DNA of 28,075 nucleotides from IMG/VR virus record IMGVR_UViG_2744054962_000004. One strand, given 5' to 3'. The notes beneath the pieces are model-generated. The model saw only the letters and a list, made by a program, of their open reading frames with translations. It made no database searches and had not been told where the DNA came from. Both the position numbers and the translations under genes were made by a program. Below are positions 1 through 28,075 of this stretch, piece after piece. How positions within the stretch are numbered: position 1 is the stretch's first letter; each line of letters opens with the position of its first letter. This DNA comes from a virus (Duplodnaviria; Heunggongvirae; Uroviricota; Caudoviricetes).

Positions 1-1254
1 ATGCTGGAACAAATGGGCATTGCCGCGAAGCAAGCCTCTTATAAATTAGCGCAACTCTCCAGCCGCGAAAAAAATCGCGTGCTGGAAAAAATCGCCGATG
101 AACTGGAAGCACAAAGCGAAATCATCCTCAACGCTAACGCCCAGGATGTTGCTGACGCGCGTGCCAATGGCCTTAGCGAAGCGATGCTTGACCGTCTGGC
201 ACTGACGCCCGCACGGCTGAAAGGCATTGCCGACGATGTGCGCCAGGTGTGCAATCTCGCCGATCCGGTGGGGCGGGTAATCGATGGCGGCGTACTGGAC
301 AGTGGCCTGCGTCTGGAGCGTCGTCGCGTACCGCTGGGGGTTATTGGCGTGATTTATGAAGCGCGCCCGAACGTGACGGTTGATGTCGCTTCGCTGTGCC
401 TGAAAACAGGTAACGCAGTGATCCTGCGCGGCGGCAAAGAAACGTGTCGCACTAACGCGGCAACGGTGGCAGTGATTCAGGACGCCCTGAAATCCTGTGG
501 CTTACCGGCGGGTGCCGTGCAGGCGATTGATAATCCTGACCGTGCGCTGGTCAGTGAAATGCTGCGTATGGATAAATACATCGACATGCTGATCCCGCGC
601 GGCGGGGCTGGTTTGCATAAACTGTGCCGCGAACAGTCGACAATCCCGGTGATCACTGGTGGTATAGGCGTATGCCATATTTACGTTGATGAAAGCGCAG
701 AGATCGCTGAAGCATTAAAAGTGATCGTCAACGCGAAAACTCAGCGACCGAGCACATGTAATACGGTAGAAACCTTGCTGGTAAATAAAAACATCGCCGA
801 TAGCTTCCTGCCCGCATTAAGCAAGCAAATGGCGGAAAGCGGCGTGACGTTACACGCAGATGCTGCTGCGCTGGCGCAGTTGCAGACAGGCCCCGCGAAG
901 GTGGTGGCGGTTAAAGCCGAAGAGTATGACGATGAGTTTCTGTCATTAGATTTGAACGTCAAAATCGTCAGCGATCTTGACGATGCCATCGCCCATATTC
1001 GTGAACACGGCACGCAACACTCCGATGCGATCCTGACCCGCGATATGCGCAACGCCCAGCGTTTTGTTAACGAAGTGGATTCGTCCGCTGTTTACGTTAA
1101 CGCCTCTACGCGTTTTACCGACGGCGGCCAGTTTGGTCTGGGAGCGGAAGTGGCGGTAAGCACACAAAAACTCCACGCGCGTGGCCCGATGGGCCTGGAA
1201 GCACTGACCACTTACAAGTGGATCGGCATCGGTGATTACACCATTCGTGCGTAA
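1..1254 (+). CDS. proA: gamma-glutamyl phosphate reductase (glutamate-5-semialdehyde dehydrogenase)
   Basis: 417-aa ORF, ATG at 1 to TAA at 1252-1254. Translation is recognisable along its whole length as enterobacterial ProA, including the ...[13 protein letters not shown]... active-site cysteine region. Codon usage matches a high-expression core gene. Confidence 0.96.
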
Positions 1255-1368
1255 ATAAAACCGGGTGATGCAAAAGTAGCCATTTGATTCACAAGGCCAT
1301 TGACGCATCGCCCGGTTAGTTTTAACCTTGTCCACCGTGATTCACGTTCGTGAATATGTCCTTTCAGG

Positions 1369-1444
1369 GCCGATATAGCTCAGTTGGTAGAGCAGCGCAT
1401 TCGTAATGCGAAGGTCGTAGGTTCGACTCCTATTATCGGCACTC
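1369..1444 (+). tRNA. thrW: tRNA-Thr (anticodon CGU)
   Basis: 76-nt cloverleaf: GCCGATA acceptor stem, GCTCAGTTGGTAGAGC D-arm, anticodon loop TTCGTAA (anticodon CGT), GGTTCGACTCC T-arm, TATCGGC 3' acceptor strand. The last 3 nt read CTC instead of an encoded CCA (see findings). Confidence 0.92.
1409..1442 (+). repeat. left att core: 34-bp direct repeat within the 3' half of tRNA-Thr
   Basis: cgaaggtcgtaggttcgactcctattatcggcac is identical to 14987..15020; the copies diverge immediately outside. Confidence 0.85.
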
Positions 1445-2036
1445 ACACAACAAAATCCTTTAAAAACAATATCTTAATGCGATTATCGCTCTCAAGATAC
1501 AATCTTTTTTTAAGGGATTCTATGACCAACAGTTGCCGCTATGGTTAACAGTGGCTACTCAGGGATGTTAGCACGTAGCGGCCTGTAGTTGTAAAGCTCG
1601 AACAGGTACAAAGCGTGAACAGTCCCCACGAACCGCTATCAACTCGAAGCTGATGACGCTGCCAACGTCTCTAAATCCTCCCGAAACAGATTGATCATAC
1701 GCATTTAAGCCCGATGTGCGGCCTTGTGGCTGCGTAAACAGGTGAATAGTGGTAAACGTACCTGCACACGATATGCAGGCTCTGCCAGCGCTTCGCTCAC
1801 GCTCCTGACGGTACACGAGCACCCTGATAAGGTGTGATCCATCTGACAATCTGATGATGTCGCTACGCTCCGCTTGTTGCTTGTACCACTAACGGGGCTT
1901 TATGGCTTCTATTGACTTAAATTAGATAGTTGCAAGGAAATAAACTAAAGATAATTTAAGTGTTGAGCGGTTTACTCGTATTGCTTGAGGGCAGTATCAT
2001 TACAACATTAATGGGATTTTTAAGGGACTGATGTGA

Positions 2037-2672
2037 ATGGCTGAGTATTATCCAGCGGTGTTTGAAGCAGAGGCTTTTAACTGTCCTCACTGTGGTGTTT
2101 ATGCCCGACAATTCTGGCGTAGGATGTATGGCTCTTCAAATGCGCTCCCTTCAAGAGGATCTGAGTTCCGAATGTCATCGTGCGCTCATTGTGATGAAGA
2201 CGCTTTTTGGTATCAGGGCAACATGTTGATCCCTGCGACTGGCAATGTTGAACTCCCAAATCCAGATATGCCCGATGACTGTAAGTCCGACTACATGGAA
2301 GCCAGAAGCATCATTAATCTGTCTCCTAAAGGGGCCGCTGCACTACTTCGTCTATGCCTTCAGAAGTTAATGGTCCACTTAGGCGAACCGGGGAATAACA
2401 TTAACGCTGACATCCGGTCACTCGTTCAGAAAGGACTACCTGTACGTATCCAGCAGGCAGCAGACATCTGCCGTATTGTCGGCAATCAGGCGGTCCATCC
2501 CGGAGAAATTAGCCTTGATGATGACCCGCAGTTGGCACATGGTCTCTTTAAGCTGCTGAACATTATTGTCACTGAGCAGATTACCAGACCCAAAGAGGTT
2601 GAAGAGATGTTCAATAGTATGCCTGAAAGGGCGTTGAAGGGTATTGAAAACAGAGATAAACCTAAAACTTAA
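2037..2672 (+). CDS. zinc-ribbon / DUF4145-like protein (candidate defence-associated cargo)
   Basis: 211-aa ORF with ATG start. N-terminal CPHCG...CAHC pair (CxxC-x-CxxC zinc ribbon). C-terminal region ...[37 protein letters not shown]... resembles the R-x-GN-x-aaH signature I associate with DUF4145. First gene inside the island. Confidence 0.55.
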
Positions 2673-2676
2673 AATG

Positions 2677-2692
2677 AGGGGCTTAAGCCCCT
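2677..2692. terminator. perfect 16-bp palindrome between convergent genes (bidirectional terminator candidate)
   Basis: AGGGGCTTAAGCCCCT lies in the 25-bp gap between the stop at 2670-2672 (plus-strand gene) and the stop at 2698-2700 (minus-strand gene); flanked by A/T-rich sequence. Confidence 0.5.
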
Positions 2693-2697
2693 TTAGC

Positions 2698-3486
2698 TTA
2701 TTCAGAAAACCAAATTTCTGGCCTTCTAAACTCCTTATTCTCAATAAAAAACAGAATATCTTTCCAGACTTCTTCATTTTCTTCCCAGAATTTTTGTTTT
2801 TCATTCATTGTAAGGACTTTACTATCATCTATTAACTTCTTGAGAATAGCAGGGATATCTTTATAGGGTTTTTTCCAGAAGGCATTACGAAATTCTTCAA
2901 TTTCAGCACTTGCATCCCGAACGGGTGTTAGAAGTTCAAGCTGTTTTTCTGTATCGGTAATAGGTTTATTTCCAACCCACTGATGATAGATTTGGCTAGC
3001 TTCTTCATGATGACCCCGAAGAATTGTTATTATTGTCTTTGAGAGTAACGAGCACATGTCAAAAGTAGTAAAGTAAAACCAATCGTGTTTGATTGCGGTT
3101 AATTCATCTTTCTTAACCCCTATTTGTTCAAGTTCACTCGAAATTGAAGATACTAATTTATAAAGATCTTTGTTTGATGTTGCTGTATCTAGGCGTCCGG
3201 TTCTGGAGGCTAATGAAATAGCTACTTCAGAAATAGGTAAGGAAACTTTTCTTAAACTCTCTAAAACTTTTTCAGCATCGTTAATAGTATCTCTTAATTT
3301 TGCCTCCATGCCTAAGAGCTTTATTTCATGCCATTCAAATTGAGTAAGCACCATCAACCCGAAGCCTGTTACAATGACAACAGTCCCTTCAGTTGCTCCT
3401 ATTGTCAGAGTTACAATTACACCAGCGCCTATAAGTAGCAATGCAATGAAAAACAAAAAATTCTTTATCCATTTATTTTTTAGCAT
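2698..3486 (-). CDS. membrane protein with two N-terminal TM helices and a ~200-aa soluble domain, function unknown
   Basis: 262-aa ORF with ATG start. Residues ~10-30 (FLFFIALLLIGAGVIVTLTI) and ~36-50 (VVIVTGFGLMVLTQF) are strongly hydrophobic. Markedly AT-rich compared with the proA-like core, suggesting foreign origin. Confidence 0.6.
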   Translation of the reverse strand: MLKNKWIKNFLFFIALLLIGAGVIVTLTIGATEGTVVIVTGFGLMVLTQFEWHEIKLLGMEAKLRDTINDAEKVLESLRKVSLPISEVAISLASRTGRLDTATSNKDLYKLVSSISSELEQIGVKKDELTAIKHDWFYFTTFDMCSLLSKTIITILRGHHEEASQIYHQWVGNKPITDTEKQLELLTPVRDASAEIEEFRNAFWKKPYKDIPAILKKLIDDSKVLTMNEKQKFWEENEEVWKDILFFIENKEFRRPEIWFSE

Positions 3487-3539
3487 ATCACTGTCACCAT
3501 TACGATTAAATTTGATCCAATATGAAGTAAAGTAAGTAA

Positions 3540-3749
3540 CTATTTTTCGTTCTCTGATGCCTCAAACGTCTTGGAGTGAGGGCAGGACTGTGAGCGCGTC
3601 ACCAGCGTGAACAGATAAATGTTGCTTTCGTAAGTGCAAAGCCGTTTTCCGCCCTGTAACTCTTGTTCGTCGGGGTTGCTCATGGTGATTTTTCCTGCAT
3701 GAGCCGCCAGCGGCAGCAGTGCCACAACAAATAGTAAAATTTTCTTCAT
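3540..3749 (-). CDS. small secreted protein (signal peptide MKKILLFVVALLPLAAHA), function unknown
   Basis: The track ORF 3540..3755 begins at GTG; the in-frame ATG at 3749 gives MKKILLF... with a classic signal peptide and an AHA-G cleavage context. Mature part ~50 aa with two Cys. Confidence 0.45.
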   Translation of the reverse strand: MKKILLFVVALLPLAAHAGKITMSNPDEQELQGGKRLCTYESNIYLFTLVTRSQSCPHSKTFEASENEK

Positions 3750-4729
3750 TTCCACAACCTGCCCTGTAGGTGTCCCGGCTCTTTATCCTCCAAGTTTACA
3801 TTCTCCTGTTGAAAATATCCCCGGCTCTGTTGGTGATCTGCTAGACCGTCAGCCCAGACCCTCGGTGAAAAGCGCTTTTCTTCGCCAAATATCGCTACGT
3901 GATGCCTTCAGCGACACGCCTCACTGCAACAAGCAGTGCAGTTACACAATGCTGCTTTGGGCTGAGGCAAGGGAGATAACTTGATGTTTTGAAGTGCCTC
4001 TGTTCACTAATTGTACAGTCATTTAACATATTGTATCTTGCATGTACTTGACTGGAATGGTCAGGTATTGCTTTTCGGAGCGTTGATGCGAAGCGGGGTA
4101 CACAACAGCGATTTCACCAACAGAAGGAAAGCATTCAGGAGGATTCGAGGTGAGTTCTCTTGTTCAAGGATTTTGGATGAGTTTGCCTGGTCATCAGACA
4201 ATTTCAGGTTTCAGGCCTTTGAAGCTGCCAGCGTGTCAAACCTGCTGAAAGTACAATTTCCTATTTGCCAGCAGAAAAAGAGCTACTACGGCGACGTTAC
4301 CACAACGGGTTGAAGGTCTGCCATCACCTGGTGATATTCACCGAGCCAGGCCGCCACTGTTTCGTACCATTTCCCACAACAATGTAAACAGCCACATCAA
4401 TAGCCCAGCATACGCTCTCAGCGCTGCTCTACGGCGTTATCTCCACACAATCGTGAACTGACAACGCCATGATCCACGACTTCCCATAGCGCGATAGAGG
4501 AGCCTCCAGAGGGGGGTGGTTTTGGTTTTTTGTATGATGTTTTATTTTTTATGGAAAAATGGTTCAGATAGGTGGTTGTGTTTAGCCTCATATCCACCAA
4601 CATATTTAACGCACCCAGCACTGGCGCGGCTTCGTTGTGTAGATCACGACATAACAATCACTACATCCCACAGGCGAGCCAGTGACAACAGACAGGATTT
4701 TCTATCAATTAACAGGTATTAAAGCTCTA

Positions 4730-5101
4730 TTATTTCCCGCCGAAAATCCAACCGATGATGGCACCGATTACCGCAGAGCGGGTCTCACCTGCTGCTCCTT
4801 TGAGAATGTTAATAACTGCATCGCCTGCACCAGGTGCCTGCTGTTGAAGTAAATTCAAACCACGAGGTGTTAACTTGGCGGCGGTGTCCATGTCGGTTGA
4901 AGAGATTATCTCCGTGTAACCCATATCGCTGAGAGCCTGGAGTGTGTTGCACAGCAGGTCAATCTGAGTTCTGTCTCCTCTGGGCTTCCAGCCGAAGTCT
5001 GAAAAATCGAAAGATGAGTAAGCCGGATAGTCCGCAAACAGTTTCACCAGGATTCCAGTTGCCATCTCGTTAAAGCTGTCTTTGCCTTGGACGAATTCCA
5101 T
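4730..5101 (-). CDS. hypothetical protein with a C-terminal glycine-zipper hydrophobic tail
   Basis: 123-aa ORF with ATG start and a good SD (aaggaaa). C-terminus ...GETRSAVIGAIIGWIFGGK is a GxxxG-type amphipathic/TM-like tail. Transcribed divergently from the control region at 5102..5851. Confidence 0.5.
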   Translation of the reverse strand: MEFVQGKDSFNEMATGILVKLFADYPAYSSFDFSDFGWKPRGDRTQIDLLCNTLQALSDMGYTEIISSTDMDTAAKLTPRGLNLLQQQAPGAGDAVINILKGAAGETRSAVIGAIIGWIFGGK

Positions 5102-5129
5102 AATGTTTCCTTTTGTTCACTGATTGAAC

Positions 5130-5300
5130 GAGGTTACTCAGTTACGGCAGGAAGTACCAGTCAGAAGTCATCGGTAACGAATACATATGAAAAGAAGTTT
5201 TCATCGGTAATGGTTACAGATGGGTCATCAGTAACGGTTACGCACCAATAAGATCAATATATTAAGATCAAATAAAAACCATTAAGATCTTTAAAACCTT
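5130..5300. repeat. iteron/operator-like direct repeats in the divergent control region of island 1
   Basis: TCATC(G/A)GTAA(C/T)GG occurs at ~5168, ~5201 and ~5225, with a related GGTTAC motif nearby. A(A/T)TAAGATC occurs at ~5247, ~5261 and ~5281. Confidence 0.5.
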
Positions 5301-5684
5301 AAGGTCAAAGGCAGGGTGAACTGGTGTTCACTAGTTGGTGTTAAGGAGTGATGCTTCTGTATCGCTCTGCTCTGAATGGCTCTGCCACTTCAGATATGTG
5401 TGGAAGACAAGCCGCGAGGCGCGTCAGTCAAATGTGGATCGAGCACGGCGCAGAGGAGCTTTAAACGCGACGTAACTCCCCCCTTGGAGGGGCGGCGGTC
5501 CCCCCTCAATCTCGCAAGGCGATAACGGCCCTCTGATTCTGTGGCGATGCCATGAGGCACAGCGGTCCTGTAACGCTCCCTGTCGCGTTCAGAGCGTCTT
5601 TCTCCTGTTGCTGGTATTTGTACCGCTTCGCTTAGGGCGTTGAATCTTAAGCGTCTGAGAGCGTTTTGTGATAAAGGGATTGAC

Positions 5685-5800
5685 AAAGAAAAGGTATATG
5701 TATAAAGTTGCGGGGTATTGACATAAAACACTTCCATTTCTTTATTCTTTAAGTGAGAAATCGGTTGACAAAGAAACTAATTTATAATAAACTATATATT
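5685..5800 (+). promoter_or_regulatory. promoter region for the 5852.. operon with duplicated TTGACAAAGAAA boxes
   Basis: TTGACA at 5690-5695 and 5765-5770, both followed by AAGAAA, plus a third TTGACA at ~5720; A/T-rich -10 candidates follow each. Exact -10 and start site not resolved. Confidence 0.4.
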
Positions 5801-5851
5801 ATCAACTGAGATGATTTTATGAATAAACAATAACTTAAATAGGAGAGATGC

Positions 5852-6280
5852 ATGGGGAAACCTGTTCTGTTCGATTTCTCGAACGCCACTGCCTCAGAGA
5901 TTGTCGCTGCAATCGATGCAAAAATTACCACAGCTCAAAATCTGCACGCCTTCCGCACTCGTATGGGCGGTGCCAAGAAGGCCGATAAGCTCTATCCAGC
6001 TACTCGCGAAGCACTGAACATCATTAAACGCCTGCGTCAGCAAGCGAAAGACGCAAAAATCATCCGGGATATTCTTAAACCATACTCAGCAGAGTTGGCA
6101 AAAGGCCGTGATGTTATGGAAATCATTGAACCAGTACTCTCTGCCTGGCGTGTCTATTACGCTTCTCATGGCATCGGCTTGATGAATGAACAGATCCTTC
6201 TGCTTAAGATGATTGAGTCTGGCGGTGAACTCGAAGGCATTACCGGAAAACCCATTCCAGAACTGACCACAACCGAATAA
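5852..6280 (+). CDS. hypothetical protein, first gene of the island 1 rightward operon
   Basis: 142-aa ORF with ATG start and SD AGGAGA 5 nt upstream; no recognisable motif. Confidence 0.55.
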   Translation: MGKPVLFDFSNATASEIVAAIDAKITTAQNLHAFRTRMGGAKKADKLYPATREALNIIKRLRQQAKDAKIIRDILKPYSAELAKGRDVMEIIEPVLSAWRVYYASHGIGLMNEQILLLKMIESGGELEGITGKPIPELTTTE

Positions 6281-6409
6281 CCATTCTCTGCTTTACACCG
6301 TTGGCAGCAACGCCACCAAACGAAATCGCCGCAAACACGGCTTCTTACTCCTGATCGCCATCCGCGATAGCAGGAGCGATAACTATTATGCATTCGGGGG
6401 GAACTTGAT

Positions 6410-6601
6410 ATGAATTTGAAGATTCAACAGCACGTATACGCCGGACTTTTAGAAGAAGCGAAGCGCCGGGGAACAACTGTTCCAAACCTTGCACGCGAAG
6501 TGCTAGAAATCGCCGCCCATCTTTTTGATAACGGTGAACCTTTACCCGCCTTGGGGAATATTAATGGAGATAATAATGAACAAAAGAGCGTCGCAAAATA
6601 A
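6410..6601 (+). CDS. small hypothetical protein (63 aa), possibly DNA-binding
   Basis: ATG start, weak SD. Its 3' end overlaps the start of the next gene. Function not recognisable. Confidence 0.4.
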   Translation: MNLKIQQHVYAGLLEEAKRRGTTVPNLAREVLEIAAHLFDNGEPLPALGNINGDNNEQKSVAK

Positions 6602-7376
6602 ACCAGAACTATGGATTGAAGAAGATCGCCGCCTTTTCTATGCAGATGCAATCACAATTAAGTCCACTGGTGAATGTTTCAAAGTCGAGGATAAACTTGC
6701 AAAGATCCATACCTATATGGTGGATCAATACAACAGCTACCAGGCTGATGGTAAGAGTTTCTACGAAGATCAGCGCGATATCGCGACTAAATGTAAATGC
6801 ACACCAAAAACTCTTGGCAAGTGGCTGAAAGTTCTTCAAGCACTTGGTCTACTTATCATTGATGAGAGCCAGAAGAGCCACTCTTACACGGTGCGGTCAG
6901 TAGTCAGCCAGGAACACAACTTGATTTTCAGCTATCCGAAATTGTTGAACGGCAAGCCGTCATACGACCATGAAGAGACGCTTAAACGCCTTTATGCATC
7001 TCAGGGACGTAGGAACGTAAAAAATCATCAGCCAAAAACCGAAGAGAGCGGTAAGAGTGAGCAGAAACGTGATGTGGAATCTTTCATGGTGGGATCTGCC
7101 GCGCCTGCTGCTGGAAAACCAGACGGCATACCTGCTGTGGATATTCCTGTCGATGTTGATTTATCCGGTAGTGATGATCCATCACTGAGTGATTCAAATG
7201 GGAGAAATGTCGTTGAGTTCCCGCGAAATTGTAGACCCAAACCCAGTTTTAAATTTGTAGCCCCAGATGATGACGACCACGAGGAAATCCATCAGGAGCA
7301 GGAAACCTTTATTGAGCCAGATGTTTGCCACGAACCAACGCCGGAAGAAATTGACGCTGCGGTAGCTCTTATGTGA
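6576..7376 (+). CDS. putative replication initiator / winged-helix DNA-binding protein with acidic C-terminal tail
   Basis: The track ORF begins at TTG 6525; the in-frame ATG at 6576 has SD GGAGA 5 nt upstream. Segment ...FYEDQRDIATKCKCTPKTLGKWLKVLQALGLLIIDESQKSHSYTV... is a helix-turn-helix plus wing pattern. C-terminus is strongly acidic (DDDDHEEIHQEQE...). Island 2 has a protein of the same architecture at 19503..20072. Confidence 0.55.
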   Translation: MNKRASQNKPELWIEEDRRLFYADAITIKSTGECFKVEDKLAKIHTYMVDQYNSYQADGKSFYEDQRDIATKCKCTPKTLGKWLKVLQALGLLIIDESQKSHSYTVRSVVSQEHNLIFSYPKLLNGKPSYDHEETLKRLYASQGRRNVKNHQPKTEESGKSEQKRDVESFMVGSAAPAAGKPDGIPAVDIPVDVDLSGSDDPSLSDSNGRNVVEFPRNCRPKPSFKFVAPDDDDHEEIHQEQETFIEPDVCHEPTPEEIDAAVALM

Positions 7377-7388
7377 TGGAGGAATGAA

Positions 7389-7865
7389 TTGTGTGAACAC
7401 GTAAGCGGTGTACTGACCGCAGATGAAGAACAAAAGCTATCTCGCCTTTTCTCCGTCTTGGAGAATCCGACATATAAATCCCGGTCCAAACCATCCGACT
7501 TGGAAACACAACGTAAAGCCCGTTTGCTATTGAATCGTGGGTTTTCACTGCAAATTGTCGCAAATACACTAGATCTTCCGTTTGCTGAAGTCTGGCGGCT
7601 CGCACGTCAAAAACAAGCGGTGACCTGGGCGATGATGACACCGACAGCCCGGACAGAATTTGTCCGTGAAATGTGGTCACATCGGATGCACCCGGAACAG
7701 ATCCGCAAGCGTTGCGATGGTCTGTCATACGTAAGCCTTCGATATTACCTGCATAACGCCGGGATCACTGACGCTGAAATGTTGGGTTACTACCCAGACG
7801 TGTTCGCGAATATCTGCAAGTTGCCGACAGTGAAGAAGAAGCGCACTAAGCGTAAATCCAAATAA
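7389..7865 (+). CDS. hypothetical protein with basic C-terminal tail (possible DNA-binding / small-terminase-like)
   Basis: 158-aa ORF starting at TTG 7389 with strong SD GGAGGA 5 nt upstream (no in-frame ATG near the 5' end). C-terminus KKKRTKRKSK. Confidence 0.45.
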   Translation: MCEHVSGVLTADEEQKLSRLFSVLENPTYKSRSKPSDLETQRKARLLLNRGFSLQIVANTLDLPFAEVWRLARQKQAVTWAMMTPTARTEFVREMWSHRMHPEQIRKRCDGLSYVSLRYYLHNAGITDAEMLGYYPDVFANICKLPTVKKKRTKRKSK

Positions 7866-8030
7866 TCCCACATCGGGAGCCAATGAACTTTGAAGCAATC
7901 TTTTCTTACCTGCCCGTTGTCTGGCTGGCGTATCGCTGCGTCTATGATGGGCTGATCCTCTTGCTGCGAAGCAGTGACGTTGCCCGTCATCGCCTTGCGA
8001 CAAATATCCTACTTTGGAGACTCCATAAAA

Positions 8031-8363
8031 ATGAAAAACGTAAACGACATCCGCGCCGATATTCTCGCCGCAATGCAGGCCGCTGCCGAACCGGAGAGCG
8101 GAGATCTGAATAAAAGCGCCGAGCAGGTGTTGGCTGATGCCATCGAGGGATATCTGACCGCTTCGACTGCAACAGCCAGCAAATCAGCCCCGAAAGCAAA
8201 GACCATAAAGGAAAAAGGGATCGCTCTGTGCCACCAGGCCCAAGGTTATAGCGCTAATCTGCGTCCGGTAAGTCTCATGATGAAGGCAAGTCTTGATGAG
8301 CTAACACCTGAACAACGCGCCGCGCTTGAGCGTCTGGGTTACGATATCAATCAGGGGGTGTGA
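8031..8363 (+). CDS. hypothetical protein (110 aa)
   Basis: In-frame ATG at 8031 inside the GTG-initiated track ORF 7974..8363. Stop TGA 8361-8363 overlaps the start of the next gene (TGATG), suggesting translational coupling. Confidence 0.45.
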   Translation: MKNVNDIRADILAAMQAAAEPESGDLNKSAEQVLADAIEGYLTASTATASKSAPKAKTIKEKGIALCHQAQGYSANLRPVSLMMKASLDELTPEQRAALERLGYDINQGV

Positions 8364-10510
8364 TGTCTGGTAATATTATAGTTAGCACCCTAACAAACCG
8401 AGTGGTCTGGGATGTCGATCAGACAAGTTACGGCAAAGCCTTAAAGGCTGTTAAATCCATCAAAGCTGCTCACGAGAAGCCCGCTAAAGCGCTGGAGAAG
8501 GCCCAGAAGAGGACCGCTCAGATGGAAGGCAAGGCTTCACTAGCATCGGCTAAGGCTCAGACAGCGAAGCTCCGCCAGGCTGAACAATTGTCAAAACAGC
8601 AACAGAAACAAGCTCAGATACAAGCCAAAATGGAGCGGGACGCAATCGCCCACGCCAATAAAATGACCTCATTACAGGCTCGCCAGTTATCTCAGCAGGA
8701 GCAGGCAGCACGGCAGAATGCCCGTTTAGCAGCGATTTCTGCAAAAGTGCAGGCCGCAGCCAGATCACGAGCGATGACCTACAACCCAAACATGGGCGGT
8801 CAACATTACGATCCTGGTCTTGTTTCCCGCCAGACTGACGCAATGAACCGTGGTCACGGCGCTGTTGCTGCCGACATTGCAGCCACTAAAAGGGCTATGG
8901 CCTTAGAAGAAAAGCGCCAGCGTGAGAAAGAGGCCAGTCTTAAACGCCAGAGCACTGCATACGATACTCTGCGCCGTGCCAGTTTAACTATCAGTCATAT
9001 CGAAGGCGCTAGCCTGGCTGACAAGATGAAAGCTGTGCAGGCAATCAAAGAGGCTACCAAGGGATACTCCGAGCAGCGTTACACCATCGCAGAAATGCGC
9101 CATGAACTTGCTAAAGCGACTCTGGAAACCAGGCGGCAGGCACGTATTAACCGCCAGATTGTTAAAGATAAAGCGAAAGCCAAGCGAGCAGGGCGCATCA
9201 ATGCTCAACGTCTGACCAGTGAACGTAGCGAACGTGGTTATGGTGGCCTCGCTGCTACTGGTGTAATTGCAGGTGGTTCCCTGATTGGCTCAATGGGGGT
9301 TGCTCGTGTTGGTCAGACACTACAGGGCAGTGTTGAACGCAACCAACAGATGAAGGCTTTACAGTCTCAAGGCATCTCACGTCTTGAATATGAAGCTGTG
9401 CGCGATGTTGTCGCCAACAAAACCGGCTTTAATATTTCTCCAGACAAAGCCCTTGATTTTTCTGCTGACTATAACGACAAAGTGGGCCAGTTGACGGCTA
9501 ACGGAACATGGAAGACCAACAAAAACGGTCAATCAACGTTGTCCGGTGGTGGTGAACTTGGTGACCTTATCAACGCTATTGCAGGCAAATCCAACGTTGC
9601 CACGGCAAAGCGCGTTGTTAAAGAACTCCAGGGTATCGACTTTAATCTCTTCCTTGTGTACCTCAAGCAATTGCAGAAGACTTTTAAGTTCACGGATAAA
9701 GAAACAGCCGCTTTTGCAGAAGCGATCAACGACGCAAGCAAGATCCTTCCGGCATTTGCTGATGGTGGTGAAGCTGTTCAGAAACGTATGGATGACCTCG
9801 CCCGGAATGGTTACGCCCTGAGCGAAGCACAACAGGAACAGCTAAACCGCCTAAGCGCTCTCTCTGTTGAATATTCAAGGATCAACGATTCGTTGAGTGA
9901 TATTTTCAGCTCAGGTTTTGCTGATGGGTTGGGAGAGGTTGGCAAGAACACTTCCAGCTTTAGCAAAGGTATGGCTGGCCTCGTTCCTATTATGGATAGT
10001 TTGGGGAAGGCTGTAGGCCAGGTGACTGCTGATATGTTGTTATTTGCCGGACGGGTGGGCCAACGTGTTAACGAGGGTGCAACACTTCCGGATGCAGTCT
10101 ACAACACCGTTGTGGATGATTCCGCAAACGGTGCTGCCGATTGGATTAAGGAAAAGACCGGCTTTGATCCACGTAGCATCGGTCAGACGCTTAAGCAGAT
10201 TTACCCGTGGCTAGATAGTTCAGCACCAAGCAATATCGGCTCAGGCACAGCGTATAACGATCCAGCGCTAGCGTTGAATGTTCCAGGTCTAAACTATCAA
10301 ACACCCCAGCAACCAACGTTTACGGTTCCGACAATTGATAGCATAGTTCAGCGACAGCCGATTCCTGTTGCGGTCACTGGCGAAGCTGAGATTAAACTCT
10401 CACCGCTTGATATTAACGTGAATGACGGCGCTATTAACGGTTTGATTGATACAAAACTGAGGAGCTATGAGCAGGCACAGAACAACATGATCCTTGGTAT
10501 TGCTCAATGA
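8363..10510 (+). CDS. large coiled-coil protein with Gly-rich hydrophobic segment (tape-measure-like or scaffold-like phage structural protein)
   Basis: 715 aa from ATG 8363, SD AGGGGG. N-terminal ~300 aa are K/A/Q/R-rich heptad-like sequence. Central GGLAATGVIAGGSLIGSMGV hydrophobic Gly-zipper. N-terminus and architecture parallel the 613-aa protein of island 2 (24151..25992). No Walker A motif. Confidence 0.6.
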   Translation: MSGNIIVSTLTNRVVWDVDQTSYGKALKAVKSIKAAHEKPAKALEKAQKRTAQMEGKASLASAKAQTAKLRQAEQLSKQQQKQAQIQAKMERDAIAHANKMTSLQARQLSQQEQAARQNARLAAISAKVQAAARSRAMTYNPNMGGQHYDPGLVSRQTDAMNRGHGAVAADIAATKRAMALEEKRQREKEASLKRQSTAYDTLRRASLTISHIEGASLADKMKAVQAIKEATKGYSEQRYTIAEMRHELAKATLETRRQARINRQIVKDKAKAKRAGRINAQRLTSERSERGYGGLAATGVIAGGSLIGSMGVARVGQTLQGSVERNQQMKALQSQGISRLEYEAVRDVVANKTGFNISPDKALDFSADYNDKVGQLTANGTWKTNKNGQSTLSGGGELGDLINAIAGKSNVATAKRVVKELQGIDFNLFLVYLKQLQKTFKFTDKETAAFAEAINDASKILPAFADGGEAVQKRMDDLARNGYALSEAQQEQLNRLSALSVEYSRINDSLSDIFSSGFADGLGEVGKNTSSFSKGMAGLVPIMDSLGKAVGQVTADMLLFAGRVGQRVNEGATLPDAVYNTVVDDSANGAADWIKEKTGFDPRSIGQTLKQIYPWLDSSAPSNIGSGTAYNDPALALNVPGLNYQTPQQPTFTVPTIDSIVQRQPIPVAVTGEAEIKLSPLDINVNDGAINGLIDTKLRSYEQAQNNMILGIAQ

Positions 10511-10940
10511 TGAAACAGAGGGTGGCGAATTCGTCGCCCCTATCTCAACACCGCAATGCGTATGTATCAAATTTAGCGACAAATCAAATACTTTTCGTGA
10601 AATTTATTGTAAATAATAATCATTCGTGTTAAAATAATATACAAGGTGAATTACAACAGCCAAATGTCATTCCCTTCTATAAAGCAGGCTCTGTGACACC
10701 GTGGAGCCTCTTTTGTGATGTGTCGCTTCCAGCCTCTCACTGGACGTTTGCCAACGGGCGGTACATCACAAAAGATTCGCCCTAGGGCGTACAAAGTCTG
10801 GGCCTCTGGTCTGGATTTGCCATTAAATCCGGCTCTCCTCCGGTCATCAGCCATGATGCAAACTGGCTCAGGTGTTCAGCGTTTGAGGCTCCTTACCTCT
10901 TGGATGGCGCTGATCACCTTCTCATTCCTACCAGTGAAAT

Positions 10941-10975
10941 TGACTCCGGACGACTCTCCGTCGGGTCACTTTTTT
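10941..10975 (+). terminator. candidate Rho-independent terminator inside the 570-bp intergenic gap
   Basis: tgactccggacgac / cgtcgggtca imperfect stem followed by cTTTTTT (10969-10975). Confidence 0.4.
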
Positions 10976-11078
10976 CATCGGAACAATTCGAAAGGCTGGC
11001 CCTGTTGCCGTTTACGGCTCAAGCAGGCGCTGGCCTTTTGTTTACATAGCTATGTGAAATTTAACGGGAGTTAATAAT

Positions 11079-11420
11079 ATGAAAATGGGAACAACTGAAC
11101 GTTCTTACAATGACGCGATCGCGTATGCAATCGATCCGAATTTTGACCGCAAGACTATTACCGTCGATCTGGCTGTAGAAGTCCAGCCGGGTAGTTGCAT
11201 TACCAGCGCTGGGGCTGCTTATGTCTCTGGTGATGACTGCCTGCTGGTTCTGAGCCACCACAGGGCCGAAGATGCTGCTCATATCATCGTTGCTGATCGC
11301 GGGATTTACATCAAACAAGACACCATCGTCGCTGTTATGGGCGCTACCGCTGGCGCTAATGCTATTGCCGCACTCACCAAAACGGGCGCAATCCGTACCA
11401 GCGCACCGGACGCAGAATAA
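11079..11420 (+). CDS. small phage-structural-like protein (head-decoration-like or tail-terminator-like)
   Basis: 113-aa ORF with ATG start, Ala/Gly-rich, directly upstream of the 344-aa protein. The same small/large pair recurs in island 2 (22334..22717 then 22732..23763). Assignment rests on size and order only. Confidence 0.45.
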   Translation: MKMGTTERSYNDAIAYAIDPNFDRKTITVDLAVEVQPGSCITSAGAAYVSGDDCLLVLSHHRAEDAAHIIVADRGIYIKQDTIVAVMGATAGANAIAALTKTGAIRTSAPDAE

Positions 11421-11438
11421 TAATAAGGAGAAGACAAC

Positions 11439-12473
11439 ATGGGACTATCAACCAATTTCAGCTACGCGGATTACACCAATACCTTTGTTAACATGGATGC
11501 AAAGAACACTTTGCTGTCCACGCTTAATGTTTTCAATGATCGACAGACTTCGGCTAGTCCAAAGGTCAGCCTTGATATCATTGATGAAGTAGCCCAGAAG
11601 GTGGCAAGCTCTGTTAATCGTTACGGCTCTGAGTGGTCCAGCATTCCTAAGCGTAGCTCTAGCAATCACCTTATCGAAGCTCCGCTTTATGCTTATCAGG
11701 ACCGTATTACAGCGGCAGACGTGCAACCATACCGCAAACCAGGTTCCGACCTGCAAATGTCTGTAATGGATGCGGTCACTTCTTCTGCTGTCGCAATGCA
11801 CGATAAGTACATGCGTACCCGTGAGCGGATTTTTGCTGATGCGCTTTTTCGTAATACCGTCGAAGCGACCTACACCCAGCAGCCAATCATTTCCTGGGAA
11901 GATGAATTTGGATACCAACAGGCAACCGGGACAATCAAAACCAGCGTTAGCTCTGGTGACCCACTTCGCAGCCTCGATGATGCAGTAACCGCTGCTAAAG
12001 TGCGCATGGGGGGCCTGGCTGGTCAGCTTGATGGATTTATCCTGTTTGCAGGTAGCAATGTTTATCGCGGCATTAAGTATCACCCTGATGTTCGTCAGAA
12101 TGTTCAGTTCGGTGTGCTTGATCGGGATGTTCTGTTTAATAAAGAAGTGCTTCCGGCATTCTCAACATTCATCATTGAAAATGTTCGAGTGGTGGAGGTC
12201 ACGGATCAGGCACTATACGGAATTGGTCCGGATGAATCCTTCCTGGTTCCACGCTTTAGCAAACCGCTGTCTTCGGATATTGCTCTGCCCTTCGGTTATG
12301 TGGCAACGGCTACCAGCCGCAATCTTGATCTGGCATTTGCTGATCCGGTTGATTTCCGTATCTGGAGCGTACAAGACAAGTTTAAGAACGTTGAGCTATT
12401 CGCGGAAAGCTCTATCTTGCCTGTTGTGTACCGCCCGGATTTCACTACACGACTGACGAACGACGCAGCGTAA
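11439..12473 (+). CDS. phage-structural-like protein, ~344 aa (major-capsid-E-like or major-tail-like)
   Basis: ATG start with SD AAGGAG 8 nt upstream. N-terminal region is similar to the island 2 343-aa protein (STNFSY...NTLLSTLNVFND vs STYFGV...NTLITNLDLFDV). Size and pairing with the upstream small gene mirror the lambda D/E arrangement, but fold not verified. Confidence 0.5.
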   Translation: MGLSTNFSYADYTNTFVNMDAKNTLLSTLNVFNDRQTSASPKVSLDIIDEVAQKVASSVNRYGSEWSSIPKRSSSNHLIEAPLYAYQDRITAADVQPYRKPGSDLQMSVMDAVTSSAVAMHDKYMRTRERIFADALFRNTVEATYTQQPIISWEDEFGYQQATGTIKTSVSSGDPLRSLDDAVTAAKVRMGGLAGQLDGFILFAGSNVYRGIKYHPDVRQNVQFGVLDRDVLFNKEVLPAFSTFIIENVRVVEVTDQALYGIGPDESFLVPRFSKPLSSDIALPFGYVATATSRNLDLAFADPVDFRIWSVQDKFKNVELFAESSILPVVYRPDFTTRLTNDAA

Positions 12474-12554
12474 GACAGCGGATTTTGGGGCTGACTATTT
12501 GGCCCCACCGTGAAGAATTGCCTGAAAAGGCGAGGCAAAGAAGAGGTGATTAGT

Positions 12555-12758
12555 ATGAAAATTCAATTTCAGACGAATAACGGTTTCCCGTTGCTGACTG
12601 TTGCAGACGAGCGCGTTTTAGATTTTCTGAACGTTAGCGCCGTGTGTCGGTTCCTGAAGGTTCCGCGCTCCTCGTTCATGATGAACGTTGAGCAATACGG
12701 GCTTGAAAAGGCAATCAGTGAAGCCCTGCTGAAGTTAAGAAAGAATAAAAATTGTTAA
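12555..12758 (+). CDS. small hypothetical protein (67 aa)
   Basis: In-frame ATG at 12555 with SD AAGAGG 8 nt upstream, inside the GTG-initiated track ORF 12510..12758. Confidence 0.4.
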   Translation: MKIQFQTNNGFPLLTVADERVLDFLNVSAVCRFLKVPRSSFMMNVEQYGLEKAISEALLKLRKNKNC

Positions 12759-12917
12759 TATTCAATATGTTGTTGTTTGTTGTCAAAAGAATCATTGTGT
12801 TTGTTTTTCGCGCATTTACTTGACACCCTGATGTAGATTGCGTAACCTTCACATAAAACTATTGCCTGCGATGTGTTCAGGTATTGTCGGAAACCCATCT
12901 TTAACCGAGGAGGTAAA

Positions 12918-13076
12918 ATGGCTATCACAAGTAGTATGTTTGGTCGCACCATCCTGACTGGTAAGGATGCTGAACAAATGCTCAAGCAGATGAGCAACGC
13001 TAAGCCTAACGATAAGGCTAAGCGTTCTTTAGAAAATGCTCGTCAGCTCCGCCAAAAAATGGCAAAAAAAGCATAA
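12918..13076 (+). CDS. small protein (52 aa), possible ribbon-helix-helix regulator or antitoxin partner of the downstream GNAT gene
   Basis: ATG at 12918 with excellent SD GAGGAGG 4-5 nt upstream. Predicted short strand then helices (RTILTGKDAEQMLKQM...). Lies 30 bp upstream of the GNAT-like gene. Confidence 0.5.
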   Translation: MAITSSMFGRTILTGKDAEQMLKQMSNAKPNDKAKRSLENARQLRQKMAKKA

Positions 13077-13106
13077 TAAAAACTAAGGGCAGGTTGTTAA
13101 ACGAAA

Positions 13107-13685
13107 ATGGATGATGTGTTACAACCTGACCTTCAGATTCTTCCCCTAAATCATTTCCATAACCACAAACGTTTCAGCAGTGGTTCAGAAGAATTCCAAC
13201 CTCTTAAATCTTTTCTTCAGAAAGATGCTTTATTATTTCAAGATGGTTGTATAGCTCAAACTTATGTTGTTGTTGATGACAACATGCGGAAGGATAAAGA
13301 AGAGCCTCTCGAAACATTCCCTCATAAAGTATTAGGTTATATAACGCTGACTTGCAGCCAAGTTAACCTTAAAGAATATGACTTAGGGGACTGTGTTCGT
13401 GCAAATACGTATGAGTACTTACCTGCCGTCAAGATTGCCCGTTTAGCTGTGGATGCAAAGTGTCGGACTGGCGGGATCGGTTCAATGCTGTTCGAATACG
13501 CCTTATTAATGTCATTGGATGATATTCGCCCTATGGTTGGGTGCAGGTTCTTGATAACCGATGCTAAGAGAAGTGCCATGGATTTTTATTATAAAAAAGG
13601 GATGGAGCTTCTTGATACGCAAGAAAATCAAGAGGCTGACCACCCCATAATGTTCATCGATCTTTTCACATTACTTGAAAACTGA
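13107..13685 (+). CDS. GNAT-family acetyltransferase, candidate GNAT-type toxin (TacT/AtaT-like)
   Basis: 192-aa ORF. ...LPAVKIARLAVDAKCRTGGIGSMLFEYAL... matches the GNAT acetyl-CoA-binding motif A (R-x-x-G-x-G after a beta strand). Preceded by a small ORF in toxin-antitoxin-like order. 3' end overlaps the integrase 3' end by 20 bp (convergent). Confidence 0.6.
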   Translation: MDDVLQPDLQILPLNHFHNHKRFSSGSEEFQPLKSFLQKDALLFQDGCIAQTYVVVDDNMRKDKEEPLETFPHKVLGYITLTCSQVNLKEYDLGDCVRANTYEYLPAVKIARLAVDAKCRTGGIGSMLFEYALLMSLDDIRPMVGCRFLITDAKRSAMDFYYKKGMELLDTQENQEADHPIMFIDLFTLLEN

Positions 13686-14871
13686 TCATCTCCACATACC
13701 CCGATAGCTCCCTCATCCCCGCGCCAGCGCTGTACGTTCTGAAACTCTCCGTTTTGCCTCGCTCATGGCCCACGATTAGGGCGATCCTGTCTTCTGGTAC
13801 ACCATGCCGATCAAGCTGGCTGATAAACATTCCTCGCAGACTATGAAACACCTTCCGCTCCGTGCCTTTCTCACCCAACGCTTTACGTTTAGCCCGTGTA
13901 AATCGCTGTGTATGCCACGTTGAGCGCTTGCCGTCTGCACGTTCGGTGATGCTGGCATGGTAGAACAGAAAGCCGTTGTGGTTGTTCTGGATGAGGTTTT
14001 TAATCAGTTTCGTCAATCGGCTATGAATTGGAACCAGGCGAGCCGCATTGCGTGTCTTACCCTCCGTCACATCGAAACACCATACCCCCTCAACGGTTTT
14101 GATATTGCTGATTTGCAGAGAGCAGATTTCGTTAAGGCGCATACCGCTATACATTCCCACTATCGCAACGGCTTTCATCTCTTCATCAAGCATCGCATAC
14201 ACCTTAGCCAGTTCGTCACCGCTAAAGGGTTCGTAGCTTTCTCGATCATGGCGCACGTCCAGTTTGTGGCCCGTGAATACATTGGCTTTCGGTGCGTCGT
14301 GATAGCGGTTTTGGGCTTGTGCCACTAGTTGGGACAGACAGCCAAGATAATTCGCCAGTGTCTGGCTGGCTTTCTCCTGCTTGGCGCTGTCTAACCAATC
14401 GGTGACCATAGTCCTGTTGATTTCCTGCAACTGGAAATCCTTACGCCGGAAATGAGCCGTGAAGACCTCCACCGCCTTAATGTACTTGCTCAGGGTAGAC
14501 AGCTTGCGCCTGTCACTGTGTTGGACAATAAATTCATCCCGCAGTTGAACAAGGGAGGGACACACACGAGCCGTGGCGAAGTCTATCCCATTATTTTGGC
14601 TTACATGCTGGTTGATAGAGCGCAGTTCCACCAGGACGCGATCGACACTGTTACGTTGGGGTTTTGGCTTGAGTCGGTCTCTGATAGCAAAAAATTCGTG
14701 CATGACTTTGTCACGAATGATTCGGGCTTCCCTGATATCTGCCGTGCCAGTTGTACGCATGAATGCTGTTCGATTCCCAAAAAGGGAACGCATATAAGGC
14801 GGAATAGTGACCTTGACGGAGTACACCGAAGAGTTTTCTTTAACAAGGTACGCATTAGGCTTGTATTTCAT
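13666..14871 (-). CDS. tyrosine recombinase / phage integrase (island 1)
   Basis: 401-aa ORF with ATG start. Box I region ...GMRLNEI..., then ...KVFHSLR..., ...GHERGKTESFRTY... consistent with the R...HxxR...Y catalytic signature. Sits next to the att repeat and shares a 49-aa identical block with the island 2 integrase. Confidence 0.9.
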   Translation of the reverse strand: MKYKPNAYLVKENSSVYSVKVTIPPYMRSLFGNRTAFMRTTGTADIREARIIRDKVMHEFFAIRDRLKPKPQRNSVDRVLVELRSINQHVSQNNGIDFATARVCPSLVQLRDEFIVQHSDRRKLSTLSKYIKAVEVFTAHFRRKDFQLQEINRTMVTDWLDSAKQEKASQTLANYLGCLSQLVAQAQNRYHDAPKANVFTGHKLDVRHDRESYEPFSGDELAKVYAMLDEEMKAVAIVGMYSGMRLNEICSLQISNIKTVEGVWCFDVTEGKTRNAARLVPIHSRLTKLIKNLIQNNHNGFLFYHASITERADGKRSTWHTQRFTRAKRKALGEKGTERKVFHSLRGMFISQLDRHGVPEDRIALIVGHERGKTESFRTYSAGAGMRELSGYVEMISFQVM

Positions 14872-14986
14872 CTTTCCCCCGATCTAATATTCAGGGGCAA
14901 CTGTGATCAGTTGTGTCAGTTTTGCCTTTCAGGAGCAGCGCATACGGTTCGAAGAATCAATGACTTGTGAAACACGTCATTGGAAT

Positions 14987-15022
14987 CGAAGGTCGTAGGT
15001 TCGACTCCTATTATCGGCACCA
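14987..15022 (+). repeat. junction att core: displaced 3' fragment of tRNA-Thr (with CCA) between island 1 and island 2
   Basis: cgaaggtcgtaggttcgactcctattatcggcacCA: identical to tRNA positions 41-74, followed by an intact CCA end; no 5' half present, so not a functional tRNA. Confidence 0.85.
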
Positions 15023-15628
15023 TCAAGAAAATCAATAACTTAGCTTAACTTCTCTAAGAAATTGTATCTTCTGTTATCACTTACAAACGCCTATACGTTG
15101 TTATGGGCTTTGGTAGTGTAACACGTATGGGCGAGTAGTTCCCAGGCTCAACCTCGTAACAAGTTCCTTTGAAGCTGGAAGACGTGCCACCGTCTCTAAA
15201 CCTTCTACCAAAACTCTTAGCAAGATGTTCCACACCTGGCGCGGTGTCCAATGATGCTACACGTCGTGAGACGTTGCAGAGGATAAACAGGCTAAATGAT
15301 GGGAAGAGTTTTAAGTGCAATAGTGGATCAAAGCCCACCTCTTCAAAACCTAACTTGATCGGGAAAGAATCAAGCTCTAGCACGGTTTCGTCCACCGGAG
15401 TACAACGGGTGCCTGATAAGAGAAGAACTGCTAAGACTTCATAGCTTTTGTGAAAAAGCCCTTTTTAGTGGATACGCCTACGGCGCTTATTTTTTGGTAT
15501 AACCATCAAAGGCGCTTTATGGCTCCTATTGTCTTGAAAATGTATCTTTACTTGTATTGTGTTTTATGCGTAGTCTCCCTGTGTAGTATGTAACTTGTTA
15601 ATTTTCATATGAATACAGAGGCAACACG

Positions 15629-15781
15629 ATGAAAAATATTGCAGCTATCAAACGTAATAACCGCAAGATTCACGCTCGTAAGTTCCTGTCTACGCCAGAA
15701 GGAAAAGCCTGGCTAGAGCGTAAACAGAGAGAGAACGAAGAAAGAAAACTCCTTAGTGAGTTGAAATGGCTTAAGGATTGA
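15629..15781 (+). CDS. small basic protein (50 aa), function unknown
   Basis: ATG 15629 with SD GAGG 7 nt upstream, stop TGA 15779-15781; absent from the ORF track because it is under 60 aa. MKNIAAIKRNNRKIHARKF... is highly basic. Confidence 0.4.
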   Translation: MKNIAAIKRNNRKIHARKFLSTPEGKAWLERKQRENEERKLLSELKWLKD

Positions 15782-15791
15782 ATCACCAGTA

Positions 15792-15833
15792 GGCGCATAA
15801 CACATCCAGCGATCAAAGATGTGTTTATGCGCC
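15792..15833. other. long near-perfect hairpin (15-bp stem) between convergent mini-ORFs
   Basis: GGCGCATAACACATC (15792-15806) pairs with GATGTGTTTATGCGCC (15818-15833) with one bulge and an 11-nt loop; no U-tract on either side. Confidence 0.5.
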
Positions 15834-15847
15834 TGATAGTGAAATTA

Positions 15848-16006
15848 TTAAAGTCGTTTAGTTAACATCGCCATTGCTTGAGCAATAATTGCAACAGCGT
15901 CCATCTCTTCACTGGAAGCGATGCAAATGCGGTAACTAATAGCCACAATGAATACATCAATAACGAGAAAGTGAATAGTGTGAAGATGTTTTGAAAGTAA
16001 ATGCAT
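15848..16006 (-). CDS. small hydrophobic protein (52 aa), function unknown
   Basis: ATG at 16006 with strong SD GGAGG and 5-nt spacer; my reverse-strand translation is MHLLSKHLHTIHFLVIDVFIVAISYRICIASSEEMDAVAIIAQAMAMLTKRL. In a different frame from the TTG-initiated track ORF 15862..16071. Confidence 0.4.
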   Translation of the reverse strand: MHLLSKHLHTIHFLVIDVFIVAISYRICIASSEEMDAVAIIAQAMAMLTKRL

Positions 16007-16400
16007 AACTTCCTCCGGTTTTGGGATAGGAGGATTAGAACATGCATTAAATGATGTTGCAAGAATGGCAATTTACCCTAATAGTCTACTATTCACCTCA
16101 ATCTACGTCAACCAATATTTGATGTAGATTTAATTTTCTTTTAAAAACAATATGTTGTTATTTGTTGAATTTTGGGGTTAGGTTGTTTTTTGAACGTTTT
16201 CATCAAGTGTAAAGATACGTTTAGCCTTCATAGTGAGTTCAGTTACTGTCTTTTTCTCTGAAATCGGCGCAAACGTGATCATCGCTTGAGGTTGCTGCTC
16301 TTACTTCTCAAATTGTGATGGAGAACGATAAAGGTTAGAGGGCACTTTTATTTTTTTAAGCAAGTGTATAGCATAAGAATAATCTAAAAAGGGAGGTTAT

Positions 16401-16952
16401 ATGCGCAGGTCTGCATTTGTGAGGATGATGATTTTTACAACGTTGTTTGTAGGGGGAACTTCTACCGCAGTTGCTAAAAACTGCAAAAAAGGAATACCTT
16501 GTGGTAACTCGTGTATAGCTGTTGGTAAGACGTGCCGGATTGGCTCTTATGCCCCTTCATCTTATAAAAATCATTCATACTCTTATCCTTCATCCTCTAT
16601 TCGAAGCTCGCAATCAAATAATTCACGAAAAACTGAAGGAGTGAAAACGACTCCTGCTGCCAAAAATTATCTTTGCCAATACTCTATTGCATCAATCGAA
16701 AACGGACGTTTAGGGGCATTACGTGTTCAGGGATACGCACAAGTAACTTTATATGCAGATAGCTTCAAGGCTAACAGATTAAATGGAACATATTTGATAT
16801 CGCCAAAACTGAATGCTAACGGCAAGTTTATGATGGCAGATGATAAAAGCAAGGTTTATGCTTATGATTCTTGGCTATTAAATTTTGCAATAAGCGATCG
16901 TATCACAAGAACGACAGAACAATGGGATCGATGTAAGCTCAATCAAAAATAA
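16401..16952 (+). CDS. secreted Cys-rich protein (signal peptide), function unknown
   Basis: 183-aa ORF with ATG start and SD GGGAGG. N-terminal signal peptide (MRRSAFVRMMIFTTLFVGGTSTAVA) followed by CKKGIPCGNSCIAVGKTC cysteine cluster and a Ser/Tyr-rich linker. AT-rich. Confidence 0.55.
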   Translation: MRRSAFVRMMIFTTLFVGGTSTAVAKNCKKGIPCGNSCIAVGKTCRIGSYAPSSYKNHSYSYPSSSIRSSQSNNSRKTEGVKTTPAAKNYLCQYSIASIENGRLGALRVQGYAQVTLYADSFKANRLNGTYLISPKLNANGKFMMADDKSKVYAYDSWLLNFAISDRITRTTEQWDRCKLNQK

Positions 16953-18080
16953 CAGTTAGAGAAGCTCTTGTAGAGGCATTATTGAGTTATTGGTTTTAAT
17001 ATTTTTGTGCCTCTATGGGCTTTTTTTGCCTTTTTGCAATGTAGAAGAGAGCACAGGAATCGTTAAAATTAATTATTGGGGTATTTAAGGTTATTTTCAG
17101 GTGATTTAAGGGTATTAAACGTAATTTAAGTGATTAAAATATAAACAGGTTGTTCTGTATCTTATTGATTTATAAGGTTGTTTTCAAATAAAGGTAAATA
17201 AAAAATAAATAGCCATAAATAGCTATAAATACATCTAAATACATATGAATCCCCTCCCTTATGGCTAGATTGCGAGAGGTGCTTAACGCGATTTTCAGCG
17301 CCCCCCGATCTGGAAAATCCAGAATCCCCAAATATCAGCAAGGAATTTTCTTGCGTAATCAACATCGTTTTTACCTATTAAATCATTACACAGAAAGCCT
17401 TTCTGTAATGTCTCTCACTAAACTTTCACTAAACACGAGAATGATCGGTTTTATGTCGGATCAGATGCTAGAAACAGCACCACGTCTCACAAGGGCTGTA
17501 AGCGATGAAACCAGTGTTTATGCGGGTGCAGGTCAAAATATAGGCCAAAATACATTTAACATAATAATCGTAATATGCACTAAGGAACACATAGAACGCC
17601 TTGAGTTGATGTATCAGGGGAAAAATGGTGTATTTTTTACGTAGGAGCACGAGAGGGCTTCTATTGACTTTTGTATGCTATGAAATATAATAGAAGATTT
17701 TTTATTTTTATGTTGATAGTGATTGCACATTAAAGATTGAAAGCAAATTTAAACATAAATTTTCAACACGTGAAAGAACTTGTTCAACAAATGATAGAAC
17801 GTTTATTGAGCAACAATTTTGCAGTGATGCGCTATATGCCGCATAACATAAGGCTTTGCTGATGATGACGCAAAAGTGAAGAAAGTAAGAATTGCATTTT
17901 GAAGCCATTTTTCTTGGATTTTTTAGTATGGAATTACACAGGGATTAATCATCAATTAATCTTGAATTTAAGCTTGTTTTAGATGTTTAATTTTTGATAG
18001 CAAGAAAGACTTTTACTGATTATAAGAAGATCATTGCACAGATGTTATGTGATGGATGTAACGGTAGGTCACTGTGAGCT

Positions 18081-18217
18081 ACCCCCACAGAATTCTGTTA
18101 TCCTTAACTTTTAAAGAAATATGCACCCTAACAGAAAACTGTTACCCCAACCCTAACAGAATTATGTTAGACACCCCCACAGAAAACTGTTAGCCACCCC
18201 TACAGAATTTTGTTACC
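18081..18217. repeat. five iteron-like direct repeats (~22-23 bp), candidate replication origin or operator array
   Basis: acccccacagaattctgttatcc (18081), accctaacagaaaactgttacccc (18125), ccctaacagaattatgttag (18151), acccccacagaaaactgttagcc (18172), acccctacagaattttgttacc (18195). Consensus CCCYMACAGAAWWNTGTTA with internal dyad ACAGAA..TCTGT; four copies are tandem at ~23-bp spacing. Confidence 0.7.
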
Positions 18218-18908
18218 TATTAGATCAACTATCAAACTACAATTAAATTATCTTTTATAAATTCTTTTATCTTTAAAGAATAATTATAGGGATACCCGTT
18301 AGGGAGTCTTCGACTATCCCTTAATCTATTGGCATTCGCCAGAACCTTGCACAAGTTAGAGTGTTAGTCAGTTAGACTGATACTTCTCATAACACATAGT
18401 TTTTGTTTGTTAATGTTAGTTAGTAGATCTATGTTCGCTTTCCGCTCACAACGAATATGTAATCTACTATGTGCAAATAGCCTACGGCTTGCGTAAGGCT
18501 AAATAGTCTTGCGCTGTGCGCAGAACGATAATTAACTAACTACCATCTAACGATCATCAATCATCTAAAATAAATTTCTTGTGCAATGTTCTTGCGAATG
18601 CAATTAGGGTAGCGTTACCCCTTTGGGGATGCTAACGCATAACTATAGATCAACCATCAAACAGACAAAAAAGAAAAATATGGTTTAAAGATGTTAGGTA
18701 GTAGATGAGTTTCTACCGCTTAAATCAAACCGTAGGCGAGCTAAACAGCCATTACATAAGGGAATGTATTGTTTTTATCAAAACCTCGTTAGAACGCGTT
18801 TTAGAGCGTTTTAGACAATAATGAAGAATTGGAGTATTCGTAAGAGCACGAATTGCTAAGAAAAATCATAACACACTGAAAATGATCAATATTTTTATGG
18901 CTGGGGGG

Positions 18909-18937
18909 TTGACAAAAGCCTTTAGTCGTGGTAAAGT
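18909..18937 (+). promoter_or_regulatory. sigma70-like promoter for the island 2 rightward operon
   Basis: TTGACA (18909-18914), 17-bp spacer, TAAAGT (18932-18937), about 120 bp upstream of the first ATG (19059). Confidence 0.4.
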
Positions 18938-19058
18938 AATATTAGGGGCAGGAAAACATTCTTATCCTTTAAATAATTAAACCAATGCATCGCACTTTGA
19001 AGCCCAAGGCTTGCAAGGTGTCTATTTCTTTTAACTAAATAGAATAGGAGGTTAATTA

Positions 19059-19259
19059 ATGAAATATTTCACTCCACAGGATATTGTGGAAGCCTGGAAA
19101 CGTGGTGAGATCAACCGTTTTAAAGTAAGGATGAACAGGAACACAGCGCGACGCTGTGGTTATCCAGAGCGTGAAAAATGCTTTGACGATGCACTAAAAA
19201 TTATTGATGAATTAAGAAAAAATGAAAAAGGATCTGAAAAAGAATCTGAAACAGAGTAA
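19059..19259 (+). CDS. small hypothetical protein (66 aa)
   Basis: ATG with SD AGGAGG 7 nt upstream; charged, helical-looking; no recognisable motif. Confidence 0.45.
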   Translation: MKYFTPQDIVEAWKRGEINRFKVRMNRNTARRCGYPEREKCFDDALKIIDELRKNEKGSEKESETE

Positions 19260-19278
19260 AGAAGAGAAGGAGAAAACT

Positions 19279-19449
19279 ATGAGCGAAACTACAGAAAAGA
19301 AAAGGCAACCACGCACTTGCTTTCATATTCCTGATGAAGTATTTCAGGTGTTGTTTAAAGAAGCCAGAAGTAAACGTATCACTGTTACAGATTACATTCT
19401 TGATATGTTGAAAAGAGAGGCTGAAACACTCTCAAACAAAAGCAAGTGA
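19279..19449 (+). CDS. ribbon-helix-helix-like DNA-binding protein (56 aa)
   Basis: ATG 19279 with SD AAGGAG 6 nt upstream (preferred over the upstream ATG 19222, which overlaps the previous gene). ...RTCFHIPDEVFQVLFKEARSKRITVTDYILDMLKRE... has the strand-helix-helix pattern of Arc/CopG-type proteins. Confidence 0.5.
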   Translation: MSETTEKKRQPRTCFHIPDEVFQVLFKEARSKRITVTDYILDMLKREAETLSNKSK

Positions 19450-19502
19450 TTTTTATCACCATAGTAGCGCCGTAGAGCGTGATTACATCAAGGAGATTTT
19501 TA

Positions 19503-20072
19503 ATGATTAATGAAGAACAATTTGTAAAAGTTCCTATGTGGATTCTAAAAATAAGCCAAGTAAACGGGCATAAATTTACAGATAGTGCTAAAAACCTTTA
19601 CTGCTATCTGAGAGGGTTTGATCGTGCATTTCCCTCTTACGCTAAGATAGGCGATGTTTTTGGCATAACACCAAGAGCAGCAGAAGAAAGGGTTAAGAAA
19701 TTGCTCGAAATGGGATTAATTATAAAAGATGCACGACCAGGAAGCTCTAACCTTTATCGAGTGCTTGATATTCCAAAAGGAGAATCATCACTACCTGATC
19801 CTTCTGAGAAAGAAGACGAATCTAATGAAATATTGAATGTTTCCGAAATCATCGTTGAAGAAGAAACACAAGAGCCAGAGTTCCCTGAGCGGCCCGAAAT
19901 TTTTACTTGGCTTCTTTCCCTTGATAAGAAGAAACCACCGCACGAAGAAACAGAAGATTTTGTAAAACGAGCATTAGATTCAAAGAATATCTATCTTTGT
20001 GAAAATGATTTTGACTCTTTGATAATTGATCTCAAAAGTGAGAGCACAATATATGATTCACTACCCTTTTAA
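19503..20072 (+). CDS. putative replication initiator / winged-helix DNA-binding protein with acidic C-terminal tail
   Basis: ATG 19503 with SD AGGAGA 6 nt upstream (track ORF starts at GTG 19479). ...YAKIGDVFGITPRAAEERVKKLLEMGLIIKDARPGSSNLYRVL... HTH plus wing. Acidic tail (EKEDESNEILNVSEIIVEEETQEPEFPE). Counterpart of island 1 gene 6576..7376. Confidence 0.55.
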   Translation: MINEEQFVKVPMWILKISQVNGHKFTDSAKNLYCYLRGFDRAFPSYAKIGDVFGITPRAAEERVKKLLEMGLIIKDARPGSSNLYRVLDIPKGESSLPDPSEKEDESNEILNVSEIIVEEETQEPEFPERPEIFTWLLSLDKKKPPHEETEDFVKRALDSKNIYLCENDFDSLIIDLKSESTIYDSLPF

Positions 20073-20206
20073 GGAAATAAATGATTTATAACATCACAAA
20101 CAATCAGTAACAACAGATCGGGCAATACATATGGCAAGTGCATTTGTAGCAATATTCATCGTAACTATGGCATTCAGTTTTTATAATCCACATAAAAAGA
20201 GGGAAA

Positions 20207-20587
20207 ATGGGAAGAAAGAAAAAGAACAACTTAAAACGTATTGAGCAAGGGAACACCTTCAACGACGTAAGAAAGCAAGTTTATAAGAATAATGAAGAAG
20301 CAGGTGAAGAGATAGTCTTCATTTTAGAATCTAACAGCCCACCACTTACAAACGAAGAATTAGAAATTATTCAATCAATGGGTGATGGTGTGTATTTCAA
20401 ACCCAGAACAAGAAAGACAACGATTATAGAACCTGGCACATTGAAGAAATGGCAATTGTTAGGCTTTACCTCATTTCGTCACTATACAGGCTTCAATTCG
20501 TTCAACAATCAGGTAGGCGGCGTTACAGAAACAGATCTGATGCAGCACCTGATCGACACTCTCGCATCTAACAAACGTTCTAACTAA
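20207..20587 (+). CDS. hypothetical protein (126 aa) with basic N-terminus
   Basis: ATG start, SD-like AAGAGGGA upstream; MGRKKKNNLKR... N-terminus. Confidence 0.45.
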   Translation: MGRKKKNNLKRIEQGNTFNDVRKQVYKNNEEAGEEIVFILESNSPPLTNEELEIIQSMGDGVYFKPRTRKTTIIEPGTLKKWQLLGFTSFRHYTGFNSFNNQVGGVTETDLMQHLIDTLASNKRSN

Positions 20588-20602
20588 TAGAAAGACGGGC
20601 GT

Positions 20603-20848
20603 ATGTATAAGCGCCCAATGAAAATATTCGAAAAAGGAAAAATAATGATTGGCTATATTCAAGAAACACAATTATTTCAGATGCTCCTGTCTGATGCAAA
20701 AAACTATGCTGAGTTAATCCGGCTGGCAAAAGAAACAGAAGACTACGAAGCATTAGAACGTTACCGTGATGAAGTGCTGACGCTCAAGACACCTTTTAAC
20801 ATCGTATTGAATATGATTAATGATGCATTACAAGGAGAATACGCATAA
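20603..20848 (+). CDS. small hypothetical protein (81 aa; alternative starts at 20618 or 20645)
   Basis: ORF with three in-frame ATGs; the one at 20645 has the best SD (AAAGGAAA). Stop overlaps the next start (ATAATG at 20846-20850). Confidence 0.4.
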   Translation: MYKRPMKIFEKGKIMIGYIQETQLFQMLLSDAKNYAELIRLAKETEDYEALERYRDEVLTLKTPFNIVLNMINDALQGEYA

Positions 20849-21150
20849 TGGAAGAAGATATTAGCAATGCAATGGAACAACTTTTAGATCTGACTATCTC
20901 ACTACAAACAAGAATAAATCAAGCCTATTCAGATTTATGCGATTATACGCTCTCTCAATGCGTTATTAGCTTAATGAAGCTCAATGTATGCTTAGAAGAT
21001 TTTGTCTCTCTGGTGAGCGATTTAGAGCTATCAGATGCCAAGATGTGCACTCAAACCATCACAGACACCGCCAGCACGTTAAAGGCTGCAAGTGAAGAGA
21101 TTCAGCAATTAGTAAATGATTTAGCAAAAAGTGCTATTTTCTCTAAATGA
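20848..21150 (+). CDS. hypothetical protein (100 aa)
   Basis: ATG with SD AAGGAGAA 8 nt upstream; start overlaps the upstream stop (translational coupling); predicted helical. Confidence 0.45.
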   Translation: MEEDISNAMEQLLDLTISLQTRINQAYSDLCDYTLSQCVISLMKLNVCLEDFVSLVSDLELSDAKMCTQTITDTASTLKAASEEIQQLVNDLAKSAIFSK

Positions 21151-22057
21151 TAATGAAAATCATTTGCATTTATGATGATTTTGTTATATAATAATTTTAG
21201 GGGTAGATTAAAAGATTTTAGTTGGTGTTAATCCTTCTACTGTCATAAATCCCTGCATATGGAAGGTGATAGCCTCAAAGGTTGAGTGGCATTAACCTCT
21301 AACAAATATTACCTTCCATCTATCAAGAAGTTTTAGAATAATCATAACTCCCTCTTTGATTGTTGATTGTTTCTACGTTGTGTTGATGAATGTTGTTAGG
21401 CATTGTGCTTAATTTTTGATAAAAGCGGGTAGGTGTTATCTCCTTGCCCTTCCCGCTCTTATTTTTCATCTATGCTTATCCTAAAGCTCCTTATTTTGTC
21501 CGAAAACATTAAAGAGCCTTACACTGATAGTTATATTTTATAACTATTTACTAACATCATTAAACTCTTATTTAATGACGGAAGTTAGTAACAGAATAAT
21601 CTATTAAGTTGTTGTCAAAAAACTATCATCTGCATAGCGTTAGCCGCAAGTAGAGAGAGTTTAGCTAAGAATGGTGCAATAAACTTTGGAAATATTGATA
21701 GCAAAACGGGTTTTATAGAATGCGGATCTATAATCTTTGGTTGTGAAACGATTTTCTGAAACGGTAGATTACTGTTGGTGTAGTTAATCCTTATTAAAAA
21801 TTTAATCTGTGAGTAGATTGGAATAGTGATTCCTTAAAATCTGACTGGTGCATCCACACCATGAAAGATAGCGGTTAGCCACCGCGCCCCGAATAGATAT
21901 TCCTGATTGATTCCGCATGTTTTCTTAAGAGCATGTTTTCAGGAGTATCTATTCACCCTTTAAGCATATCATCAAGTATATTTAAAAAGTGTATTTGCTG
22001 ATATGTTTAATCCTCTTATAGTTTAACTTATCAATTATGTAATTGCCCGCACGTTAA

Positions 22058-22104
22058 AGCCCCTTTGCTGGTCAGAACCTCTTACGGCATTGGGGCTTTT
22101 TATT
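22058..22104 (+). terminator. candidate intrinsic terminator / attenuator upstream of the structural-like operon
   Basis: AGCCCC ... GGGGCT inverted repeat with a long (28-nt) loop followed by TTTTTATTT. Confidence 0.35.
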
Positions 22105-22131
22105 TGTCTGGCACTAACAGGAACGTTATTT

Positions 22132-22329
22132 ATGAAACAAGAAATGATTATCAGCAAAGACGGGGAAACGATGATTGTTAGTGATGAAAACCTCATTAAG
22201 GTTGCCGCACTGTTGGGAGTTACTCCCGAAAGTCTTCGTTCTACCACTGCTCAATTATTTAAATCGGCTGATGCGGTTAGTCTTGCTGATGCCCTTAAAT
22301 CTAAAATTAAACAACTGAAAGGAAAATAA
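22132..22329 (+). CDS. small hypothetical protein (65 aa)
   Basis: In-frame ATG at 22132 inside the TTG-initiated track ORF 22090..22329; sits immediately upstream of the small/large structural pair. Confidence 0.4.
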   Translation: MKQEMIISKDGETMIVSDENLIKVAALLGVTPESLRSTTAQLFKSADAVSLADALKSKIKQLKGK

Positions 22330-22333
22330 TCTT

Positions 22334-22717
22334 ATGGCTAACCCATATGGAAAATTAAAAGCAGTGAATGCGGATAATTCCCGTTCACGCTGTAAGGTAG
22401 TAGCTTACGCTGCTGATCCAGTGCTGCAAGATCGCCTCGTCAAACTGGCTTCACCTCTCACTGACGATCTTATTGTCGGGGCTTTGCTGAAAGCCGATGG
22501 CACCAAAGCAACAACCGCTTCTGATATTGCTCACGTAGTGGTTGAACCGGCTTATGAAGGACAGGAAAGCGTAGTGGTTGCACATCCTACTTTCGTTATT
22601 CTGGCTGAAGATGGGATTGAATTTAACAGTATGGAAAAGGCAAGTGTTATTGCAAAACTGCAATCTCTCGGCTTTGTAATTGCTGGTTATGAAGAACTTG
22701 CGATCCCTACGACTTAA
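22334..22717 (+). CDS. small phage-structural-like protein (head-decoration-like or tail-terminator-like)
   Basis: 127-aa ORF with ATG start, directly followed (14-bp gap) by the 343-aa protein; positional counterpart of island 1 gene 11079..11420. Confidence 0.45.
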   Translation: MANPYGKLKAVNADNSRSRCKVVAYAADPVLQDRLVKLASPLTDDLIVGALLKADGTKATTASDIAHVVVEPAYEGQESVVVAHPTFVILAEDGIEFNSMEKASVIAKLQSLGFVIAGYEELAIPTT

Positions 22718-22731
22718 CAAGGAAAATAATA

Positions 22732-23763
22732 ATGAATGATTTATCAACATATTTTGGCGTTAATACTGCGGTAGTAACTCCATTTGCTTATGAGAATGCA
22801 CTTAATACCCTGATTACTAATCTCGATCTGTTCGATGTGCAATATCATACAGAAAACAGCATTCTTCTTACCGACCTGATTGATCAGTTTGTGCAGGTAG
22901 CTGGGGAAACCTCGCCTTACGCTCAAAGCGACTGGAACGCCTCTAAACGTCAGGAATGGTCAAACAAACTTTTCCAGATGAAACACGTCGGCAGTATTAA
23001 CGCTGTTACTTCTCGTGACCTGGAACAATACAGCCGCCAATATCCAAACCGTTCTGATGCTATGCTGGTAGCGGTTAATGATTTCTCTGAGGCACATTAC
23101 CGTTCACACGCAAACCGTGTTGAAGTGGATCTGATTACCGCGCTGCTGGGCCTGAAAGTTGAATCTGAATATGCCGGACAAGGTGATCTCGACTTCCTCG
23201 ACGGTCAGGCTAAAACCACGGTACCCGCTATCGACTTTGCATCGACTACTGTTAACCCGTTCCTTGCTATTCGTAAAGCGGTGCGCTTACAGAGTGAAAA
23301 GCTGGGGTCTGGTCTTGCTGCAAAGCGAACTGGTGTAATTATCTTTGCTGCTGGCGCTGCTGCTGATGGTTTGTCATCTAACCCGCTGATCAGTGACATG
23401 GTGAAATATGCAGGTGATGCGAGTGCTACGGCCCTGTTTACCCGTATGGTTGATTCTAACCCAGCCTATGACTCTTTCCAGATTGGTGGGATCACTGTTA
23501 TTGATGTGTCAATGTTTCCTGAGATTGTTGCTCACATCGGAGAGAACGGTTTCGCAATTGTTCCAGTAATGGATAAAGCGGCACAGTGCTATCAGCTTCA
23601 TAGCGGCGTTGGTGTGCGTCATGCTGAGTTAGGTCAAGATGCCGTGTTACATCACCAATATCTAATCAAGGATGAATTCCAATTCCCATCTGTGGTTACT
23701 GAGACATCTTATCTGCCAGTAAACAACATTCCGCAAGCTATCATCTTCGGATCTGCTGCGTAA
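22732..23763 (+). CDS. phage-structural-like protein, 343 aa (major-capsid-E-like or major-tail-like)
   Basis: ATG start. N-terminal similarity to island 1 protein 11439..12473; same size. Fold not verified. Confidence 0.5.
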   Translation: MNDLSTYFGVNTAVVTPFAYENALNTLITNLDLFDVQYHTENSILLTDLIDQFVQVAGETSPYAQSDWNASKRQEWSNKLFQMKHVGSINAVTSRDLEQYSRQYPNRSDAMLVAVNDFSEAHYRSHANRVEVDLITALLGLKVESEYAGQGDLDFLDGQAKTTVPAIDFASTTVNPFLAIRKAVRLQSEKLGSGLAAKRTGVIIFAAGAAADGLSSNPLISDMVKYAGDASATALFTRMVDSNPAYDSFQIGGITVIDVSMFPEIVAHIGENGFAIVPVMDKAAQCYQLHSGVGVRHAELGQDAVLHHQYLIKDEFQFPSVVTETSYLPVNNIPQAIIFGSAA

Positions 23764-23918
23764 TAAAGCGTTAATAGACGATTCCCCATCGTCTGGAAAT
23801 AATCGGGGCAATAAGGGTAAGGGATAATCATATAAGCAAAATATGCGCTGTCTCTTGCCCTTATTTTTTTTCTACTGTCTACAAACCCAAATAAAAATAT
23901 ATATGTGAGAGAAAACCA

Positions 23919-24116
23919 ATGAACGCAGAAAATTCACAGGCATTAATTCTTAAATCTGTAAAAGAACTGGCAGCTATTAGCGAGGAATCAGTTATAAACA
24001 CATCGGCGCTTTGCCGCCTTTTAGAAATTGATGCAAATAATGTGCGTCAGCGTGTCTTTCAGACTGGATGCAGCACTTTCGAAGCAATTCAATACTATTG
24101 CTCTAAAAAACAATAA
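23919..24116 (+). CDS. small hypothetical protein (65 aa)
   Basis: ATG start; lies between the 343-aa protein and the large coiled-coil protein, where a siphovirus tail module would have a tape-measure chaperone (positional analogy only). Confidence 0.4.
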   Translation: MNAENSQALILKSVKELAAISEESVINTSALCRLLEIDANNVRQRVFQTGCSTFEAIQYYCSKKQ

Positions 24117-24150
24117 TAAACAACAATCATAATACAGGGAAACAATTAGC

Positions 24151-25992
24151 ATGTTAGAACTTAACGTCAGCCGCTTATCAAACGTTGTCACCTTCCAGGT
24201 TGATCGACCATCATTAGAGAAAGCAAAAGCAGAAGTAGAAAAACTTCGTAAACAAATGGCGGCGGTGAAAGATATAGAATTGCGTGTTAAGACACATAAA
24301 CAATCAACCGCTAAAGCAAAAAAAGACGTAGACGATATTGCTAAAAAGCAAGCACAGGCAGATAAAGCCAATGCTAAAGCACAATTAGCCGCTCAACGTG
24401 TAGTTGCAAGAGAACAAAAAGCCCTGGCAGCACGCAAAGAGAAGGCAGAATTAAAGCTTTTAGACGTTGGATCAAGCATTAGTGCAATGCACCGTCTTTC
24501 TGTAGCGGAACAATATAAAGCTATTGCACAGGCTAGAGAAATTGCCCTCCAATATGAAAGAGGCGCTATTAGTCTGGCACGTATGAATAGCCAAATGAAA
24601 CGCCTACAACAGCAACAACGTAAGATTAATGGCAATCGTAACGCTCACGCTAAAGCCTATGCACCTGTTAAGGGTAGCGGGAGTATTGGCGGCGGTGCTG
24701 CGGCTGTTATGCTGGGTGGCTTAGGCGCTGGCGCTACGTATATGGCTATGAGCAAAGCCTCTGAATTTGTTACTAACAGCTTTGCGAATGCTGAAACGCT
24801 GGGTGAATTGTATAGCCGTGCGAAGCTGGGCGGTGTAGACGTTAACCAGATGAACGATGTTGAACAATGGGCGTATAAAAACGGCGTTGATTCAATGATG
24901 GGCGAACAAGGTAAACGTAAGTATCTGGATCAGATGAAAGATGTGCGTGAACGTGCAACCAAATCTTATGATGAAGCTGAATATGTAGTTGATAAGAAAA
25001 CTGGTAAAGGAGAATGGAAGGGCGGCGATAGCGGCATCAATACTTTAATGAATGAAGGATTCCTAACTAAAAAGGATCTAAAAGACTTTGCTGATAATCC
25101 GGCTGGTCTGGTTAGTAAAGCAGTTCAGGGAATGGTAGCTAAAGGCTATTCAGATGCACAAATCGGTAGTCGTCTGGAAGATCTGGCTGATGATTTGATG
25201 CTCACCTCTAAATACTGGACACGCTCCGCTAAAGAAGTGGAACAATCAGCACGAGAACAACGAGAATCAGGGCGCTGGGTAACACAGGCACAACAGGAAA
25301 GCGTTATTAAATTCCGTGAACTGAATAATGCACTTAGTGGGCTTTCTGACTCACAAGGGATCGCCTTTGTTGATGGCTTTATGAAATCTCTCGATCCTGC
25401 TGTGATTGAAGAGTTCAAAAAGAGTATGGTTGCAATGCTGCCAATGTTTACCAAATTAGGCGAGGCTATCGGCGGATTGGTTAACGCCGTAATGAAAGCA
25501 ATCAACTGGCTGATGAAAAACGACGAGAAGACGGAAGCTATTCAGAAGAATTTAGGTGATGCACCGCCACTGTCTAACGAAGGGATGAAACAGAATCTTT
25601 CTAATCTCGTTCCTGATCAATATAAAGGCGCTGGCACCGGAACAACTAAGCCAGATAACAGCAATTCCCTGTTTAACACTATTAAAGGCTGGTTTACGCC
25701 AGAAGAAACGGTAGGCGGGGCGCAGGCTGTAAATCAATACACTCTCGAAGGACAAAACATTGCAAATCTGAAACAGAGTGCAGCACAACAAGCTATCAAG
25801 ACTCCTTCTTACACCTTTGCACCTGTTATTAACTTCAATCCAGAATTACAAGTAAATGCAGAAGTGCCGCTAACTATCGAATCAGACACCGGACGATTGA
25901 GCGAATTTATCGACTTCAAATCAAAGGCATCCTCCGCTGAGTTTAGCAAGCTATTAACGCTGGGTGTTATGTCAGGCGGGTCAACCTATTAA
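24151..25992 (+). CDS. large coiled-coil protein with Gly-rich hydrophobic segment (tape-measure-like or scaffold-like)
   Basis: 613-aa ORF with ATG start. K/A/Q-rich coiled-coil N-terminal third, then GSGSIGGGAAAVMLGGLGAGATYMAM hydrophobic Gly-zipper. N-terminus parallels island 1 protein 8363..10510 (LELNVSRLSNVVTFQVD vs IIVSTLTNRVVWDVD). Confidence 0.6.
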   Translation: MLELNVSRLSNVVTFQVDRPSLEKAKAEVEKLRKQMAAVKDIELRVKTHKQSTAKAKKDVDDIAKKQAQADKANAKAQLAAQRVVAREQKALAARKEKAELKLLDVGSSISAMHRLSVAEQYKAIAQAREIALQYERGAISLARMNSQMKRLQQQQRKINGNRNAHAKAYAPVKGSGSIGGGAAAVMLGGLGAGATYMAMSKASEFVTNSFANAETLGELYSRAKLGGVDVNQMNDVEQWAYKNGVDSMMGEQGKRKYLDQMKDVRERATKSYDEAEYVVDKKTGKGEWKGGDSGINTLMNEGFLTKKDLKDFADNPAGLVSKAVQGMVAKGYSDAQIGSRLEDLADDLMLTSKYWTRSAKEVEQSAREQRESGRWVTQAQQESVIKFRELNNALSGLSDSQGIAFVDGFMKSLDPAVIEEFKKSMVAMLPMFTKLGEAIGGLVNAVMKAINWLMKNDEKTEAIQKNLGDAPPLSNEGMKQNLSNLVPDQYKGAGTGTTKPDNSNSLFNTIKGWFTPEETVGGAQAVNQYTLEGQNIANLKQSAAQQAIKTPSYTFAPVINFNPELQVNAEVPLTIESDTGRLSEFIDFKSKASSAEFSKLLTLGVMSGGSTY

Positions 25993-26039
25993 TCATCACT
26001 GTGGGGCTGTTTAGCCCCCTTAAATAAGGATTACAAATT

Positions 26040-26717
26040 ATGGCAATGGGTCCGTTAACCATTGGTCGCCCGACTGAGGCGAAAATCAACAGCACAAGCA
26101 ACGATAGCAACGGTAGAACAACTAAAGGGGGTAACGGCTTTGCGATTATTACCTCTAACCTCGGCAGTGGTGCAAATGCTGCTTACAATGACTACCGGGC
26201 ATTATCATTTGATAACGTGGAATCGACGAAAGTTAGCCGAAATGCAGACGTTACAAGCTATGCCGTCGAATCAGGATCAGAAGTTAGTGATCATGTTCAA
26301 ATACGGAATAACAAGTTCACATTACAGGGGCGTATCTCTGAAACCGTATTGAAACTCAATCCCGATATGATTAAGAATGCGGGAATTAACGGCAATCGAC
26401 GTATGCTTATGCTTGAATACCTAAATCAGTTGATGGACAGTCGCCAACCTTTCCTACTTGTCACTGAGTTAAAAAATTATGACAACGTTGTGTTAGTTGG
26501 CATGTCTTACGAAGAAGAAGCAAGCGAAAGCTTATTGTTTACTCTTGATTTTGAGCAAATTCGTCTTGTCTCTAAGGCCACCACTAATGCTATTGCTGTA
26601 AAAACAGCACCAAATAAATCTGTAGGGGGACAGGTTAAAATGCAGGTAAATACAACAGAACAGAAAAATCAAAAAAGCCCAGGGCAAGACGTTGTAACGC
26701 CAGTATTTAAACAATAG
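26040..26717 (+). CDS. hypothetical protein (225 aa), probably structural
   Basis: ATG start preceded by a GGGGCTgtttAGCCCC hairpin (25998-26017); Ser/Thr/Asn-rich, predicted beta-rich; last gene before the integrase. Confidence 0.45.
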   Translation: MAMGPLTIGRPTEAKINSTSNDSNGRTTKGGNGFAIITSNLGSGANAAYNDYRALSFDNVESTKVSRNADVTSYAVESGSEVSDHVQIRNNKFTLQGRISETVLKLNPDMIKNAGINGNRRMLMLEYLNQLMDSRQPFLLVTELKNYDNVVLVGMSYEEEASESLLFTLDFEQIRLVSKATTNAIAVKTAPNKSVGGQVKMQVNTTEQKNQKSPGQDVVTPVFKQ

Positions 26718-26757
26718 CCTTAAACGCCTATGAAACGCTCTGTAACGAGATAATCAT

Positions 26758-26790
26758 AAAAGAGGCATCAATCTATATTGAAGCCTCTTT
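26758..26790. terminator. hairpin between convergent genes 26040..26717 and integrase 2
   Basis: AAAGAGGC (26758-26765) pairs with GCCTCTTT (26783-26790) around a 17-nt loop, with T/A-rich flanks on both sides; lies just before the integrase stop at 26798-26800. Confidence 0.5.
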
Positions 26791-26797
26791 ATTACGT

Positions 26798-28075
26798 CTA
26801 TGGCGTTGTTTTACGCCTTAAATTTGATTTTTTATTGATTGATAAGCCTTTCTCTATTTCAGGGTAGCGTAAAAGCTCAATATATTTTTTAAGCTCTACT
26901 GGAGAAGCTGCATTCTTGCTATATGTGCGGAATGTTTCTGTATTGCCGCGTGTATGGCCCAGGAGAAGGGCGATCCTGTCTTCTGGAATTTGATTTCGAT
27001 CAAGAAGCTGTGCTACTCCGTGTCTCAGAGAATGAAACACTTTCCTTTCTGTTCCCTTTTCCCCTAAAGCCTTTCGTTTAGCTCTTGTAAATCGTTGTGT
27101 ATGCCACGTAGAGCGTTTACCGTCAGCACGTTCTGTAATGCTGGCGTGATAGAACAAAAAGCCATTGTGAGGCTTTTCACGCAGCGACAACACCAACGGA
27201 GTGATAAGGTTATGCACAGGCACAAGACGTGCCGCAGCTTTCGTTTTTCCCTGTGTGATTTCAAAACACAGCACACCTTCGATCTCTTTCACATCGTCTA
27301 TTGTGATACTTGCTATCTCATTGATCCGCATACCTGTATATAAACCGATAAGACACAAAGCCGTCATTTCTTTGTTTTCTGCTGAATCACCGGAAAATAC
27401 TTGCAACACCTGCAATAGCTCTTTGTTAGAAAATGCCTCGTAGCTCTCTCTACTTTGTGCCACATCAAGCCTATGCCCTCGCCAGGGGGAGAGCGCCCTT
27501 TCTGGCGCATCGTGGTAACGTGATGAAGCTAACTCCCATAGCTGGGCCATTGGGCTGATATAATTTGCAATTGATTGTTGTGAAAGGGTTTTTTGCATGT
27601 GTTCAATCCAGCCTGTAACAGTGGTGCGGCTTACATCTTGCAATGCAATATCAGGCTTTTTACGGTAGGAGAGAAACATCTCTACCGCTTTTCTTGCCTT
27701 AGCTAAAGTGGCTGGCTTCTTCTTCGTGCTGTTAATTGTCAGGTAGATTTCAAGAATTTTAAGCAATGACGGACACGAAGACGCTGTATCTTGCATTCTG
27801 GTAGCTGTTTTGGCGTATTTAGCCTTACTGCGTAACAGTTCCAGCGTGTTTTCTATTGTGCTGTTTACAGGGGCAACACTCTCCCGTAAGCAATGGTATT
27901 CATCTGCAATCTGATCACGCTTTCGACGTGCCACACGAAGATTACTTGTGTGTAGACTTCTGACAAACGTCCTTTTTCCTTCAAAAAAGGGCTGCATATA
28001 CACAGGCAGCGTGATCCTTAAATAGTAGTTACCGTAAGAATCACAGATTAAGTATTGGTTAGGCTTGTATCTCAT
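26798..28075 (-). CDS. tyrosine recombinase / phage integrase (island 2)
   Basis: 425-aa ORF whose ATG is the last 3 nt of the window. ...GMRINEI..., ...KVFHSLRHGVAQLL..., ...GHTRGNTETFRTY... consistent with the R...HxxR(H)...Y signature. Paralogue of integrase 1 with a 49-aa identical block. Confidence 0.9.
   Translation of the reverse strand: MRYKPNQYLICDSYGNYYLRITLPVYMQPFFEGKRTFVRSLHTSNLRVARRKRDQIADEYHCLRESVAPVNSTIENTLELLRSKAKYAKTATRMQDTASSCPSLLKILEIYLTINSTKKKPATLAKARKAVEMFLSYRKKPDIALQDVSRTTVTGWIEHMQKTLSQQSIANYISPMAQLWELASSRYHDAPERALSPWRGHRLDVAQSRESYEAFSNKELLQVLQVFSGDSAENKEMTALCLIGLYTGMRINEIASITIDDVKEIEGVLCFEITQGKTKAAARLVPVHNLITPLVLSLREKPHNGFLFYHASITERADGKRSTWHTQRFTRAKRKALGEKGTERKVFHSLRHGVAQLLDRNQIPEDRIALLLGHTRGNTETFRTYSKNAASPVELKKYIELLRYPEIEKGLSINKKSNLRRKTTP

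What the first reader, a model, noticed from the sequence alone, without database searches (positions are those of the whole stretch)
1443..28075. Tandem array of two related, diverged integrative islands at the tRNA-Thr (thrW) hotspot
Two elements of the same architecture (cargo, repeat-rich control region, rep-like gene, structural-like module, inward-facing tyrosine integrase) sit head-to-tail downstream of thrW, separated by a displaced tRNA 3' fragment (14987..15022). Their proteins are homologous but far from identical, so this is not a recent duplication but sequential capture of two members of one family at the same att site. Neither carries terminase, portal or lysis genes, which is what a helper-dependent satellite or a heavily reduced phage relic would look like.
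Basis: partly seen in the sequence, partly recalled or inferred. Interest (0 to 1): 0.75.

Follow-up and report, generated by a model that had tools for sequence, protein, structure and literature searches.

The report
Two stacked phage-satellite-like islands at thrW
Two different 13-kb mobile islands sit one after the other behind the E. coli tRNA-Thr gene thrW; each carries its own capsid, capsid-cement and tail tape-measure genes related to those of large virulent phi92/rV5-like phages but no packaging, portal or lysis genes, so they look like an undescribed family of phage parasites (satellites).

Summary
The exact 34-nt thrW 3' repeat lies at 1409-1442 and 14987-15020. A third copy (17 nt) lies 143-159 nt past the window end. 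Complete E. coli genomes show every configuration with identical junctions: empty site, island 1 alone, island 2 alone, tandem, and a triple array. Island 2 is 100% identical over 13,214 bp in two strains whose flanks differ by about 1%, so it moved recently as a unit.

Both islands belong to a 12.7-14.3 kb family confined to Enterobacteriaceae, inserted at tRNA-Thr or tRNA-Gly. Each has a tyrosine integrase and a winged-helix replication initiator. Each also has a gpD-like decoration protein, a lambda-E-type major capsid protein and a tape measure protein. Island 2 adds a tube initiator.

The structural proteins match phi92/rV5-like virulent myoviruses best (tube initiator 49%, TMP 26-32%). 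They are under purifying selection (dN/dS 0.09-0.20). Relatives occur as circular 13.5-kb contigs and as a contig carrying an attP junction.

The best reading is a helper-dependent satellite that builds its own small decorated capsid and a chimeric tail, as PLEs do with ICP1. Helper dependence is inferred, not shown. No paper describing the family was found.

The parts
1..1254 (+). proA, chromosomal left flank
   Evidence: RefSeq annotation of the source chromosome.
1369..1442 (+). thrW, tRNA-Thr(CGT). Its last 34 nt (1409-1442) are the att core at the left junction of island 1.
   Evidence: ARAGORN and Rfam. Repeat found.
1443..15020 (.). Island 1, 13,578 bp. A discrete integrative element.
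   Evidence: Present in 22 of 5,426 complete E. coli genomes, mostly without island 2, with identical junctions.
1699..1909 (+). Conserved, structured noncoding element (candidate ncRNA or leader) upstream of the defence cargo.
   Evidence: 96% identical to a Klebsiella island that is otherwise unrelated in DNA. 95.8% of cells are paired and 8 pairs are compensatory. No Rfam match.
2037..2672 (+). PD-T7-4 anti-phage defence gene (DUF4145); cargo.
   Evidence: PADLOC PDLC04109, E 6e-102, full length. Pfam DUF4145.
2698..5101 (-). Further cargo of unknown function: ORFs 2698-3486, 3540-3749 and 4730-5101.
   Evidence: RefSeq CDS. No family hits except phrog_2266 for the third ORF.
6576..7376 (+). 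Island 1 winged-helix replication initiator (DUF6945/HTH_36).
   Evidence: Pfam DUF6945, E 2.6e-13. PHROG replication initiation proteins and a DnaD-like helicase loader.
8031..8363 (+). 110-aa protein just upstream of the TMP gene; function unknown.
   Evidence: phrog_2970, E 2.8e-17. No similarity to helper tail chaperones.
8363..10510 (+). Island 1 tape-measure-like protein, 715 aa.
   Evidence: PHROG TMP families. 32% identical to the Stephanstirmvirinae FBKp34 TMP and 31% to a Seunavirus TMP.
11079..11420 (+). Island 1 113-aa protein, a probable decoration (cement) protein.
   Evidence: It occupies the slot just before the MCP gene. hhalign to the 127-aa family gives E 2.5e-4 at 43% probability, which is marginal.
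11439..12473 (+). Island 1 major capsid protein, lambda-E type (HK97 fold).
   Evidence: Pfam Phage_cap_E, E 8e-15, full length. Best solved match is the MCP in entry 9cul, the phiTE mature capsid.
13107..13685 (+). GNAT acetyltransferase cargo; its 3' end overlaps the integrase 3' end.
   Evidence: Weak Pfam GNAT hits. RefSeq name.
13666..14871 (-). Island 1 tyrosine integrase, with a DUF6538-type N-terminus.
   Evidence: Pfam Phage_integrase, E 7.5e-19.
14987..15020 (+). Displaced thrW 3' fragment. It is both the right junction of island 1 and the left junction of island 2.
   Evidence: Exact 34-nt repeat. Junction comparison across four genomes.
15021..28075 (.). Island 2. It totals 13,214 bp and ends 159 nt beyond the window.
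   Evidence: Present in 123 of 5,426 genomes, mostly alone at thrW. 13,214/13,214 identical in a strain with diverged flanks.
16401..16952 (+). 183-aa cargo protein of unknown function.
   Evidence: phrog_2578 and phrog_14768.
18080..18218 (.). Five 23-nt iterons (CACCCnnACAGAAnnnTGTTAnCC), the probable replication origin, inside a 2.1-kb AT-rich gene-free stretch (16953-19058).
   Evidence: the repeat finder and TRF.
19503..20072 (+). Island 2 winged-helix replication initiator.
   Evidence: PHROG replication initiation protein, E 1.2e-8. Pfam HTH_36 and HTH_24, weak.
20207..21150 (+). Three family-conserved genes of unknown function (126, 67 and 100 aa).
   Evidence: Homologues in L002, L005, L017, L019, L020 and L022. 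The structure model failed, pLDDT 47.6.
22334..22717 (+). Island 2 capsid decoration (cement) protein with a gpD/SHP-like fold.
   Evidence: AlphaFold pLDDT 75.7. Foldseek PDB top hits are capsid-entry chains of phiTE (E 4e-6), Bas63 and Sf14, read here as decoration proteins from size and fold, followed by P21 SHP and lambda gpD.
22732..23763 (+). Island 2 major capsid protein.
   Evidence: 24% identical to the island 1 MCP. Homologues carry PF03864. The family profile hits phi92 gp124, E 1e-7.
24151..25992 (+). Island 2 tape measure protein, 613 aa.
   Evidence: phrog_16051, E 3e-33. phi92 gp134, E 1e-21. 26% identical over 559 aa to the PHB05 TMP.
26040..26717 (+). Island 2 tail tube initiator (Dit-like).
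   Evidence: Pfam Dit_like, E 2e-27. phi92 gp135, E 1.4e-53. 49% identical to PHB05 gp127, which also follows the TMP gene.
26798..28075 (-). Island 2 tyrosine integrase, 425 aa.
   Evidence: 46% identical to the island 1 integrase. NCBIfam tyrosine recombinase hits.

Best explanation
Each island is a separate member of one family of about 13-kb mobile elements of Enterobacteriaceae.

Shown:
- Each integrates through its own tyrosine integrase into the 3' end of a tRNA gene, here thrW. This leaves a tRNA-derived direct repeat, so successive insertions stack head to tail.
- The islands are gained or lost as precise units.
- Each carries a winged-helix initiator, and island 2 also has iterons.
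- Each carries anti-phage or accessory cargo at the left end, PD-T7-4 in island 1.
- Each carries a partial virion gene set: gpD-like decoration protein, lambda-E-type capsid protein and tape measure protein, plus a tube initiator in island 2.
- These proteins are most similar to those of phi92/rV5-like virulent myoviruses (Stephanstirmvirinae/Vequintavirinae).

Inferred: the islands are helper-dependent satellites of such phages. On infection they would excise, replicate and express their own shell proteins, building a small capsid sized for about 13 kb. Their own tape measure (and tube initiator) would replace the helper's to give a chimeric tail. Portal, scaffold/protease, terminase, tube, sheath, baseplate, fibres and lysis functions would come from the helper. 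This combines what cf-PICIs do for heads with what PLEs do for tails.
For: Integration and modularity:
- Repeats and junctions were mapped.
- Single, tandem, triple and empty configurations all occur.

Recent mobility: island 2 is 100% identical over 13,214 bp in a strain whose flanks differ by 0.6-1.1%. The tandem strain's flanks are 100% identical to those of an island-1-only strain.

Family and size:
- The same architecture occurs in Klebsiella, Citrobacter, Raoultella, Enterobacter and other E. coli, at tRNA-Thr and tRNA-Gly.
- The five att-delimited members span only 12.7-14.3 kb despite variable cargo.

Selection: dN/dS is 0.20 for the MCP, 0.18 for the decoration protein, 0.14 for the TMP and 0.09 for the tube initiator.

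Link to a helper clade:
- The best solved homologues of island 2 proteins include phi92 gp135 (E 1e-53), gp134 (E 1e-21) and gp124 (E 1e-7).
- Island 2 shows 49% and 26% identity to phage PHB05, with the same local order: decoration-MCP, and small gene-TMP-tube initiator.
- The island 1 TMP hits Stephanstirmvirinae and Vequintavirinae TMPs.
- The island 1 MCP hits the phiTE capsid entry.
- The decoration fold is supported.

Incompleteness: no portal, terminase, protease, tube, sheath or lysis gene.

Extrachromosomal forms of relatives:
- Two circularly permuted contigs carry exact 30-nt terminal overlaps.
- One 13.1-kb contig carries a right end-core-left end (attP) junction.

Precedent: PLEs encode TMP, TAC and baseplate hub proteins 19-41% identical to ICP1's and build chimeric tails (PMC11838301).
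Against: - No helper has been identified experimentally.
- No pac or cos site and no small terminase were found.
- No attP junction of island 1 or island 2 themselves was found. Both were searched in IMG/VR. Island 2 was also searched in JGI metagenome contigs and in complete E. coli genomes.
- IMG/VR hits are only predicted prophage regions of isolate genomes, not virion data.
- MCP similarity to phi92-like MCPs is weak, about 21% identity with E 1e-7 for the profile. The top solved hit, 9zbi_A, is of unknown origin, so the capsid genes could come from another lineage.
- No shared promoter motif with the phage was seen.
- The origin of the samples that gave the circular contigs is unknown. 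Such contigs could also reflect plasmid-like maintenance rather than packaging.
Confidence: 0.6

Rival explanations
1. The islands are integrative defence islands that are not themselves packaged. Their capsid, tape-measure and tube-initiator homologues would act only as dominant-negative decoys that poison virion assembly of infecting phi92/rV5-like phages. Spread would occur by other routes, such as generalised transduction or recombination.
For: Island 1 carries the known defence gene PD-T7-4. A circular relative carries an Imm-type superinfection immunity gene. Satellite-encoded interference with tail assembly is documented for PLE11 Rta. No packaging signal or small terminase was found.
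Against: A complete, co-adapted decoration-plus-MCP pair under purifying selection and a tightly constrained 12.7-14.3 kb size are what packaging into a dedicated small capsid predicts. A decoy does not need them. The integrase, replication module and circular forms indicate an excising, replicating element. Island 2 is identical in diverged backgrounds, which requires efficient horizontal transfer.
Confidence: 0.15
2. They are satellites, but of a different helper than phi92/rV5-like virulent phages, for example a temperate myovirus or siphovirus. The similarity to phi92-like proteins would then reflect only which phages have been sequenced and solved.
For: MCP similarity to phi92-like phages is weak. 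The lambda-E/gpD pairing is widespread. The best solved MCP hit for the family profile, 9zbi_A, is of unknown origin.
Against: Three independent island 2 proteins match the same phage group closely. The island 1 TMP matches sister subfamilies. tblastn against 50,697 phage genomes returned TMP hits almost only in 135-150 kb Enterobacteriaceae myoviruses of this group.
Confidence: 0.15
3. They are decaying remnants of prophages, retained passively at a tRNA hotspot.
For: They lack most phage genes. A genuine integrase pseudogene remnant lies just downstream of the array.
Against: dN/dS is 0.09-0.20. Orthologous ORFs are intact across at least six genera. No pseudogene relics of other phage genes were found. 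Size is conserved. Gain or loss is precise, and island 2 is 100% identical in different backgrounds. The related phages are virulent, with 140-150 kb genomes, and do not lysogenise (established knowledge for these subfamilies).
Confidence: 0.03
4. They are self-sufficient minimal elements. Examples would be a plasmid-like replicon that makes an HK97-fold protein compartment for its own purposes, or a tiny autonomous virus with unrecognised portal and packaging genes.
For: Integrase-less circular relatives exist. Several conserved small proteins have no assigned function. One structure prediction failed.
Against: No ORF is large enough, or similar enough, to be a portal or large terminase. A tape measure and a tube initiator make no sense without tube, sheath and baseplate genes, which are absent.
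Confidence: 0.05

Closest known systems
[quoted passage not shown]
   Same: A small integrated element with a presumed virulent myovirus helper. It encodes its own tape measure and a baseplate-core protein that are only 19-49% identical to the helper's counterparts. In PLEs these replace the helper proteins and give chimeric, slightly shorter tails (PMC11838301). Both also carry anti-phage functions.
   Different: PLEs use a large serine recombinase, have no capsid protein of their own and remodel ICP1 coat protein into small capsids with their own scaffold. The serine recombinase and the scaffold mechanism are from my own knowledge; that PLE virions contain ICP1 capsid proteins is. The islands here use tyrosine integrases at tRNA genes (tested here), encode their own MCP and decoration protein, and occur in Enterobacteriaceae. 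Sequence homology to PLE genes was not tested.
Capsid-forming PICIs (cf-PICIs) of Enterobacteriaceae and others
   Same: About 13-15 kb integrated satellites that encode their own HK97-fold capsid protein rather than remodelling the helper's, and take other parts from helpers.
   Different: cf-PICIs encode a full head and packaging set: portal, protease, head-tail connectors and small terminase. They steal only tails. The islands here lack all of those but do carry tail-core genes (TMP, tube initiator).
EPIPs of Mycolicibacterium (bioRxiv 10.64898/2025.12.02.691453)
   Same: About 11-kb satellites reported to encode both a capsid protein and a tape measure protein, with altered tail length.
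   Different: An actinobacterial host, a serine integrase, their own small terminase and head-tail adaptor/stopper, and a temperate helper. No sequence relationship was tested.
P4-like satellites of E. coli
   Same: tRNA-integrating elements of about 11-13 kb with a tyrosine integrase and defence cargo hotspots, packaged in small (T=4) capsids.
   Different: P4 has no capsid or tail genes. It uses Sid, Psu and Delta, an alpha primase and the helper's cos site. None of these were found here.
CP4-6 and related cryptic islands at thrW
   Same: The same attachment hotspot (thrW 3' end), with the integrase at the end distal to the tRNA. A CP4-like island sits upstream of island 1 in strain PEC403.
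   Different: CP4-type islands are larger and carry Ag43, CbtA/YeeU-type toxin-antitoxin genes and similar cargo. They have no capsid or tape-measure module.

Membership tests
tRNA-integrating tyrosine-integrase genomic island | Tyrosine integrase plus direct repeats derived from the tRNA 3' end bounding the element | tested here: met
tRNA-integrating tyrosine-integrase genomic island | Presence/absence polymorphism with precise junctions | tested here: met
Phage satellite (general) | Small element lacking a complete virion, packaging and lysis gene set | tested here: met
Phage satellite (general) | Induction, packaging and transfer depend on a helper phage | not testable with these tools
   Only indirect support: homology to phi92/rV5-like structural proteins and circular relatives.
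PLE | Large serine recombinase integrase | tested here: not met
   Both integrases are tyrosine recombinases.
PLE | Own TMP and baseplate-core protein, distantly related to those of a virulent myovirus helper | tested here: met
   TMP 26-32% and tube initiator 49% identical to phi92-like proteins. This is a functional resemblance, not family membership.
PLE | Sequence homology to PLE core genes (RepA, TcaP and others) | not tested
cf-PICI | Own major capsid protein | tested here: met
   Pfam Phage_cap_E. Family profile versus solved MCPs.
cf-PICI | Own portal, prohead protease, head-tail connectors and small terminase | tested here: not met
   No such Pfam or PHROG hits in any annotated product.
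P4-like satellite | Sid/Psu/Delta capsid-size and transactivation genes and an alpha primase-helicase | tested here: not met
   No matching Pfam or PHROG families. The replication protein is a winged-helix initiator.
Classical PICI | int-stl/str-alpA-pri/rep module with terS or a packaging-redirection gene | tested here: not met
   No AlpA, primase or terS hits. The integrase lies at the end distal to the tRNA and is transcribed inward.
PD-T7-4 defence gene (island 1 cargo) | Full-length match to the PADLOC PD-T7-4 model | tested here: met
   E 6.4e-102, residues 1-209 of 211.

The most novel reading that the evidence does not exclude
These islands would represent a previously undescribed satellite family of Enterobacteriaceae that parasitises large virulent phi92/rV5-like myoviruses, which are used in phage therapy cocktails. 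It would supply both its own decorated capsid shell and its own tail core (tape measure and tube initiator) while stealing everything else. It would exist in two lifestyles: tRNA-integrated, and integrase-less circular episome. This would be the first E. coli satellite of a virulent phage and the first to combine capsid formation with chimeric-tail assembly. A separate, possibly new structured RNA precedes the exchangeable defence cargo.
Probability: 0.4. Interest if true: 0.85.

Novelty: new variant of a known kind. Interest (0 to 1): 0.72.

Why it matters
If these are satellites of phi92/rV5-like phages, several things follow.

- E. coli, Klebsiella, Enterobacter and Citrobacter strains carrying them may resist or blunt therapeutic and biocontrol phages of exactly the groups now being deployed (Phapecoctavirus, Justusliebigvirus, Vequintavirus). 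They may also use those phages to move defence genes such as PD-T7-4 between strains.
- Mechanistically, they would extend the recent PLE finding that satellites rebuild tails. They would add a case where head shell and tail core are both satellite-encoded while the portal and terminase are stolen. That raises testable questions about how a foreign capsid protein assembles on a helper portal.
- The tandem array shows that two family members can co-reside at one tRNA site. This gives a natural system for studying competition or cooperation between satellites.

Tried and rejected
- Exact attP-junction searches found nothing. Both islands were searched in IMG/VR. Island 2 was also searched in JGI metagenome contigs and, as a 124-nt synthetic attP, in complete E. 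coli genomes. There is therefore no direct evidence that these two islands circularise.
- IMG/VR relatives are only prophage predictions from isolate genomes.
- The species-representative genome scan returned only 6 loci.
- The T4-type late promoter motif TATAAATA is not enriched. Inspecting upstream regions by eye showed no motif shared with phage PHB05.
- hhalign of the 127-aa family against the PHB05 decoration protein was inconclusive (E 0.013, 3% probability). The fold search settled the question instead.
- The small proteins upstream of the TMP genes show no similarity to helper tail-assembly chaperones.
- The AlphaFold model of the conserved 126-aa protein was unusable (pLDDT 47.6).
- Island 2's Dit-like protein has no counterpart or relic in island 1.
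- Rfam has no family for the conserved noncoding element. Single-sequence folding was uninformative, with z-scores of -0.3 and -1.6.
- The covariance model did not find a copy in island 2 with default filters. With filters off it gave only a 9.3-bit degenerate match.
- Searching papers for the run accessions of the circular contigs gave nothing.
- Literature searches found no description of this family.

Full report
**Observation**

The window starts at proA (1-1254) and thrW, tRNA-Thr(CGT), at 1369-1442. The last 34 nt of thrW (1409-1442) recur exactly at 14987-15020. The window matches E. coli UID2309220009 at 100% identity. In that chromosome a third copy, shortened to 17 nt (ACTCCTATTATCGGCAC), lies 143-159 nt past the window end. 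It is followed by an integrase pseudogene remnant and yagU.

Island 1 is therefore 1443-15020 (13,578 bp). Island 2 runs from 15021 to about 28234 (13,214 bp) and is truncated by the window. Each island ends with an inward-facing tyrosine integrase (13666-14871 and 26798-28075, both minus strand).

**Are they separate mobile units?**

Yes. Among 5,426 complete E. coli genomes:
- Island 1 occurs in 22, mostly without island 2.
- Island 2 occurs in 123, mostly directly next to thrW.
- About 2,600 genomes have thrW abutting the downstream flank with neither island.

Junction sequences from four genomes are strictly modular. These are island 1 only (MRY15-117), island 2 only (strain 98218), the tandem, and a triple array in PEC403 with a CP4-like island upstream.

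Island 2 is 13,214/13,214 identical between the tandem strain and strain 98218. Their flanks differ by 0.6% on the left and 1.1% on the right. The tandem strain's proA side and right flank are 100% identical to those of island-1-only strains. So island 2 was recently gained, or lost, as a precise unit in an island-1 background.

**How related are the two islands?**

| Pair | Result |
|---|---|
| Integrases | 46% identical |
| Capsid proteins | 24% identical over full length, E 8e-16 |
| Proteins just upstream of the capsid genes | marginally related, hhalign E 2.5e-4 |
| Tape-measure-like proteins | only marginal similarity (27% over about 170 aa, E 0.03) |
| Replication proteins | both winged-helix initiators, not significantly similar to each other |

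Gene order differs between the islands. Only island 2 has a clear iteron array: five 23-nt units at 18080-18218, inside a 2.1-kb gene-free AT-rich stretch. The islands are deeply diverged members of one family, not duplicates.

**What the islands encode**

Island 1:
- A conserved noncoding element (1699-1909).
- The known defence gene PD-T7-4 (2037-2672; PADLOC E 6e-102).
- Unknown cargo.
- A DUF6945 winged-helix initiator (6576-7376).
- A 715-aa tape-measure-like protein (8363-10510).
- A 113-aa protein (11079-11420).
- A lambda-E-type major capsid protein (11439-12473; Pfam E 8e-15).
- A GNAT protein.
- The integrase.

Island 2:
- Cargo, and the iterons.
- A winged-helix initiator (19503-20072).
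- Conserved unknown genes.
- A 127-aa protein (22334-22717).
- A capsid protein (22732-23763).
- A 613-aa tape measure protein (24151-25992).
- A Dit-like tube initiator (26040-26717).
- The integrase.

The 127-aa protein was modelled with a 25-sequence alignment (pLDDT 75.7). Its fold matches chains in the capsid entries of phiTE (E 4e-6), Bas63 and Sf14. It also matches P21 SHP and lambda gpD. I read it as a capsid decoration (cement) protein.

No portal, terminase, protease, connector, tube, sheath, baseplate, fibre or lysis gene was found. No relic of one was found either.

**Link to a phage group**

For island 2, the best solved homologues of two structural proteins, and the second-best for the third, come from phage phi92:
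- gp135, tube initiator, E 1.4e-53.
- gp134, tape measure, E 1.2e-21.
- gp124, capsid protein, E 1e-7 for the family profile, second to a capsid protein of unknown origin, 9zbi_A at E 1.8e-8.

Against the phi92-like phage PHB05, the tube initiator is 49% identical and the tape measure 26% identical over 559 aa. The local gene order is the same: decoration-MCP, and small gene-TMP-tube initiator. The phage's intervening connector, sheath, tube and chaperone genes are missing from the island.

Island 1's tape measure matches those of a Stephanstirmvirinae Klebsiella phage (32%) and of Seunavirus, a Vequintavirinae genus (31%). Its capsid protein matches the MCP chain of entry 9cul, the phiTE mature capsid. 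tblastn against 50,697 phage genomes returned tape-measure hits almost only in 135-150 kb Enterobacteriaceae myoviruses of this group.

**The family**

Capsid and decoration-protein homologues occur only in Enterobacteriaceae. Named sources are E. coli, Klebsiella, Enterobacter, Citrobacter, Cronobacter, Raoultella, Kosakonia, Pluralibacter and Scandinavium. Those with a source name are called 'hypothetical' or 'major capsid protein'.

Loci from Klebsiella and E. coli (tRNA-Gly CCC) and from Raoultella and Citrobacter (thrW) share one architecture: cargo, gene-free stretch, initiator, decoration protein, MCP, small gene, TMP, sometimes a tube initiator, then the integrase. The five att-delimited members measure 12.7-14.3 kb.

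Between island 2 and its E. coli tRNA-Gly relative, dN/dS is 0.20 (MCP), 0.18 (decoration protein), 0.14 (TMP) and 0.09 (tube initiator). These are working genes, not relics.

**Extrachromosomal relatives**

- Two Logan contigs from different runs (13,649 and 13,537 bp) each carry an exact 30-nt terminal overlap, the signature of a circular k=31 assembly.
  - They are circular permutations of each other at 94-95% identity.
  - They carry the decoration-MCP-TMP-tube-initiator block.
  - They have an SF2-helicase-like protein and an Imm-type superinfection-immunity gene, but no integrase.
- A third contig (13,098 bp) carries an integrase followed by a right end-tRNA-Gly core-left end junction. 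That is an attP-type junction.
- A fourth contig is bounded at both ends by a 23-nt tRNA-like core.

So family members exist as circles. The same was not found for islands 1 and 2 themselves.

**Mechanism**

Shown:
- Site-specific integration at tRNA 3' ends, with stacking of successive insertions.
- Recent unit-wise mobility.
- A replication module.
- Defence cargo.
- A selected, incomplete virion gene set related to phi92/rV5-like phages.

Inferred: helper-dependent satellites. The closest experimentally supported precedent is the PLE-ICP1 system. PLEs encode a tape measure, chaperone and baseplate hub only 19-41% identical to ICP1's. These replace the phage proteins and give chimeric, shorter tails (PMC11838301).

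Here the islands would also supply the capsid lattice (MCP plus cement), as cf-PICIs do, but without a portal, protease or terminase. Those must come from the helper. The constrained 13-kb size fits a dedicated small capsid. By analogy with P4 and SaPIs (my knowledge), that would be about T=4.

The unknowns are the packaging signal, the inducing signal and the roles of the conserved small proteins.

**Rivals**

- Pure decoy or defence island: 0.15.
- Satellite of a different helper: 0.15.
- Self-sufficient minimal element: 0.05.
- Decaying prophage: 0.03.

The evidence for and against each is given in the rival entries.

**Novelty**

Six full-text searches found no description of this family. 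A December 2025 preprint states that tape measure genes are otherwise unknown in satellites apart from PLEs and its own EPIPs. The PLE paper notes predicted tmp genes in some satellites outside the Vibrionaceae, without detail available here.

I classify the islands as a new variant (a new family) within the known kind 'phage satellite'. This is conditional on experimental proof of helper dependence.

Noticed in passing
window 1699-1909 (+); copies in L002 2077-2287, L005 1370-1581, L019 7475-7707, L026 8946-9178, L027 7000-7207, L029 4014-4224, L030 3946-4178: An approximately 210-nt conserved noncoding element with covariation-supported helices and no Rfam match. 95.8% of cells are paired. 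Eight pairs show compensatory changes, against 0-4 in slid controls. G-U pairs favour the + strand. It occurs in 849 of 5,426 E. coli genomes, including plasmids, but not in phage genomes. In every context examined it lies just upstream of variable, mostly defence-like cargo (PD-T7-4/DUF4145, AbiJ-NTD4, DUF3800). Most copies sit near the tRNA-proximal end of integrated islands, often with a small serine or tyrosine recombinase gene a few kb away. It may be a new structured RNA or leader for exchangeable defence cassettes.
   Followed up: partly
window 15230-15526: Island 2 has only a degenerate relative of that element: 9.3 bits with filters off, many broken pairs and large insertions.
   Followed up: yes
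window 1438-1446 versus L025 3040-3050: Island 1 insertion changes the thrW 3' end from the genomically encoded ...GGCACCA to ...GGCAC|TCA, removing the encoded CCA. Island 2 alone preserves it. Maturation would then presumably depend on the CCA-adding enzyme.
   Followed up: no
window 16953-19058 and 21151-22131; also 3750-4729, 5102-5851 and 10511-11078 in island 1: Unusually long gene-free stretches for a 13-kb element. A gap of about 2.2 kb lies at the same position in the Klebsiella (L002) and E. coli (L005) relatives, with patches 85-91% identical to L005. Apart from the iterons, their function is unexplained.
   Followed up: partly
L031 (ERR10766091) and L034 (ERR11438243), whole contigs: Integrase-less circular relatives of about 13.5 kb. 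They carry an SF2-helicase-like 492-aa protein (phrog_2467) in place of the winged-helix initiator, and an Imm_superinfect gene. This suggests a plasmid-like or virion-derived lifestyle within the same family.
   Followed up: partly
L019 5884-7703 (Citrobacter sp. NCU1 contig_39) and L022: An integrase is followed by a tRNA-Gly core, then a new left end with the RNA element and further island genes. The same genome has a second, different family MCP on another contig. Either another tandem array or an attP junction is present, so stacking may be common in this family.
   Followed up: partly
L001 30634-31227 (just beyond the window end): After the last att copy there is an integrase pseudogene remnant. 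The flank (catttaaatcaataagtta...) resembles the left end of island 2 (catcaagaaaatcaataactta...). This suggests the 'chromosomal' flank is itself the relic of an older related island.
   Followed up: no
L023 1-17835 (strain PEC403): A CP4-like island precedes island 1, making a three-element array at thrW. It carries Ag43, CbtA/YeeU, its own 439-aa integrase and an inserted resistance region (estX, aadA1, IS elements). Its right end retains a longer tRNA fragment of more than 40 nt.
   Followed up: partly
window 12918-13685: A 52-aa ORF is followed by a GNAT acetyltransferase whose 3' end overlaps the integrase 3' end by 20 nt. This could be a GNAT-type toxin-antitoxin pair, but there is no PADLOC or NCBIfam match.
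   Followed up: partly
window 28013-28234 region /: Sequences matching the ends of island 2 occur in 496 genomes, far more than the 123 that carry the whole island. Other elements therefore share its termini.
   Followed up: no

Follow-up and report, generated by a model that had tools for sequence, protein, structure and literature searches.

A candidate large structured non-coding RNA beside the att site of tRNA-targeting islands in Enterobacterales

The window analysed here, i.e. the whole 28,075-nt stretch of the virus record IMGVR_UViG_2744054962_000004, carries two islands that follow one another behind a thrW gene and begin with similar sequences. An initial annotation described these left ends as alignable over about 500 bp although no open reading frame is conserved, held that such conservation implies function, and offered integrase arm-type, IHF or excisionase-binding sites, a conserved small RNA or a leader peptide as explanations. 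What do the two blocks specify? The answer that we consider fairly probable is that each would be a gene, or a segment of a tRNA 3' trailer, for a large structured non-coding RNA read from the + strand (Table 1).

The two motifs on which the annotation relied are present where it placed them, the first at 1646..1680 and 15171..15205 and the second at 1897..1918 and 15514..15535. Outside the integrase gene, a blastn comparison of the two islands gave three matches at E < 0.05. Two of these are collinear and lie 150-480 nt inside the att repeat, namely 1885-1921 with 15502-15538 (81%, E=0.004) and 1646-1675 with 15171-15200 (87%, E=0.043), while the third, 12763-12782 with 16148-16167 (20 nt, E=0.043), is not collinear with them. 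In other words, the alignment over some 500 bp holds pairwise for two short stretches only, the remainder aligning poorly; the shared homology becomes visible via profiles. Profile HMMs were built from other genomes, and both copies of the window as well as the island-2-like sequences were left out. The 5' domain model found island 1 with E=2e-50 (1510-1710) and island 2 with E=2.4e-23 (15072-15214), and the 3' core model gave E=6e-84 (1677-1927) and E=2.8e-8 (15368-15540), respectively. Moreover, the leuX copy of S88 bridges the islands, as it carries both island-2-like and island-1-like segments. The limits of the blocks were set slightly too wide at 1443..1930 and 15023..15540: the first ~90 nt past the att cores form a separate AT-rich spacer, and the predicted element itself extends as given in Table 1. 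The flanking genes of the two islands are unalignable at the DNA level.

Table 1. Coordinates of the att sites, predicted RNA elements and integrases in the two islands. Helices are given as 5' strand/3' strand.
Feature	Island	Position	Strand	Basis or remark
thrW tRNA-Thr(CGU) gene	1	1369..1442	+	ARAGORN; Rfam tRNA, 71.8 bits; CCA not encoded
att core, attL	1	3' part of thrW		3' 41 nt repeated at 14982-15022
AT-rich spacer	1	1443..1534		read from sequence
IHF-like match, WATCARNNNNTTR	1	1464-1476		
T7 run	1	1505-1511		
RNA, whole	1	1535-1914	+	about 390 nt, two domains
5' domain (type A)	1	1535..1686	+	alignment A5, independent HMM
Hairpin D1	1	1535-1543/1574-1582		
D1b	1	1545-1549/1567-1571		
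D2	1	1583-1586/1602-1605		
Pseudoknot D3	1	1595-1601/1644-1651		
Hairpin D4	1	1655-1658/1666-1669		
3' core	1	1687..1914	+	alignment A4
P1, long-range closing helix	1	1687-1700/1832-1845		
P2	1	1717-1723/1728-1734		
P3	1	1761-1766/1774-1779		
Pseudoknot PK3	1	1757-1759/1768-1770		
P4a-c	1	1786-1826		
Pseudoknot PK5	1	1747-1754/1884-1891		
P6	1	1862-1868		
P7	1	1867-1872/1893-1898		
Invariant 3' tail, GGGGCUUUAUGGCUUCUAUUG	1	1894..1914	+	contains second motif (1897-1918)
Tyrosine integrase	1	13666..14871	-	Pfam: DUF6538 + Phage_integrase; far island end
Partial thrW repeat	1/2	14982..15022	+	attR of island 1 = attL of island 2; = 1402-1442 except CCA end
AT-rich spacer	2	15023..15088		aligned with 1443-1534
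RNA, whole	2	15089-15531	+	about 445 nt
5' domain	2	15089..15215	+	motif positions; HMM
D1	2	15089-15097/15124-15132		GCCUAUACG/CGUAUGGGC
D2	2	15132/15153		CGAG/CUCG
D3	2	15145/15169		GGCUCAA/UUGAAGCU
D4	2	15181-15194		
3' core with expansions	2	15216..15531	+	motif positions; HMM for 15368-15540
P1	2	15216/15429		CUUAGCA/UGCUAAG
P2 cap	2	15261-15274		ACGUC-GUGA-GACGU
J2/3	2	15284		UAAACAGG
Core motif	2	15412		CCUGAUAAG
PK5	2	15297/15503		UGAUGG/CCAUCA
P7	2	15483/15509		GCGCUU/AAGGCGC
Tail	2	15511-15531		
Tyrosine integrase	2	26798..28075	-	Pfam: DUF6538 + Phage_integrase

The similarity is by no means confined to these two islands, as there are more than 100 distinct copies in Enterobacterales. 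A first sequence pattern retrieved 27 viral loci and 30 loci from GTDB species, a second, unrelated one 11 viral and at least 120 metagenome loci. The near-full copies number 148, of which 106 are unique, and distant blastn matched part of the block in 1164 of 5426 complete E. coli genomes, some of the matches being partial. The hosts span several families of the order (Escherichia, Enterobacter, Kluyvera, Serratia, Pantoea, Tatumella, Sodalis and others). Carriers in E. coli include 2016C-3878, S88 and CUVET19-1704, the last of which has both islands. Some copies have internal deletions (L015, L037, L041 and L102), and on plasmids only IS-flanked fragments with relBE and one small island were seen. 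No match to the family was found in the INPHARED phage database. The thrW, leuX and glyU loci of K-12 are without the element, so K-12 transcriptomes are uninformative on it.

It is conspicuous that the position and orientation are fixed: the RNA would begin ~90 nt inside the att core, on the strand of the tRNA. A complete same-strand tRNA lies 191-256 nt upstream in 81 of 144 copies, and in another 47 the 3' end of a partial tRNA is equally far away, which makes 128 of the 144 copies with a tRNA or att repeat 190-256 nt upstream. The RNA-bearing islands target tRNA-Gly(CCC), tRNA-Leu(CAA) and tRNA-Thr(CGU). They carry capsid and tail-like genes, and the cargo immediately downstream is often defence-like (e.g. 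DUF4145, AbiJ-NTD4). A paper on pipolins deals with another tRNA-Leu site. The element is best read as part of the backbone that a single family of integrative islands shares in Enterobacterales.

The predicted fold consists of two domains. In the 3' core, P1 is predicted to close a junction of P2, P3 and P4, and PK3 and PK5 to tie the core to a tail that ends in the near-invariant GGGGCUUUAUGGNUNCUAUUG. Among copies found by the unrelated 5' pattern, the tail strings GCTTTATGG and CCTGATAAG occurred within 260 nt in 86 and 111 of 122, respectively. The first motif corresponds to the 3' strand of D3, hairpin D4 and UCUCUAAA; it belongs to the type A 5' domain, which only the Thr and Leu copies have. 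The core with the second motif is common to islands that target Thr, Leu and Gly tRNAs.

The helices were evaluated in two alignments, A4 for the 3' core (61 sequences below 96% identity, 54 pairs) and A5 for the 5' domain (34 sequences). In A4, 88.3% were paired as compared to 80.4% in shuffles (0/500) and 30-36% with partners slid, and in A5 89.9% of cells as compared to 81.2% (0/500) and 31-44%; the shuffles overstate significance because the sequences are related, and the slid-partner control is the fairer one, the structure being partly derived from the same sequences. Double-change cells numbered 252 in A4 and 105 in A5, against 82 and 34 in the shuffles, and 30 pairs of A4 had two-sided changes against 19.6. 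PK5 is 98% paired in A4, with GC<->AU changes at two of its pairs, and the first pair of D2 occurs as four Watson-Crick types in A5. A mutual information (MI) analysis independently recovered P3, P4b, PK3 and the long-range PK5. Over 40 base pairs, long-range and pseudoknotted ones among them, are preserved by two-sided changes. P4a, P4c, P6, P7 and D4 hardly vary, hence covariation neither backs nor contradicts them, and the MAFFT alignment shows P1 as only 76% paired, an effect of the register shift in divergent subtypes. The island 2 copy follows the same scheme, with compensatory changes relative to island 1 in D1, D2 and D3 and with core helices maintained by two-sided changes; the middle of this copy was misaligned by MAFFT, and its core helices were therefore assigned by eye.

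The strand can be judged from the pairs as well: G.U and U.G pairs total 248, A.C and C.A pairs 72, an excess which points to the + strand. The GNRA loops GAAA, GCAA, GUGA and GCGA are read on this strand, too. Single-sequence folding energies are ordinary (z=-0.49 for island 1 and -0.92 for island 2 on the + strand, -0.44 on the - strand), so it is covariation that carries the whole case for structure. We agree with the initial annotation that conservation across the blocks implies function. Its conserved small RNA came closest among the proposed functions, in that an RNA is indicated; "small" does not fit, the predicted molecule being ~390-450 nt long, two-domain and pseudoknotted.

The RNA is apparently not previously described, as neither Rfam 15 nor the literature, searched with sequence strings included, gave a match. 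At the gathering threshold only tRNA passes in the whole window, and at E<=10 the regions 1300-2100 and 14900-15700 gave chance-level matches only (Fluoride with 10.9 bits, SNORA22 with 18.7 bits and the like). Two look-alikes were discarded: a T-box-like UGGN/discriminator rule fits the tail poorly by eye, and a hammerhead reading of CUGAUGA has no helix II or GAAA after it and no Rfam match.

We take it as very probable that the element acts as a free-standing folded RNA, distinct from DNA sites and from an mRNA leader, and its conserved single-stranded junctions may bind a protein. The leader merits the closest look among the other readings. A riboswitch, attenuator or antiterminator, maybe with a leader peptide from the mini-ORF that starts in the second motif, could control read-through into the cargo. 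The RNA does point into the island, towards the often defence-like cargo, and P7 with the CUUUAU behind it looks like a weak terminator; PK5 captures its loop, which is reminiscent of an aptamer with its expression platform. Yet this supposed platform is the most conserved part of the element, the opposite of what riboswitches show, and no riboswitch or leader of Rfam matched. Nor is there a conserved gene to control: the largest cluster of downstream proteins accounts for 31 of 112 distinct loci, in several contexts convergent genes begin 8-63 nt past the tail, and the first gene of island 1 has a promoter-like site of its own at 1971-2000. As to the mini-ORF, in 28 of 80 copies the conserved AUG opens the 5-codon frame MASIV*, but the frame from this AUG varies between 5 and 200 codons (median 10) and both positions at which the motif varies are non-synonymous (codon 2 position 2, codon 3 position 1), so that its ORF length, its variable bases and the convergent next gene all speak against a leader peptide. 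The annotation was right that no reading frame is conserved. The minus-strand frames at 1568-1849 and 15081-15395 are not meaningfully similar to each other (BLASTP E=0.026), Pfam gave no match for either, and shuffled sequence contains stop-free stretches as long as those of the region (median 75 aa for each). We consider the leader unlikely.

A more difficult distinction is that between RNA and single-stranded DNA. The fold could form in the excised island during its replication or transfer, as a single-strand origin or priming site, an ssDNA promoter or a recombination substrate. The element does sit at the island end that adjoins a tyrosine-recombinase site, and integron attC sites, which are folded ssDNA substrates of a tyrosine recombinase, are a precedent. 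The attP of CTX phage is likewise a folded ssDNA substrate for tyrosine recombinases. Covariation is equally compatible with both molecules and cannot tell them apart, a caveat made explicit in PMC5737381. The context argues for RNA: recombination here uses an ordinary tRNA 3'-end core that is repeated as duplex DNA, the capsid proteins encoded by the islands imply dsDNA packaging, and an iteron-like array near rep-like genes of island 2 (18073-18218) is a better candidate for an origin. Three pseudoknots, GNRA loops and many G.U pairs are also what one expects of an RNA. A fold that acts in ssDNA thus appears very unlikely.

The proximity of the att site raises the question of duplex DNA sites. 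The spacer at 1443-1534 is probably the P' arm of attP, and it probably contains an IHF-type site at 1464-1476, outside the cited motifs. Its motif block AAAtTCCTTtaAAAaCA..TTA is kept behind tRNAs for Thr and Leu and has a related counterpart behind those for Gly; no base-pair covariation was seen in the spacer. An inverted repeat at 14957-14981 adjoins the core.

Could the blocks themselves be integrase arm-type, IHF or excisionase sites, or cos/pac signals, conserved along with recombination or packaging proteins? Every copy adjoins an att site, and one integrase family is common to the islands: DUF6538 with Phage_integrase was found in 7 of 7 integrases tested from RNA-bearing loci, with 33-98% identity. 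The IHF-like site and the inverted repeat at the core fit such a scheme, and TTCTATGAC (1518) and TTCTATTGAC (1907) are readable as direct repeats. In lambda-type attP the arms are likewise adjacent to the core, in the way of the ~90-nt spacer with its IHF-like consensus. The cited motifs, however, lie outside the spacer, +200 nt (the first) and +470 nt (the second) from the att core, past usual arm lengths, and both are within covarying helices, which goes against the protein-binding sites suggested in the annotation. Duplex binding sites need no two-sided compensatory changes, yet the many pairs noted above show them, and the G.U excess marks a single strand. It is also conspicuous that islands in Thr, Leu and Gly tRNA genes, i.e. 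with different att specificities and with integrases of only 33-55% identity, conserve the core to the same degree, and that no INPHARED phage has the element. We regard duplex sites as highly improbable.

Finally, a decayed coding remnant, or drifting sequence from a recent common ancestor that is functionless now, has next to no probability: the internal deletions and the plasmid core fragments, apparent passengers, could be so read, but the covariation pattern, as we interpret it, already contradicts it, no frame is open or conserved, and the family is maintained across several Enterobacterales families with near-invariant motifs beside compensatory helices while the flanking genes have become unalignable.

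How would a free-standing RNA be made? Consensus scans around both copies gave no convincing + strand promoter or terminator, and between the tRNA or att repeat and the RNA neither a sigma-70-like promoter on the + strand nor an intrinsic terminator was detected, which makes read-through plausible. The only terminator-like feature is the weak one formed by P7 and CUUUAU. By eye, TTAATG-18-TACAAT (1474-1503) is semi-conserved, and this in Thr-type copies only; we do not rely on it. In the integrated state the tRNA promoter might supply most of the RNA by read-through, and the RNase E and RNase P cuts that mature the tRNA might free it, a route to which we give not quite an even chance. A third of the copies, island 2 included, stand behind a partial tRNA and thus lack such a promoter, so that read-through alone does not suffice; a weak promoter of the RNA's own is the possible, if more tentative, alternative.

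Several known RNAs offer partial parallels. GOLLD and ROOL, found mainly in Firmicutes and related groups, are the closest in general appearance. They are large RNAs beside tRNAs in prophages, possibly co-transcribed with the tRNA (PMC5737381). The likeness (large, multi-junction, pseudoknotted, in prophage-like elements and often tRNA-adjacent) is one of context and not of membership: their Rfam models gave no match even at E<=10, and the island RNA measures 390-450 nt versus about 580-800 nt, occurs in Enterobacterales, always lies ~90 nt in from an att site, and goes with a single integrase family. In E. coli, 3'ETS-leuZ is a functional RNA that lies right behind a tRNA, shares its strand and could be released when the tRNA is processed. 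The island RNA would resemble it in location and strand, with no terminator-like site at 1443-1535, and by extension perhaps in co-transcription, but the likeness fails for copies behind a partial tRNA, and 3'ETS-leuZ is a short, little structured base-pairing sRNA sponge whereas the island RNA would be ~400 nt, highly structured and island-encoded.

The bridge RNA of IS110 and the omega RNA of IS605/IscB are structured RNAs in a non-coding end of an element, near the recombination site and, in the circular form, adjacent to the recombinase gene, as would be the case here; the partner in the islands, however, is a DUF6538 tyrosine integrase and not a DEDD, TnpB or IscB enzyme. Signs of guiding were not found. 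Between the 3' 45 nt of the tRNA and the cognate RNA the longest complementarity was 6-7 nt (observed mean 4.2 versus 5.7 in the mismatched control), no loop is complementary or identical to a target or donor site, and the conserved core stays the same whichever tRNA the island targets. tRNA-Gly and P3 of one lineage do share 10 identical nt, CAAGCTCTAT, which was judged coincidental. The CI RNA of P4 is a regulatory RNA encoded by a satellite and processed by RNase P, and as such a precedent for RNA control in integrative satellites. It differs in being ~69 nt long and in pairing with its own seqA and seqC targets; the island RNA is six times larger, and no complementarity of >=12 nt to it was found within either island, only two 11-mers.

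As the integrase gene lies at the opposite island end, excision brings int, attP and the RNA next to each other, which would give the order int <- attP -> RNA; in 8 loci int is divergent and ~340 nt upstream of the core. A search for related loci based on the integrase returned close relatives only. Our guess, offered with considerable reserve, is a role in the int-attP module such as sensing or controlling integration state, excision or transfer; a factor for a helper phage, a host factor or catalysis are other possible roles. A specific and rather improbable version would make the RNA an architectural or regulatory partner of the DUF6538-type integrase, which might set the direction of recombination in place of a protein excisionase or report a live tRNA promoter upstream, or else a catalytic RNA that processes the tRNA-island transcript.

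Few large bacterial RNAs with complex folds have been found, and those of known function do elaborate work, e.g. catalyse, guide or scaffold; this rarity makes the island RNA worth experiments. It is present in hundreds of sequenced E. coli genomes and in many other Enterobacterales, i.e. in organisms tractable for genetics, RNA probing and phage work, and it offers a handle on integration-state sensing, on movement, or on the use of the host's tRNA promoter by tRNA-targeting islands. If true, a part as partner of the integrase or in processing the tRNA-island transcript would have no precedent among the roles of large RNAs in site-specific recombination by tyrosine integrases. More generally, island ends that are dismissed as "att arms" can conceal RNA genes.

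Two islands lie in tandem directly after thrW, and the RefSeq annotation is empty in both between the tRNA gene or att repeat and the first gene. The initial annotation had described these non-coding blocks as alignable, and both of its quoted strings were found in place. In a blastn comparison of the islands (matches outside the integrase gene, E < 0.05) the regions of motif 2 (1885-1921 and 15502-15538, E=0.004) and motif 1 (1646-1675 and 15171-15200, E=0.043) are collinear and at similar distance from att, and there is one non-collinear 20-mer (12763-12782 and 16148-16167, E=0.043); the rest of the blocks aligns poorly pairwise.

Features of the window and of the two RNA copies
Feature	Position	Strand	Remark
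proA	1-1254		E. coli
thrW	1369-1442		tRNA-Thr CGU
Island 1	1443 to 14982-15022		ends at partial thrW repeat
RNA copy, island 1	1535-1914	+	predicted
Motif 1, island 1	1646-1680		
Motif 2, island 1	1897-1918		
Tape-measure-like protein, island 1	8360-10510		
Capsid, island 1	11439-12473		PF03864
Integrase, island 1	13666-14871	-	
Island 2	from 15023		extends beyond window end
RNA copy, island 2	15089-15531	+	predicted
Motif 1, island 2	15171-15205		
Motif 2, island 2	15514-15535		
Capsid, island 2	22732-23763		weak PHROG 29 match
Tape-measure-like protein, island 2	24151-25992		
Dit-like tail protein, island 2	26040-26717		
Integrase, island 2	26798-28075	-	

The similarity is not limited to these two copies. 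Parts of the block occur in 1,164 of 5,426 complete E. coli genomes (distant blastn), where sampled matches directly follow differing tRNA genes (glyU in strain D3, leuX in S88), and the S88 leuX copy forms a bridge between those of islands 1 and 2. When both of these copies and all island-2-like sequences were left out of the building set, profile HMMs still recovered islands 1 and 2 with the 5' part (E=2e-50 and 2.4e-23) as well as with the 3' part (E=6e-84 and 2.8e-8). By this spread, the S88 bridge and the independent HMM recovery, the blocks are homologous and members of a large family. Pattern 1 (CCTGATAAG-N63-93-GCTTTATGGNTNCTAT) retrieved 27 IMG/VR contigs and 30 GTDB species genomes, the genera including Kluyvera, Enterobacter, Serratia, Buttiauxella, Raoultella, Cedecea, Tatumella, Sodalis, Pantoea, Citrobacter and Dryocola. 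The unrelated pattern 2 (GCATTNNAGCCCGATG-N15-45-AAACAGG), from the opposite end of the core, retrieved 11 loci from viral sequences and at least 120 from metagenomes. Among the pattern 2 copies, a set unselected for 3' motifs, 111/122 contain CCTGATAAG and 86/122 contain GCTTTATGG, so the conservation of these motifs is no search artefact. With nhmmer, 148 near-full copies were collected (106 unique, 61 below 96% identity); none of the INPHARED phages carries the RNA.

Fragments were also seen. In two plasmids (L192 and L193, 5992-6215 in each) a 5'-truncated RNA core is followed by convergent relE-relB, with IS elements (IS26 and IS5 among them) on either side; truncated core plus relE-relB occurs on 73 plasmids (Escherichia, Salmonella, Citrobacter, Enterobacter, Klebsiella, Providencia, Serratia, Morganella) and looks like a hitch-hiking island fragment. 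An isolated 85-nt 5'-domain piece in E. coli O157:H7 (L005 9001-9086, 82.6% identity to window 1535-1619), present also in O55:H7, has a LysR regulator gene on one side, a hypothetical gene on the other and no adjoining tRNA; it is probably the relic of an old island.

The block is predicted to fold into a 5' domain (D1-D4) and a 3' core (P1-P7, pseudoknots PK3 and PK5, tail). Compensatory changes are visible by eye in the alignments, and the top pairs by mutual information (APC-corrected) include P3 (CCUGCA/UGCAGG, CCUACA/UGUAGG, CUUGCA/UGCAAG), P4b (GCUC/GAGC, AGCC/GGUU, GGCC/GGUC), the 3-bp loop-to-flank pseudoknot PK3 and the long-range pseudoknot PK5 (UAGUGGUA/UACCACUA, UGGUGAUA/UAUCACCA, UGGUGGUA/UACCACCA). 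The core model (P1-P7, PK3 and PK5), derived from the same 61 sequences on which it was counted, pairs 88.3% of cells, against 80.4% in the shuffled control (0/500 reach the model), which is generous since the sequences are related, and 30-36% when partners are slid by 1-3 columns. Two-sided changes affect 30 pairs (shuffled 19.6, slid 12-18) and 252 cells (82 and 21-77), and the covariation score is 0.237 (0.120 and 0.03-0.07); several helices are invariant, and the counts do not bear on them. P1 is 76% paired in the MAFFT alignment, because MAFFT misaligns divergent subtypes. All copies share the 3' core, whereas the 5' domain is of type A with Thr and Leu tRNAs and of type B with Gly. In the 34 type A sequences 89.9% of cells are paired (81.2% shuffled, 0/500; 31-44% slid), with 105 vs 34 two-sided cells, and the first pair of D2 is seen as CG, GC, AU and UA; covariation is weaker in type B. 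Single-sequence folding energies were unremarkable on both strands.

In this fold motif 1 corresponds to the 3' strand of the D3 pseudoknot, hairpin D4 and the conserved UCUCUAAA, and motif 2 to the invariant 3' tail. The island 2 copy has expansions, one with a GUGA tetraloop cap, and keeps D1 (GCCUAUACG/CGUAUGGGC), P1 (CUUAGCA/UGCUAAG), PK5 (UGAUGG/CCAUCA) and P7 (GCGCUU/AAGGCGC) via two-sided changes. The excess of G.U/U.G over A.C/C.A cells (248 vs 72) and the GNRA loops, which read on the + strand, show that the folded strand is the tRNA strand. No conserved reading frame was found in the RNA region; the mini-ORF from the conserved AUG, suggested initially as a leader peptide, ranges from 5 to 200 codons and its variable positions are non-synonymous.

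Position relative to the tRNA was counted in the 144 copies with sufficient upstream sequence. A complete tRNA lies upstream in 81 (Gly-CCC 42, Leu-CAA 31, Thr-CGU 7, Ala 1), on the same strand, with 191-256 nt from tRNA end to core start. About a third (47/144) have the tRNA 3' fragment alone, at equal distance; these are second tandem-array positions, like island 2, or attP junctions. Eight loci that follow a partial tRNA (L099, L113, L115, L122, L136, L159, L182, L186) have a divergent integrase gene ~340 nt upstream of the core. Given these copies and the upstream integrases, tandem accretion of such islands at one tRNA, as in the window, seems common.

The proposal that the conserved blocks are attP protein-binding sites holds at most for the spacer 1443-1534, likely the P' arm by its sequence, and not beyond it. 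An IHF-like consensus lies just inside attL (1464-1476, AAACAATATCTTA, one mismatch to WATCARNNNNTTR), with related sites at the equivalent place after Leu and Gly tRNAs. On the side facing the integrase gene, the att core is directly adjoined by an inverted repeat (CAATGAC..GTCATTG, 14957-14981), which may be a pair of core-type integrase sites. TTCTATGAC (1518-1526, just before the RNA) resembles TTCTATTGAC (1907-1916, 3' tail); the two may form a direct repeat bracketing the RNA, and the resemblance recurs, more loosely, in other subtypes.

Downstream of the RNA lies a cargo slot whose genes vary, and even the largest protein cluster occurs at just 31/112 distinct loci. In the plasmid fragments and in a small island of Klebsiella, the gene that follows is convergent on the RNA within 8-63 nt, and in island 1 the first gene has a promoter-like site to itself. 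The RNA therefore does not serve as leader to any one gene. What stays constant is the integrase (Pfam DUF6538 plus Phage_integrase in 7/7 tested, 33-98% identical, none P4-type). A guide-RNA or antisense mechanism is unsupported, since neither target-specific complementarity to the att core nor complementarity to other island sequence was found.

As for the islands themselves, both (~13 kb) encode a lambda-E-like major capsid protein, within virion-type gene regions at 8360-12473 (island 1) and 22334-26717 (island 2). Capsid and tape-measure (plus Dit) genes, with no portal or terminase gene annotated or detected in either island, form an unusual satellite-like set, and to our knowledge the layout is unlike that of P4, PICI, cfPICI or PLE. 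The complete thrW at island 1 attL has no encoded CCA end (1436-1448, ..TATCGGCAC followed by TCACAC), in contrast to the internal att repeat (15016-15027, GGCACCA followed by TCAAG), so in this strain tRNA-Thr(CGU) would have to be trimmed at its 3' end and then given a CCA. Long stretches without an ORF of at least 80 aa occur at 3487-4729 and 17645-19478. Five copies of a ~23-nt repeat (ACCCCnACAGAAnnnTGTTAnC) at 18073-18218, in an ORF-poor stretch upstream of HTH/rep-like genes, probably serve as iterons or operators for the island 2 origin, which would place that origin at the array and not in the RNA region. Upstream of the island 1 gene 5852-6280, direct repeats of 22-24 nt occur in two pairs (5668-5776 and 5168-5222) and may be operator sites.

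The feature is real and unannotated: the initial observation is confirmed and its interpretation partly supported. No Rfam 15 family matches and we found no description in the literature, and the RNA family is probably undescribed. It is a large structured RNA borne by a mobile element, a kind already known; what sets it apart is a fixed place beside att and an association with a single family of tyrosine integrases. GOLLD and ROOL have the same kind of context but no homology to it; tRNA 3'ETS RNAs are alike in position but very different as RNAs; element-end bridge and omega RNAs share the location logic, but their defining features were tested for and not found.

Consensus scans found neither a + strand sigma-70 promoter nor an intrinsic terminator between tRNA and RNA. 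Such a spacer, which is AU-rich, fits a route in which the RNA would be transcribed from the tRNA promoter and then released as the 3' end of the tRNA is matured. Weinberg et al. (PMC5737381) suggested tRNA co-transcription and release as the reason for the position of GOLLD and ROOL near tRNAs. Read-through cannot be the sole route, because in a third of the copies the tRNA fragment upstream has no promoter. The near-invariant, predicted single-stranded junctions (GCAUUUAAGCCCGAUG, UAAACAGGU, CCUGAUAAG) and the tail suggest contact with a bound partner. As a low-confidence guess, the RNA may take part in the cycle of integration, excision or transfer of the island; this role is favoured because the integrase gene, attP and the RNA are the only conserved module.

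Follow-up and report, generated by a model that had tools for sequence, protein, structure and literature searches.

Islands that integrate into tRNA genes are well described, including those of the Islander type and, at thrW itself, CP4-6 and the P22/Sf6-like prophages, and the locus analyzed here resembles them in its integrase, its intact tDNA with a displaced 3' fragment, its tandem array and the supply of the 3' part of the gene by the element (PMC4383910). The att arms of CP4-6 and of the P22-like prophages copy thrW through the CCA, whereas those of the island 1 family described below copy it only through A73 or C74, so that restoration of the target is incomplete. Island 1 is a standard tRNA-targeting island with one departure, namely target restoration that stops short of the CCA, and it involves no new mechanism. 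In yielding a CCA-less precursor in E. coli, for which 3' trimming and CCA synthesis are expected before efficient cleavage by RNase P, the locus also resembles the CCA-less tRNAs of phage T4, which E. coli reportedly matures by RNase BN trimming, followed by CCA synthesis and then RNase P cleavage. The T4 tRNAs are phage-encoded, whereas thrW is a host chromosomal gene altered by an integrating element. Sporadic non-templating of the CCA, with post-transcriptional addition, is likewise found in Bacillus subtilis and many other bacteria that use the RNase Z pathway (PMC5143459; PMC5372718). However, CCA-less genes of the Bacillus type are stable and vertically inherited, whereas the thrW state is strain-variable, made by mobile DNA and reversible, in a species in which templating is otherwise universal. 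In E. coli K-12, every tRNA gene encodes its own CCA, and the CCA-adding enzyme Cca only repairs tRNA ends and is not needed for maturation (PMC5824355). A literature search, in which the older literature was incompletely covered, found no earlier description of an E. coli tRNA gene left without its CCA by an island. Within the array itself, island 2 shares with island 1 its target, a related integrase, a similar size and gene content, and an IHF-like box that is homologous between the arms; however, its arm carries CCA in E. coli and CTC in a Raoultella planticola relative, whereas the island 1 arm carries CTC.

The window, that is, the whole analyzed stretch of 28,075 nt (IMG/VR record IMGVR_UViG_2744054962_000004), is part of an Escherichia coli chromosome, and its first 3 kb match several complete RefSeq genomes at 100%. 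The chromosomal gene proA (1..1254, plus strand, a 417-aa ORF annotated as proA in the identical RefSeq genomes) lies upstream of thrW, which is followed by the satellite-like island 1 (approximately 13.5 kb, 1443..14986), a 36-nt thrW fragment comprising tRNA positions 41-76 where the two islands meet (14987..15022, plus strand), and the related, likewise satellite-like island 2 (15023..28075), which runs just past the window end. Island 1 is bounded by the direct repeat and is present or absent among strains; by Pfam/PHROG matches, its genes encode a DUF4145 protein, a DnaD/rep-like DUF6945 protein, a 716-aa coiled-coil protein, a lambda-E-like major capsid protein, a GNAT protein and an integrase. 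The latter, a tyrosine integrase of 401 aa (13666..14871, minus strand; PF00589, 7.5e-19; phrog_1, 3.4e-37; DUF6538 and SAM-like domains), adjoins attR; that of island 2 has 425 aa (26798..28075, minus strand; PF00589, 6.4e-17; DUF6538 and SAM-like domains). Island 1 thus has the Islander-type signature of an intact tDNA at one end and the cognate 3' fragment in direct orientation at the other, with a tyrosine-recombinase integrase inside and presence/absence polymorphism at thrW. Its att arm restores body positions 1-73 perfectly, but not the encoded CCA.

ARAGORN finds a single tRNA in the window, tRNA-Thr(CGT) at 1369-1442, and the Rfam tRNA model RF00005 matches 1369-1441 along its full length (model positions 1-71 of 71) with 71.8 bits, where the gathering score is 29. 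The body of the gene (positions 1-73, 1369..1441, plus strand) has a complete cloverleaf and the CGT anticodon and equals that of the reference; its cloverleaf is neither truncated nor disrupted, as that of a pseudogene or fragment would be. K-12 thrW has exactly the same bases 1-74 and goes on with C-A. The original prediction held that the full-length tRNA-Thr ends in CTC and the partial copy in CCA, and both readings are borne out. By direct reading, the discriminator A73 is base 1441 and positions 74-76 (1442..1444, plus strand) are C-T-C, which departs from the norm of C74-C75-A76 right after the discriminator, as found in K-12 and ATCC 8739. An exact direct repeat of 34 nt (1409-1442 = 14987-15020) places the attL copy of the identity block, tRNA positions 41-74, at 1409..1442 on the plus strand; a 22-mer from the 3' part of thrW matches only at 1420 and 14998, with 0 matches expected in shuffles. 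The second copy begins at tRNA position 41 and is therefore a fragment; it reads ...TATCGGCA-CCA, that is GGCA-CCA, with A73 and the CCA at 15019-15022 and the CCA itself at 15020-15022. Consistent with these readings, PGAP calls a 73-nt tRNA at thrW in carriers of the CTC junction and a 76-nt tRNA elsewhere. No canonical intrinsic terminator was found 3' of thrW, where the trailer is C-rich. Within this trailer, positions 1454-1519 fold into an extended, AU-rich hairpin (-17.4 kcal/mol; z = -5.96 relative to shuffled sequences), perhaps an element of the att arm or a weak terminator.

Among 5,426 complete E. coli genomes, 19 from different hosts and countries have the arrangement proA-thrW-island 1 with an identical CTC junction, and the recurrence of this junction in 19 independent complete genomes indicates that the CTC is not a sequencing artefact. 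The 20th carrier, strain H2, has a relative of the island with a flank 92% identical and the same GGCA-CTCACACAAC junction; this island is disrupted by IS3/IS1, and no integrase match was present in the 16 kb examined. The island-free strain ATCC 8739 (proA-thrW-paoD) reads CCA at thrW, as do K-12 with CP4-6 and CREC-544, in which island 2 alone directly follows thrW. Comparison with an island-free thrW had been proposed as a check; CTC in such a relative would have spoken against an origin from the island, and the island-free strain does not have it. In PK12, TL20 and PEC403, the match to the thrW-island 1 region starts only at tRNA position 31. Detailed examination of PK12 revealed a P22-like prophage between thrW and island 1, with the full thrW ending in CCA from the prophage arm, and with the left end of island 1 preceded by a tRNA fragment (positions 31-74) and then CTC; a diverged relative of island 1 in PCN061 shows a PK12-like arrangement. 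As the CTC stays with the left end of island 1 behind the P22-like prophage, it travels with the island and not with the chromosome. The thrW site is accordingly polymorphic: MRY15-117 has only island 1, CREC-544 only island 2, CUVET19-1704 the tandem of both, PK12 a P22-like prophage plus island 1, and ATCC 8739 none of these. The proposal that island 1 brought an att copy diverging from position 75 agrees with CTC being found at attL wherever island 1 adjoins thrW. The CCA-less arm originates from island 1 and is inherited with it, and the loss is undone once another element takes the thrW-proximal place. A TCA variant of thrW on an IMG/VR contig (L135) has no exact counterpart in E. coli, the best matches being 99% identical and consistent with CCA; the flank of this type is carried by ATCC 8739, which reads CCA, and is the common ancestral-type flank.

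The fragment at the junction of the two islands had been taken to keep the CCA displaced from the resident gene, and this view stands only in part. The CCA is present, and it is followed by TCAAGAAAATCAATAAC..., the same sequence that directly follows the full thrW in CREC-544, which indicates that the CCA of the fragment belongs to the att arm of island 2 and is not the ancestral chromosomal 3' end. The left end of island 2 is matched at 99% or more in about 200 genomes, directly beside a full tRNA-Thr among the matches listed, and the island 1-island 2 junction was found in 3 genomes only. The simplest history suggested by these sequences would be that island 2 integrated first and that island 1 then entered the rebuilt thrW. 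MRY15-117 carries only island 1; its attR has the sequence GGCACCATTTAAATCAATAAG, the arm that a P22-like prophage also supplies, with an integrase pseudogene behind it. The attR of island 2 lies approximately 150 nt beyond the window and shares with the tRNA only the 18-nt identity block CTCCTATTATCGGCACCA, positions 59-76. At the left-end junction of island 2, a 'tRNA-Ser' is annotated in NZ_AP027790.1 and NZ_CP112988.1 (H94 and H95), and a tRNA-Thr in other genomes; the tRNA-Ser may be a thrW fragment called wrongly or may mark another integration site.

Junctions in the opposite order were also observed. Two IMG/VR contigs (L008, 7492-7515; L010, 6254-6277) carry an island-2-type attR with 15-nt tRNA identity, TCCTATTATCGGCAC, fused to the CTC flank, which represents a tandem in the order opposite to that of the window and recombination at a CCA-less site. 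These fusions, together with the P22-like prophages that precede CTC sites, show that positions 74-76 are dispensable for recombination. A search of IMG/VR for the attP of excised island 1 found no such junction, and there was only one metagenome match, contig ULRE01011459.1 (L140, 6233-6675), in which an island-2-like element with an attR-type junction is followed by an island-1-type left-end remnant of about 440 nt (CTC) and by chromosomal genes. It was considered as a possible attP and rejected, since genes for HxlR, a ketoacyl synthase, DJ-1 and a transposase lie from approximately 1.8 kb to the right of the junction, which makes it a chromosomal tandem with a left-end remnant of island 1. 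This contig represents another CCA-less arm surviving as a scar.

Exact-pattern scans recovered relatives of the island 1 arm in both cellular and viral sequences. The family flank is present in 7 IMG/VR contigs, and across the family its first 300-550 nt share 80-93% identity with the window; one of the viral contigs (L006) encodes an integrase 93% identical to that of island 1. Raoultella terrigena reads CTC, Raoultella sp. BIGb0138 CTT, and further viral contigs CTC or ATC, so that every copy in the family is non-CCA, even beside a mere tRNA fragment; because one member reads ATC, the C74 retained in the window is probably incidental. In all members, the 20 nt starting at +15 after the discriminator resemble the P22-like arm (attL of PK12), 'CCA TTTAAATCAATAAGTTA', with 14-17 of 20 matches, a resemblance reached by 0-72 of 5,000 shuffles across the family. 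In the window this part (1457-1476) has 15/20 matches at offset +15, a score reached by 12/5000 shuffles, and in the relatives H2 and L072 it has 17/20 matches with the CCA intact, the trailer CCA being kept in strain H2 and in the Raoultella relative. Alignment and offset analysis thus divide the arm into a 15-nt segment, CTCACACAACAAAAT (1442..1456, plus strand), an apparent insertion that reaches from the discriminator to a relic CCA-like trailer, and the relic itself, 'CC(T)TTTAAAAACAATATCTTA' (1457..1476, plus strand), which is homologous to 'CCATTTAAATCAATAAGTTA' of the P22-like arm and holds an IHF-consensus-like box. With this relic at +15 throughout the family, the arm of island 1 looks like an ordinary CCA-bearing arm into which 15 nt were inserted between the discriminator and the CCA.

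The IHF consensus is WATCAANNNNTTR, and the conserved part of the arm matches it, which suggests a candidate IHF site. A box of this kind, AAATCAATAA(G/C)TTA, stands shortly after the tRNA end in island 1, island 2 and the P22-like elements, and CP4-6 has a looser version; examples are found at 1463-1476 and 15030-15043 of the window and at 8251-8264 (minus strand) of contig L133. The offset of the box from A73 differs, being +6 for P22-like arms, +10 for island 2 and +21 for island 1.

From these comparisons, we consider it likely that integration of island 1 rebuilds the thrW body without the CCA, that trimming and Cca complete the tail, and that the cost is probably small. Island 1 inserted site-specifically into the 3' part of thrW, with a crossover within tRNA positions 41-74 and, by comparison with the related integrase of island 2, probably within positions 60-74. 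The att arm of the island now provides the 3' end of the resident gene, the earlier 3' end having moved to the far side; as the arm copies the tRNA only through the discriminator (plus C74 here), the rebuilt gene has a complete tRNA body but lacks C75-A76. Excision is predicted to restore the CCA, with an attP of the form ...GGAATCGAAGG...GGCAC-TCACAC and an attB ending in CCA.

A functional tRNA must end in CCA, and trimming of the transcript (...A73-CUCACACAAC...) back to A73 or C74 would therefore have to precede its extension by the CCA-adding enzyme. This reliance of the carrier tRNA-Thr(CGU) on trimming and CCA addition, as the original prediction had it, would parallel the maturation of T4 tRNAs. 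E. coli RNase P is said to use C74/C75 of the precursor, and the 5' processing of carrier thrW may be slowed until the CCA has been added. Removal of the C-rich trailer would fall to RNase BN/Z cleavage and/or to exonucleases, presumably RNase PH rather than RNase T, and Cca would then build the tail, as it does in E. coli for T4 tRNAs. C residues slow RNase T (PMC5824355, PMC5291269), RNase PH takes C-rich trailers, and RNase BN/Z has both endo- and exonuclease activity (PMC5291269). DNA of cca was found at a coverage of at least 80% in all 5,426 genomes. A thrW knockout is viable, ACG also being read by tRNA-Thr4 with (m)cmo5U34, and a strong defect appears only once U34 hydroxylation is also removed (PMC6599085). 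Since tRNA-Thr4 reads the same codon, the host probably pays little, and the suggestion of a fitness cost of carrying the island is weakened, both by the dispensability of thrW (PMC6599085) and by the persistence of the CCA-less state at decayed islands. In those islands (E. coli H2 and Raoultella BIGb0138), the tRNA body is 100% intact, and the absence of an integrase from the sequence examined suggests that the CCA-less state is fixed there. The intact tRNA bodies could reflect a short elapsed time rather than selection.

The same observations can be read to mean that the CCA-less thrW is dead or strongly hypomorphic, its precursor being ill-processed or degraded, with ACG decoded by tRNA-Thr4 (UGU) and the island inactivating its target. 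The viability of the thrW knockout, with a phenotype only when U34 hydroxylation is lost as well (PMC6599085), fits this reading, as does the C-rich trailer expected to slow RNase T (PMC5824355, PMC5291269). Carriers are also rare, at 20 of 5,426 E. coli genomes. The reported contact of RNase P with the CCA would, moreover, be lost at C75. Nevertheless, no carrier, not even one with an old decayed island, has any change in the cloverleaf or in the 73 body positions, and across genera the identity of the arm is perfect through the discriminator, right after which the flank has diverged by 8-20%. With DNA of cca in every genome searched, and with E. coli reportedly able to mature CCA-less T4 tRNAs through RNase BN and Cca, we regard a dead gene as unlikely and prefer a gene that is rebuilt without its CCA and completed after transcription.

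A bolder view is that the CCA-less arm is a conserved trait that reversibly makes the sole host gene for tRNA-Thr(CGU) dependent on RNase BN/Z and Cca, by which ACG decoding or tRNA quality-control traffic would be modulated for the element or its helper. We judge this to be very unlikely; a weaker version, if true, would mean that recurrent CCA-less genes made by mobile elements help to explain why enterobacteria retain RNase BN/Z and full CCA-adding activity although their own genes already template the CCA. That the non-CCA arm is a trait of the satellite under selection, with a Cca/RNase BN-dependent or lowered tRNA-Thr(CGU) giving a gain against the host, a helper phage or competitors for thrW, seems to us extremely unlikely. 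The 15-nt segment and the non-CCA state are conserved in Escherichia, Raoultella and several viral contigs, and non-CCA arms occur in at least two other lineages (the CTC of the island-2-like element of R. planticola and the TCA of the CP4-6-like element of E. wuhouensis), which speaks for this view; yet positions 74-76 vary within the family (CTC, CTT, ATC), as a neutral flank would, the close relative island 2 carries CCA, and no phenotype is known. P22-like and island-2-type elements, moreover, still integrate at CCA-less sites, which argues against exclusion of competitors. CTC and CCA differ by two bases only, which by itself would allow a point mutation after integration, or an error of sequencing or assembly, to account for the junction, but the flank departs from those of the CCA type at many more bases than two, 19 junctions in complete genomes are identical, and the arm also recurs in diverged relatives and at copies away from a full tRNA. 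This explanation is negligible in our view, and incomplete restoration by the island 1 arm remains the reading that we favor.

In total, a full-length thrW without CCA was found in 20/5,426 complete E. coli genomes. In a species survey of 120 listed loci from one-genome-per-species contigs, CCA was encoded in 80 of the 84 full-length thrW copies listed (non-CCA in 4/84) and in all 33 partial copies. The premise that enterobacterial tRNA genes normally encode CCA therefore holds for thrW, in agreement with the statement made for K-12 (PMC5824355). The 4 non-CCA copies comprise two from Raoultella with an arm of the island 1 family, one from Raoultella planticola beside an island-2-like element (CTC) and one from Enterobacter wuhouensis beside a CP4-6-like element (TCA), and these flanks indicate that the templated CCA has been lost at thrW in at least three element lineages. 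In E. wuhouensis (L102), thrW lies at 6205-6277 on the minus strand, with TCA after the full gene and an adjoining CP4-6-like island that encodes DUF4942 and a retron-type reverse transcriptase; a P22-type integrase was considered as the source of this variant, but none was matched, and the element is CP4-6-like by its DUF4942 and reverse transcriptase.

The CCA-less thrW arises seldom but repeatedly as a side effect of island integration and is probably cheap, with a small expected phenotypic effect and modest interest as a curiosity. It is, however, a natural exception to the rule that all E. coli tRNA genes encode CCA (PMC5824355), in that a chromosomal host tRNA gene present in a single copy no longer templates the CCA as a result of island integration, and the loss persists after decay of the island. 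Carriers may serve as a natural in vivo substrate for studies of RNase BN/Z and of de novo CCA synthesis in E. coli, and the state provides a gauge of how weakly templating of the CCA is selected for when the tRNA is redundant. Caution is also advisable in island finding and tRNA annotation, which presume perfect restoration of the target.

Both islands, each approximately 13 kb, encode an integrase, a rep-like protein, a lambda-E-like major capsid protein and a long coiled-coil, 'tape-measure-like' protein, and Pfam/PHROG profile matches revealed neither a portal nor a terminase nor any known hijack gene in either. On this gene content they look like phage satellites. The two integrases are 46% identical overall. 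A patch of 49 aa (HNGFLFYHASITERADGKRSTWHTQRFTRAKRKALGEKGTERKVFHSLR; 13834-13980 and 27023-27169, minus strand) is 100% identical in both, and the corresponding 147 nt of DNA contain 28 differences, every one of them synonymous. This pattern indicates that one segment of the catalytic domain is under extreme purifying selection, and the patch may be where the integrases recognize the thrW core common to both. In island 2, about five iteron-like direct repeats of 23-25 nt (18073-18218) lie approximately 1.3 kb upstream of a replication-initiator-like ORF (19479-20072), and this array is probably the origin of replication of the island. In addition, a block of approximately 48 nt, 75% identical between the islands, is found at 1874-1921 and 15491-15538, some 470-510 nt inside their left ends, and its 15-nt core occurs again at 17656-17670.

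Follow-up and report, generated by a model that had tools for sequence, protein, structure and literature searches.

A probable natural allele of the phage-defense protein RAZR as the first cargo gene of a thrW-integrated island

RAZR and its described relatives

RAZR is the new name for PD-T7-4 (Zhang et al., Nature 2026, PMC13017515), a single-protein phage-defense system that was found functionally in Escherichia coli (Vassallo et al. 2022, PMC9519451) and whose mechanism and cryo-EM structure have been published under the new name (Zhang et al., Nature 2026, PMC13017515). The fusion of a zinc ribbon to DUF4145, together with the HEPN nature of DUF4145, was catalogued in 2013 (Anantharaman et al., PMC3710099). 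Under its own native promoter, RAZR-Ec protects against the phages T3, T7, SECphi18 and SECphi27, and its overproduction alone is not toxic (PMC13017515). Its triggers, which it binds directly, are Gp77 in the case of SECphi27 and the portal protein in that of T7, T3 and SECphi18; Gp77 is an Erf-like recombinase that forms 24-mer rings, the portal proteins are dodecameric, and the rings of both are about 170 Å in diameter (PMC13017515). Free RAZR forms linear oligomers, and the cryo-EM structure displays 24 copies, organized as 12 dimers, around the Gp77 ring, with the zinc fingers pointing inward and the HEPN dimers outward (PMC13017515). The activated protein cuts mRNA, tRNA and rRNA, accepting single-stranded RNA and neither double-stranded RNA nor DNA; translation halts and the infection aborts (PMC13017515).

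The zinc finger is the most variable region of RAZR, and its exchange between RAZR-Ec and RAZR-Kv, the protein of Klebsiella variicola, exchanges their phage ranges (PMC13017515). In RAZR-Ec, the zinc-finger residues in contact with Gp77 are R29, Y31, R35, T41 and E43; the R35E mutation abolished defense, and mutation of R35 or T41 weakened or abolished it (PMC13017515). The interface between dimers is formed by V21, D179, D180 and R184, and oligomerization was impaired by D179K, by D180K and in the double alanine mutant, while R146 and H154 proved experimentally critical (PMC13017515).

The island protein and its relation to RAZR-Ec

The gene analyzed here belongs to a window, the whole stretch of viral DNA under analysis, of 28,075 nucleotides (IMG/VR record IMGVR_UViG_2744054962_000004). 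Its coding sequence extends over 2037..2672 on the + strand, from an ATG start to a TAA stop, and encodes 211 aa in an intact frame. A Shine-Dalgarno-like AAGGGA at 2022-2027 stands 9 nt 5' of the ATG, and the G+C content of the gene is 47%, compared with 55% for the neighboring core gene proA. A GC-rich, terminator-like hairpin (AGGGGCTTAAGCCCCT, 2677..2692, not assigned to a strand) separates it from a convergent gene of 262 aa.

A first-pass annotation of the sequence had described the product as a zinc ribbon combined with a DUF4145-like region and had proposed a profile search as a check, and both halves of this description held. The Pfam DUF4145 model matched residues 88-163 (2298..2525, +), the DUF4145/HEPN core, with E=1.1e-13 and 51.4 bits, well above its gathering cut-off of 23.1. 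Two CxxC pairs, C16/C19 and C49/C52, provide the four cysteines of a zinc-finger domain that covers residues 1-65 (2037..2231, +). Zinc-ribbon Pfam models yielded sub-threshold matches only, and it is the identity of this region to the zinc-finger domain of the RAZR chain in PDB entry 9Y9C that confirms the ribbon. The GN-x-x-H motif of the same annotation requires a small correction: a GN followed by a histidine is present, but the spacing had been counted one residue short. The actual GN-x-x-x-H belongs to the HEPN motif R146-x2-G149-N150-x3-H154 (RIVGNQAVH), whose catalytic codons are CGT at 2472-2474 for R146 and CAT at 2496-2498 for H154, both on the + strand. The protein thereby shares with the DUF4145 HEPN family both the R...H catalytic dyad and the listed zinc-ribbon fusion architecture, although its R-x7-H spacing is wider than the canonical Rx4-6H of HEPN domains.

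More precise knowledge about the protein comes from two comparisons. The PADLOC model PDLC04109, which represents PD-T7-4, aligned residues 1-209 with positions 1-209 of its 211 (E=6.4e-102, 337 bits). Against all PDB sequences, a single match was obtained, to 9Y9C, which is listed as “DUF4145 domain-containing protein” (E=9.6e-125, residues 1-208 without a gap); this entry, which accompanies the publication on RAZR (Zhang et al., Nature 2026, PMC13017515), contains 24 copies of the RAZR chain in the RAZR-Gp77 complex. RAZR-Ec itself (PD-T7-4 of E. coli UMB1727; PDB 9Y9C/9Y6U) belongs to the same length class and has the same two-domain layout as the island protein, and the two are identical at 178 of 208 positions (85.6%). 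The four zinc cysteines, R146 and H154 are all conserved between them. On the basis of these sequence likenesses, we consider it very probable, at about 93%, that the island gene is an orthologue, that is, a natural allele, of RAZR, a single-protein abortive-infection system, carried here as island cargo and with its mechanism assigned by identity.

The defense system is already known, and the island gene is one more natural allele of it. The proposal of a single-gene defense or abortive-infection sensor was right as to the kind of system, which matches RAZR, but its supposed novelty did not survive the literature, in which PD-T7-4 was described in 2022 and RAZR in 2026. The experiments that had been suggested (cloning under the native promoter, challenge with a panel of coliphages and active-site mutation) have likewise largely been done on the 86%-identical orthologue (PMC13017515). 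That RAZR seems undescribed from annotation alone is explained by its database labels: the RefSeq protein of an identical island, WP_061092833.1, is called just “DUF4145 domain-containing protein,” and NCBIfam holds no model for the RAZR family.

Fusions of DUF4145 to restriction endonuclease or helicase modules are frequent, as is its presence in restriction-modification operons (PMC3710099), so that the protein could be read as an auxiliary or regulatory part of a restriction-modification system. However, it is a stand-alone protein and a full-length orthologue of a single-gene system, and neither the larger ORFs of the island, as searched with Pfam and PHROGs, nor the RefSeq annotation of the identical island include a methyltransferase, restriction endonuclease or helicase, which makes such a role barely credible.

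Taking the island gene as RAZR, its 86% identity to the UMB1727 protein allows the published mechanism to be proposed for it. In the uninfected cell, island RAZR would be held as inactive linear oligomers. During infection, the N-terminal Cys4 zinc finger would bind ring-shaped phage proteins of about 170 Å; 24 copies would wrap around the ring, and the resulting curvature would switch on the C-terminal DUF4145/HEPN dimers with their R146 and H154. The active dimers would then cleave single-stranded mRNA, tRNA and rRNA without sequence specificity, leading to a stop of translation and to abortive infection.

Distribution and particular features of the allele

DNA identical to positions 1930-2700 occurs in 22 of the 5426 complete E. 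coli genomes and is intact in every one of them, as would fit a functional RAZR gene. Another 275 of the 5426 genomes match this interval less closely, 271 with an identity of 80-90%, and in the examples inspected the lower-identity allele lies directly after a 536-aa integrase at tRNA-Gly (glyU), with an overlap of 8 nt. For instance, the glyU-linked allele of strain 582 (WP_000852870.1) is 89.4% identical to island RAZR over 208 residues, with a HEPN core that is 100% identical; it overlaps the 3' end of the 536-aa integrase by the tRNA-Gly gene, has a longer tail (219 aa) and is without the RNA-like element that precedes the island gene.

Homology between island RAZR and the integrase-linked allele starts just ~20 nt 5' of the ATG, and a tblastn search of both integrases against 1443-2040 returned nothing, which disposes of an integrase remnant upstream of the gene. 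Taken together, these two observations indicate that the RAZR gene moved as a bare cassette and that its promoter is different from that of the studied locus. The sole candidate promoter directly upstream is a weak sigma-70-like site, TTTACT-18-TATCAT at 1971..2000 (+), from a scan in which four sites were found against 4.7 expected by chance.

The 30 substitutions that separate island RAZR from RAZR-Ec over 208 residues are concentrated mainly in the zinc finger, with 14 of 65 positions changed, and in the C-terminal tail. Identity is accordingly 78.5% for residues 1-65, 97.8% for residues 85-175 and 63.6% for residues 176-208, whereas the linker (residues 66-79) is unchanged in length, with A68T and N81D nearby. 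Among the residues that contact the trigger, R29, Y31 and E43 are kept, while R35 and T41 are replaced (R35N, T41G); among those of the interface, V21 and R184 are kept, while D179T and D180E are changed.

Four positions that are functionally sensitive in RAZR-Ec (35, 41, 179 and 180) are therefore all altered in the island allele, which could indicate a RAZR relative that is no longer defensive, an inactive passenger in which R35N, T41G, D179T and D180E block trigger binding or assembly. We regard this as improbable, since the reading frame is intact and 100% conserved across the 22 genomes, the HEPN core is 98% identical to that of RAZR-Ec with its catalytic residues retained, and natural variation in this family is greatest in the zinc finger, where swaps retarget defense rather than destroy it. 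In addition, the T179-E180-Q181 sequence also occurs in the glyU allele of strain 582, one of the ~275 lower-identity matches, so D179T and D180E are probably tolerated.

A functional RAZR with a shifted trigger range is the reading that we prefer for this allele. Because most of its substitutions fall in the zinc finger that sets specificity, R35N and T41G included, its phage range may differ from that of RAZR-Ec and is likely unlike it. A described precedent, set beside the island protein here by description, is RAZR-Kv of the same family, in which a divergent zinc finger retargets defense (to T5, T7, SECphi18 and Lust) and the HEPN domain is kept (PMC13017515).

The thrW island and its tandem neighbor

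The integration target is thrW, a tRNA-Thr(CGT) gene at 1369..1442 (+) identified by ARAGORN and by the Rfam tRNA model (71.8 bits). The two ends of the island are marked by exact 34-nt repeats: attL at 1409-1442 (+), which comprises the last 34 nt of thrW, and attR at 14987..15020 (+), which carries the displaced native 3' end of thrW (GGCACCA). A tyrosine integrase at 13666..14871 (-), recognized by Pfam Phage_integrase (E=7.5e-19) and annotated as such in RefSeq, occupies the attR end. Between attL and position 2037 there is no credible gene, and RAZR is thus the first gene inside attL of this 13.6-kb thrW-integrated element, just as the first-pass annotation had placed it. The PD-T7-4 gene and its homologues frequently overlap one for an integrase, as reported by Vassallo et al. 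(2022, PMC9519451); island RAZR is instead the first gene at the integrase-distal end, behind the RNA-like element.

The thrW gene as rebuilt by the island ends in GGCA-CTC-A (1441-1446) with no encoded CCA, whereas the native end at attR reads GGCA-CCA (15019-15024). The tRNA genes of E. coli normally encode their CCA, so this thrW would rely on trimming followed by CCA addition.

The 13.6-kb island is intact in the same 22 E. coli genomes that carry the RAZR allele, and, beyond the RAZR cassette and the RNA-like element upstream of it, nothing in E. coli is closely related to it at the DNA level. Its other products include a DUF6945/HTH_36 protein that weakly resembles replication initiators, a major capsid protein of the lambda-E type and a GNAT acetyltransferase. 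A 715-aa protein (8363-10510, +) belongs to no Pfam or NCBIfam family and gives weak PHROG matches to tape-measure proteins. When the island proteins tested were searched with NCBIfam and, for RAZR and its 262-aa neighbor, with PADLOC, only RAZR and the integrase received names.

The 262-aa gene (2698-3486, -) is convergent to RAZR and shares the 2677-2692 hairpin with it; it has a G+C content of 35%, and its product bears an N-terminal membrane segment and fits no Pfam, PADLOC, PHROG or NCBIfam family. A copy of this protein with 90% identity resides in the equivalent slot of another locus that bears the RNA-like element (L062), and other instances of the slot (L009, L067) contain comparable proteins that combine a transmembrane segment with a helical region, so the gene may be a further cargo or defense candidate. 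The neighbor also bears on the idea that RAZR serves chiefly to stabilize the island, as a toxin or addiction module, rather than to act against phages. HEPN RNases are common as toxins of toxin-antitoxin systems (PMC3710099), and the gene does sit on a mobile element; nevertheless, no adjacent gene resembles an antitoxin, the neighbor being convergent, 262 aa long and membrane-anchored, and RAZR-Ec alone is non-toxic and requires a phage protein for its activation (PMC13017515). An addiction role is for these reasons very improbable.

A second element of ~13 kb stands in tandem with the first, at 15024-28075, and repeats the layout of 1443-15020: an att site, an RNA-like element, variable cargo, HTH or replication-type genes, the gene for a capsid-like protein of ~343 aa and, farthest from the start, an integrase. 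A flotillin-like protein and a Dit-like baseplate protein are present in addition in the second element. The capsid-like proteins of the two elements are 24% identical and their integrases 46%. Within the integrases (13669-14871, - and 26801-28075, -), however, a stretch of ~45 residues is 100% identical (FLFYHASITERADGKRSTWHTQRFTRAKRKALGEKGTERKVFHSLR), a sign that the two neighbors may recently have undergone gene conversion or recombination with each other. Each of the elements resembles a phage satellite. No fit was found when placing them in the P4-like, PICI, cfPICI or PLE families, and a literature search on the satellite family of the island, or on a large tRNA-adjacent RNA in enterobacterial satellites, returned nothing relevant.

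A conserved RNA-like element in front of the cargo slot

The interval between attL and RAZR contains a conserved RNA-like element of ~380 nt (~1535..1914, +), supported by covariation and located ~90 nt 3' of the target tRNA. Its 3' domain (1698-1923, +) scores 237 bits with a covariance model (R1), and its extension to ~1535-1914 follows from two additional covarying helices on the 5' side (1535-1543/1574-1582 and 1595-1601/1654-1661, +). The ~1700-1914 segment matches 1164 of the 5426 E. coli genomes with an identity of 72-90%; the matches are spread over several loci and also occur on plasmids, and among those listed the majority lack annotation. An exact-pattern scan located the element in 14 contigs of IMG/VR and in 51 genome contigs, almost all of them assigned to genera of the Enterobacterales. 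Some 42 of the 73 copies lie 220-300 nt downstream of the end of a same-strand tRNA gene (Thr-CGT, Gly-CCC or Leu-CAA).

Two ORFs in the gap between attL and RAZR, 1568..1849 (-) and 1705..1842 (-), were not accepted as genes, since every frame is interrupted by indels in related copies. These frame-breaking indels, together with the replacement of some hairpins by longer ones, indicate that the element is non-coding.

The structural evidence comes from a covariance model that was built from 7 copies and recovers all copies at 110-250 bits. Across 71 distinct sequences, 92.5% of the cells in the tested helices hold standard pairs, compared with 33-45% in slid controls, in which the 3' partners are displaced by 1-3 columns, and double-sided changes occur in 20 pairs, compared with 4-9 in the slid controls; these values are to be read in light of the fact that the 71-sequence alignment was fitted to the model, which favors the structure, a bias that the slid controls share in part. 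The observed values for pairing and covariation were reached in none of 500 shuffles. Among the cells that are not Watson-Crick pairs, G-U (267) far exceeds A-C (44), which points to a + strand RNA with the orientation that the tRNA and the cargo gene also have.

Other approaches were less informative. Single-sequence folding of 1699-1916 gave z scores of -0.95 (+) and -0.54 (-), which are uninformative, so that the support for the structure rests on covariation and not on folding energy. Plain MAFFT and alifold on 35 copies, which have hairpins of variable length, produced no usable structure, and a naive covariation scan over all columns was swamped by clade structure. A long-range closing helix (AAGCCC/GGGGCUU) is paired in 83.9% of its cells, and one of its pairs fails in 30 sequences, which gives it moderate support; in the 3' hairpin drawn by RNAalifold, the distal changes in one copy (L006) are, as judged by eye, uncompensated.

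Among the 4227 covariance models of Rfam, only tRNA reached its gathering threshold, and at E<=10 the sole match within 1443-2100 was a chance one to Fluoride (10.9 bits, cut-off 34). The ROOL and GOLLD RNAs are large, ornate and conserved RNAs of mobile and viral elements that often adjoin tRNA genes. The element upstream of RAZR resembles them in kind only, with no match to their sequence or structure in Rfam at E<=10, and it differs from ROOL and GOLLD in its host clade (Enterobacterales) and in its smaller size of ~380 nt.

The canonical glyU locus of RAZR is without this element, and the element precedes many unrelated genes, such as those for an AbiJ_NTD4 protein, two HNH nucleases and a Mrr-type endonuclease (Mrr_cat), among others; small proteins with an RNxxxH motif and membrane proteins also follow it. 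At several of the loci that bear it there are also relatives of genes from the two tandem elements (capsid-like, Dit-like, flotillin-like and integrase), and a weak second copy of the element (25 bits, E=2e-5) occupies the matching position in the second tandem element, at 15379-15540 (+). The RNA-like element is a feature of the island backbone that marks a variable cargo slot, and it is not specific to RAZR. The premise that the position just inside the att site of such islands houses antiviral genes gains support from this variable slot, whose contents include nuclease- and Abi-type genes.

In four loci (L024, L026, L028 and L060), a second and weaker copy of the element is found 0.7-2 kb downstream on the same strand, which reflects either decayed tandem integrations or one copy per cargo cassette. 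As for the role of the RNA, it may be processed from tRNA read-through, form a leader for the cargo or belong to the element as an RNA of its own. Through it, cargo expression might be tied to read-through from the promoter of the host tRNA, and with that to the integrated state, or else to the element's induction.

Joining both halves of the analysis, we advance only tentatively, and with more doubt than confidence, the combined proposal that this RAZR allele may sense ring proteins other than those recognized by RAZR-Ec and RAZR-Kv and sits in a cargo slot defined by an apparently undescribed class of structured + strand RNA of ~380 nt, placed at the attL end of a family of satellite-like elements that encode a capsid and integrate at tRNA genes in Enterobacterales.

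For the defense system itself, the island allele adds little, given that the discovery, the trigger, the structure and the mechanism of RAZR have already been published. With a generic RefSeq name and no NCBIfam model, RAZR will keep being “rediscovered” by readers of annotation alone. Natural zinc-finger variants like island RAZR nevertheless offer material for mapping the evolution of RAZR specificity. The RNA-like element could matter more: it may be a new RNA class, and it may also be a useful landmark for mining single-gene defense candidates in the tRNA-adjacent slots of Enterobacterales.

Follow-up and report, generated by a model that had tools for sequence, protein, structure and literature searches.

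An AT-rich two-helix membrane protein gene beside RAZR in a thrW satellite-like element: a candidate stand-alone anti-phage protein from a large undescribed family

Does a membrane protein gene that converges on a known anti-phage gene form one system with it, or is it a unit of its own? And if it stands alone, could it too act against phages? These questions are raised by a gene at 2698..3486 (minus strand) of a 28,075-nucleotide stretch of viral DNA (Caudoviricetes; IMG/VR record IMGVR_UViG_2744054962_000004), which in its whole length we call the window. We refer to the gene and its product as 2TM, after the two predicted transmembrane helices.

A two-helix membrane protein and its family

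The longest reading frame at 2698-3486 on the minus strand starts with ATG and encodes 262 amino acids. RefSeq lists the product as WP_061092834.1, 'hypothetical protein', and a full-text literature search for the accession WP_061092834 returned no mention of it. Pairwise comparison with homologues yields dN/dS values of 0.14-0.29, which shows that the 2TM gene encodes a protein and is subject to purifying selection. It has a GC content of 0.347, against 0.473 for the convergent DUF4145 gene, 0.486 for the small gene upstream and 0.467 for the whole island. The same deficit is seen in all Enterobacterales loci examined, where the homologue lies 11-22 GC points under its flanks. In the window, a scan for promoters ahead of the gene gave no convincing site.

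Hydropathy, predicted helices and conservation agree on an N-terminal transmembrane hairpin formed by residues 5-28 and 31-49 (3340..3474, minus strand). Kyte-Doolittle values above 1.6 (19-residue windows) occur at start positions 5-29 only and are confined to the first ~48 residues. An AlphaFold2 model, calculated with a deep alignment of 95 diverse homologues (mean pLDDT 93.9, pTM 0.75), places helices at 5-28 and 31-49 and is entirely helical in the remainder, in which residues 59-262 make up a conserved domain (2701..3312, minus strand). Lysines K3, K5 and K8 precede the first transmembrane helix and the family consensus FKxFKG follows the second; from this charge pattern in the sequence we infer an N-in/C-in topology with a cytoplasmic domain of ~200 residues. 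The periplasmic turn of the hairpin would then be very short, with ~2-5 residues exposed. The original prediction had called this gene, had read it as foreign on account of its AT-richness, and had given its product two N-terminal transmembrane helices and a ~200-residue cytoplasmic domain without a recognisable motif. All of this is borne out by the RefSeq-annotated reading frame and its dN/dS, by a GC content of 34.7% in surroundings of ~47%, by hydropathy and the AlphaFold2 model, and by the database searches described below.

Which part of the protein could act on a cell? Within the domain, conservation falls on G59, E61, A62, A71, R95, G97, R98, L119, D143, E229, D243, R254, R255 and W259, with the conserved arginines and aspartates clustered in this cytoplasmic part; the small residues G22 and G41 are conserved in the transmembrane helices. 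The conserved residue types are thus Gly, Ala, Arg, Asp, Glu and Trp. Alignment conservation reveals no enzyme signature in the family, as no His, Cys or Ser is conserved, and structural matches of the fold are generic helical bundles only, with no specific structural relative. Because neither an enzyme signature nor an informative fold match was found, the membrane hairpin suggests itself as the sole evident effector element. In some family members it is replaced by other N-termini, such as a zinc ribbon followed by one transmembrane helix in P0113. A role as scaffold or regulator would suit this helical cytoplasmic bundle equally well.

2TM is one member of a large, previously undescribed family. 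An exhaustive HMMER profile search recovered 584 cluster representatives at E <= 1e-3, 202 of them at E <= 1e-10; with clusters defined at 50% identity, 584 is a lower bound on family size. Nearly all representatives are 255-280 amino acids long and match end to end, and full-length homologues range from 17 to 96% identity. A word-indexed search had returned 14 enterobacterial relatives only, and a profile search of genome contigs with the family alignment had returned 2 loci only; a profile search among proteins, saturated by word-sharing candidates, contributed 2 new members. Named sources include E. coli, Klebsiella, Enterobacter, Cronobacter, Raoultella, Pantoea, Shewanella and Paucimonas, where all members are annotated 'hypothetical', and further members come from marine and peat metagenomes. 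Within E. coli, the gene is present in 22 of 5426 complete genomes, and all 22 copies are identical.

Searches of the window protein with Pfam, NCBIfam, PHROGs and PADLOC produced scattered noise only, as did Pfam, PADLOC and PHROGs on the 95 diverse family members, with no consistent match among them. The sole match of the window protein in PADLOC-DB v2.0.0 was Cas6b at E = 0.007, which we regard as noise; across the 95 members PADLOC made two unrelated single matches and pointed to no defence family. The best E value in a sequence-profile search of the PDB was 0.02 and spurious. Neither the window protein, compared by tblastn with phage (50,697 records) and plasmid records, nor the family member P0016, compared with the same 50,697 phage records, found a match. 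Judged by sequence comparison, the 2TM protein thus appears to fall outside every known family tested.

The satellite-like element and the neighbouring genes

The window opens with proA, followed by thrW, the gene for tRNA-Thr(CGT). The 3' end of the tRNA gene, its last 34 nucleotides, constitutes attL (1409..1442, plus strand) and recurs as a perfect direct repeat, attR, at 14987..15020 (plus strand); the two repeats bound an integrative element of 13.6 kb. The integrase gene (13666..14871, minus strand) adjoins the repeat on the right. Among the element's other genes are one for a lambda-gpE-type major capsid protein, a DUF6945 gene, a GNAT gene and a 716-aa open reading frame without a domain match. 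Bounded by att sites and equipped with integrase, capsid gene and this further content, it resembles a phage satellite. Going inward from its left end, opposite the integrase, one first meets the DUF4145 gene and the 2TM gene, and the 2TM gene is integrase-distal cargo of the thrW element.

The convergent DUF4145 gene (2037..2672, plus strand; 211 aa), considered here as context only, encodes a zinc-finger and DUF4145/HEPN RNase protein. It matches PADLOC PD-T7-4 at E = 6.4e-102 over residues 1-209 of 211 and Pfam DUF4145 at 1.1e-13, and it retains the catalytic R146 and H154. PD-T7-4 now goes by the name RAZR, a zinc-finger and HEPN RNase that ring-shaped phage proteins switch on; expressed alone from its native promoter, it protects against T3, T7, SECphi18 and SECphi27 and is its own RNase effector (PMC13017515). 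According to Vassallo et al., RAZR is usually located behind or overlapping an integrase (PMC9519451).

The stop codon of RAZR ends at 2672 and that of the 2TM gene occupies 2698-2700, leaving a gap of 25 bp (2673-2697). As had been noticed earlier, this gap contains a perfect 16-nt palindrome, AGGGGCTTAAGCCCCT (2677..2692), between the two convergent stop codons. No other perfect 16-nt palindrome exists in the window. By naive expectation there would be 0.43 per window, so the weight of AGGGGCTTAAGCCCCT lies in its placement between the stop codons and not in its existence. The stem is G+C-rich, with folding energies of -12.1 and -11.0 kcal/mol on the two strands, and U-rich tracts follow the hairpin on both strands. 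Placement, stem and U-rich tails together indicate that AGGGGCTTAAGCCCCT is probably a modest bidirectional intrinsic terminator shared by the two genes.

Could 2TM nevertheless be the membrane effector of RAZR, or be functionally coupled to it, as one half of the two-gene module that the original prediction had offered as one possibility? The genes are adjacent and have the terminator hairpin in common, and every copy of the exact 2TM protein that was read adjoins DUF4145. The pair recurs with a 74%-identical 2TM homologue in L014-L017, and the same arrangement exists in the Klebsiella copy P0004, where a frameshifted C-terminus runs into the antisense of a DUF4145 gene. This co-occurrence is explained by a single satellite lineage that carries both genes. 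RAZR needs no help, since it protects unaided and is itself the RNase effector (PMC13017515), and convergent orientation excludes co-transcription. The co-occurrence check suggested with the original prediction speaks against a module as well. RAZR-like DNA is present in 324 of 5426 complete E. coli genomes, as compared to 22 for the 2TM gene, so that the two distributions are largely non-overlapping and each gene is found without the other. Two RAZR loci that we inspected have the typical order, integrase then RAZR, and no 2TM gene. Conversely, in L010, L011 and L021 the 2TM gene is kept at ~91% DNA identity between conserved flanks, and an unrelated 171-aa gene occupies the RAZR slot; elsewhere homologues adjoin a 244-aa gene, Abi_alpha, a UDG-family gene or P2 tail genes. 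We therefore reject 2TM as a partner of RAZR, a pairing that is largely refuted and to which we assign only a very slight residual probability. The two proteins do have a likeness as single-gene cargo of integrase-bearing elements and as immediate neighbours, but RAZR is a soluble zinc-finger and HEPN RNase of unrelated sequence and much wider distribution, and the terminator is all that the two genes share. The cargo slots of the thrW satellite exchange genes independently of each other. Even if 2TM should give no protection, a tempting mis-pairing with RAZR is hereby corrected.

A second candidate partner lies on the other side. Directly upstream and co-directional is a gene for a 69-aa signal-peptide protein (3540..3749, minus strand; phrog_4641, E = 2e-8), which may be co-transcribed with the 2TM gene. 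A periplasmic factor and a membrane protein acting together from one operon would be consistent with the spacing of 53 bp, with the lack of a promoter-like site between the two genes, and with the retention of the pair in the window, L010, L014 and L018, down to 59% 2TM identity. The association breaks down at other loci, however. Upstream of 2TM the small gene is missing from L002, L007 and L008. In L002 it is found 5 kb from the 2TM gene, past an integrase and in another element, and in L008 a UDG-family gene takes its place. At more distant loci, no neighbour proved homologous to the 69-aa protein, and the GC content of the small gene, 0.486, is backbone-like, as opposed to 0.347 for 2TM. 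The 69-aa gene is no obligate partner, and a joint function of the two is improbable.

Is there any other gene that travels with the family? An all-against-all BLASTP of neighbours (within 3.5 kb, 23 loci) revealed no family common to divergent contexts, in a comparison whose greedy ORF calling probably missed one 198-aa gene of L027 and L028 that we saw by eye. This gene encodes a single-TM protein and is the conserved neighbour of one betaproteobacterial subfamily. Since neighbours change and no gene family recurs across divergent loci, the 2TM gene behaves like a self-contained cassette of one gene that moves horizontally.

Genomic contexts of the family

We grouped the loci into 21 independent contexts, and all counts given here depend on that grouping. 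The sample is small, opportunistic and partly biased, and loci on viral contigs are phage-derived by construction. A known defence gene or defence-associated domain is located within three genes of the 2TM member in 7 of the 21 contexts. These neighbours are RAZR in the window, Abi_alpha in Raoultella (L007), Kiwa KwaA/KwaB together with a caspase in Paucimonas (L028), a SIR2-STAND-TPR protein (L036), a TIR protein two genes away (L039), DRT8 with E = 1.4e-125 (L046), and DUF4238 plus Abi_alpha (L063). A weak match to a TIR-like effector in L038 would be an eighth, and 13 contexts lack a known defence neighbour.

In E. coli, 2% of genes are located within +/-10 genes of a known defence gene (10.1101/2025.01.08.631726). 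For this small, non-systematic sample, the binomial probability of seven or more defence contexts is ~1e-7 with that background and ~3e-3 with a generous one of 10%. With 7-8 of 21 contexts, family members thus adjoin known defence genes more often than background. This enrichment is good circumstantial evidence, short of proof. The gene is also accessory, patchy and mobile, as seen in its presence in 22 of 5426 genomes, its GC deficit, the att-bounded element and the swapping of slots around it.

In four further contexts (L022, L034, L023/L024 and L062) the 2TM gene belongs to a P2-like prophage and occupies its S-V slot, which separates tail genes S and V, and the remaining contexts include satellite or integrase-adjacent cargo positions. 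In the P2-like prophage of L022 the 2TM gene starts 12 nt past tail gene S on the same strand. This spacing suggests late lytic co-transcription, and it is the main observation at odds with a defence gene that the lysogen would express. The lysis cassette of L022 and L062, with holin and lysozyme genes, is separate and upstream of the 2TM gene.

Possible function and likeness to known systems

What might such a cassette do? Our best reading, drawn from genomic context and held at a probability of about 0.45, is that 2TM is an inner-membrane, stand-alone protein of the abortive-infection type that acts against phages. Of the earlier proposal of an independent single-gene system, the independence is supported by context, in that the gene keeps its identity as neighbours vary and occupies defence and mobile slots; the anti-phage activity itself stays an inference. 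A model in which one protein is both sensor and effector is suggested by the conservation of the hairpin and of a non-enzymatic helical domain, with no partner conserved. In such a model the cytoplasmic helical domain would detect a cue of infection, whether a product of the phage or a change that infection induces. Association of the hairpins, with their conserved small residues, would follow and render the inner membrane leaky, so that the membrane potential would collapse. The infected cell would be stopped before phage release, which amounts to abortive infection. Defence function, cytoplasmic sensing and membrane permeabilisation are all putative.

Two other readings dispense with abortive infection. 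Inner-membrane proteins such as T4 Imm, P22 SieA and HK97 gp15 exclude superinfecting phages without loss of the cell, and 2TM might likewise block genome entry at the inner membrane and let the cell survive. It is an inner-membrane protein of prophages and satellites, and the late-operon slot in P2-like phages would fit exclusion during the lytic cycle. Yet with just ~2-5 periplasmic residues almost no part of the protein faces the side from which the genome enters, which makes exclusion of entry less likely. What is conserved is the 200-aa cytoplasmic domain, the hairpin can be swapped for other N-termini, as in P0113, and the family also resides in defence islands that are not prophages. 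We consider entry exclusion distinctly unlikely.

Somewhat less unlikely, though still doubtful, is that 2TM is an accessory gene with no anti-phage role at all, be it a membrane-stress or fitness factor, a regulator of lysis timing or assembly, or a factor by which satellites interfere with their helpers. Several observations stand against a defence function, namely the apparent late-operon embedding in L022, the 13 of 21 contexts without a known defence neighbour, the lack of a PADLOC match and that of a promoter-like site, and the first three of these favour an accessory role. Against it, the family is common to satellites, to their potential helpers (P2-like phages), to chromosomal defence islands and to distant taxa, and a role bound to the life cycle of one element is hard to square with such a spread. 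Holins, moreover, are much smaller proteins encoded among the lysis genes, from which the 2TM gene of L022 and L062 is separate. A class II holin (<150 aa, two transmembrane helices, beside the endolysin) was rejected on the same grounds, as 2TM has 262 residues with a 200-aa domain and the lysis genes of P2-like phages lie apart.

A further and tentative extension of the abortive-infection reading is that 2TM might be the first recognised member of a widespread family of single-protein immune systems. In these, a new helical sensor fold would be mounted on a killing or arresting hairpin, with no partner enzyme or signal molecule, and would be traded as a one-gene cassette by P2-like phages, satellites and chromosomal defence islands. 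If protective, 2TM would constitute a compact one-gene module of membrane immunity. It would also offer a clean system to study how a cytoplasmic sensor couples to membrane disruption, given that its family numbers hundreds of divergent members, lacks known relatives and has a fold predicted with confidence. Further systems might then be sought at two sites, the S-V slot in P2-like phages and the end of capsid-encoding thrW satellites that lies away from the integrase. We place 2TM as a new family among mobile-element-borne, membrane-anchored candidate immunity proteins. Specialists already face many such candidates, and 2TM is a reasonable one for the wet lab and no surprise.

How does 2TM compare with known systems? 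SieB of lambda and P22 (PF14163) has an N-terminal membrane-spanning region and a cytoplasmic C-terminal part, and mediates prophage-encoded abortive exclusion. Like SieB, 2TM is encoded on a mobile element, combines N-terminal transmembrane helices with a cytoplasmic C-terminus and would act alone, a likeness of architecture only. Unlike SieB, it has ~80 additional residues and a distinct helical bundle as cytoplasmic domain. Homology was rejected, as hhalign of the family profile with lambda SieB gave a probability of 0.17% and PF14163 was found in 0 of 95 members.

CBASS Cap14 and Cap15, Pycsar PycTM, SLATT proteins and ThsA of transmembrane-type (type II) Thoeris combine transmembrane segments with a cytoplasmic domain and are thought to kill through membrane disruption. 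2TM shares this build. These effectors depend on a neighbouring enzyme that produces a signal, however, whereas no cyclase or other recurrent partner accompanies 2TM, and neither Pfam nor PADLOC matched the family to SLATT, SAVED or Macro.

The Rst_2TM_1TM_TIR system was reportedly described from P2/P4 hotspots by Rousset et al. in 2022. L039 is reminiscent of it, with the 2TM member followed by a 1TM protein and then by a TIR protein with a transmembrane tail. PADLOC made no Rst match at L039, however, and the arrangement is seen in 1 of 21 contexts; L039 is the only locus with a TIR protein two genes from a 2TM member.

Finally, P2 Orf30 is a nonessential membrane protein of 261 residues in the same S-V slot as the four 2TM contexts, but differs in its transmembrane layout and is encoded in the opposite orientation to the 2TM family members. 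Homology to the 2TM family was rejected at an hhalign probability of 0.65%. In L062, an open reading frame that resembles Orf30 in size, strand and membrane character, a likeness only, occupies the same slot as the 2TM member.

Tandem elements at thrW

The first element in the window, a 13.6-kb satellite-like insertion (1409-15020) in the tRNA-Thr gene thrW, encodes its own major capsid protein of the lambda gpE type (11439-12473). No head genes besides this one were recognised in the first element, and its 716-aa open reading frame (8360-10510) had no domain match. Directly after it, in tandem, lies a second integrative element (15021-28075), which is AT-rich (GC 0.32-0.42) and carries genes for an integrase (26798-28075, minus strand), a flotillin-family protein (24151-25992), a protein annotated as 'phage baseplate protein' (26040-26717) and a LexA-family regulator. 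How are the two elements related? A 343-aa open reading frame of the second element (22732-23763) is a full-length, distant homologue of the first element's capsid protein, at 24% identity and E = 1e-16. From this homology it follows that two divergent satellites of one family sit at thrW. A phage-baseplate-protein domain, a possible relative of the product of 26040-26717, is among the newly validated defence domains of the DefensePredictor preprint (10.1101/2025.01.08.631726).

Start codon of the 2TM gene and the protein upstream

In close relatives, the two-TM membrane protein (2TM protein; 2698-3486, minus strand) has an N-terminal extension of 10 codons, MKFNRNGDSD; at the position of the start codon of this extended form, the window reads ATC (3514-3516). 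The Met that opens the 262-aa form is also used by distant homologues, and for this reason it is probably the true start across the whole 2TM family. Upstream lies a gene for a 69-aa protein (3540-3749, minus strand), with two cysteines and a signal peptide that looks cleavable (…LAAHA|GK). This small protein, a match to phrog_4641 (E = 2e-8), is found whether or not the 2TM gene is present.

A 171-aa gene in the RAZR position

RAZR, the single-gene DUF4145/HEPN RNase defence beside the 2TM gene, is replaced by an unannotated 171-aa gene at three loci from other genomes: L010 (8874-9386), L011 and L021 (6840-7355). At a further locus, L014, the 171-aa gene (9490-9930) is placed between RAZR and the integrase. 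It gave no match in Pfam or PADLOC, and may represent another exchangeable cargo or defence candidate. One of these records, L021 (CACSKA010000001.1), is titled Chryseobacterium sp. 18061; its proA-thrW region is 79% identical to the E. coli window and its 2TM protein 90% identical to that of the window. The record is probably an enterobacterial assembly, either mislabelled or derived from a mixed culture.

Neighbours of family members elsewhere

In two betaproteobacterial-type loci, a conserved protein of 198 aa, which has a single TM at its N-terminus, is encoded directly upstream of the family member (L027, 5363-5959; L028, 3419-4012). It matched nothing in Pfam or PADLOC and may be a partner restricted to that subfamily. 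At another locus (L039, 424-2342), two genes come after that of the family member, the first for a 162-aa protein with a single TM and the second for a TIR protein of 157 aa that has a TM at its C-terminus. This gene order is reminiscent of the 2TM-1TM-TIR systems from P2/P4 hotspots; the L039 proteins did not match the Rst models of PADLOC. In one P2-like prophage (L062, 5986-7864), the accessory-gene slot between tail genes S and V holds a family member together with a 251-aa membrane protein on the opposite strand, the latter resembling Orf30, P2's own membrane protein at this position, in size, strand and membrane character. Accessory genes can stack in the S-V slot.

Follow-up and report, generated by a model that had tools for sequence, protein, structure and literature searches.

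We propose that the 750-bp region at positions 5102–5851 of the window (the whole stretch of DNA analyzed, 28,075 nucleotides) is the cis-acting core of a tRNA-Thr phage satellite, combining an iteron-type origin, a module homologous to non-coding DNA of virulent Vequintavirinae phages, and two promoters; we assign to this reading a probability of about 0.6. The evidence comes from comparison of the region with its counterparts in related islands and with the phage element.

Organization of the island and of the 750-bp region

The window is part of an E. coli chromosome. It contains a tRNA-Thr(CGT) gene at 1369–1441, and a 34-bp direct repeat of the 3′ end of this gene, found at 1409–1442 and again at 14987–15020, bounds an island of 13.6 kb with the integrase at its tRNA-distal end. 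Accessory genes come first in the island, followed by a leftward gene encoding a protein of 123 residues (4730–5101), the 750-bp gap, and a rightward operon whose products are proteins of 142 and 63 residues, a DUF6945/HTH_36 protein (6525–7376, hereafter Rep), a 716-residue protein, a lambda-E-type capsid protein, a GNAT protein and the integrase. Because of this gene make-up we regard the island as a phage satellite and not as a prophage. The region 5102–5851 is identical in NZ_CP029747, in which the island is annotated, and in 20 other complete genomes.

A BLAST search for distant relatives reveals related regions, at three integration sites, in 42 of 5,426 complete E. coli genomes (about 0.8 %). 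Twelve loci outside E. coli (Citrobacter, Klebsiella, Enterobacter, Rahnella, Kluyvera and others) were recovered with the 142-residue protein as query, in a search covering one genome per species. A DNA-pattern scan provided 35 further viral and metagenome loci; being retrieved by a sequence pattern, this set favors that pattern, and its invariant columns are in part a product of the retrieval. Comparison of about 35 related islands reveals that the 750-bp region is a mosaic, the modules of which reassort. It is made of four parts, and its features are listed in Table I.

Table I. Features of the region 5102–5851, in window coordinates
Feature	Position	Strand	Remarks
Upstream region and 5′ UTR of the 123-residue gene	5102–5167	−	GTTAC half-sites at 5133–5148
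Three 22-nt direct repeats	5168–5189, 5201–5222, 5225–5246		Core TCATCRGTAAYGG; spacing 33 and 24 nt
AT-rich stretch, GC 0.23	5247–5311		Three AWTAAGATC motifs, then TTAAAACCTTAAGGTCAAAGG
Palindrome H1, GTGAAC-TGGT-GTTCAC	5316–5331		Then T/G-rich tail, 5332–5345
First hairpin module	5346–5403	+	Two hairpins, then TGTGTGG (5397–5403)
Hairpin GAGTGATGC-TTCT-GTATCGCTC	5346–5367	+	Within first hairpin module
Hairpin TCTGAA/TTCAGA enclosing TGGC-TCT-GCCA	5371–5376/5389–5394 enclosing 5377–5387	+	Second hairpin of first module
Phage-homologous segment	5386–5498	+	CACTTCAGATATGTGTGG ... GGAGCTTTAAACGCGACGTAACT ... GGGGCGGCGG
Satellite-only insertion 1	5406–5426		GCC-GCGA-GGC hairpin, within 5386–5498
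Satellite-only insertion 2	5479–5489		CCCCCCTTGGA, within 5386–5498
GC-run inverted repeat GAGGGG-CGGCGGT-CCCCTC	5487–5507		Arms 5487–5492 and 5502–5507, around GGGCGGCG (5490–5497)
Satellite-only conserved block	5508–5679		Stretches CTGTAACGCTC..TCGCGTTCAGAGCGTC, TTGCTGGT, GCGTTGAATCT..AGCGTCTGAGAGCG
Promoter P1, TTGACA-17-TAAAGT	5680–5708	+	Sigma-70 score 10/12
Third TTGACA	5718	+	Weaker
Promoter P2, TTGACA-17-TAAACT	5765–5793	+	Sigma-70 score 10/12
Ribosome-binding site AGGAG	5841–5845	+	ATG at 5852

Positions 5102–5167 are linked to the 123-residue gene and not to the direct repeats: locus L017, which is 94 % identical to the window over 5108–5160, has different direct repeats. The gene itself belongs to phrog_2266, which has no assigned function, and is missing from loci L003 and L004 and from many islands that otherwise keep the region. 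A second stretch of about 1 kb without annotated gene is located at 3756–4729. BLAST of this gap against the phage collection gives no match; the window sequence 3544–4655 is 88 % identical to L004 7340–8453, and in both L003 and L004 about 2 kb without annotation lie at the position of the window gap. Just outside the island, past the att repeat, lies a second stretch of low GC content (0.29–0.40, about 15900–22000).

Direct repeats, putative initiator and AT-rich stretch

The preliminary description had noted three copies of TCATC(G/A)GTAA(C/T)GG and three of A(A/T)TAAGATC in the region; both sets are present and non-random. The motif TCATCRGTAAYGG occurs at 5168 (with one mismatch), 5201 and 5225 and at no further site in the 28 kb, and none of 100 shuffled sequences reaches three sites. 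Palindromes, GTAATGGTTAC and GTAACGGTTAC, lie inside repeat copies 2 and 3. Every island has three to five direct repeats upstream of a conserved AT-rich stretch (about 35 islands), and these repeats fall into at least 10 unrelated families; locus L049 contains two origin-type modules in tandem, at about 6370–7450.

The family to which the repeats belong tracks the N-terminal winged-helix domain of Rep without exception in the 28 loci in which the repeat family was classified and the domain extracted. Between loci of the same repeat family (122 pairs) the domain shows a median identity of 90 % (minimum 54 %), against at most 37.7 % between loci of different families. This co-variation is not one of simple linkage, since the intervening sequence and the first operon gene reassort. 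Indeed, the first operon gene, the 123-residue gene, the subtype of the GC-rich module and the intervening modules are all exchanged independently of the repeats: loci L012 and L016 have the repeats and Rep type of the window with a first gene that is 30–33 % identical, and L017 has its 123-residue gene with other repeats. As repeat family and Rep N-terminal domain co-vary, we propose that the repeats are iterons bound by the DUF6945/HTH_36 protein.

At least three regular direct repeats, an adjacent AT-rich stretch and specificity of the repeats for a putative initiator encoded in cis are thus found together, and we infer from this combination that the repeats and the neighboring stretch of 23 % GC likely form an iteron-type origin active in replication. 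The PHROG matches of Rep are to replication initiators and helicase loaders. Its N-terminus and the phage proteins of 92–98 residues described below match the same families (phrog_8102 "replication initiation protein", HTH_36 and DUF6945); the DUF6945/HTH_36 fold is a generic winged helix, and "replication initiator" is a database label that comes from the PHROG and Pfam matches. The satellite protein is about 160 residues longer than its phage counterparts, and no other candidate replication gene or origin is seen in the island.

DnaA boxes and GATC clusters are common at iteron origins but do not define them, and here they are uninformative: there is no perfect DnaA box, sites with one mismatch occur at chance level, and the clustering of three GATC in 38 bp (5252, 5266, 5286) is not exceptional for the window. 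The origin suggested in the preliminary description is supported by good comparative evidence, namely repeats that co-vary with an initiator-like protein and their AT-rich neighbor, and not by DnaA boxes, which are absent, or by the unremarkable GATC sites.

The AT-rich stretch, with its GC content of 0.23 compared with 0.43 for the whole region, is a candidate DNA-unwinding region. AWTAAGATC motifs are found in it at 5247, 5261 and 5281; the window contains four such sites where 0.71 are expected, a number reached in none of 100 shuffles. Motifs of the types TAAGATC, TTAAAACC and AAGATCTT also occur between the repeats and the promoter of the phage element. The palindrome H1 that comes next exists in five stem variants, GTGAAC, TTGAAC, AATGAC, ATAGAC and TTAAAC, all of which pair. 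H1 is flagged as terminator-like on the plus strand in a scan and, in an alignment made by eye, occupies the site of the sigma-70-like promoter of the phage element; operator, origin palindrome and terminator are all possible roles for it. In L046 the palindrome is a hybrid and pairing is lost.

Iteron-type origins of lambdoid phages and satellites include ori-lambda, the SaPI/PICI origins and the PLE origin with RepA. The proposed origin resembles them in its several initiator-specific direct repeats followed by an AT-rich stretch and then a palindrome, in the location of the initiator gene in cis, and in the change of repeat specificity with the DNA-binding domain of the initiator. It differs in that it lies between genes, ahead of the replication operon, whereas the known origins are situated inside or just after the initiator gene, and in that the putative initiator, proposed here from sequence comparison, is of the DUF6945/HTH_36 type instead of O, a Rep-helicase or RepA_N.

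A module shared with Vequintavirinae phages

Downstream of H1 the GC content rises to 0.61 over 5386–5507 and 0.53 over 5508–5679, compared with 0.23 over 5247–5311 and 0.27 over 5680–5851, and both the GC-rich segment and the gagggg-cggcggt-cccctc inverted repeat reported earlier are confirmed. Residues 5386–5498 are homologous to an element that is non-coding, unannotated and present in a single copy in virulent phages of the Vequintavirinae (Seunavirus, Mydovirus). The first phage match was obtained between the segment of a relative and an unannotated intergenic region of virulent Vequintavirinae phages of about 145 kb; locus L009 is 94.7 % identical to PVP-SE1 and SSE121 over 75 nt (E = 2e-24, 2.3 Gb searched). 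Global alignment of 5386–5498 of the window with GAP31, LNA4 and 4MG gives 68–70 identities over 87–88 phage bases, with scores of 48–49 compared with 7 ± 3.6 for shuffled sequences. Pairwise BLAST of the window with the phages aligns a 21-nt core alone, and BLAST of the window region against the phage and plasmid collections yields no direct match. Since the similarity of the window itself to the phages is modest, the link relies partly on transitive homology by way of the relatives.

In 60 phage records the element is found at one place per record, and it is unique within 48.6 kb of 4MG. Its layout is collinear with that of the satellites. Two short repeats directly follow the gene for a 92–98-residue HTH_36/phrog_8102 protein. 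Next comes an AT-rich stretch, and after it a sigma-70-like promoter, TTGATC/T-16-TATAGT, whose position is shared by three diverged phages. The leader, about 130 nt and non-coding, begins with the hairpin GAAGTG(A)..(T)CACTTC, continues with AGATGTGTGTGGAAG, ..GGCGACAG.., a second hairpin of variable sequence and GGGGCGGCGCG, and also includes a small hairpin in which the ribosome-binding site of the following gene lies. The stretch from GGGGCGGCG to the ATG is not coding, because its length is 13, 15 or 16 nt in different phages. In 4MG (L068) the element, at 133,573–133,799, is embedded in a long cluster of small, leftward genes of early type; leftward and rightward clusters diverge at 137.2 kb, about 3.5 kb away.

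Taken over BIS47, KB57, KPP-1, PVP-SE1, GAP31, 4MG, FENT2 and LNA4, the phage element shares with the satellites the short repeats, the AT-rich stretch with its GATC palindromes, a hairpin ending in CACTTCAGAT, and the motifs TGTGTGGAAG, ..GGCGACAG.. and GGGGCGGCG. The two versions also differ: a palindrome stands in the satellites at the place of the sigma-70-like phage promoter; the phages have two repeats instead of three to five; and the phage element runs straight into a gene, whereas about 170 nt of satellite-only sequence and two promoters come after the satellite version. Phage and satellite versions all share a conserved GGGGCGGCG, and the C-runs that flank it are confined to the satellite subtype of the window. 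The gagggg/cccctc inverted repeat is thus explained by the CCCCCCTTGGA insertion and the downstream C-run, which surround the phage-conserved GGGGCGGCG.

The satellite-only block 5508–5679 is common to about 12 relatives with different first genes and is absent from the phages. An inverted repeat, 5458–5471/5582–5595, was rejected as an RNA helix, being broken in L016 and L023. At the position of window 5619–5628 relatives carry GCTGGTGA, which has seven of the eight bases of the E. coli Chi sequence GCTGGTGG; the window reads GCTGGTAT, and no perfect Chi site is present in the whole window.

In the first hairpin module the stems are kept among relatives while the loop bases vary, with wobble pairs on the plus strand. 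Across the family, 62 unique sites of the type "hairpin + TGTGKGG" are found with 24 distinct stems; a stem of at least 5 bp precedes 84 % of the TGTGKGG sites and 64 % of control positions, an enrichment that is moderate only. An island remnant is found at L005 9001–9100, where an IS3 element cuts just 3′ of this module.

The open reading frame at 5390–5737 on the minus strand, dismissed as nonsense in the preliminary description, exists (115 residues) and has no Pfam or PHROG match; in L003 it is split over two frames, and homologues, which differ by 1-nt indels, do not maintain the frame. A small plus-strand reading frame starting at 5351 was likewise discarded, its frame not being conserved among relatives.

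DNA-level or RNA-level role of the module

The GC-rich module may act as DNA beside the unwound origin or as an RNA leader, two roles that we rank close together. In the second role it would be transcribed on the plus strand as a 5′ leader of helper type, which might sense, titrate or be the target of a helper factor, or control read-through into the operon; we regard this as possible and put it forward tentatively. In the phages the element is almost certainly transcribed, as it lies directly downstream of the conserved TTGATC/T-16-TATAGT promoter and has the ribosome-binding site of the following gene at its end. Stems are kept where loops vary, wobble pairs occur on the plus strand, and in 27 of 35 elements this strand gives a more stable fold than the minus strand, by 9.5–19 kcal/mol in all of five phages, in keeping with the orientation of the phage promoter. 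On the other hand, G+T richness may be all that lies behind the difference between the strands, and the satellites lack the phage promoter, no alternative plus-strand promoter having been found.

Folding analyses also speak against this role. The z-score of the minimum free energy over 5340–5680 is close to zero (−0.01 for the plus and −0.20 for the minus strand). Structure prediction with covariation across homologous islands, as proposed in the preliminary description, gives no support for a global fold: the RNAalifold covariation term is unfavorable (+0.3 for eight satellites and +2 for seven phages), with no compensatory pair in the phages. A tRNA is the sole Rfam match in the window at the gathering threshold, and a search over 4900–6000 at E ≤ 10 gives no meaningful match, including to the P4 CI/C4-type immunity RNA. 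Of the structured RNA suggested earlier, the local hairpins are conserved, and a large stable fold finds no support.

Promoters of the rightward operon and the question of a genetic switch

The box TTGACAAAGAAA is found at 5680 and 5765. As a 12-mer it is weakly significant alone (two sites occur in 6 of 100 shuffles), and both copies are located inside a 24-nt repeat of 83 % identity. The hexamers and the 17-nt spacing of P1 and P2 are kept in eight diverged relatives, the spacer sequences being different, and this conservation bears out the earlier description of a duplicated promoter-like box.

The genetic switch proposed with it is not established: the rightward promoters are conserved, a promoter scan detects no sigma-70-like leftward site on the minus strand, and the 123-residue gene is missing in many islands. 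The last two observations also count against reading the direct repeats as operators, the winged-helix protein as a transcription regulator and the region as a switch. Such an arrangement would fit the repeat/Rep co-variation equally well. Palindromic sites are typical of dimeric repressors, and two of the three repeats contain the palindromes mentioned above; the phages, moreover, carry a bare HTH protein of 92–98 residues and two repeats upstream of a promoter. On the other hand, the conserved rightward promoters are 430–600 bp away from the repeats, a leftward promoter is not detected and the leftward gene is often missing, the satellite protein has roughly 160 extra residues and matches initiator and helicase-loader PHROGs, and the island shows no other candidate replication gene or origin. 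We consider operators unlikely and retain the origin as the preferred reading of the repeats.

Recombination and packaging as alternative explanations

That the GC-rich block is a functionless scar of recombination, left by an exchange of origins with a phage, appears very improbable; the region is highly mosaic and hybrid or broken versions exist (H1 in L046, the remnant in L005), but the module is kept in essentially all of about 35 islands although its neighbors reassort freely, its core motifs are invariant, and its hairpins are maintained by different sequences.

Least credible of all is a lambda-type cosN, the GC-rich inverted repeat being cut and packaged by the helper terminase. The invariant octamer GGGCGGCG coincides with the lambda cohesive end GGGCGGCGACCT over the first 8 bases of the latter and lies, as in lambda, in a two-fold symmetric GC-rich site, and the island encodes a lambda-E-type capsid protein. 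However, the agreement does not extend to the remainder of the end (over all 12 nt, 9 bases are shared between GGGCGGCGGTCC and GGGCGGCGACCT), cosQ and cosB (R sites) are absent, with no GGGTCCT upstream and no similarity to lambda 1–200 or 48200–48502, and the motif with its flanks is homologous to a Vequintavirinae element that is internal and not terminal. A search of the GC-rich segment against 50,697 phage records gives no lambdoid or other match even at E ≤ 10. 

In KPP-1 the direct terminal repeat of 514 bp is located at 116,316–116,829 (PMC9862379), and the KPP-1 element, near 129.2 kb, lies away from it. Copies of the left boundary of this terminal repeat are present in two related islands, at L049 5440–5513 (88 % over 74 nt) and L017 1578–1622 (93 % over 45 nt), and probably represent a packaging signal that the islands have taken over from the helper; none was detected in the island of the window.

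Probable helper phages and proposed mechanism

The N-terminal 165–230 residues of the 716-residue protein (8360–10510) are about 30 % identical to the N-termini of Vequintavirinae-type tape-measure proteins (72 records, phages of about 140 kb), and could be a mimic that interferes with helper tail assembly or hijacks it. Besides the shared non-coding element and the HTH_36 domain, this similarity connects the island independently with the same phage group. The capsid protein (11439–12473) matches Pfam Phage_cap_E and gives no tblastn match in the 50,697 phage records at E ≤ 1e-5. Because the capsid protein has no detectable phage relative in these records, the assignment of the helper depends on two features only.

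We suggest the following explanation for the region as a whole. The winged-helix protein of the island would bind the three TCATCRGTAAYGG repeats, which with the 23 % GC stretch would constitute an iteron-type replication origin. The module beside it would have been acquired from, or be shared with, virulent Vequintavirinae, the probable helpers; in the satellite the palindrome would have replaced the phage promoter, and the leader would have been elaborated with extra hairpins and C-runs. The module would then, in our view, couple the satellite to its helper, acting either as a leader of helper type or as a site at which replication proteins of the helper enter or prime beside unwound DNA. 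The rightward operon would be driven by the sigma-70 promoters at 5680 and 5765.

The satellite P4 shares its cos site and late promoters with its helper P2. The present islands would resemble this pair in carrying copies of non-coding helper signals through which helper proteins act on the satellite. They differ in that the shared element is not proven to be a packaging site or an activator-dependent promoter, and in that the presumed helper is virulent and not temperate.

In the searchable literature we found no description of satellites of rV5-like Vequintavirinae. The islands may, tentatively, be an undescribed satellite family of these virulent phages, and the module a new cis element that captures helper machinery. 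It would consist of units of the type "hairpin + UGUGUGG" and of the invariant GGGGCGGCG, would have been copied from the single-copy, origin-proximal leader of the helper, and would capture its replication or early-expression machinery.

Iteron origins and promoters are ordinary, and the main interest of the region is the probable derivation of its GC-rich module from a helper phage. The region links a chromosomal island of Enterobacterales to large virulent phages used in phage therapy (relatives of rV5, PVP-SE1 and KB57). The conserved single-copy phage element is in turn a candidate origin or early control site of the Vequintavirinae, and the satellite versions are natural variants with which this element may be dissected.

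Follow-up and report, generated by a model that had tools for sequence, protein, structure and literature searches.

Two tandem islands follow E. coli proA-thrW in the window analysed here (a stretch of 28,075 nucleotides), and both are probably integrative satellites that exploit large virulent rV5/phi92-group myoviruses. Each encodes its own head-shell, decoration and tail-ruler proteins without packaging or lysis genes, and the islands are therefore probable satellites. The helper of island 2 is probably a Phapecoctavirus or Justusliebigvirus, and that of island 1 probably a relative in Vequintavirinae or Stephanstirmvirinae, no close helper of island 1 having been found among 50,697 phage records. 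Island 2 belongs to a kind whose prediction dates from 2023; island 1 represents a divergent lineage not found in the published list.

Two mobile replicons at thrW

The islands measure ~13.3-13.6 kb each and are bordered by thrW att repeats. The tRNA-Thr(CGU) gene thrW (ARAGORN, Rfam) lies at 1369..1442 (all features given here are on the plus strand except the two integrase genes), and its 3′ 34 nt (1409-1442) form attL of island 1; an exact copy of this repeat at 14987..15020 serves island 1 as attR and island 2 as attL. The attP of the P22 family (P22-type) has the same 34-nt core. Other E. coli genomes carry each island singly at thrW, which, together with the exact repeat, confirms that the islands of the initial annotation are real units. 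Copies that are 100% identical are present in isolates from human, dog, pig, chicken, cattle and surface water, and the occurrence of near-identical copies in unrelated strains implies efficient horizontal transfer. The IMG/VR matches are contigs of 14-150 kb, mostly with ids in the style of IMG isolate genomes, and give no evidence of ~13-kb particle DNA. The tyrosine integrases of island 1 (13666..14871, minus strand; Pfam Phage_integrase, 7.5e-19) and island 2 (26798..28075, minus strand; Phage_integrase, 6e-17) are 46% identical; the latter reading frame is complete, with its start codon in the last bases of the window and the same coordinates in RefSeq, in which yagU comes next. An integrase pseudogene fragment is located just past island 2. 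Island 1 carries as cargo a PD-T7-4 anti-phage defence protein containing DUF4145 (2037..2672; PADLOC PDLC04109, 6e-102, full length; Pfam DUF4145, 1e-13).

The replication modules differ between the islands. Island 1 encodes a winged-helix initiator with a DUF6945 domain (6576..7376; Pfam DUF6945, 2.6e-13; PHROG replication-initiator families), which is kept in the island-1-type relatives L011 and L029; no cognate phage nuclease was found for it in the 50,697 phage records. Island 2 contains ~5 copies of a 23-nt iteron (18073..18218; repeat search families D2 and D4, TRF period 23) that are the probable replication origin, and an initiator (19503..20072) whose N-domain is common to a phage nuclease. 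Residues 1-105 of this initiator are 99% identical (98.9% in DNA) to the N-terminus of a 328-aa Mt1B1_P17 protein comprised of two HTH_36 domains and a GIY-YIG-type MUG113 domain. Such a pairing of a Rep N-domain with a phage nuclease has been described (PMC10055350), and Barth et al. read the HTH plus GIY-YIG phage protein as an origin-directed, anti-satellite nuclease. The presence of the island's origin-binding domain on a phage-encoded nuclease implies that island replication matters during infection, and the near-identity may be the signature of an arms race involving island 2.

Head and tail proteins

The open reading frames of both islands were found as initially annotated. In each, a small protein directly precedes a ~343-aa protein, and this pair is a gpD-like decoration protein and an HK97-fold major capsid protein of the Phage_cap_E family. 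In island 1, the decoration protein (113 aa) is encoded at 11079..11420 and the capsid protein (344 aa) at 11439..12473; the latter matches phrog_29 and, over its full length, PF03864 (8e-15; 55 bits against a cut-off of 22.9), and aligns colinearly with the capsid proteins of phages J-01 and naswa at 21-22% identity. In island 2, the decoration-like protein (127 aa, 22334..22717) lies directly upstream of the capsid gene and has a weak match to phrog_2680, "head decoration" (0.07), and a short match to Dec of phage J-01. The AF2 model of the island 2 capsid protein (343 aa, 22732..23763; pLDDT 75) retrieved with Foldseek the capsid proteins of PhiTE (1e-15) and ICP1 (2e-14) and lambda gpE (1e-9), and homologues 42-49% identical to this protein have PF03864. 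For this pair, the decoration and capsid E assignment, one of two proposed initially, holds. The two capsid proteins share 24% identity over 328 aa (E 2e-15) and, judging from this alignment, are true homologues; the small decoration proteins (hhalign probability 64%, E 6.6e-5) are probably homologous as well.

Further small genes flank these pairs. A 67-aa protein follows the capsid gene in island 1 (12555..12758) and is conserved in that position in L009 and L011; in island 2, 65-aa proteins precede Dec (22132..22329) and follow the capsid gene (23919..24116), and the relatives L026, L027 and L028 carry genes of 64-77 aa and 62-66 aa at the respective positions. The second of these island 2 proteins is weakly linked (1e-3) to the post-capsid protein of L009 and shows no direct similarity to that of island 1, and profile searches returned no family match for 12555..12758 or 22132..22329.

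The large protein of each island is a tape measure protein. That of island 1 (715 aa, 8363..10510) matches PHROG tape measure families (4e-15, 9e-14 and 6e-5) and the tape measure of Klebsiella phage FBKp34 (32% identity over 262 aa, E 6e-35), with which its N-terminus also aligns; that of island 2 (613 aa, 24151..25992) matches the tape measure family phrog_16051 (3e-33) and the J-01 tape measure (28% over 492 aa, E 1e-27; 45% over the first 33 aa). In line with the initial annotation, the N-terminal third of both proteins is charged and rich in Ala/Gln/Lys/Glu, and a hydrophobic segment rich in Gly/Ala lies at residues 296-316 of the island 1 protein and at residues 179-199 of the island 2 protein. 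As a correction to the initial annotation, BLASTP detects no similarity between the 613- and 715-aa proteins, and the two resemble tape measures from separate phage lineages. Since their lengths differ only modestly from those of the phage proteins (613 versus 659 aa; 715 versus 647 aa), a change in tail length is not an obvious purpose. Downstream in island 2 is a 225-aa Dit-like baseplate protein (26040..26717; Pfam Dit_like PF21821, 2e-27), which is 49% identical (E 3e-63) to the protein encoded immediately after the tape measure in Phapecoctavirus J-01, itself Dit_like (6e-29). An "endolysin" PHROG label on the 225-aa protein was set aside, as it sits under the Dit_like domain. A tblastn search found no remnant of this gene in island 1, and it is confined to island 2. 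The alternative initial proposal of a siphovirus tail module holds for the tape measure and the Dit-like protein and fails for the terminator, tube and chaperone.

Helper-like elements and gene order

In agreement with the initial annotation, Pfam and PHROGs searches of the 32 annotated or called reading frames revealed no terminase, portal, prohead protease, holin or endolysin family; furthermore, neither island encodes a full scaffold, sheath or tube. The nearest phage homologues belong to myoviruses of ~140-150 kb (Phapecoctavirus, Stephanstirmvirinae and Vequintavirinae) that have the same gene order and are strictly lytic. Phapecoctavirus J-01 encodes Dec (130 aa) and the capsid protein (333 aa), followed further downstream by a 75-aa gene, the tape measure (659 aa) and a 238-aa Dit-like protein, and Klebsiella phage FBKp34 has the same layout. 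Identities between island and phage proteins are 49% for Dit, 28-32% for the tape measure and 21-25% for the capsid protein, broadly in the range of 19-41% reported between PLE and ICP1 (PMC11838301). The order small protein-Dec-capsid-small protein-tape measure-(Dit)-integrase is kept by island-2-type relatives in Klebsiella, Cronobacter and E. coli. Island-1-type relatives in the four other genera examined have Dec and the capsid protein and lack the tape measure, which is thus an add-on in the island 1 lineage, in keeping with the modular shuffling suggested initially. Both lineages, and at least seven genera, retain the same non-contiguous set of genes; its presence in islands with 24% capsid identity and the conserved order in relatives argue for selection rather than decay.

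Two elements resemble parts of such phages, and neither is mentioned by Barth et al. The 110-aa protein of island 1 (8031..8363), a conserved island gene, lies within the span initially given for the structural module and belongs neither to the Dec/capsid pair nor to a tail chaperone set. Over residues 53-95 it shares 70% identity with residues 2-41 of gp34 of Vequintavirus naswa, the gene of which sits between the protease-position gene and Dec; it matches phrog_2970 (3e-17) at profile positions 13-66 of 354, and the motif site is found in 55 phage records at 73-78% DNA identity. The protein is conserved in the Winslowiella relative L011, at 42% identity. We regard this protein as a putative mimic of the helper scaffold N-terminus, new here. 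The scaffold mimic and the tape measure of island 1 point to different phage subgroups.

The other element is a copy of a helper terminal-repeat boundary in island 2 (17270..17309, searched as a 40-mer; the aligned core of 41 nt is one base longer at the 5′ side). It matches ~45 Phapecoctavirus/Justusliebigvirus genomes over 46 nt at 95.7% identity, and in phi92 it occupies 318-363, spanning position 343, at which the left direct terminal repeat of 343 bp is annotated to end. The 41-nt core is identical in island-2-type satellites and phages and is embedded in unrelated flanks; no such match is expected by chance. The element, which reproduces the phi92 terminal repeat at its inner boundary, is a candidate packaging or cleavage signal, also new here, although it could instead be a regulatory site. 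The phi92 left-end junction found no match, so that only one of the two boundaries is mimicked, and island 1 yielded no packaging-site-like match. The homologues, the gene order, the shared initiator/nuclease domain and the shared terminal-repeat element together favour an rV5/phi92-like virulent helper; the lambda-like helper or resident prophages envisaged initially are probably the wrong ones.

Proposed life cycle, alternatives and known systems

In the model favoured here, infection by the helper would trigger excision and replication of the island, the capsid and decoration proteins of which would then assemble on the helper portal into a shell, probably small and T=4-like, with room for ~13 kb. 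In island 1, shell assembly may be aided by the small protein with its imitation of the helper scaffold N-terminus (~40 residues). The DNA would be packaged by the helper terminase, in island 2 via the 41-nt boundary copy, and the island tape measure (with Dit in island 2) would substitute for that of the helper in an otherwise helper-built contractile tail, giving a chimeric virion of the type demonstrated by experiment for PLE of V. cholerae. Lower helper output would be a by-product, by which the island doubles as defence. The overall notion of the initial annotation, that the islands supply particle parts of their own and parasitise a helper, is supported. Among the points that speak against the satellite reading, the capsid protein is just 17-25% identical to that of the helper and yet must nucleate on its portal and use its scaffold and protease, and only one terminal-repeat boundary is copied in island 2. 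The searches for a close helper, nuclease counterpart or packaging-site-like match of island 1, the differing phage subgroups to which its tape measure and scaffold mimic point, the modest differences in tape measure length and the IMG/VR contigs described above count on the same side.

The diverged capsid, tape measure and Dit proteins might alternatively be decoys, acting as dominant-negative poisons of phage heads and tails on islands that are never packaged. Tail-assembly interference is established as defence by the Tai systems (PMC11364771) and PLE11 Rta, island 1 carries the bona fide defence gene PD-T7-4, and highly diverged, full-length homologues are what poison subunits might look like. 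However, a passive defence island needs no replicon of its own, and both islands have a Rep (island 2 also iterons); nor does this explanation account for the phage nuclease with the island's origin-binding domain, the terminal-repeat boundary copy or the near-identical copies across unrelated strains. It is accordingly rather unlikely as the whole account, and interference and transduction are compatible, not mutually exclusive.

That the islands are decayed remnants of a once-complete temperate phage is very improbable: thrW is a classical prophage attachment site with a core identical to P22-family attP, and the integrase pseudogene past island 2 would fit, but every reading frame is intact and full-length, the non-contiguous subset recurs in both lineages and at least seven genera, the islands keep to ~13 kb and have att sites of their own, and the nearest homologues are virulent. 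The encoded capsid and decoration proteins recall cfPICIs or a miniature autonomous phage that makes complete heads and steals only tails. [quoted passage not shown] A portal-less, encapsulin-like nanocompartment with a cellular role is barely credible; the portal gene is absent and encapsulins appear among the lower-ranked fold matches (E ~1e-7), but myovirus capsid proteins match eight orders of magnitude better, no cargo-type enzyme is adjacent, and the genes share with those for the tape measure and Dit an integrative replicon that is itself linked to an arms race with phages.

Among known systems, the satellite reading finds a parallel in PLE of V. cholerae, an integrative satellite of the strictly lytic myovirus ICP1, a likeness read for the islands from their genes; the ICP1 capsid protein is also the second-best fold match to that of island 2. 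The PLE tape measure and, in some variants, baseplate hub replace those of ICP1 in chimeric tails, and deletion of the tape measure gene lowers transduction by 96-99.9% (PMC11838301); its RepA_N replicon is the target of a phage origin-directed nuclease (PMC10055350). In contrast to the islands, PLE has no capsid or decoration gene, takes the ICP1 coat and shrinks it by the external scaffold TcaP; no TcaP-like gene and no recognisable tail-chaperone gene were found in the islands, and host and helper differ, with no sequence similarity. A second parallel concerns scaffolding. In SaPI1/80alpha, the small satellite protein CpmB redirects assembly by imitating the end of the helper scaffold that binds the capsid. 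Similarly to SaPI CpmB and P4 Sid, 8031-8363 appears to copy a ~40-residue terminal motif of a helper scaffold-position protein; CpmB copies the C-terminus and the island protein the N-terminus, the island has its own capsid protein, and there is no sequence relationship.

Island 2 is one of the satellites of Barth, Dunham & Seed (2023): it is ~13.3 kb long, lies beside a tRNA gene with a tyrosine integrase at the att site, and has Dec, capsid, tape measure and baseplate genes and no terminase, protease or portal. Those authors described the satellites bioinformatically as "putative" and listed the same missing genes, and 100%-identical copies of island 2 (CP019051, CP027126 and CP029242) are entries of their Table S6. 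Island 1 shares with this kind the att site, the 46%-identical integrase and the Dec, capsid and tape measure content. It falls outside their operational definition, having no BLASTn-level similarity to island 2 except in the integrase, and differs in its DUF6945 Rep without a phage-nuclease counterpart, in the lack of a baseplate gene and in a tape measure gene upstream of Dec and the capsid gene. The island 1 locus also differs from the Table S6 entry for strain 2016C-3878.

Virion proteins encoded by the islands

All of the open reading frames (ORFs) named in the initial annotation are present in the window, and gene identities can be assigned with very high confidence across island 1 and island 2, the two tandem integrative elements of ~13 kb. 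As had been proposed, the proteins of about 343 amino acids encoded at 11439-12473 in island 1 and at 22732-23763 in island 2 are homologous to one another (24% identity over 328 aa, E 2e-15), and the small proteins encoded beside them (113 aa, 11079-11420; 127 aa, 22334-22717) are probably homologous (hhalign probability 64%, E 6.6e-5). The larger protein of island 1 (344 aa) matches the Pfam family Phage_cap_E (PF03864) at positions 6-328 of 329, with 55.1 bits against a gathering threshold of 22.9. That of island 2 (343 aa) has no direct Pfam match and only a weak PHROG match; PF03864 is present in its homologues at 42-49% identity, and its AlphaFold model (pLDDT 75) gives 270 PDB matches at E <= 1e-3, including PhiTE (1e-15), ICP1 (2e-14), Bas63, Sf14 and lambda gpE (1e-9). 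Fold comparison with this predicted model, a check that had been suggested for 22732-23763, indicates an HK97 fold, and both proteins are referred to here as major capsid proteins (MCPs). The small protein combines a gpD-like fold with a gene directly upstream of the capsid gene, as do gpD/SHP-like decoration proteins (Dec). For island 1 Dec no sequence-family match was obtained and Foldseek supports its identification as a decoration protein, but weakly; searched against PDB sequences, the Dec profile found nothing. The initial annotation had left a head reading and a tail reading of the module side by side: the former holds for the small protein and its 343-aa partner, for which a tail terminator and tube are ruled out by Pfam, fold and gene order, whereas the latter applies to the large and the 225-aa proteins alone.

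The large proteins (613 aa, 24151-25992, island 2; 715 aa, 8363-10510, island 1) match PHROG tape measure families at 3e-33 and 4e-15, respectively, and both contain the expected charged N-terminal third and Gly/Ala-rich hydrophobic segment. They had been regarded as counterparts; BLASTP detects no similarity between them. The island 2 protein resembles the tape measure of phage J-01 (28% identity over 492 aa, E 1e-27; 45% in the first 33 aa) and the island 1 protein that of phage FBKp34 (32%, E 6e-35), and homologues of both occupy the tape measure position in phage tail modules, after the chaperones and before the baseplate genes. Tape measure proteins specify about 0.15 nm of tail per residue. 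The lengths of 613 versus 659 aa would thus predict an island 2 tail ~7 nm shorter than that of the compared phage, and 715 versus 647 aa an island 1 tail ~10 nm longer. The 225-aa protein of island 2 (26040-26717) belongs to the Dit_like baseplate family (PF21821, 2e-27, 96 bits versus a threshold of 24.2) and is 49% identical to the protein encoded immediately downstream of the tape measure in J-01 (E 3e-63). Its gene was thus correctly placed in the module of island 2 and does not extend to island 1, in which neither an ORF nor a tblastn remnant of a Dit gene was found, including in the 570-bp gap at 10510-11079.

Two small ORFs were considered as tail chaperones and rejected, namely 8031-8363, which is kept in relatives without a tape measure and carries a scaffold-like motif, and 23919-24116, which has no family match and holds a post-capsid position in all of the island-2-type relatives examined (L026-L028). 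By eye, the post-capsid small proteins share an HTH-like stretch, SA(L/V)CR(L/F)L; BLASTP gives no alignment between them. In some genomes the RefSeq annotation (PGAP) misnames the tape measure at 24151-25992 a "flotillin family protein" or a "coiled-coil domain-containing protein".

In a tblastn comparison with 50,697 phage records, the tape measures of both islands matched only virulent myoviruses of 135-150 kb: Phapecoctavirus and Justusliebigvirus in the case of island 2, and Klebsiella Stephanstirmvirinae, Cronobacter and Salmonella phages and Vequintavirus in the case of island 1. The same comparison with the capsid proteins returned no match for island 2 and two weak matches for island 1. 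In J-01 (Phapecoctavirus) the genes for Dec (130 aa) and MCP (333 aa) are followed, further downstream, by genes for a chaperone, a 75-aa protein, the tape measure (659 aa) and a 238-aa Dit_like protein, and FBKp34 has the same layout; the island MCPs are colinear with the phage capsid proteins at 21-25% identity. Taken together, homology, gene order and identities imply that a chosen subset of the virion genes of one phage group is present in the islands in diverged, full-length form. A lambdoid or temperate helper was rejected because tape measure and Dit match only large virulent myoviruses, and it is likely that the islands are satellites of rV5/phi92-like virulent myoviruses.

Integration at thrW and relatives of the islands

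The window starts with proA and the tRNA-Thr(CGU) gene thrW (1369-1442), and several complete E. coli chromosomes are 100% identical to it. The 3′-terminal 34 nt of thrW (1409-1442), which also form the attP core of P22-family phages, are repeated exactly at 14987-15020. Island 1 accordingly occupies 1443-15020 (~13.6 kb); island 2 starts at 15021 and extends beyond the window end up to yagU. Each island ends in a minus-strand tyrosine integrase gene (13666-14871 and 26798-28075; 46% identity between the products), and att repeats, tRNA neighbour, terminal integrase and a length of ~13 kb are found in both. Either island also occurs alone at thrW in other strains; they are independent elements that stand in tandem here. 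Just past the window end, the stretch from island 2 to yagU contains a frameshifted piece of an integrase gene (21295-21406 in comparison locus L002), and the same fragment follows island 1 where that island is alone (29281-29392 in L001); it is the trace of an earlier occupant of thrW. DNA matching island 2 is present in 763 of 5,426 complete E. coli genomes, a count that includes integrase-only matches, and most of island 2 in 136.

A total of 224 putative satellites of ~13 kb located beside tRNAs in E. coli have been reported (Barth, Dunham & Seed, 2023; PMC10055350 section 24, published as PMC10448857). They encode Dec, MCP, a tape measure, a baseplate component and an integrase, and contain no terminase, protease, alpA or Pri-Rep (PMC10055350). 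Criteria for belonging to this group are BLASTn homology over 10 kb or more to a representative element, or an entry in Table S6, and a Rep protein whose N-terminal DNA-binding domain is homologous to that of a T5orf172/GIY-YIG phage nuclease (Inny, Muut or Mt1B1_P17). Island 2 fits this group exactly. Over residues 1-105, its Rep (19503-20072) shares 99% identity with the N-terminus of a 328-aa protein of Mt1B1_P17 that comprises two HTH_36 domains and a GIY-YIG-type MUG113 domain, and 100%-identical copies of the island in CP019051, CP027126 and CP029242 all appear in Table S6, at 13,290-13,293 bp. PGAP names this Rep a "LexA family transcriptional regulator" in some genomes. The initial annotation described a real feature and its general interpretation was right, and elements of this kind had already been described bioinformatically in 2023; no follow-up literature on these E. 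coli satellites was found beyond Barth et al. What is new here is the divergent island 1 together with a lineage lacking the tape measure, the tandem at thrW, and two candidate hijacking determinants.

Island 1 is a divergent member. At the DNA level it shares with island 2 only ~250 nt of integrase similarity, its Rep (6576-7376) belongs to DUF6945, unlike that of island 2, and its tape measure gene lies upstream of Dec and MCP. The predicted baseplate component of the 2023 satellites is present in island 2 and absent from island 1. A search for a phage nuclease counterpart of the island 1 Rep gave only a weak match in a Vibrio phage (E 1e-3). The island 1 locus in CP029747 (strain 2016C-3878) differs from the Table S6 entry for that strain, and the table has no entry for the island 1 carriers AP017617 and CP054556.

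The island 1 Dec family occurs in Enterobacter, Buttiauxella, Kosakonia, Raoultella, Klebsiella, Winslowiella and Ewingella. The elements of K. michiganensis, Winslowiella, Raoultella and Kosakonia comprise Rep, the scaffold-mimic gene described below, Dec, MCP, a small ORF and an integrase, with no tape measure, which implies that the tape measure was acquired in the E. coli form of island 1. A precomputed match of the Winslowiella homologue (L011) to PF26210 (Phage_phiTE_211) was not reproduced with Pfam. Relatives of the island 2 type in K. pneumoniae (L026), Cronobacter turicensis (L027) and E. coli (L028) keep the order small gene, Dec, MCP, small gene, tape measure, (Dit), integrase, and the K. 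pneumoniae element has no Dit. The left side of L028 carries a serine resolvase, resembling the serine-recombinase subset of Barth et al.

Candidate hijacking determinants and mode of action

Positions 17270-17309 of island 2 match about 45 Phapecoctavirus/Justusliebigvirus genomes (95.7% over 46 nt), and the similarity reaches ~17335. In phi92 the match (318-363) runs across position 343, where the left direct terminal repeat of 343 bp is annotated to end. A core of 41 nt, one 5′ base longer than this 40-mer, is identical in island-2-type satellites and phages, and both of its flanks are unrelated. This element, which is not mentioned in the 2023 paper (PMC10055350), is a candidate terminase recognition or cleavage site and a candidate packaging signal, and a regulatory role is a conceivable alternative. 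No copy of the other boundary of the terminal repeat was found in island 2, and in island 1 the search for packaging-site-like DNA shared with phages yielded none, only the scaffold motif and the att core being matched.

The other candidate is the 110-aa ORF at 8031-8363. The initial annotation had grouped it with the structural module; it is a different gene, with a motif like the N-terminus of a scaffold protein. Its residues 53-95 (8187-8315, in the C-terminal half) share 70% identity with residues 2-41 of gp34 from Vequintavirus naswa, whose gene lies between the protease-position gene and Dec; the motif thus copies the initial ~40 residues of the scaffold-position protein found in Vequintavirinae, Hena1 and PVP-SE1-like phages. 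The ORF is kept in island-1-type relatives without a tape measure. Its sequence suggests a small adaptor that would dock at the helper site for the scaffold N-terminus.

On balance, a joint mechanism is slightly more likely than not in which the island would build its own capsid and decoration shell on the helper portal, the helper terminase would act on the copied terminal-repeat boundary, and the island tape measure, together with Dit in island 2, would be placed in a chimeric tail. For this to operate, an MCP as diverged from that of the helper as the identities of 17-25% indicate would have to use the helper portal, scaffold and protease. By analogy, the best mechanistic precedent is provided by the PLEs, satellites of the V. 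cholerae phage ICP1, which build chimeric tails in which the PLE tape measure and baseplate hub replace those of ICP1; deletion of the PLE tape measure gene lowers transduction by 96-99.9% (PMC11838301, later work from the same laboratory as Barth et al.).

The gene content bears on several other explanations. No ORF of either island matches terminase, portal, protease, holin or endolysin families, in agreement with the initial annotation, and the cfPICI set (small terminase, portal, prohead protease, head-tail adaptor/connector, alpA, Pri-Rep) is absent from all ORFs of both; Dec, MCP and tape measure are thus present, with terminase, protease, portal, alpA and Pri-Rep missing. A cfPICI-like or autonomous element, which would share a self-built capsid with the islands, is very improbable next to this inventory. 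A prophage remnant is just as improbable, and an encapsulin-like compartment is of still lower probability. For function as phage satellites, with helper-dependent excision, replication and packaging and with transfer in particles, the support is indirect: the islands have replicons and att sites of their own, a phage encodes a cognate nuclease, the boundary of the terminal repeat is copied, and unrelated strains contain identical copies. Purely defensive elements whose virion proteins act as poison subunits against the phage are improbable, though less so than these three; the satellite model could accommodate such poisoning as a side effect.

More tentatively, and as one combined reading, island 1 may represent a second, Enterobacterales-wide shell-swapping lineage with a core of Rep(DUF6945), scaffold mimic, Dec and MCP, which in Klebsiella, Raoultella, Kosakonia and Winslowiella comes with no tail gene at all; satellites of virulent myoviruses of ~140-150 kb may replace the capsid shell and tail ruler of the helper; and packaging may proceed via the copied terminal-repeat boundary, the 41-nt element. 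If true, the 41-nt route would be a satellite adaptation to DTR-type packaging instead of cos or pac. No description of such an adaptation, or of an island-1-type shell-swapping lineage, was found in the searchable literature.

Phages of the genera Phapecoctavirus, Justusliebigvirus and Vequintavirus are being considered as candidates in phage therapy and biocontrol of E. coli. If the islands hijack and suppress phages of these genera, they would influence phage host range as a hidden factor and would also provide a route of gene transfer; their cargo includes defence genes such as PD-T7-4. In terms of mechanism, two recent concepts, chimeric satellite/helper tails (PLE, 2025) and capsids built by the satellite (cfPICI, 2023), would be extended to E. 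coli. The window provides experimental handles in the 41-nt boundary copy, the scaffold-N-terminus mimic, and the relatives with versus without a tape measure gene.

Non-coding features and cargo

A search of NCBIfam gave no match, Rfam returned the tRNA as its sole match, and a promoter/terminator scan stayed at background level. Within a 2.1-kb AT-rich, ORF-free stretch of island 2 (16952-19059), about five iterons of 23 nt with the consensus ACCC(C/T)NACAGAAnnCTGTTA (18073-18218) form the probable origin of the island, and presumably the target of the Mt1B1_P17 nuclease with the Rep domain. Directly upstream of the 41-nt element are 10-nt phased ATAAATA(G/C)C repeats (17205-17244), and farther upstream 11-nt TTTAAGGTGAT repeats (17084-17111); both occur in the satellites, are absent from the phage copies of the region, and may serve in protein binding or DNA bending. 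In front of the structural genes, at 21146-21192, lies an AT-rich palindrome resembling a Fur box (AAATGATAATGAAAATCATTTGCAT); it overlaps the best sigma-70-like promoter (TTTGCA-18-TATAAT) and weakly resembles the phi92 terminal-repeat sites 72-93 and 266-290, with BLAST E-values of only 0.09-0.3.

At its tRNA-proximal end, island 1 encodes a full-length PD-T7-4 defence protein (2037-2672; PADLOC 6e-102, DUF4145), beside which lie uncharacterised minus-strand ORFs at 2698-3486, 3540-3749 and 4730-5101. A 192-aa GNAT acetyltransferase (12918-13685; phrog_1758, 2e-23) is preceded by a 52-aa ORF, with which it may form a toxin-antitoxin-like or accessory cargo pair; the 3′ end of its gene overlaps the convergent island 1 integrase gene by 20 nt. 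The cargo of island 2 includes a 183-aa protein (16401-16952) whose N-terminal segment resembles a signal peptide and whose C-terminal domain matches phrog_2578 and phrog_14768 (1e-17).

Follow-up and report, generated by a model that had tools for sequence, protein, structure and literature searches.

A GNAT related to tRNA-acetylating toxins and its small basic partner as a putative toxin-antitoxin-type cassette of a tRNA-Thr island

Two adjacent genes of the window, by which we mean the entire 28,075-nucleotide stretch of viral DNA that was analysed, form a conserved mobile cassette. The upstream gene encodes a small basic protein, and the downstream gene a GNAT acetyltransferase, a divergent relative of the toxins that acetylate aminoacyl-tRNA. 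Judged from sequence comparisons and a structure model, the most likely reading of the cassette is that of a non-canonical toxin-antitoxin-type module, in which we have moderate confidence, and the two genes may represent a novel type of toxin-antitoxin pair. At present, GNAT toxins are defined by their DUF1778 antitoxins, and DUF4065 is the one known alternative.

TA-like bicistronic GNAT loci that fall outside the DUF1778 clade, or 'true TA clade', were reported by Bikmetov et al. (2022), who left their function open (PMC9177977). These loci have short upstream ORFs without a predictable DNA-binding domain (PMC9177977). The window pair, a relative of the GNAT toxins preceded by a short domain-less ORF, fits this description exactly. 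The study gives no family definition, partner family or test for the loci (PMC9177977), and the accessions of the window pair were not found in its supplements. In the literature, no named system that combines a GNAT with a small basic partner of this type was found. The locus gives a concrete definition to such GNATs with short domain-less upstream ORFs (the class of PMC9177977). With about 330 clusters at 50% identity, the partner proteins make up a coherent family that is tied to one GNAT family, and E. coli offers a native copy of the pair for direct cloning.

The cassette, its expression signals and its island

The small partner gene occupies positions 12918-13076 of the plus strand (52 aa), and the GNAT gene positions 13107-13685 of the same strand (192 aa, pI 4.9). 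The stop codon of the small ORF is separated from the GNAT start by 30 nt, and both ORFs use one reading frame, with three stops between them. In identical E. coli copies, both are annotated as coding sequences by RefSeq/PGAP, the small one as WP_163444586.1 ('hypothetical protein') and the GNAT as WP_061092843.1. Motif A of the GNAT reads RTGGIGS from R120, and follows the segment VKIARLAVD that begins at V108. The coordinates, the ORFs, motif A, the Shine-Dalgarno sequence and the 30-bp spacing of the original prediction can all be found in the sequence. The 52-aa ORF is real, far beyond chance, since its homologues adjoin the GNAT in 91 of 98 occurrences, the family has 327 cluster representatives, and the enterobacterial copies are under purifying selection (pairwise dN/dS 0.05-0.20).

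The cassette has a putative promoter of its own, formed by a -35-like hexamer TTGACA (12820-12825, plus strand) and, 17 nt after it, a -10-like hexamer TAACCT (12843-12848, plus strand) that matches the consensus at only 3 of 6 positions. The TTGAC is invariant upstream of six enterobacterial copies. In the aligned upstream regions, the -10 block, GATTGCGTAACCT in the window, is also present in the Proteus copy, as GATTGCGTAATCT. A consensus scan missed this putative promoter because of its weak -10. Outside TTGAC, the upstream regions of the six aligned copies diverge. The Klebsiella and Yersinia versions contain a palindrome, TGACG-N4-5-CGTCA.

Translation signals differ between the two genes. 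The small ORF has a strong Shine-Dalgarno sequence, GAGGAGG (12907-12913, plus strand), 4 nt before the ATG, and its GGAGG is kept in all six aligned relatives. Ahead of the GNAT, the intergenic sequences of eight enterobacterial copies contain no canonical Shine-Dalgarno sequence at normal spacing. They share a conserved motif AGGTTGT (13091-13097, plus strand), located 10-16 nt before the GNAT start. The strong signal on the small ORF and the lack of a normally spaced one on the GNAT suggest a lower translation efficiency for the GNAT than for its partner. A candidate RNA hairpin within the small ORF (z = -3.55) was rejected, as it is not kept in four relatives. In an Rfam search, a tRNA was the sole match.

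The GNAT gene is convergent with a tyrosine integrase gene (integrase 1, positions 13666-14871, minus strand; Pfam Phage_integrase 7.5e-19, phrog_1 3.4e-37), and the 3' ends overlap by 20 nt; an overlap at this site had been noticed from the sequence alone. The attR site (14987-15020, plus strand) repeats 34 nt from the 3' end of tRNA-Thr in direct orientation, and the attL copy is located at 1409-1442. Based on these repeats, island 1 spans positions of about 1443-15020 (13.6 kb, at the tRNA-Thr gene thrW), and the cassette is its last cargo before the integrase. It had been proposed that the module inserted at the tail of the integrase, in view of a difference to the C-terminus of integrase 2. 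This proposal finds no support, because a Yersinia island has the same arrangement of small ORF, GNAT and convergent integrase, with an overlap of 26 nt. The Yersinia integrase is 41% identical and has a similar C-terminal tail (...GYIEIVNFTVM, compared to ...GYVEMISFQVM in the window). Integrase 1 aligns with integrase 2 up to the last residues of integrase 1, and integrase 2 is merely longer, by about 21 residues.

The GNAT and its resemblance to tRNA-acetylating toxins

Generic Pfam GNAT models score below their gathering cut-offs (23.7 versus 27, 20.7 versus 23.6, and 15.5 versus 20.7 bits), and the assignment of the window GNAT therefore rests on a family profile and a structure model. 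The profile was built from 25 family members and searched against PDB sequences. Its top 15 matches are AtaT, KacT, TacT1-3, AtaT2 and GmvT (E 2.4e-15 to 8.1e-10), and cover nearly the full length. The first non-toxin match is GNA1 (E 2.5e-6), and streptothricin acetyltransferase, at E 0.0075, ranks far below the toxins. The AF2 model of the window GNAT (pLDDT 90.8, pTM 0.87) leads to a similar result. In a Foldseek search of the PDB, tRNA-acetylating toxins account for every one of the top 38 matches (E 3.9e-14 to 2.1e-9, TM 0.77-0.86), followed by N-terminal acetyltransferases at about 3e-7 and TM 0.5-0.6. Among plasmid-borne proteins that do not belong to the family, the closest (24-35% identity) are GNATs with annotated DUF1778 genes beside them. 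By profile and predicted fold, the window GNAT falls with the aminoacyl-tRNA-acetylating toxins AtaT, KacT, TacT, ItaT and GmvT, and the two approaches thus agree with the original assignment to the toxin type.

The best profile matches, at E 2.4e-15 to 4e-14, are the toxins of the clade A systems AtaR-AtaT and KacA-KacT (6GTS, 6AJM, 7CHD, 5ZGN), and AtaT and KacT are also the best structural matches (TM about 0.8). Sequence identity to them is only about 21-25%. According to the profile alignment, L27, F30, Y85, R95, G108 and Y144 of AtaT correspond to L33, F36, Y102, R112, G125 and Y161 of the window GNAT, which are all invariant among the 25 family members. In AtaT, each of these residues is required for, or strongly contributes to, toxicity, and Y85, R95, F30 and L27 belong to the dimer gate and aminoacyl pocket (PMC7595197). 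The tyrosine, arginine and phenylalanine of this set gate the active site across the dimer. G125 is the glycine of the acetyl-CoA loop, and Y161 the equivalent of the catalytic tyrosine. AtaRT, KacAT and the window pair have these residues in common, as well as a gene order with the small gene first.

The surface for the tRNA is different. In AtaT, the acceptor stem is contacted by H34, R37 and R40, which are replaced by D40, L43 and D46 in the window GNAT, so the basic surface is not conserved. The acceptor-stem residues K77, K79, K81 and K82 of AtaT are replaced by G94, C96, R98 and A99; S76-K79 of AtaT are not conserved outside clade A (PMC7595197). Unlike AtaT, for which a fragment has a pI of 9.3, the window GNAT is acidic (pI 4.9, net charge -10), without the basic residues of helices alpha1 and alpha3 for the acceptor stem, and the members of its family range from acidic to neutral (median pI 5.9). 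The enterobacterial branch, including the window GNAT, also has an insertion of roughly 15 residues around positions 58-72. TacA-TacT (TacAT1-3 of Salmonella and TacAT of M. tuberculosis) and GmvAT, which are likewise found in mobile or accessory DNA, share the toxin-type GNAT fold (TM 0.80-0.85), and differ from the window pair in the same way as AtaRT. The specificity of TacT for Gly-tRNA cannot be inferred for the window GNAT.

The small partner and its linkage to the GNAT

The window partner, a protein of 52 aa with a net charge of +8 and a pI of 10.75, belongs to a family of 50-77 aa proteins (median pI 10.4, net charge +8 in about 60 aa) with the consensus MAIKSSTFGRVxLSGxDAxxFxxQ...KP...A.....G. 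The N-terminus is nearly invariably M-(A/S/G)-(I/V), with one member that begins MP, and there are no invariant lysines. A conserved segment comprises F8, L13, D17-A18 and F21. The family profile finds 327 cluster representatives at E<=1e-3 (1.84 billion proteins searched, clusters at 50% identity). Pfam detects nothing in the window partner or in any of 39 family members, and in particular no RHH, DUF1778 or DUF4065 domain, although genuine DUF1778 proteins carry PF08681 in the same database. DUF1778 antitoxins combine an RHH domain at the N-terminus with a neutralising segment at the C-terminus. In the PDB, the partner profile matches no antitoxin chain at E<=10. A search of PADLOC-DB v2 gave no match at E<=1 for the GNAT, the partner or an upstream 82-aa ORF.

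The partner, shorter than DUF1778 antitoxins, had been suspected to make the locus a variant pair. It is indeed not a typical DUF1778 protein, but neither does it look like a shortened one. In an hhalign comparison with AtaR, 7 columns aligned at the RHH strand, with P=0.038. An RHH reading of the partner N-terminus finds no support. With 109 sequences of the AtaR, KacA and TacA3 type, the result was P=0.17 over 39 columns, which is not significant. The best register places partner residues 6-44 on AtaR residues 49-88, the toxin-binding C-terminus of AtaR, and is plausible, at P=0.17. The Pfam and PDB profile results and the non-significant hhalign scores rule against a truncated DUF1778 protein. 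Partner homologues of 90-118 aa, candidates for an N-terminal RHH domain, turned out to be miscalled upstream starts, with non-conserved extensions. The window partner lacks an RHH/DUF1778 domain, and its similarity to AtaR is not significant. The VcaA-VcaT system (DUF4065/Panacea-GNAT, clade C) pairs a GNAT toxin with a non-DUF1778 antitoxin (PMC9177977). The window partner differs from VcaA by the absence of DUF4065 or any other Pfam domain, and by belonging to a family of 50-77 aa instead of full-size Panacea proteins. From these comparisons, the partner is a coherent, separate and previously unannotated family.

The linkage to the GNAT was counted for 98 GNAT occurrences in fetched loci across Proteobacteria. 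The partner adjoins the GNAT in 91 of them, directly upstream and on the same strand in 87 and convergent in 4, from two lineages. In most cases, the gaps range from -17 to +30 nt, and overlaps of 4 or 8 nt are frequent. The toxin-antitoxin-like order recognised at the outset is thus a general feature, with the small gene first and often translationally coupled. In the reciprocal approach, starting from the small protein, the adjoining gene again belongs to the same GNAT family. One natural partner-GNAT fusion (P0285) was found; in its fold, predicted with GNAT alignment rows only, residues 1-32 of the partner moiety stay below a pLDDT of 50, and the model is uninformative on the interface.

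The pair is spread over Alpha-, Beta-, Gamma- and Zetaproteobacteria. Island ends beside integrases harbour the cassette in E. coli, Yersinia and Devosia. A K139-like Vibrio phage carries it as ORF14e/14d, next to a gene for an Ogr/Delta-type regulator, and in Nitrosococcus it is part of a prophage. The Mesorhizobium copy adjoins an IS element, a Methylococcaceae genome has the cassette in an island with DarTG, ParDE, VapBC and Phd, and in Proteus a bare cassette is found in the core chromosome. In Rahnella, an XRE-like ORF is present upstream of the cassette. Among complete E. coli genomes, 22 of 5,426 contain the cassette, with an intact GNAT in all 22, and among sequenced phages, it occurs in 1 of 50,697 records. 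In one metagenome-assembled genome (L008), the GNAT ORF is intact and the partner is reduced to a 3' remnant. GNAT-inactivating alleles with an intact partner comprise two E. coli frameshifts and the widespread Q5* allele of Proteus. They give no evidence of toxicity, since their number is no greater than expected by chance from the 3.6:1 ratio of gene lengths.

A possible mechanism and its alternatives

In the mechanism that we propose, the GNAT would act as a dimer and use acetyl-CoA to acetylate the alpha-amino group of an anionic substrate, either a charged tRNA or something closely related, and would thereby stop translation. The strong ribosome-binding site of the small basic protein would ensure its production in excess, and it would bind to the acidic GNAT and hold it inactive. 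As it lacks a ribbon-helix-helix domain, it is probably not an operon repressor, unlike TacA, AtaR and KacA. The cassette would stabilise, or defend, the 13.6-kb island at tRNA-Thr. Antitoxins of the PaaA2-ParE2 type are small, lack a DNA-binding domain and only neutralise the toxin, and transcriptional control is left to another protein. PaaA2 is a possible functional analogy for the RHH-less partner, but its toxin comes from an unrelated family, and the sequences have nothing in common. Systems of the PaaA2-ParE2 type also have a third regulatory gene, which is not evident at the window cassette. If the window GNAT is toxic and can be neutralised by its partner, the latter would represent a new antitoxin family. 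A toxic GNAT without the usual basic tRNA-binding surface would also bear on the question of substrate choice. If it is not toxic, the locus would show the fate of toxin-type GNATs outside the toxin-antitoxin lifestyle.

The acidic GNAT, the missing basic tRNA-stem residues of AtaT and the convergent genes in two lineages speak against a simple toxin-antitoxin reading. Further counterpoints to the toxin-antitoxin explanation are the lack of DUF1778 homology in the partner, the intact GNAT of L008 beside a partner remnant, the natural fusion and the empty PADLOC search. One alternative is a non-toxin enzyme with a dedicated small partner, which we consider possible but doubtful. The partner would then be either an acetylation substrate or a nucleic-acid-binding recruiting subunit, and the cassette would have a mobile regulatory or accessory function. 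The complementary charges of the two families (median pI 5.9 and 10.4) are in line with this alternative, and a basic subunit could supply the tRNA binding for a GNAT that lacks the basic residues of AtaT. In the substrate version, acetylation would take place at the N-terminal Ala or Ser after Met removal, or at a lysine. The nearly invariant N-terminus agrees with this idea, but there is no invariant lysine and one member begins MP. The linkage that persists even when the genes are convergent, and the natural fusion, would fit an obligate complex, and the GNAT is intact in each of the 22 cassette-bearing complete genomes of E. coli. 'Different physiological functions' are also allowed for such loci by Bikmetov et al. 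(PMC9177977). However, the GNAT keeps the equivalents of Y85, R95 and F30, three residues that belong specifically to the dimeric aminoacyl-tRNA active site of AtaT. Moreover, the contexts are mobile and of the addiction or defence type, including the toxin-antitoxin-rich island, and the small-gene-first order with overlapping stop and start is typical of type II toxin-antitoxin pairs. It is unlikely, in particular, that the partner, instead of an inhibitor, is the physiological substrate or an obligatory nucleic-acid-binding subunit of an acidic, toxin-derived GNAT that has been re-purposed, as a two-subunit acetyltransferase or as a pair under the control of protein acetylation, for an activity and a target other than aminoacyl-tRNA poisoning. 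The reading as a standard enzyme of housekeeping or resistance (an acetyltransferase like RimI, or one that acts on aminoglycosides or streptothricin) with a fortuitous upstream ORF has next to nothing in its favour beyond weak generic GNAT and RimI matches. The TIGR01575 rimI model scores 14.5 bits (E 0.029) against a cut-off of 86.4, no curated resistance acetyltransferase model of NCBIfam matches at E<=1, and curated cut-offs are all missed by a wide margin. The profile and fold side with the toxins, the small ORF is conserved across Proteobacteria under purifying selection, and few complete E. coli genomes have the cassette (22 of 5,426). The housekeeping reading, which the original prediction had named as its possible refutation, is thus effectively refuted by cut-offs, profile, fold, linkage and dN/dS.

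Alternatively, the roles could be reversed, in a type VII-like manner. The small basic protein would then do the harm, for example through contacts with nucleic acid or the ribosome, and the GNAT would neutralise it by acetylation. Enzymatic antitoxins are an established class (HepT/MntA, TglT/TakA), and the very basic partner and acidic GNAT would be suitable for such a system. The finding that GNAT-null alleles are not obviously rarer than gene length predicts is neutral in this respect. Nevertheless, reversed roles are very improbable, and hard to reconcile with the persistence of three independent GNAT-null alleles, including Proteus Q5*, beside an intact and well-expressed-looking small ORF. 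The closest relatives of the GNAT are also toxins.

Finally, the cassette could be a phage or satellite 'moron' with another target, such as a protein or nucleic acid of the host or of a competing phage, for anti-defence, host takeover or superinfection exclusion, and the partner its specificity factor or regulator instead of an antitoxin. The location at prophage and island ends beside integrases would be compatible with this, as would the copy beside the Ogr/Delta-type gene in the K139-like Vibrio phage, and the match of the GNAT to PHROG 1758 ('acetyltransferase', 1.9e-23). Phage GNATs with unexpected nucleic-acid chemistry are known, such as Mom of phage Mu, which uses Gly-tRNA and depends on an HTH-like insertion for activity (PMC13219725). 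The moron alternative appears rather improbable, since the cassette also occurs alone in the Proteus core chromosome and in a toxin-antitoxin island, and in just one of the 50,697 phage records. A BFVD fold search with the GNAT model found generic GNAT matches only, without close viral structural relatives, and the top 50 PDB Foldseek matches do not include Mom. The HTH-like insertion of Mom (about residues 175-209) is missing from the compact 192-aa model of the window GNAT, and the acetyl-CoA loop is intact.

The cassette and its island

The host DNA of the window is E. coli chromosome, in the order proA, tRNA-Thr (1369-1442), foreign DNA. A 34-nt repeat of the 3' end of this tRNA gene (thrW), present at 1409-1442 and 14987-15020, is the att repeat that divides two tandem islands. 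Island 1 therefore spans some 13.6 kb, and the cassette is its final cargo before the integrase. The arrangement was confirmed as originally described: a small ORF (52 aa, 12918-13076, + strand) with a GAGGAGG Shine-Dalgarno sequence at 12907-12913 precedes the GNAT ORF (192 aa, 13107-13685, + strand), and the 3' end of the latter overlaps by 20 nt with the integrase 1 gene on the opposite strand (13666-14871, - strand). PGAP annotates both cassette genes in 22 E. coli genomes, calling the first a 'hypothetical protein' and the second a 'GNAT family N-acetyltransferase'.

The related island 2 follows in tandem, from 15021 to the window end. Each island is about 13 kb long, with an integrase gene at its far end, a lambda-E-type gene for the major capsid protein, a gene for a tape-measure-like protein (716 aa and 613 aa in the two islands) and one that resembles replication initiators (DUF6945/HTH_36). 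Both are satellite-like in appearance, as their structural genes would not suffice for a phage. The two capsid proteins share only 24% identity. At the position equivalent to the cassette, island 2 carries the gene for the 613-aa tape-measure-like protein and a Dit-like tail gene, so the segment between capsid and integrase genes is variable.

The idea that the cassette had inserted at the 3' end of integrase 1 finds no support. An island of the same type in Yersinia enterocolitica encodes capsid E, a 609-aa tape-measure-like protein, the small ORF, the GNAT and a convergent integrase (26-nt overlap), whose identity to integrase 1 is 41% and whose C-terminal tail is of the same kind. As overlap and tail are shared despite this low integrase identity, the GNAT/integrase overlap is old and does not point to recent insertion. 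Integrases 1 and 2 are 46% identical overall, and 100% identical in residues 298-347 (HNGFLFYHASITERADGKRSTWHTQRFTRAKRKALGEKGTERKVFHSLR), encoded on the - strand at 13831-13980 and 27020-27169. Recent gene conversion of this block is ruled out, since its DNA is only about 83% identical, with differences that are all synonymous; the residues are under extreme local constraint.

Island 1 may have a second cargo locus at its tRNA-proximal end, made up of a DUF4145 gene (2037-2672, + strand; Pfam 1.1e-13, phrog_1305 'DNA binding protein' 1.2e-27) and a convergent 262-aa ORF (2698-3486, - strand) that matched no family. Another small ORF, between the capsid gene and the cassette (12510-12758; 67 aa in the PGAP version), had no match in Pfam, PHROG or PADLOC. 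Its middle part looks HTH-like by eye, and given the closeness to the integrase gene, it may encode the island excisionase or a regulator.

Similarity of the GNAT to tRNA-acetylating toxins

The window GNAT scored below the gathering threshold of every generic Pfam GNAT family, and a PADLOC search gave no match. PHROG 1758 'acetyltransferase' was matched at 1.9e-23, and the only acetyltransferases ranked in a single-sequence PDB search were toxin-type GNATs. A family profile built from 25 aligned homologues (38-82% identity) matched AtaT, KacT, TacT1, TacT2, TacT3, AtaT2 and GmvT in the PDB near full length (E 2.4e-15 to 8.1e-10), the first non-toxin match being GNA1 (2.5e-6). AlphaFold2 modelled the window GNAT with high confidence (pLDDT 90.8, pTM 0.87). 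The best 38 fold matches of this model in the PDB are all aminoacyl-tRNA-acetylating toxins, including ItaT (E 3.9e-14 to 2.1e-9, TM 0.77-0.86), followed after a clear gap by N-terminal acetyltransferases. For RimI, the score was 14.5 bits, with the cut-off at 86.4. Profile and predicted fold thus bear out the proposed toxin type, and a housekeeping or resistance acetyltransferase was rejected. The nearest plasmid-borne relatives that do not belong to the family (24-35% identity) are GNATs with DUF1778 genes annotated as their neighbours.

In AtaT, G108D blocks acetyl-CoA binding, Y144 is the catalytic residue, and Y85 forms a hydrogen bond with R95 of the other subunit, which stacks on F30 to gate the active site; mutation at any of these residues reduces or abolishes toxicity (PMC7595197). 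AtaT L27, F30, Y85, R95, G108 and Y144 align with L33, F36, Y102, R112, G125 and Y161 of the window GNAT, and all six are invariant in its family. In contrast, the basic acceptor-stem residues of AtaT lack conservation: in place of H34, R37 and R40 the window GNAT has D40, L43 and D46, and in place of K77, K79, K81 and K82 it has G94, C96, R98 and A99. The window GNAT has a pI of 4.9 (net charge -10), whereas the AtaT fragment has a pI of 9.3; the family median is 5.9. The family has invariant basic residues of its own (K34, K109, R112, R147, K154), and an anionic substrate therefore stays plausible, although tRNA would not necessarily be bound as in AtaT.

The small partner and its expression

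An ORF starting MAIKSSTFGRVELSGKDA lies directly upstream of the GNAT in 80 loci from GTDB genomes fetched through the GNAT. In a six-frame HMM search of 93 loci, the small gene was upstream on the same strand for 87 of 98 GNAT hits and convergent downstream for 4 (two lineages), while 3 hits were at contig edges. The remaining 4 lacked it; three of these are degraded GNATs, and in the fourth (locus L008) the GNAT is intact and the partner reduced to a 3' remnant. Intergenic gaps are mostly -17 to +30 nt, with frequent 4- or 8-nt overlaps. The reverse search from the small protein found the same GNAT adjoining in Mesorhizobium and Nitrosococcus. In the convergent lineages (L068:4539-4718; L089:6543-6740, also L090 and L091), the small gene abuts the GNAT 3' end on the opposite strand, in L089 with a 4-nt overlap; linkage is retained there without co-transcription.

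The partner family comprises 327 representatives at 50% clustering, with a typical length of 60-65 aa and a strongly basic character (median pI 10.4, net charge +8). Among enterobacterial copies, dN/dS is 0.05-0.20. Named members are 'hypothetical' in every source. Longer entries proved to be miscalled starts, except for one natural partner-GNAT fusion. This metagenomic protein (P0285, 243 aa) has the small protein as residues 1-61, a linker of about 15 residues and the GNAT in a single chain; either a genuine fusion or a lost stop codon could explain it. In its structure model, the partner part was not placed confidently.

The partner had been suspected to form a variant pair, being shorter than typical DUF1778 antitoxins, and the profile comparisons agree with this. 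None of 39 members had a Pfam domain, and no PDB relative was found. In hhalign, the partner profile matched AtaR (identical to PDB 6AJM chain C) over just 7 columns, on the RHH strand (P=0.038). In the best local alignment against 109 AtaR/KacA/TacA3-type sequences, partner residues 6-44 fell on AtaR 49-88 (P=0.17), the toxin-binding tail crystallised with AtaT; this register is suggestive, but not evidence. We treat the partner as a new family rather than a cut-down DUF1778 protein.

Upstream, TTGAC at 12820 is invariant in six enterobacterial regions, and the spacer/-10 block GATTGCGTAAYCT is common to the E. coli and Proteus copies. When the Klebsiella sp., Mixta, Cedecea and Yersinia regions (L002, L003, L004, L082) were aligned with window 12740-12925, a TGACG-N4-5-CGTCA palindrome was found over the -35 TTGAC, a candidate operator that some regulator may bind; this palindrome is absent from the copies in E. 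coli and Proteus. The Shine-Dalgarno sequence is strong for the small ORF and missing at normal spacing for the GNAT, which has a conserved AGGTTGT 10-16 nt before its start. The small protein is therefore probably made in excess, which would be compatible with an antitoxin without proving that it is one. Within the small ORF, a 12-nt inverted repeat (12996-13026) is predicted to form a stable RNA hairpin (-19.3 kcal/mol, z = -3.55). As Yersinia, Proteus, Klebsiella sp. and Cedecea do not share this hairpin, it is probably incidental.

Possible roles and distribution

A 'true TA clade' of DUF1778-linked GNATs, together with a validated DUF4065-linked clade, has been described by Bikmetov et al. 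2022 (PMC9177977). Related acetyltransferases outside that clade occur in TA-like bicistronic loci with short upstream ORFs that lack DNA-binding domains, and may either be paired with antitoxins yet to be identified or have taken on different functions (PMC9177977). The present family matches this description, and our literature search found no paper naming or testing it. The best explanation, that the cassette is a non-canonical toxin/antitoxin-type system with a new partner family, has, in our estimate, an even chance of being right. The main rival, which is less probable, is a non-toxic enzyme with the small protein as its dedicated substrate or subunit; this reading is favoured by the inverted charges of the pair and by the absence of the tRNA-stem residues.

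Reversed roles, with a toxic small protein and the GNAT as antitoxin, are disfavoured, because GNAT-null alleles persist beside a small ORF that is intact. The E. coli assemblies L094 and L095 have differing 1-nt GNAT deletions, at CDS positions 116 and 38, and a widespread Proteus lineage (L097-L099) has CAA>TAA at GNAT codon 5, the small ORF being intact in all. The product of the Proteus stop allele is indexed in 60 collection blocks; only 7 contigs with the intact allele were read.

The cassette is present in 22 of 5,426 complete E. coli genomes, in identical copies. In Proteus, it stands alone between lysS and a chemoreceptor gene. It just follows the integrase in a Devosia prophage, is located in a prophage in Nitrosococcus, adjoins an IS element in Mesorhizobium, and corresponds to ORF14e/14d of Vibrio phage Ch457, beside an Ogr/Delta-type regulator. 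In a Methylococcaceae MAG (L100:1-10100), it is part of a dense TA run with DarT/Macro, a PDDEXK protein, ParD-like/ParE-like, VapB/PIN, a second PIN and Phd/YefM. In Rahnella, it is found on one megaplasmid, whose gene table omits the small ORF. A 127-aa XRE-type HTH ORF there (L093:3486-3869) overlaps the small-ORF start by 64 nt, and might add a third gene, with a regulatory role, to the cassette of this lineage.

Follow-up and report, generated by a model that had tools for sequence, protein, structure and literature searches.

The site that we analysed, at which a small basic ORF (ORF1) and a small hydrophobic ORF (ORF2) converge on a hairpin, is on balance best explained as the junction of a conserved tRNA-side module with the variable cargo of an integrative, phage-satellite-like island, at which ORF1 and ORF2 are independent units with a hairpin between them and do not form a dedicated pair; we hold this explanation, taken as a whole, to be probable by a modest measure. 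In it, ORF1 would be a backbone mini-protein, folded as a helical hairpin, that acts with a structured RNA or with the att/integrase module. ORF2 would be a cargo cassette that, like a “moron”, is complete in itself and is made up of its own sigma-70 promoter, an occluding leader, and a 52-aa single-TM peptide, which may be type-I-toxin-like or membrane-acting and whose translation would need remodelling or processing of the leader. The hairpin would be the meeting point of the 3′ ends of the convergent transcripts, specific to E. coli and dispensable.

The window, by which we mean the whole stretch of 28,075 nt that was analysed, corresponds to the proA-thrW locus of E. coli chromosomes and contains two islands in tandem (Table 1). 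Island 1 ends with its integrase, followed by a partial thrW copy that we identify as the att repeat, given that the window from 14987 onward aligns with another locus (L002) from its position 5424, which lies within the tRNA-Thr of that locus (5384-5459). Island 2 starts at this repeat and runs off the window, and in strain ECCRA-119 it is found directly after thrW. Both integrases consist of DUF6538, a SAM-like domain, and a Phage_integrase domain. Since the proteins of island 2 include an O-like replication initiator along with a weak major-head-like protein, a tape-measure-like protein, and a Dit-like protein, the island is a small phage- or satellite-like element, and the site of interest lies about 600 bp inside its tRNA-side end.

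Table 1. Coordinates of the features discussed in the text (positions in the window unless another locus is named).
Feature	Position	Strand	Remarks
tRNA-Thr(CGU)	1369-1442
Second, divergent member of the RNA family (3′ domain)	1730-1906	+	tRNA-side end of island 1; cmsearch E = 9e-7
Tyrosine integrase of island 1	13666-14871	-	at the end of island 1, followed by the partial thrW copy
Partial copy of the thrW 3′ end (36 nt)	14987-15022	+	att repeat; island 1/island 2 junction
Conserved structured RNA, about 440 nt	15088-15524	+	between the att site and ORF1
ORF1	15629-15781	+	ATG start; 50 aa; pI 10.5; 15 K+R; last conserved backbone gene before the cargo
Hairpin	15783-15842	both	main stem 15790-15806/15818-15835; outer 4-bp helix 15783-15786/15839-15842
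ORF2 (window-type allele)	15848-16006	-	ATG start; 52 aa; GRAVY +0.98; first cargo gene
ORF2 allele TOE3 (glyU island)	L004 5972-6139	-	55 aa
ORF2 allele PT62	L005 6289-6447	-	52 aa
ORF2 allele of R. planticola	L009 3166-3333	-	56 aa
Exchangeable ORF2 cassette	15868-16287	-	block common to the TOE3 glyU island, 85% identity
ORF2 5′ leader	16007-16076	-	SD 16012-16016 pairs with anti-SD 16028-16033; AUG region pairs with 16041-16047
Sigma-70-type promoter of ORF2	-35 TTGACG 16106-16111; -10 TAGACT 16083-16088	-	promoter scan
12-bp inverted repeat	16100-16130	both	overlaps the ORF2 -35 hexamer
Second integrase (island 2)	26798-28075	-	island 2 runs from the att repeat off the window

The initial annotation of this DNA placed the site in the cargo position of the island, and comparison with related islands bears this out. 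Relative to SA186-type islands, positions 15780-17019 of the window are an insertion that comprises the hairpin, the ORF2 cassette, and an ORF of 183 aa, which is secreted or lipoprotein-like and has no significant match in Pfam, NCBIfam, PHROGs, or PADLOC. The left breakpoint of this insertion falls within the last codons of ORF1, which end in ...KWLKD* in one case and in ...KWLREDF* in the other. In Kosakonia and Kluyvera, the ORF1 stop codon is adjoined by a gene that encodes a 146-aa protein with a C-terminal TM segment, and in Citrobacter and Enterobacter adelaidei, the gene at this place encodes a secreted protein of 126 aa. In several other genera, nothing abuts the stop codon, and, where there is an abutting gene, it is usually convergent; small hydrophobic convergent ORFs downstream of ORF1 are not a general feature across genera. 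As the genes found at this position differ, ORF1 is the last gene of the backbone, and the cargo slot begins at its stop codon. This organisation resembles that of morons and of the defence hotspots of P2 and P4 (reportedly described by Rousset and colleagues in 2022) in that a self-contained unit of promoter, gene, and stem-loop occupies a fixed variable slot beside a conserved backbone gene, and in that the contents of the slot differ between hosts. The P4 hotspot, however, lies between psu and int, whereas the slot described here belongs to the att end on the tRNA side, where it directly follows the genes for a structured RNA and a mini-protein.

ORF2 itself was correctly described at first as a hydrophobic ORF of 52 codons with a good SD (GGAGG, located 5 nt 5′ of the start codon), and the basic ORF of 50 codons on the plus strand is likewise present with its SD (AGAGG, 7 nt 5′ of the start codon). 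The initial annotation also placed both below the usual ORF-calling threshold, but they are not missed by annotation, as PGAP calls them in RefSeq as WP_000788776.1 (ORF1) and WP_000550449.1 (ORF2), each under the name “hypothetical protein”. For ORF2, only the window type and its close variants are annotated; the four alleles listed in Table 1 were recovered by DNA comparison, and a profile search added K. pneumoniae variants, which occur in at least 310 contigs. The minus-strand frame is the only one that is open in every allele, and the differences between the window and PT62 alleles fall 21, 17, and 36 times on the first, second, and third codon positions. In random mutants at matched divergence, the frame survived in 15% of cases at the TOE3 level and in 3% at the PT62 level. 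Thus, ORF2 is a coding gene, and the dN/dS of about 0.6 between the window and TOE3 alleles, which are the two closest, indicates that the constraint on it is weak. All the alleles have a predicted TM segment at residues 10 to 30 or thereabouts (best 19-aa Kyte-Doolittle window, 1.9-2.3), and the C-terminus is conserved as A-I-I-x-x-A-M/I-A-x-L/M...T-K-R/K-L. Frame, SD, length, and TM profile are kept in three genera at 35-56% amino acid identity.

The sequences upstream of ORF2 are also maintained. The hexamers of its promoter are kept in PT62, R. planticola, and K. pneumoniae, where their surroundings have diverged, and the SD is predicted to be base-paired in the leader of every allele, as is the AUG in E. 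coli. The pairing is achieved with different sequences, for instance CCUCC/GGAGG in the window and GAUACC/GGGUAUC in PT62, and in R. planticola, it takes the form of an 11-bp AAUCCUCCUA/UAGGAGGAUU helix (z = -3.7); the leader of the Klebsiella copy has an arrangement that is likewise occluding. The inverted repeat that overlaps the -35 hexamer looks like a terminator because a T-rich run follows it on the plus strand, and it is not kept as a hairpin in R. planticola. At the far end of the exchangeable cassette, O104:H4 and TOE3 have a serine recombinase gene at the position equivalent to 16287, which has been replaced in the window. We treat the minus-strand ORF of 34 aa at 16178-16282 as non-coding: it has no SD and corresponds to the 3′ flank of the recombinase gene in other strains. 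Searches of Pfam, NCBIfam, PHROGs, and PADLOC, even at E values of up to 10 or 1, gave no match for ORF2, toxin families included, and all of its homologues in the databases are named “hypothetical”. ORF2 is a new, unclassified protein family, and it fits a known kind of peptide, the type-I-toxin-like or moron peptides.

It is possible, though we consider it rather unlikely, that ORF2 is a non-toxic membrane moron, acting for example in superinfection exclusion or as a modulator of a host membrane protein. If so, there would be no antitoxin to find, and in fact we have no antitoxin candidate for ORF2. The neighbouring cargo slots also contain genes for secreted, lipoprotein-like, and membrane proteins and for defence (the 183-aa ORF, YecR, AbiJ), and the amphipathic C-terminus of ORF2 (AIIxxAMAxLTKRL) is unlike those of known type I toxins. 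Nevertheless, the occlusion of the SD or AUG that is predicted for every allele is characteristic of toxic peptides that are kept untranslated, and some copies of ORF2 adjoin a resolvase gene, an arrangement that resembles plasmid stability regions.

Type I toxin-antitoxin (TA) systems are defined by a hydrophobic membrane toxin of fewer than 60 aa, an antisense sRNA antitoxin encoded at the same locus, and toxicity that is neutralised by this RNA. By prediction, ORF2 is such a small hydrophobic membrane peptide. Repeat and promoter searches found no antitoxin RNA for it: direct and inverted repeats linking its leader to the flanks did not occur beyond chance, and when three alleles were scanned for promoters, no plus-strand promoter was conserved in position. 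A promoter-like site on the plus strand within ORF2 (15862-15889) is not kept in the other alleles. An antisense RNA could arise by transcription of the convergent ORF1, but the glyU copy of ORF2 has no ORF1 beside it. Nor does ORF2 match any of the described type I families, such as Hok/Gef, Ldr, TisB, Ibs, ShoB, Zor, and Fst. It resembles the Hok of Hok/Sok systems (Hok/Gef proteins have about 50 aa) in its length of about 52 aa, its N-terminal TM segment, and an mRNA that, for ORF2, is predicted to fold so that translation is blocked; it differs in having no Pfam or NCBIfam match to Hok/Gef, no overlapping mok-like frame, no Sok-like antisense promoter, and a different C-terminal motif.

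Another parallel is with par/Fst of pAD1 and with txpA/RatA and bsrG/SR4 of prophage-like elements in B. subtilis, in which, as is predicted here, a TM peptide of a mobile element has a leader that sequesters the RBS and faces a convergent transcript at a shared stem-loop. In the par/Fst module, direct repeats provide complementarity between the 5′ regions of the two transcripts, and both end at a shared bidirectional intrinsic terminator. Our site does not fit this description: there are no such repeats, and the hairpin, which is not followed by a U tract on either strand, does not occur in Klebsiella or Raoultella. In contrast to all three systems, the gene that faces ORF2 is itself protein-coding, conserved, and far more widely distributed, we found neither complementary repeats nor a dedicated sRNA, and the stem-loop is U-less and unconserved. 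A type II TA or addiction operon, which would consist of two co-directional, co-transcribed genes that co-occur and whose proteins interact, does not fit either, as ORF1 and ORF2 are convergent, each occurs alone, and there is no match to a TA family.

How often each occurs alone was counted in 5,426 complete E. coli genomes, with a cut-off of at least 90% identity for ORF1. About 480 records have ORF1 and 227 have the hairpin; among the latter, ORF2 is of the window type in 171 and is the PT62 allele in about 56. Thus, some 250 records have ORF1 with neither hairpin nor ORF2, and in most other genera, too, ORF1 is found without ORF2. Conversely, 72 records have only the TOE3 allele of ORF2, in a glyU island that lacks ORF1. 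Given these numbers and the unrelated genes found at the ORF1 stop codon in other genera, the suggestion of an addiction module that came with the initial annotation is not supported. Its broader likening of the site to a small toxin/regulator pair survives in part: ORF2 does have a toxin-like anatomy, with a TM segment, a promoter of its own, and an occluding leader, but it is not one half of a dedicated pair built around the hairpin. Outside E. coli, ORF1 and ORF2 converge at proA-thrW in K. pneumoniae, with a gap of 30 nt and often in island remnants truncated by IS26, and in R. planticola, with a gap of 12 nt, and in both species, ORF2 and the E. coli protein share only about 35% identity. 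Shared ancestry accounts for this recurrence, since it is in these thrW islands that the ORF1 sequences are most alike. The persistence of the adjacency despite the divergence of ORF2 could nevertheless reflect a functional link beyond ancestry.

Such a link would be provided by a convergent type I TA system in which ORF2 is the toxin and in which the ORF1 transcript, or a shorter plus-strand RNA, reads through the hairpin and acts as a cis-antisense RNA on the 3′ end of the toxin mRNA. The toxin-like features of ORF2 (its TM segment and occluding leader) agree with this proposal, as does the conservation of the arrangement in E. coli, K. pneumoniae, and R. planticola. There is no intergenic terminator in the last two species, so the transcripts should overlap there, and the E. 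coli hairpin has no U tract on either strand. Remnants consisting of the structured RNA, ORF1, and ORF2 also persist beside IS26 at thrW in K. pneumoniae. Long retention together with the lack of a terminator between the genes leaves room for an antisense interaction through overlapping 3′ ends. We nonetheless find this system improbable: 72 E. coli genomes have ORF2 without ORF1, no plus-strand promoter was found beside that copy, ORF1 is selected at the protein level and is widespread without ORF2, the 5′ regions share no par-like direct repeats, and the hairpin is not conserved.

The hairpin is a strong structure, as was reported initially, although its stem is somewhat longer than the 15 bp at 15792-15833 given then. 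The main stem has 17 bp with one bulged base and encloses a loop of 11 nt; the minimum free energies of the RNA are -28.8 kcal/mol for the plus strand and -32.4 kcal/mol for the minus strand (z = -7.4 and -6.9), and none of 200 shuffled sequences folded as well. It is a single-copy element found only at this locus, in 226 E. coli genomes, and always together with an ORF2 allele in the thrW islands. SA186-type islands lack it, and so do the glyU copy of ORF2 and the ORF1/ORF2 pairs of Klebsiella and Raoultella, which argues against its initial portrayal as the centre of the pair. Its natural single-base variants are uncompensated, and, together with its absence outside E. coli, this led us to reject the hairpin as a conserved part of a pair. 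Several other identities were considered and set aside. Compared with an intrinsic terminator, in which a U tract directly follows a G+C-rich stem-loop, it has the strong stem but not the U tract (only 2-3 U in the first 8 nt on both strands), and the terminator scan did not report it. A repeated, REP-like element would not be single-copy in each genome. As for an attC-like site, the arms GCATAAC/GTTTATG do not fit the RYYYAAC/GTTRRRY consensus, and there is no IntI, both integrases being of the DUF6538 and Phage_integrase type. Its presence does not track the recombinase, as it would in the case of a serine-recombinase site. Most likely, the hairpin is a stem-loop with a stabilising or pausing effect, located at the 3′ end that two convergent transcripts would share.

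In contrast to ORF2, ORF1 belongs to the backbone. The relatives of 49-52 aa that came from a protein search number 57 and belong to Escherichia, Klebsiella, Raoultella, and Enterobacter, and a scan at the DNA level extended the range to Citrobacter, Kosakonia, Kluyvera, Scandinavium, Pantoea, Winslowiella, Erwinia, and Mangrovibacter. The conservation search that had been proposed as a check on both peptides thus found ORF1 orthologues in at least 10 enterobacterial genera and ORF2 alleles in E. coli, Klebsiella, and Raoultella. The core of ORF1 (KRNNRKIHARKFLxTPEGKAWLERK) is invariant or nearly so, and the C-terminus is variable. Across 16 orthologues, start codon and length are kept, an SD is found at the proper spacing in every case, and the variable codon positions are third positions 47 times, first positions 26 times, and second positions 24 times. 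Synonymous sites are saturated, dN is around 0.3, and the median dN/dS of the measurable pairs is 0.14. ORF1 is a real protein-coding gene under purifying selection.

ORF1 is also a new, unclassified protein family. Pfam, NCBIfam, PHROGs, and PADLOC gave no significant family match, and the only result of a profile search against the PDB was bL34, at a non-significant E of 0.62. An AlphaFold2 model of the protein is a two-helix hairpin (helices 4-20 and 23-49; pLDDT 90.5), for which Foldseek returned no hits in the PDB. We also found no consensus structure occluding the SD when the ORF1 leader was compared across genera with RNAalifold. Literature searches with both WP accessions, DUF6538, thrW ncRNA, and satellite structured RNA found nothing relevant. 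In the loci with flank sequence, a co-oriented gene for tRNA-Thr(CGU) or tRNA-Leu(CAA) is located about 560-700 nt 5′ of ORF1, and in every locus with intact flanks, ORF1 is preceded by a structured RNA of about 440 nt. We infer that ORF1 would bind nucleic acid. Its partner would most likely be this upstream RNA or the att/integrase module, given that excision of the island would place ORF1 beside int across attP.

The same geometry suggests that ORF1 could be the excisionase (RDF) of the island integrase, encoded at the opposite end of the prophage, as in KplE1, in which torI (the RDF gene) and intS (the integrase gene) occupy opposite prophage ends. Like torI, ORF1 is small and basic and occupies the att end away from the integrase gene, to which it would become adjacent across attP after excision, and its small size, very basic composition, distance of about 600 bp from att, and conservation with the backbone across genera would all suit this role. 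In contrast to torI, however, the predicted fold of ORF1 is a two-helix hairpin and not a winged helix or HTH; there is no sequence similarity between the two and no match of ORF1 to an Xis, AlpA, or HTH family. Furthermore, island 1 and the glyU island, which have an integrase of like type and a member of the same RNA family, lack an ORF1 homologue. We thus regard the excisionase role as distinctly unlikely, and, for ORF1, we still favour a backbone mini-protein that works with the RNA or the att/integrase module. That ORF1 and ORF2 are chance open frames in non-coding DNA, of which nothing is relevant but the hairpin or the DNA as such, is hardly credible, since, although both are very short and the constraint on ORF2 is weak, the substitution patterns contradict it, as do the saturated synonymous sites, low dN/dS, and preserved start, SD, and length of ORF1 and the features of ORF2 that are kept in three genera.

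The RNA that precedes ORF1 is conserved as a structure. The interval is kept across genera; the lengths of its indels are not divisible by three, and compensatory changes are readily seen. From an alignment of 14 sequences, RNAalifold predicted 58 pairs, of which 22 show compensatory changes. In this alignment, 95% of the cells are paired, compared with 35-41% when the partners were slid, and the 22 pairs changed on both sides compare with only 3-8 in the slid controls; none of 500 shuffles equalled the observed pairing values. The excess of G-U cells (74) over A-C cells (14) points to the plus strand as the folded one. The structure includes loops of the GNRA type and a long-range helix, UGUUGGG/CCCAACA, in which a U-A pair is swapped to A-U. 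When the window and five orthologous loci were compared with Rfam 15, at the gathering score and at E values of at most 10 or at most 1, only the tRNA was recovered, and the RNA was unmatched.

Further copies of the RNA were sought with a covariance model built from its 3′ domain. In the divergent copy of island 1, compensatory changes are seen both in the long-range helix and in local helices, and more copies were found in the glyU island and in E. coli Nissle 1917, upstream of a gene with an AbiJ domain. In the resulting deep alignment of the 3′ domain, 16 of the 32 pairs are compensatory. Relatives of the island-1-type copy were found by blastn in 1,164 of the 5,426 E. coli genomes, as well as in 45 places on plasmids, and nearly all of the copies are unannotated. 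K-12, in contrast, has no copy of the RNA, ORF1, or ORF2 in CP4-6 at thrW. The divergent copies occur without ORF1, and other genes come next. Given that the loci carrying the RNA had been found by way of ORF1, the association between the two holds in one direction only, that is, from ORF1 to the RNA and not the reverse.

One could go further and propose that ORF1 is the dedicated partner of an undescribed RNA class of about 440 nt, located at the tRNA-proximal end of a widespread family of integrative, phage-satellite-like islands with DUF6538 integrases, and that the resulting RNP controls the life cycle of the island or the expression of its cargo slot, ORF2 being one of many cargo genes under this control; in this specific form, we regard the proposal as speculative and rather improbable. 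A structural analogy, and nothing closer, is offered by ColE1, in which the gene for Rop (Rom), a small helical-hairpin protein, is located immediately 3′ of a long structured RNA (RNA II/ori). ORF1 has no similarity to Rop in sequence or by Foldseek and is strongly basic, island 2 has an O-like initiator of its own, and the RNA has no match to RNA I or RNA II in Rfam.

The most consequential result of this analysis lies just outside the group of ORF1, hairpin, and ORF2, in a covarying RNA without an Rfam family that is att-proximal in many tRNA-integrated islands and sits directly upstream of their cargo or defence slot. ORF1, for its part, is a rare example of a protein that has only 50 aa and no known relatives and yet is clearly under purifying selection in different genera. 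The ORF2 family consists of uncharacterised membrane peptides of about 52-56 aa, with a predicted translational control like that of type I toxins, and it occurs in E. coli and Klebsiella genomes by the hundreds, that of the outbreak strain O104:H4 among them. The family is a promising candidate for a role of mobile islands in stabilisation, abortive infection, or exclusion. If the RNA and ORF1 do cooperate, they would offer an accessible experimental system, in which the protein is small, the RNA is defined, and both the att site and the integrase are known.

The two islands standing in tandem at thrW differ from each other; each carries an inward-reading DUF6538-type tyrosine integrase gene at its tRNA-distal end and a structured RNA at its tRNA-proximal end, and excision of an island would place the integrase gene and the RNA on either side of attP. 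Rfam 15 has no family for the RNA of island 2, which is kept from Escherichia to Pantoea and Erwinia; 22 of its 58 pairs are compensatory. It presents GNRA-type loops, and a long-range helix encloses a terminator-like hairpin that is followed by a U run. Relatives of the copy in island 1 were found in 1,164 of 5,426 E. coli genomes, including those of Nissle 1917 and E2348/69, as well as on plasmids. They are almost never annotated and usually lie just 5′ of cargo genes, for example, an AbiJ-domain gene or relBE.

Features of the two islands and of the surroundings of ORF1 (50-aa basic protein) and ORF2 (52-aa membrane peptide)
Feature	Position	Strand	Remark
Island 1	1443-15022		In tandem with island 2 at thrW
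Divergent second member of the structured-RNA family	~1500-1906 (CM hit 1730-1906)	+	Left end of island 1, immediately 3′ of thrW
Island 2	15023-28075		In tandem with island 1 at thrW
Structured RNA, ~440 nt	15088-15524	+	Between att site and ORF1; strong covariation
Weak terminator-like hairpin and T run	15639-15666	-	Over the first ORF1 codons
Inverted repeat, 12 bp	16100-16130		Overlaps the ORF2 promoter at its -35 hexamer
183-aa cargo ORF	16401-16952	+	Within segment 16288-17019
AT-rich DNA, ~2.1 kb	16953-19058		32-37% G+C

The boundary of the cargo slot that follows ORF1 is fixed, and one orientation is preferred there, because the first cargo gene in other genera (loci L013, L020, L015, and L016) is, like ORF2, convergent with ORF1 and ends between -3 and +44 nt from the ORF1 stop codon. 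At these loci, its product is either a 146-aa protein with a C-terminal transmembrane segment or a 126-aa secreted protein.

An ORF2 transcript that passed the large hairpin between the two stop codons would stop at the weak terminator-like hairpin on the minus strand, wholly antisense to ORF1; outside E. coli, this weak hairpin is not conserved. On the plus strand, the 12-bp inverted repeat looks like a terminator, with a T run after the hairpin; the repeat may serve as an operator or mark where a plus-strand RNA antisense to ORF2 ends.

Further into the cargo, the segment holding the 183-aa ORF stands where the E. coli strains O104:H4 and TOE3 have a serine recombinase gene (WP_001273869.1). 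The N-terminus of the ORF product is hydrophobic, and one segment is rich in Cys; the product is tentatively linked to PHROG 2578/14768 (function unknown). The AT-rich stretch beyond it contains no annotated genes in any RefSeq record examined, yet island variants share 93-98% identity over 17020-17711; the stretch could harbour pseudogenes, regulatory DNA, or another RNA.

At the proA-thrW locus of many K. pneumoniae genomes (L046-L050), the end comprising the RNA, ORF1, and ORF2 is the sole remnant of the island, with IS26 cutting it off within ~1 kb. Its survival may indicate that this end of the island is hard to lose, or it may simply be shielded by its neighbours.
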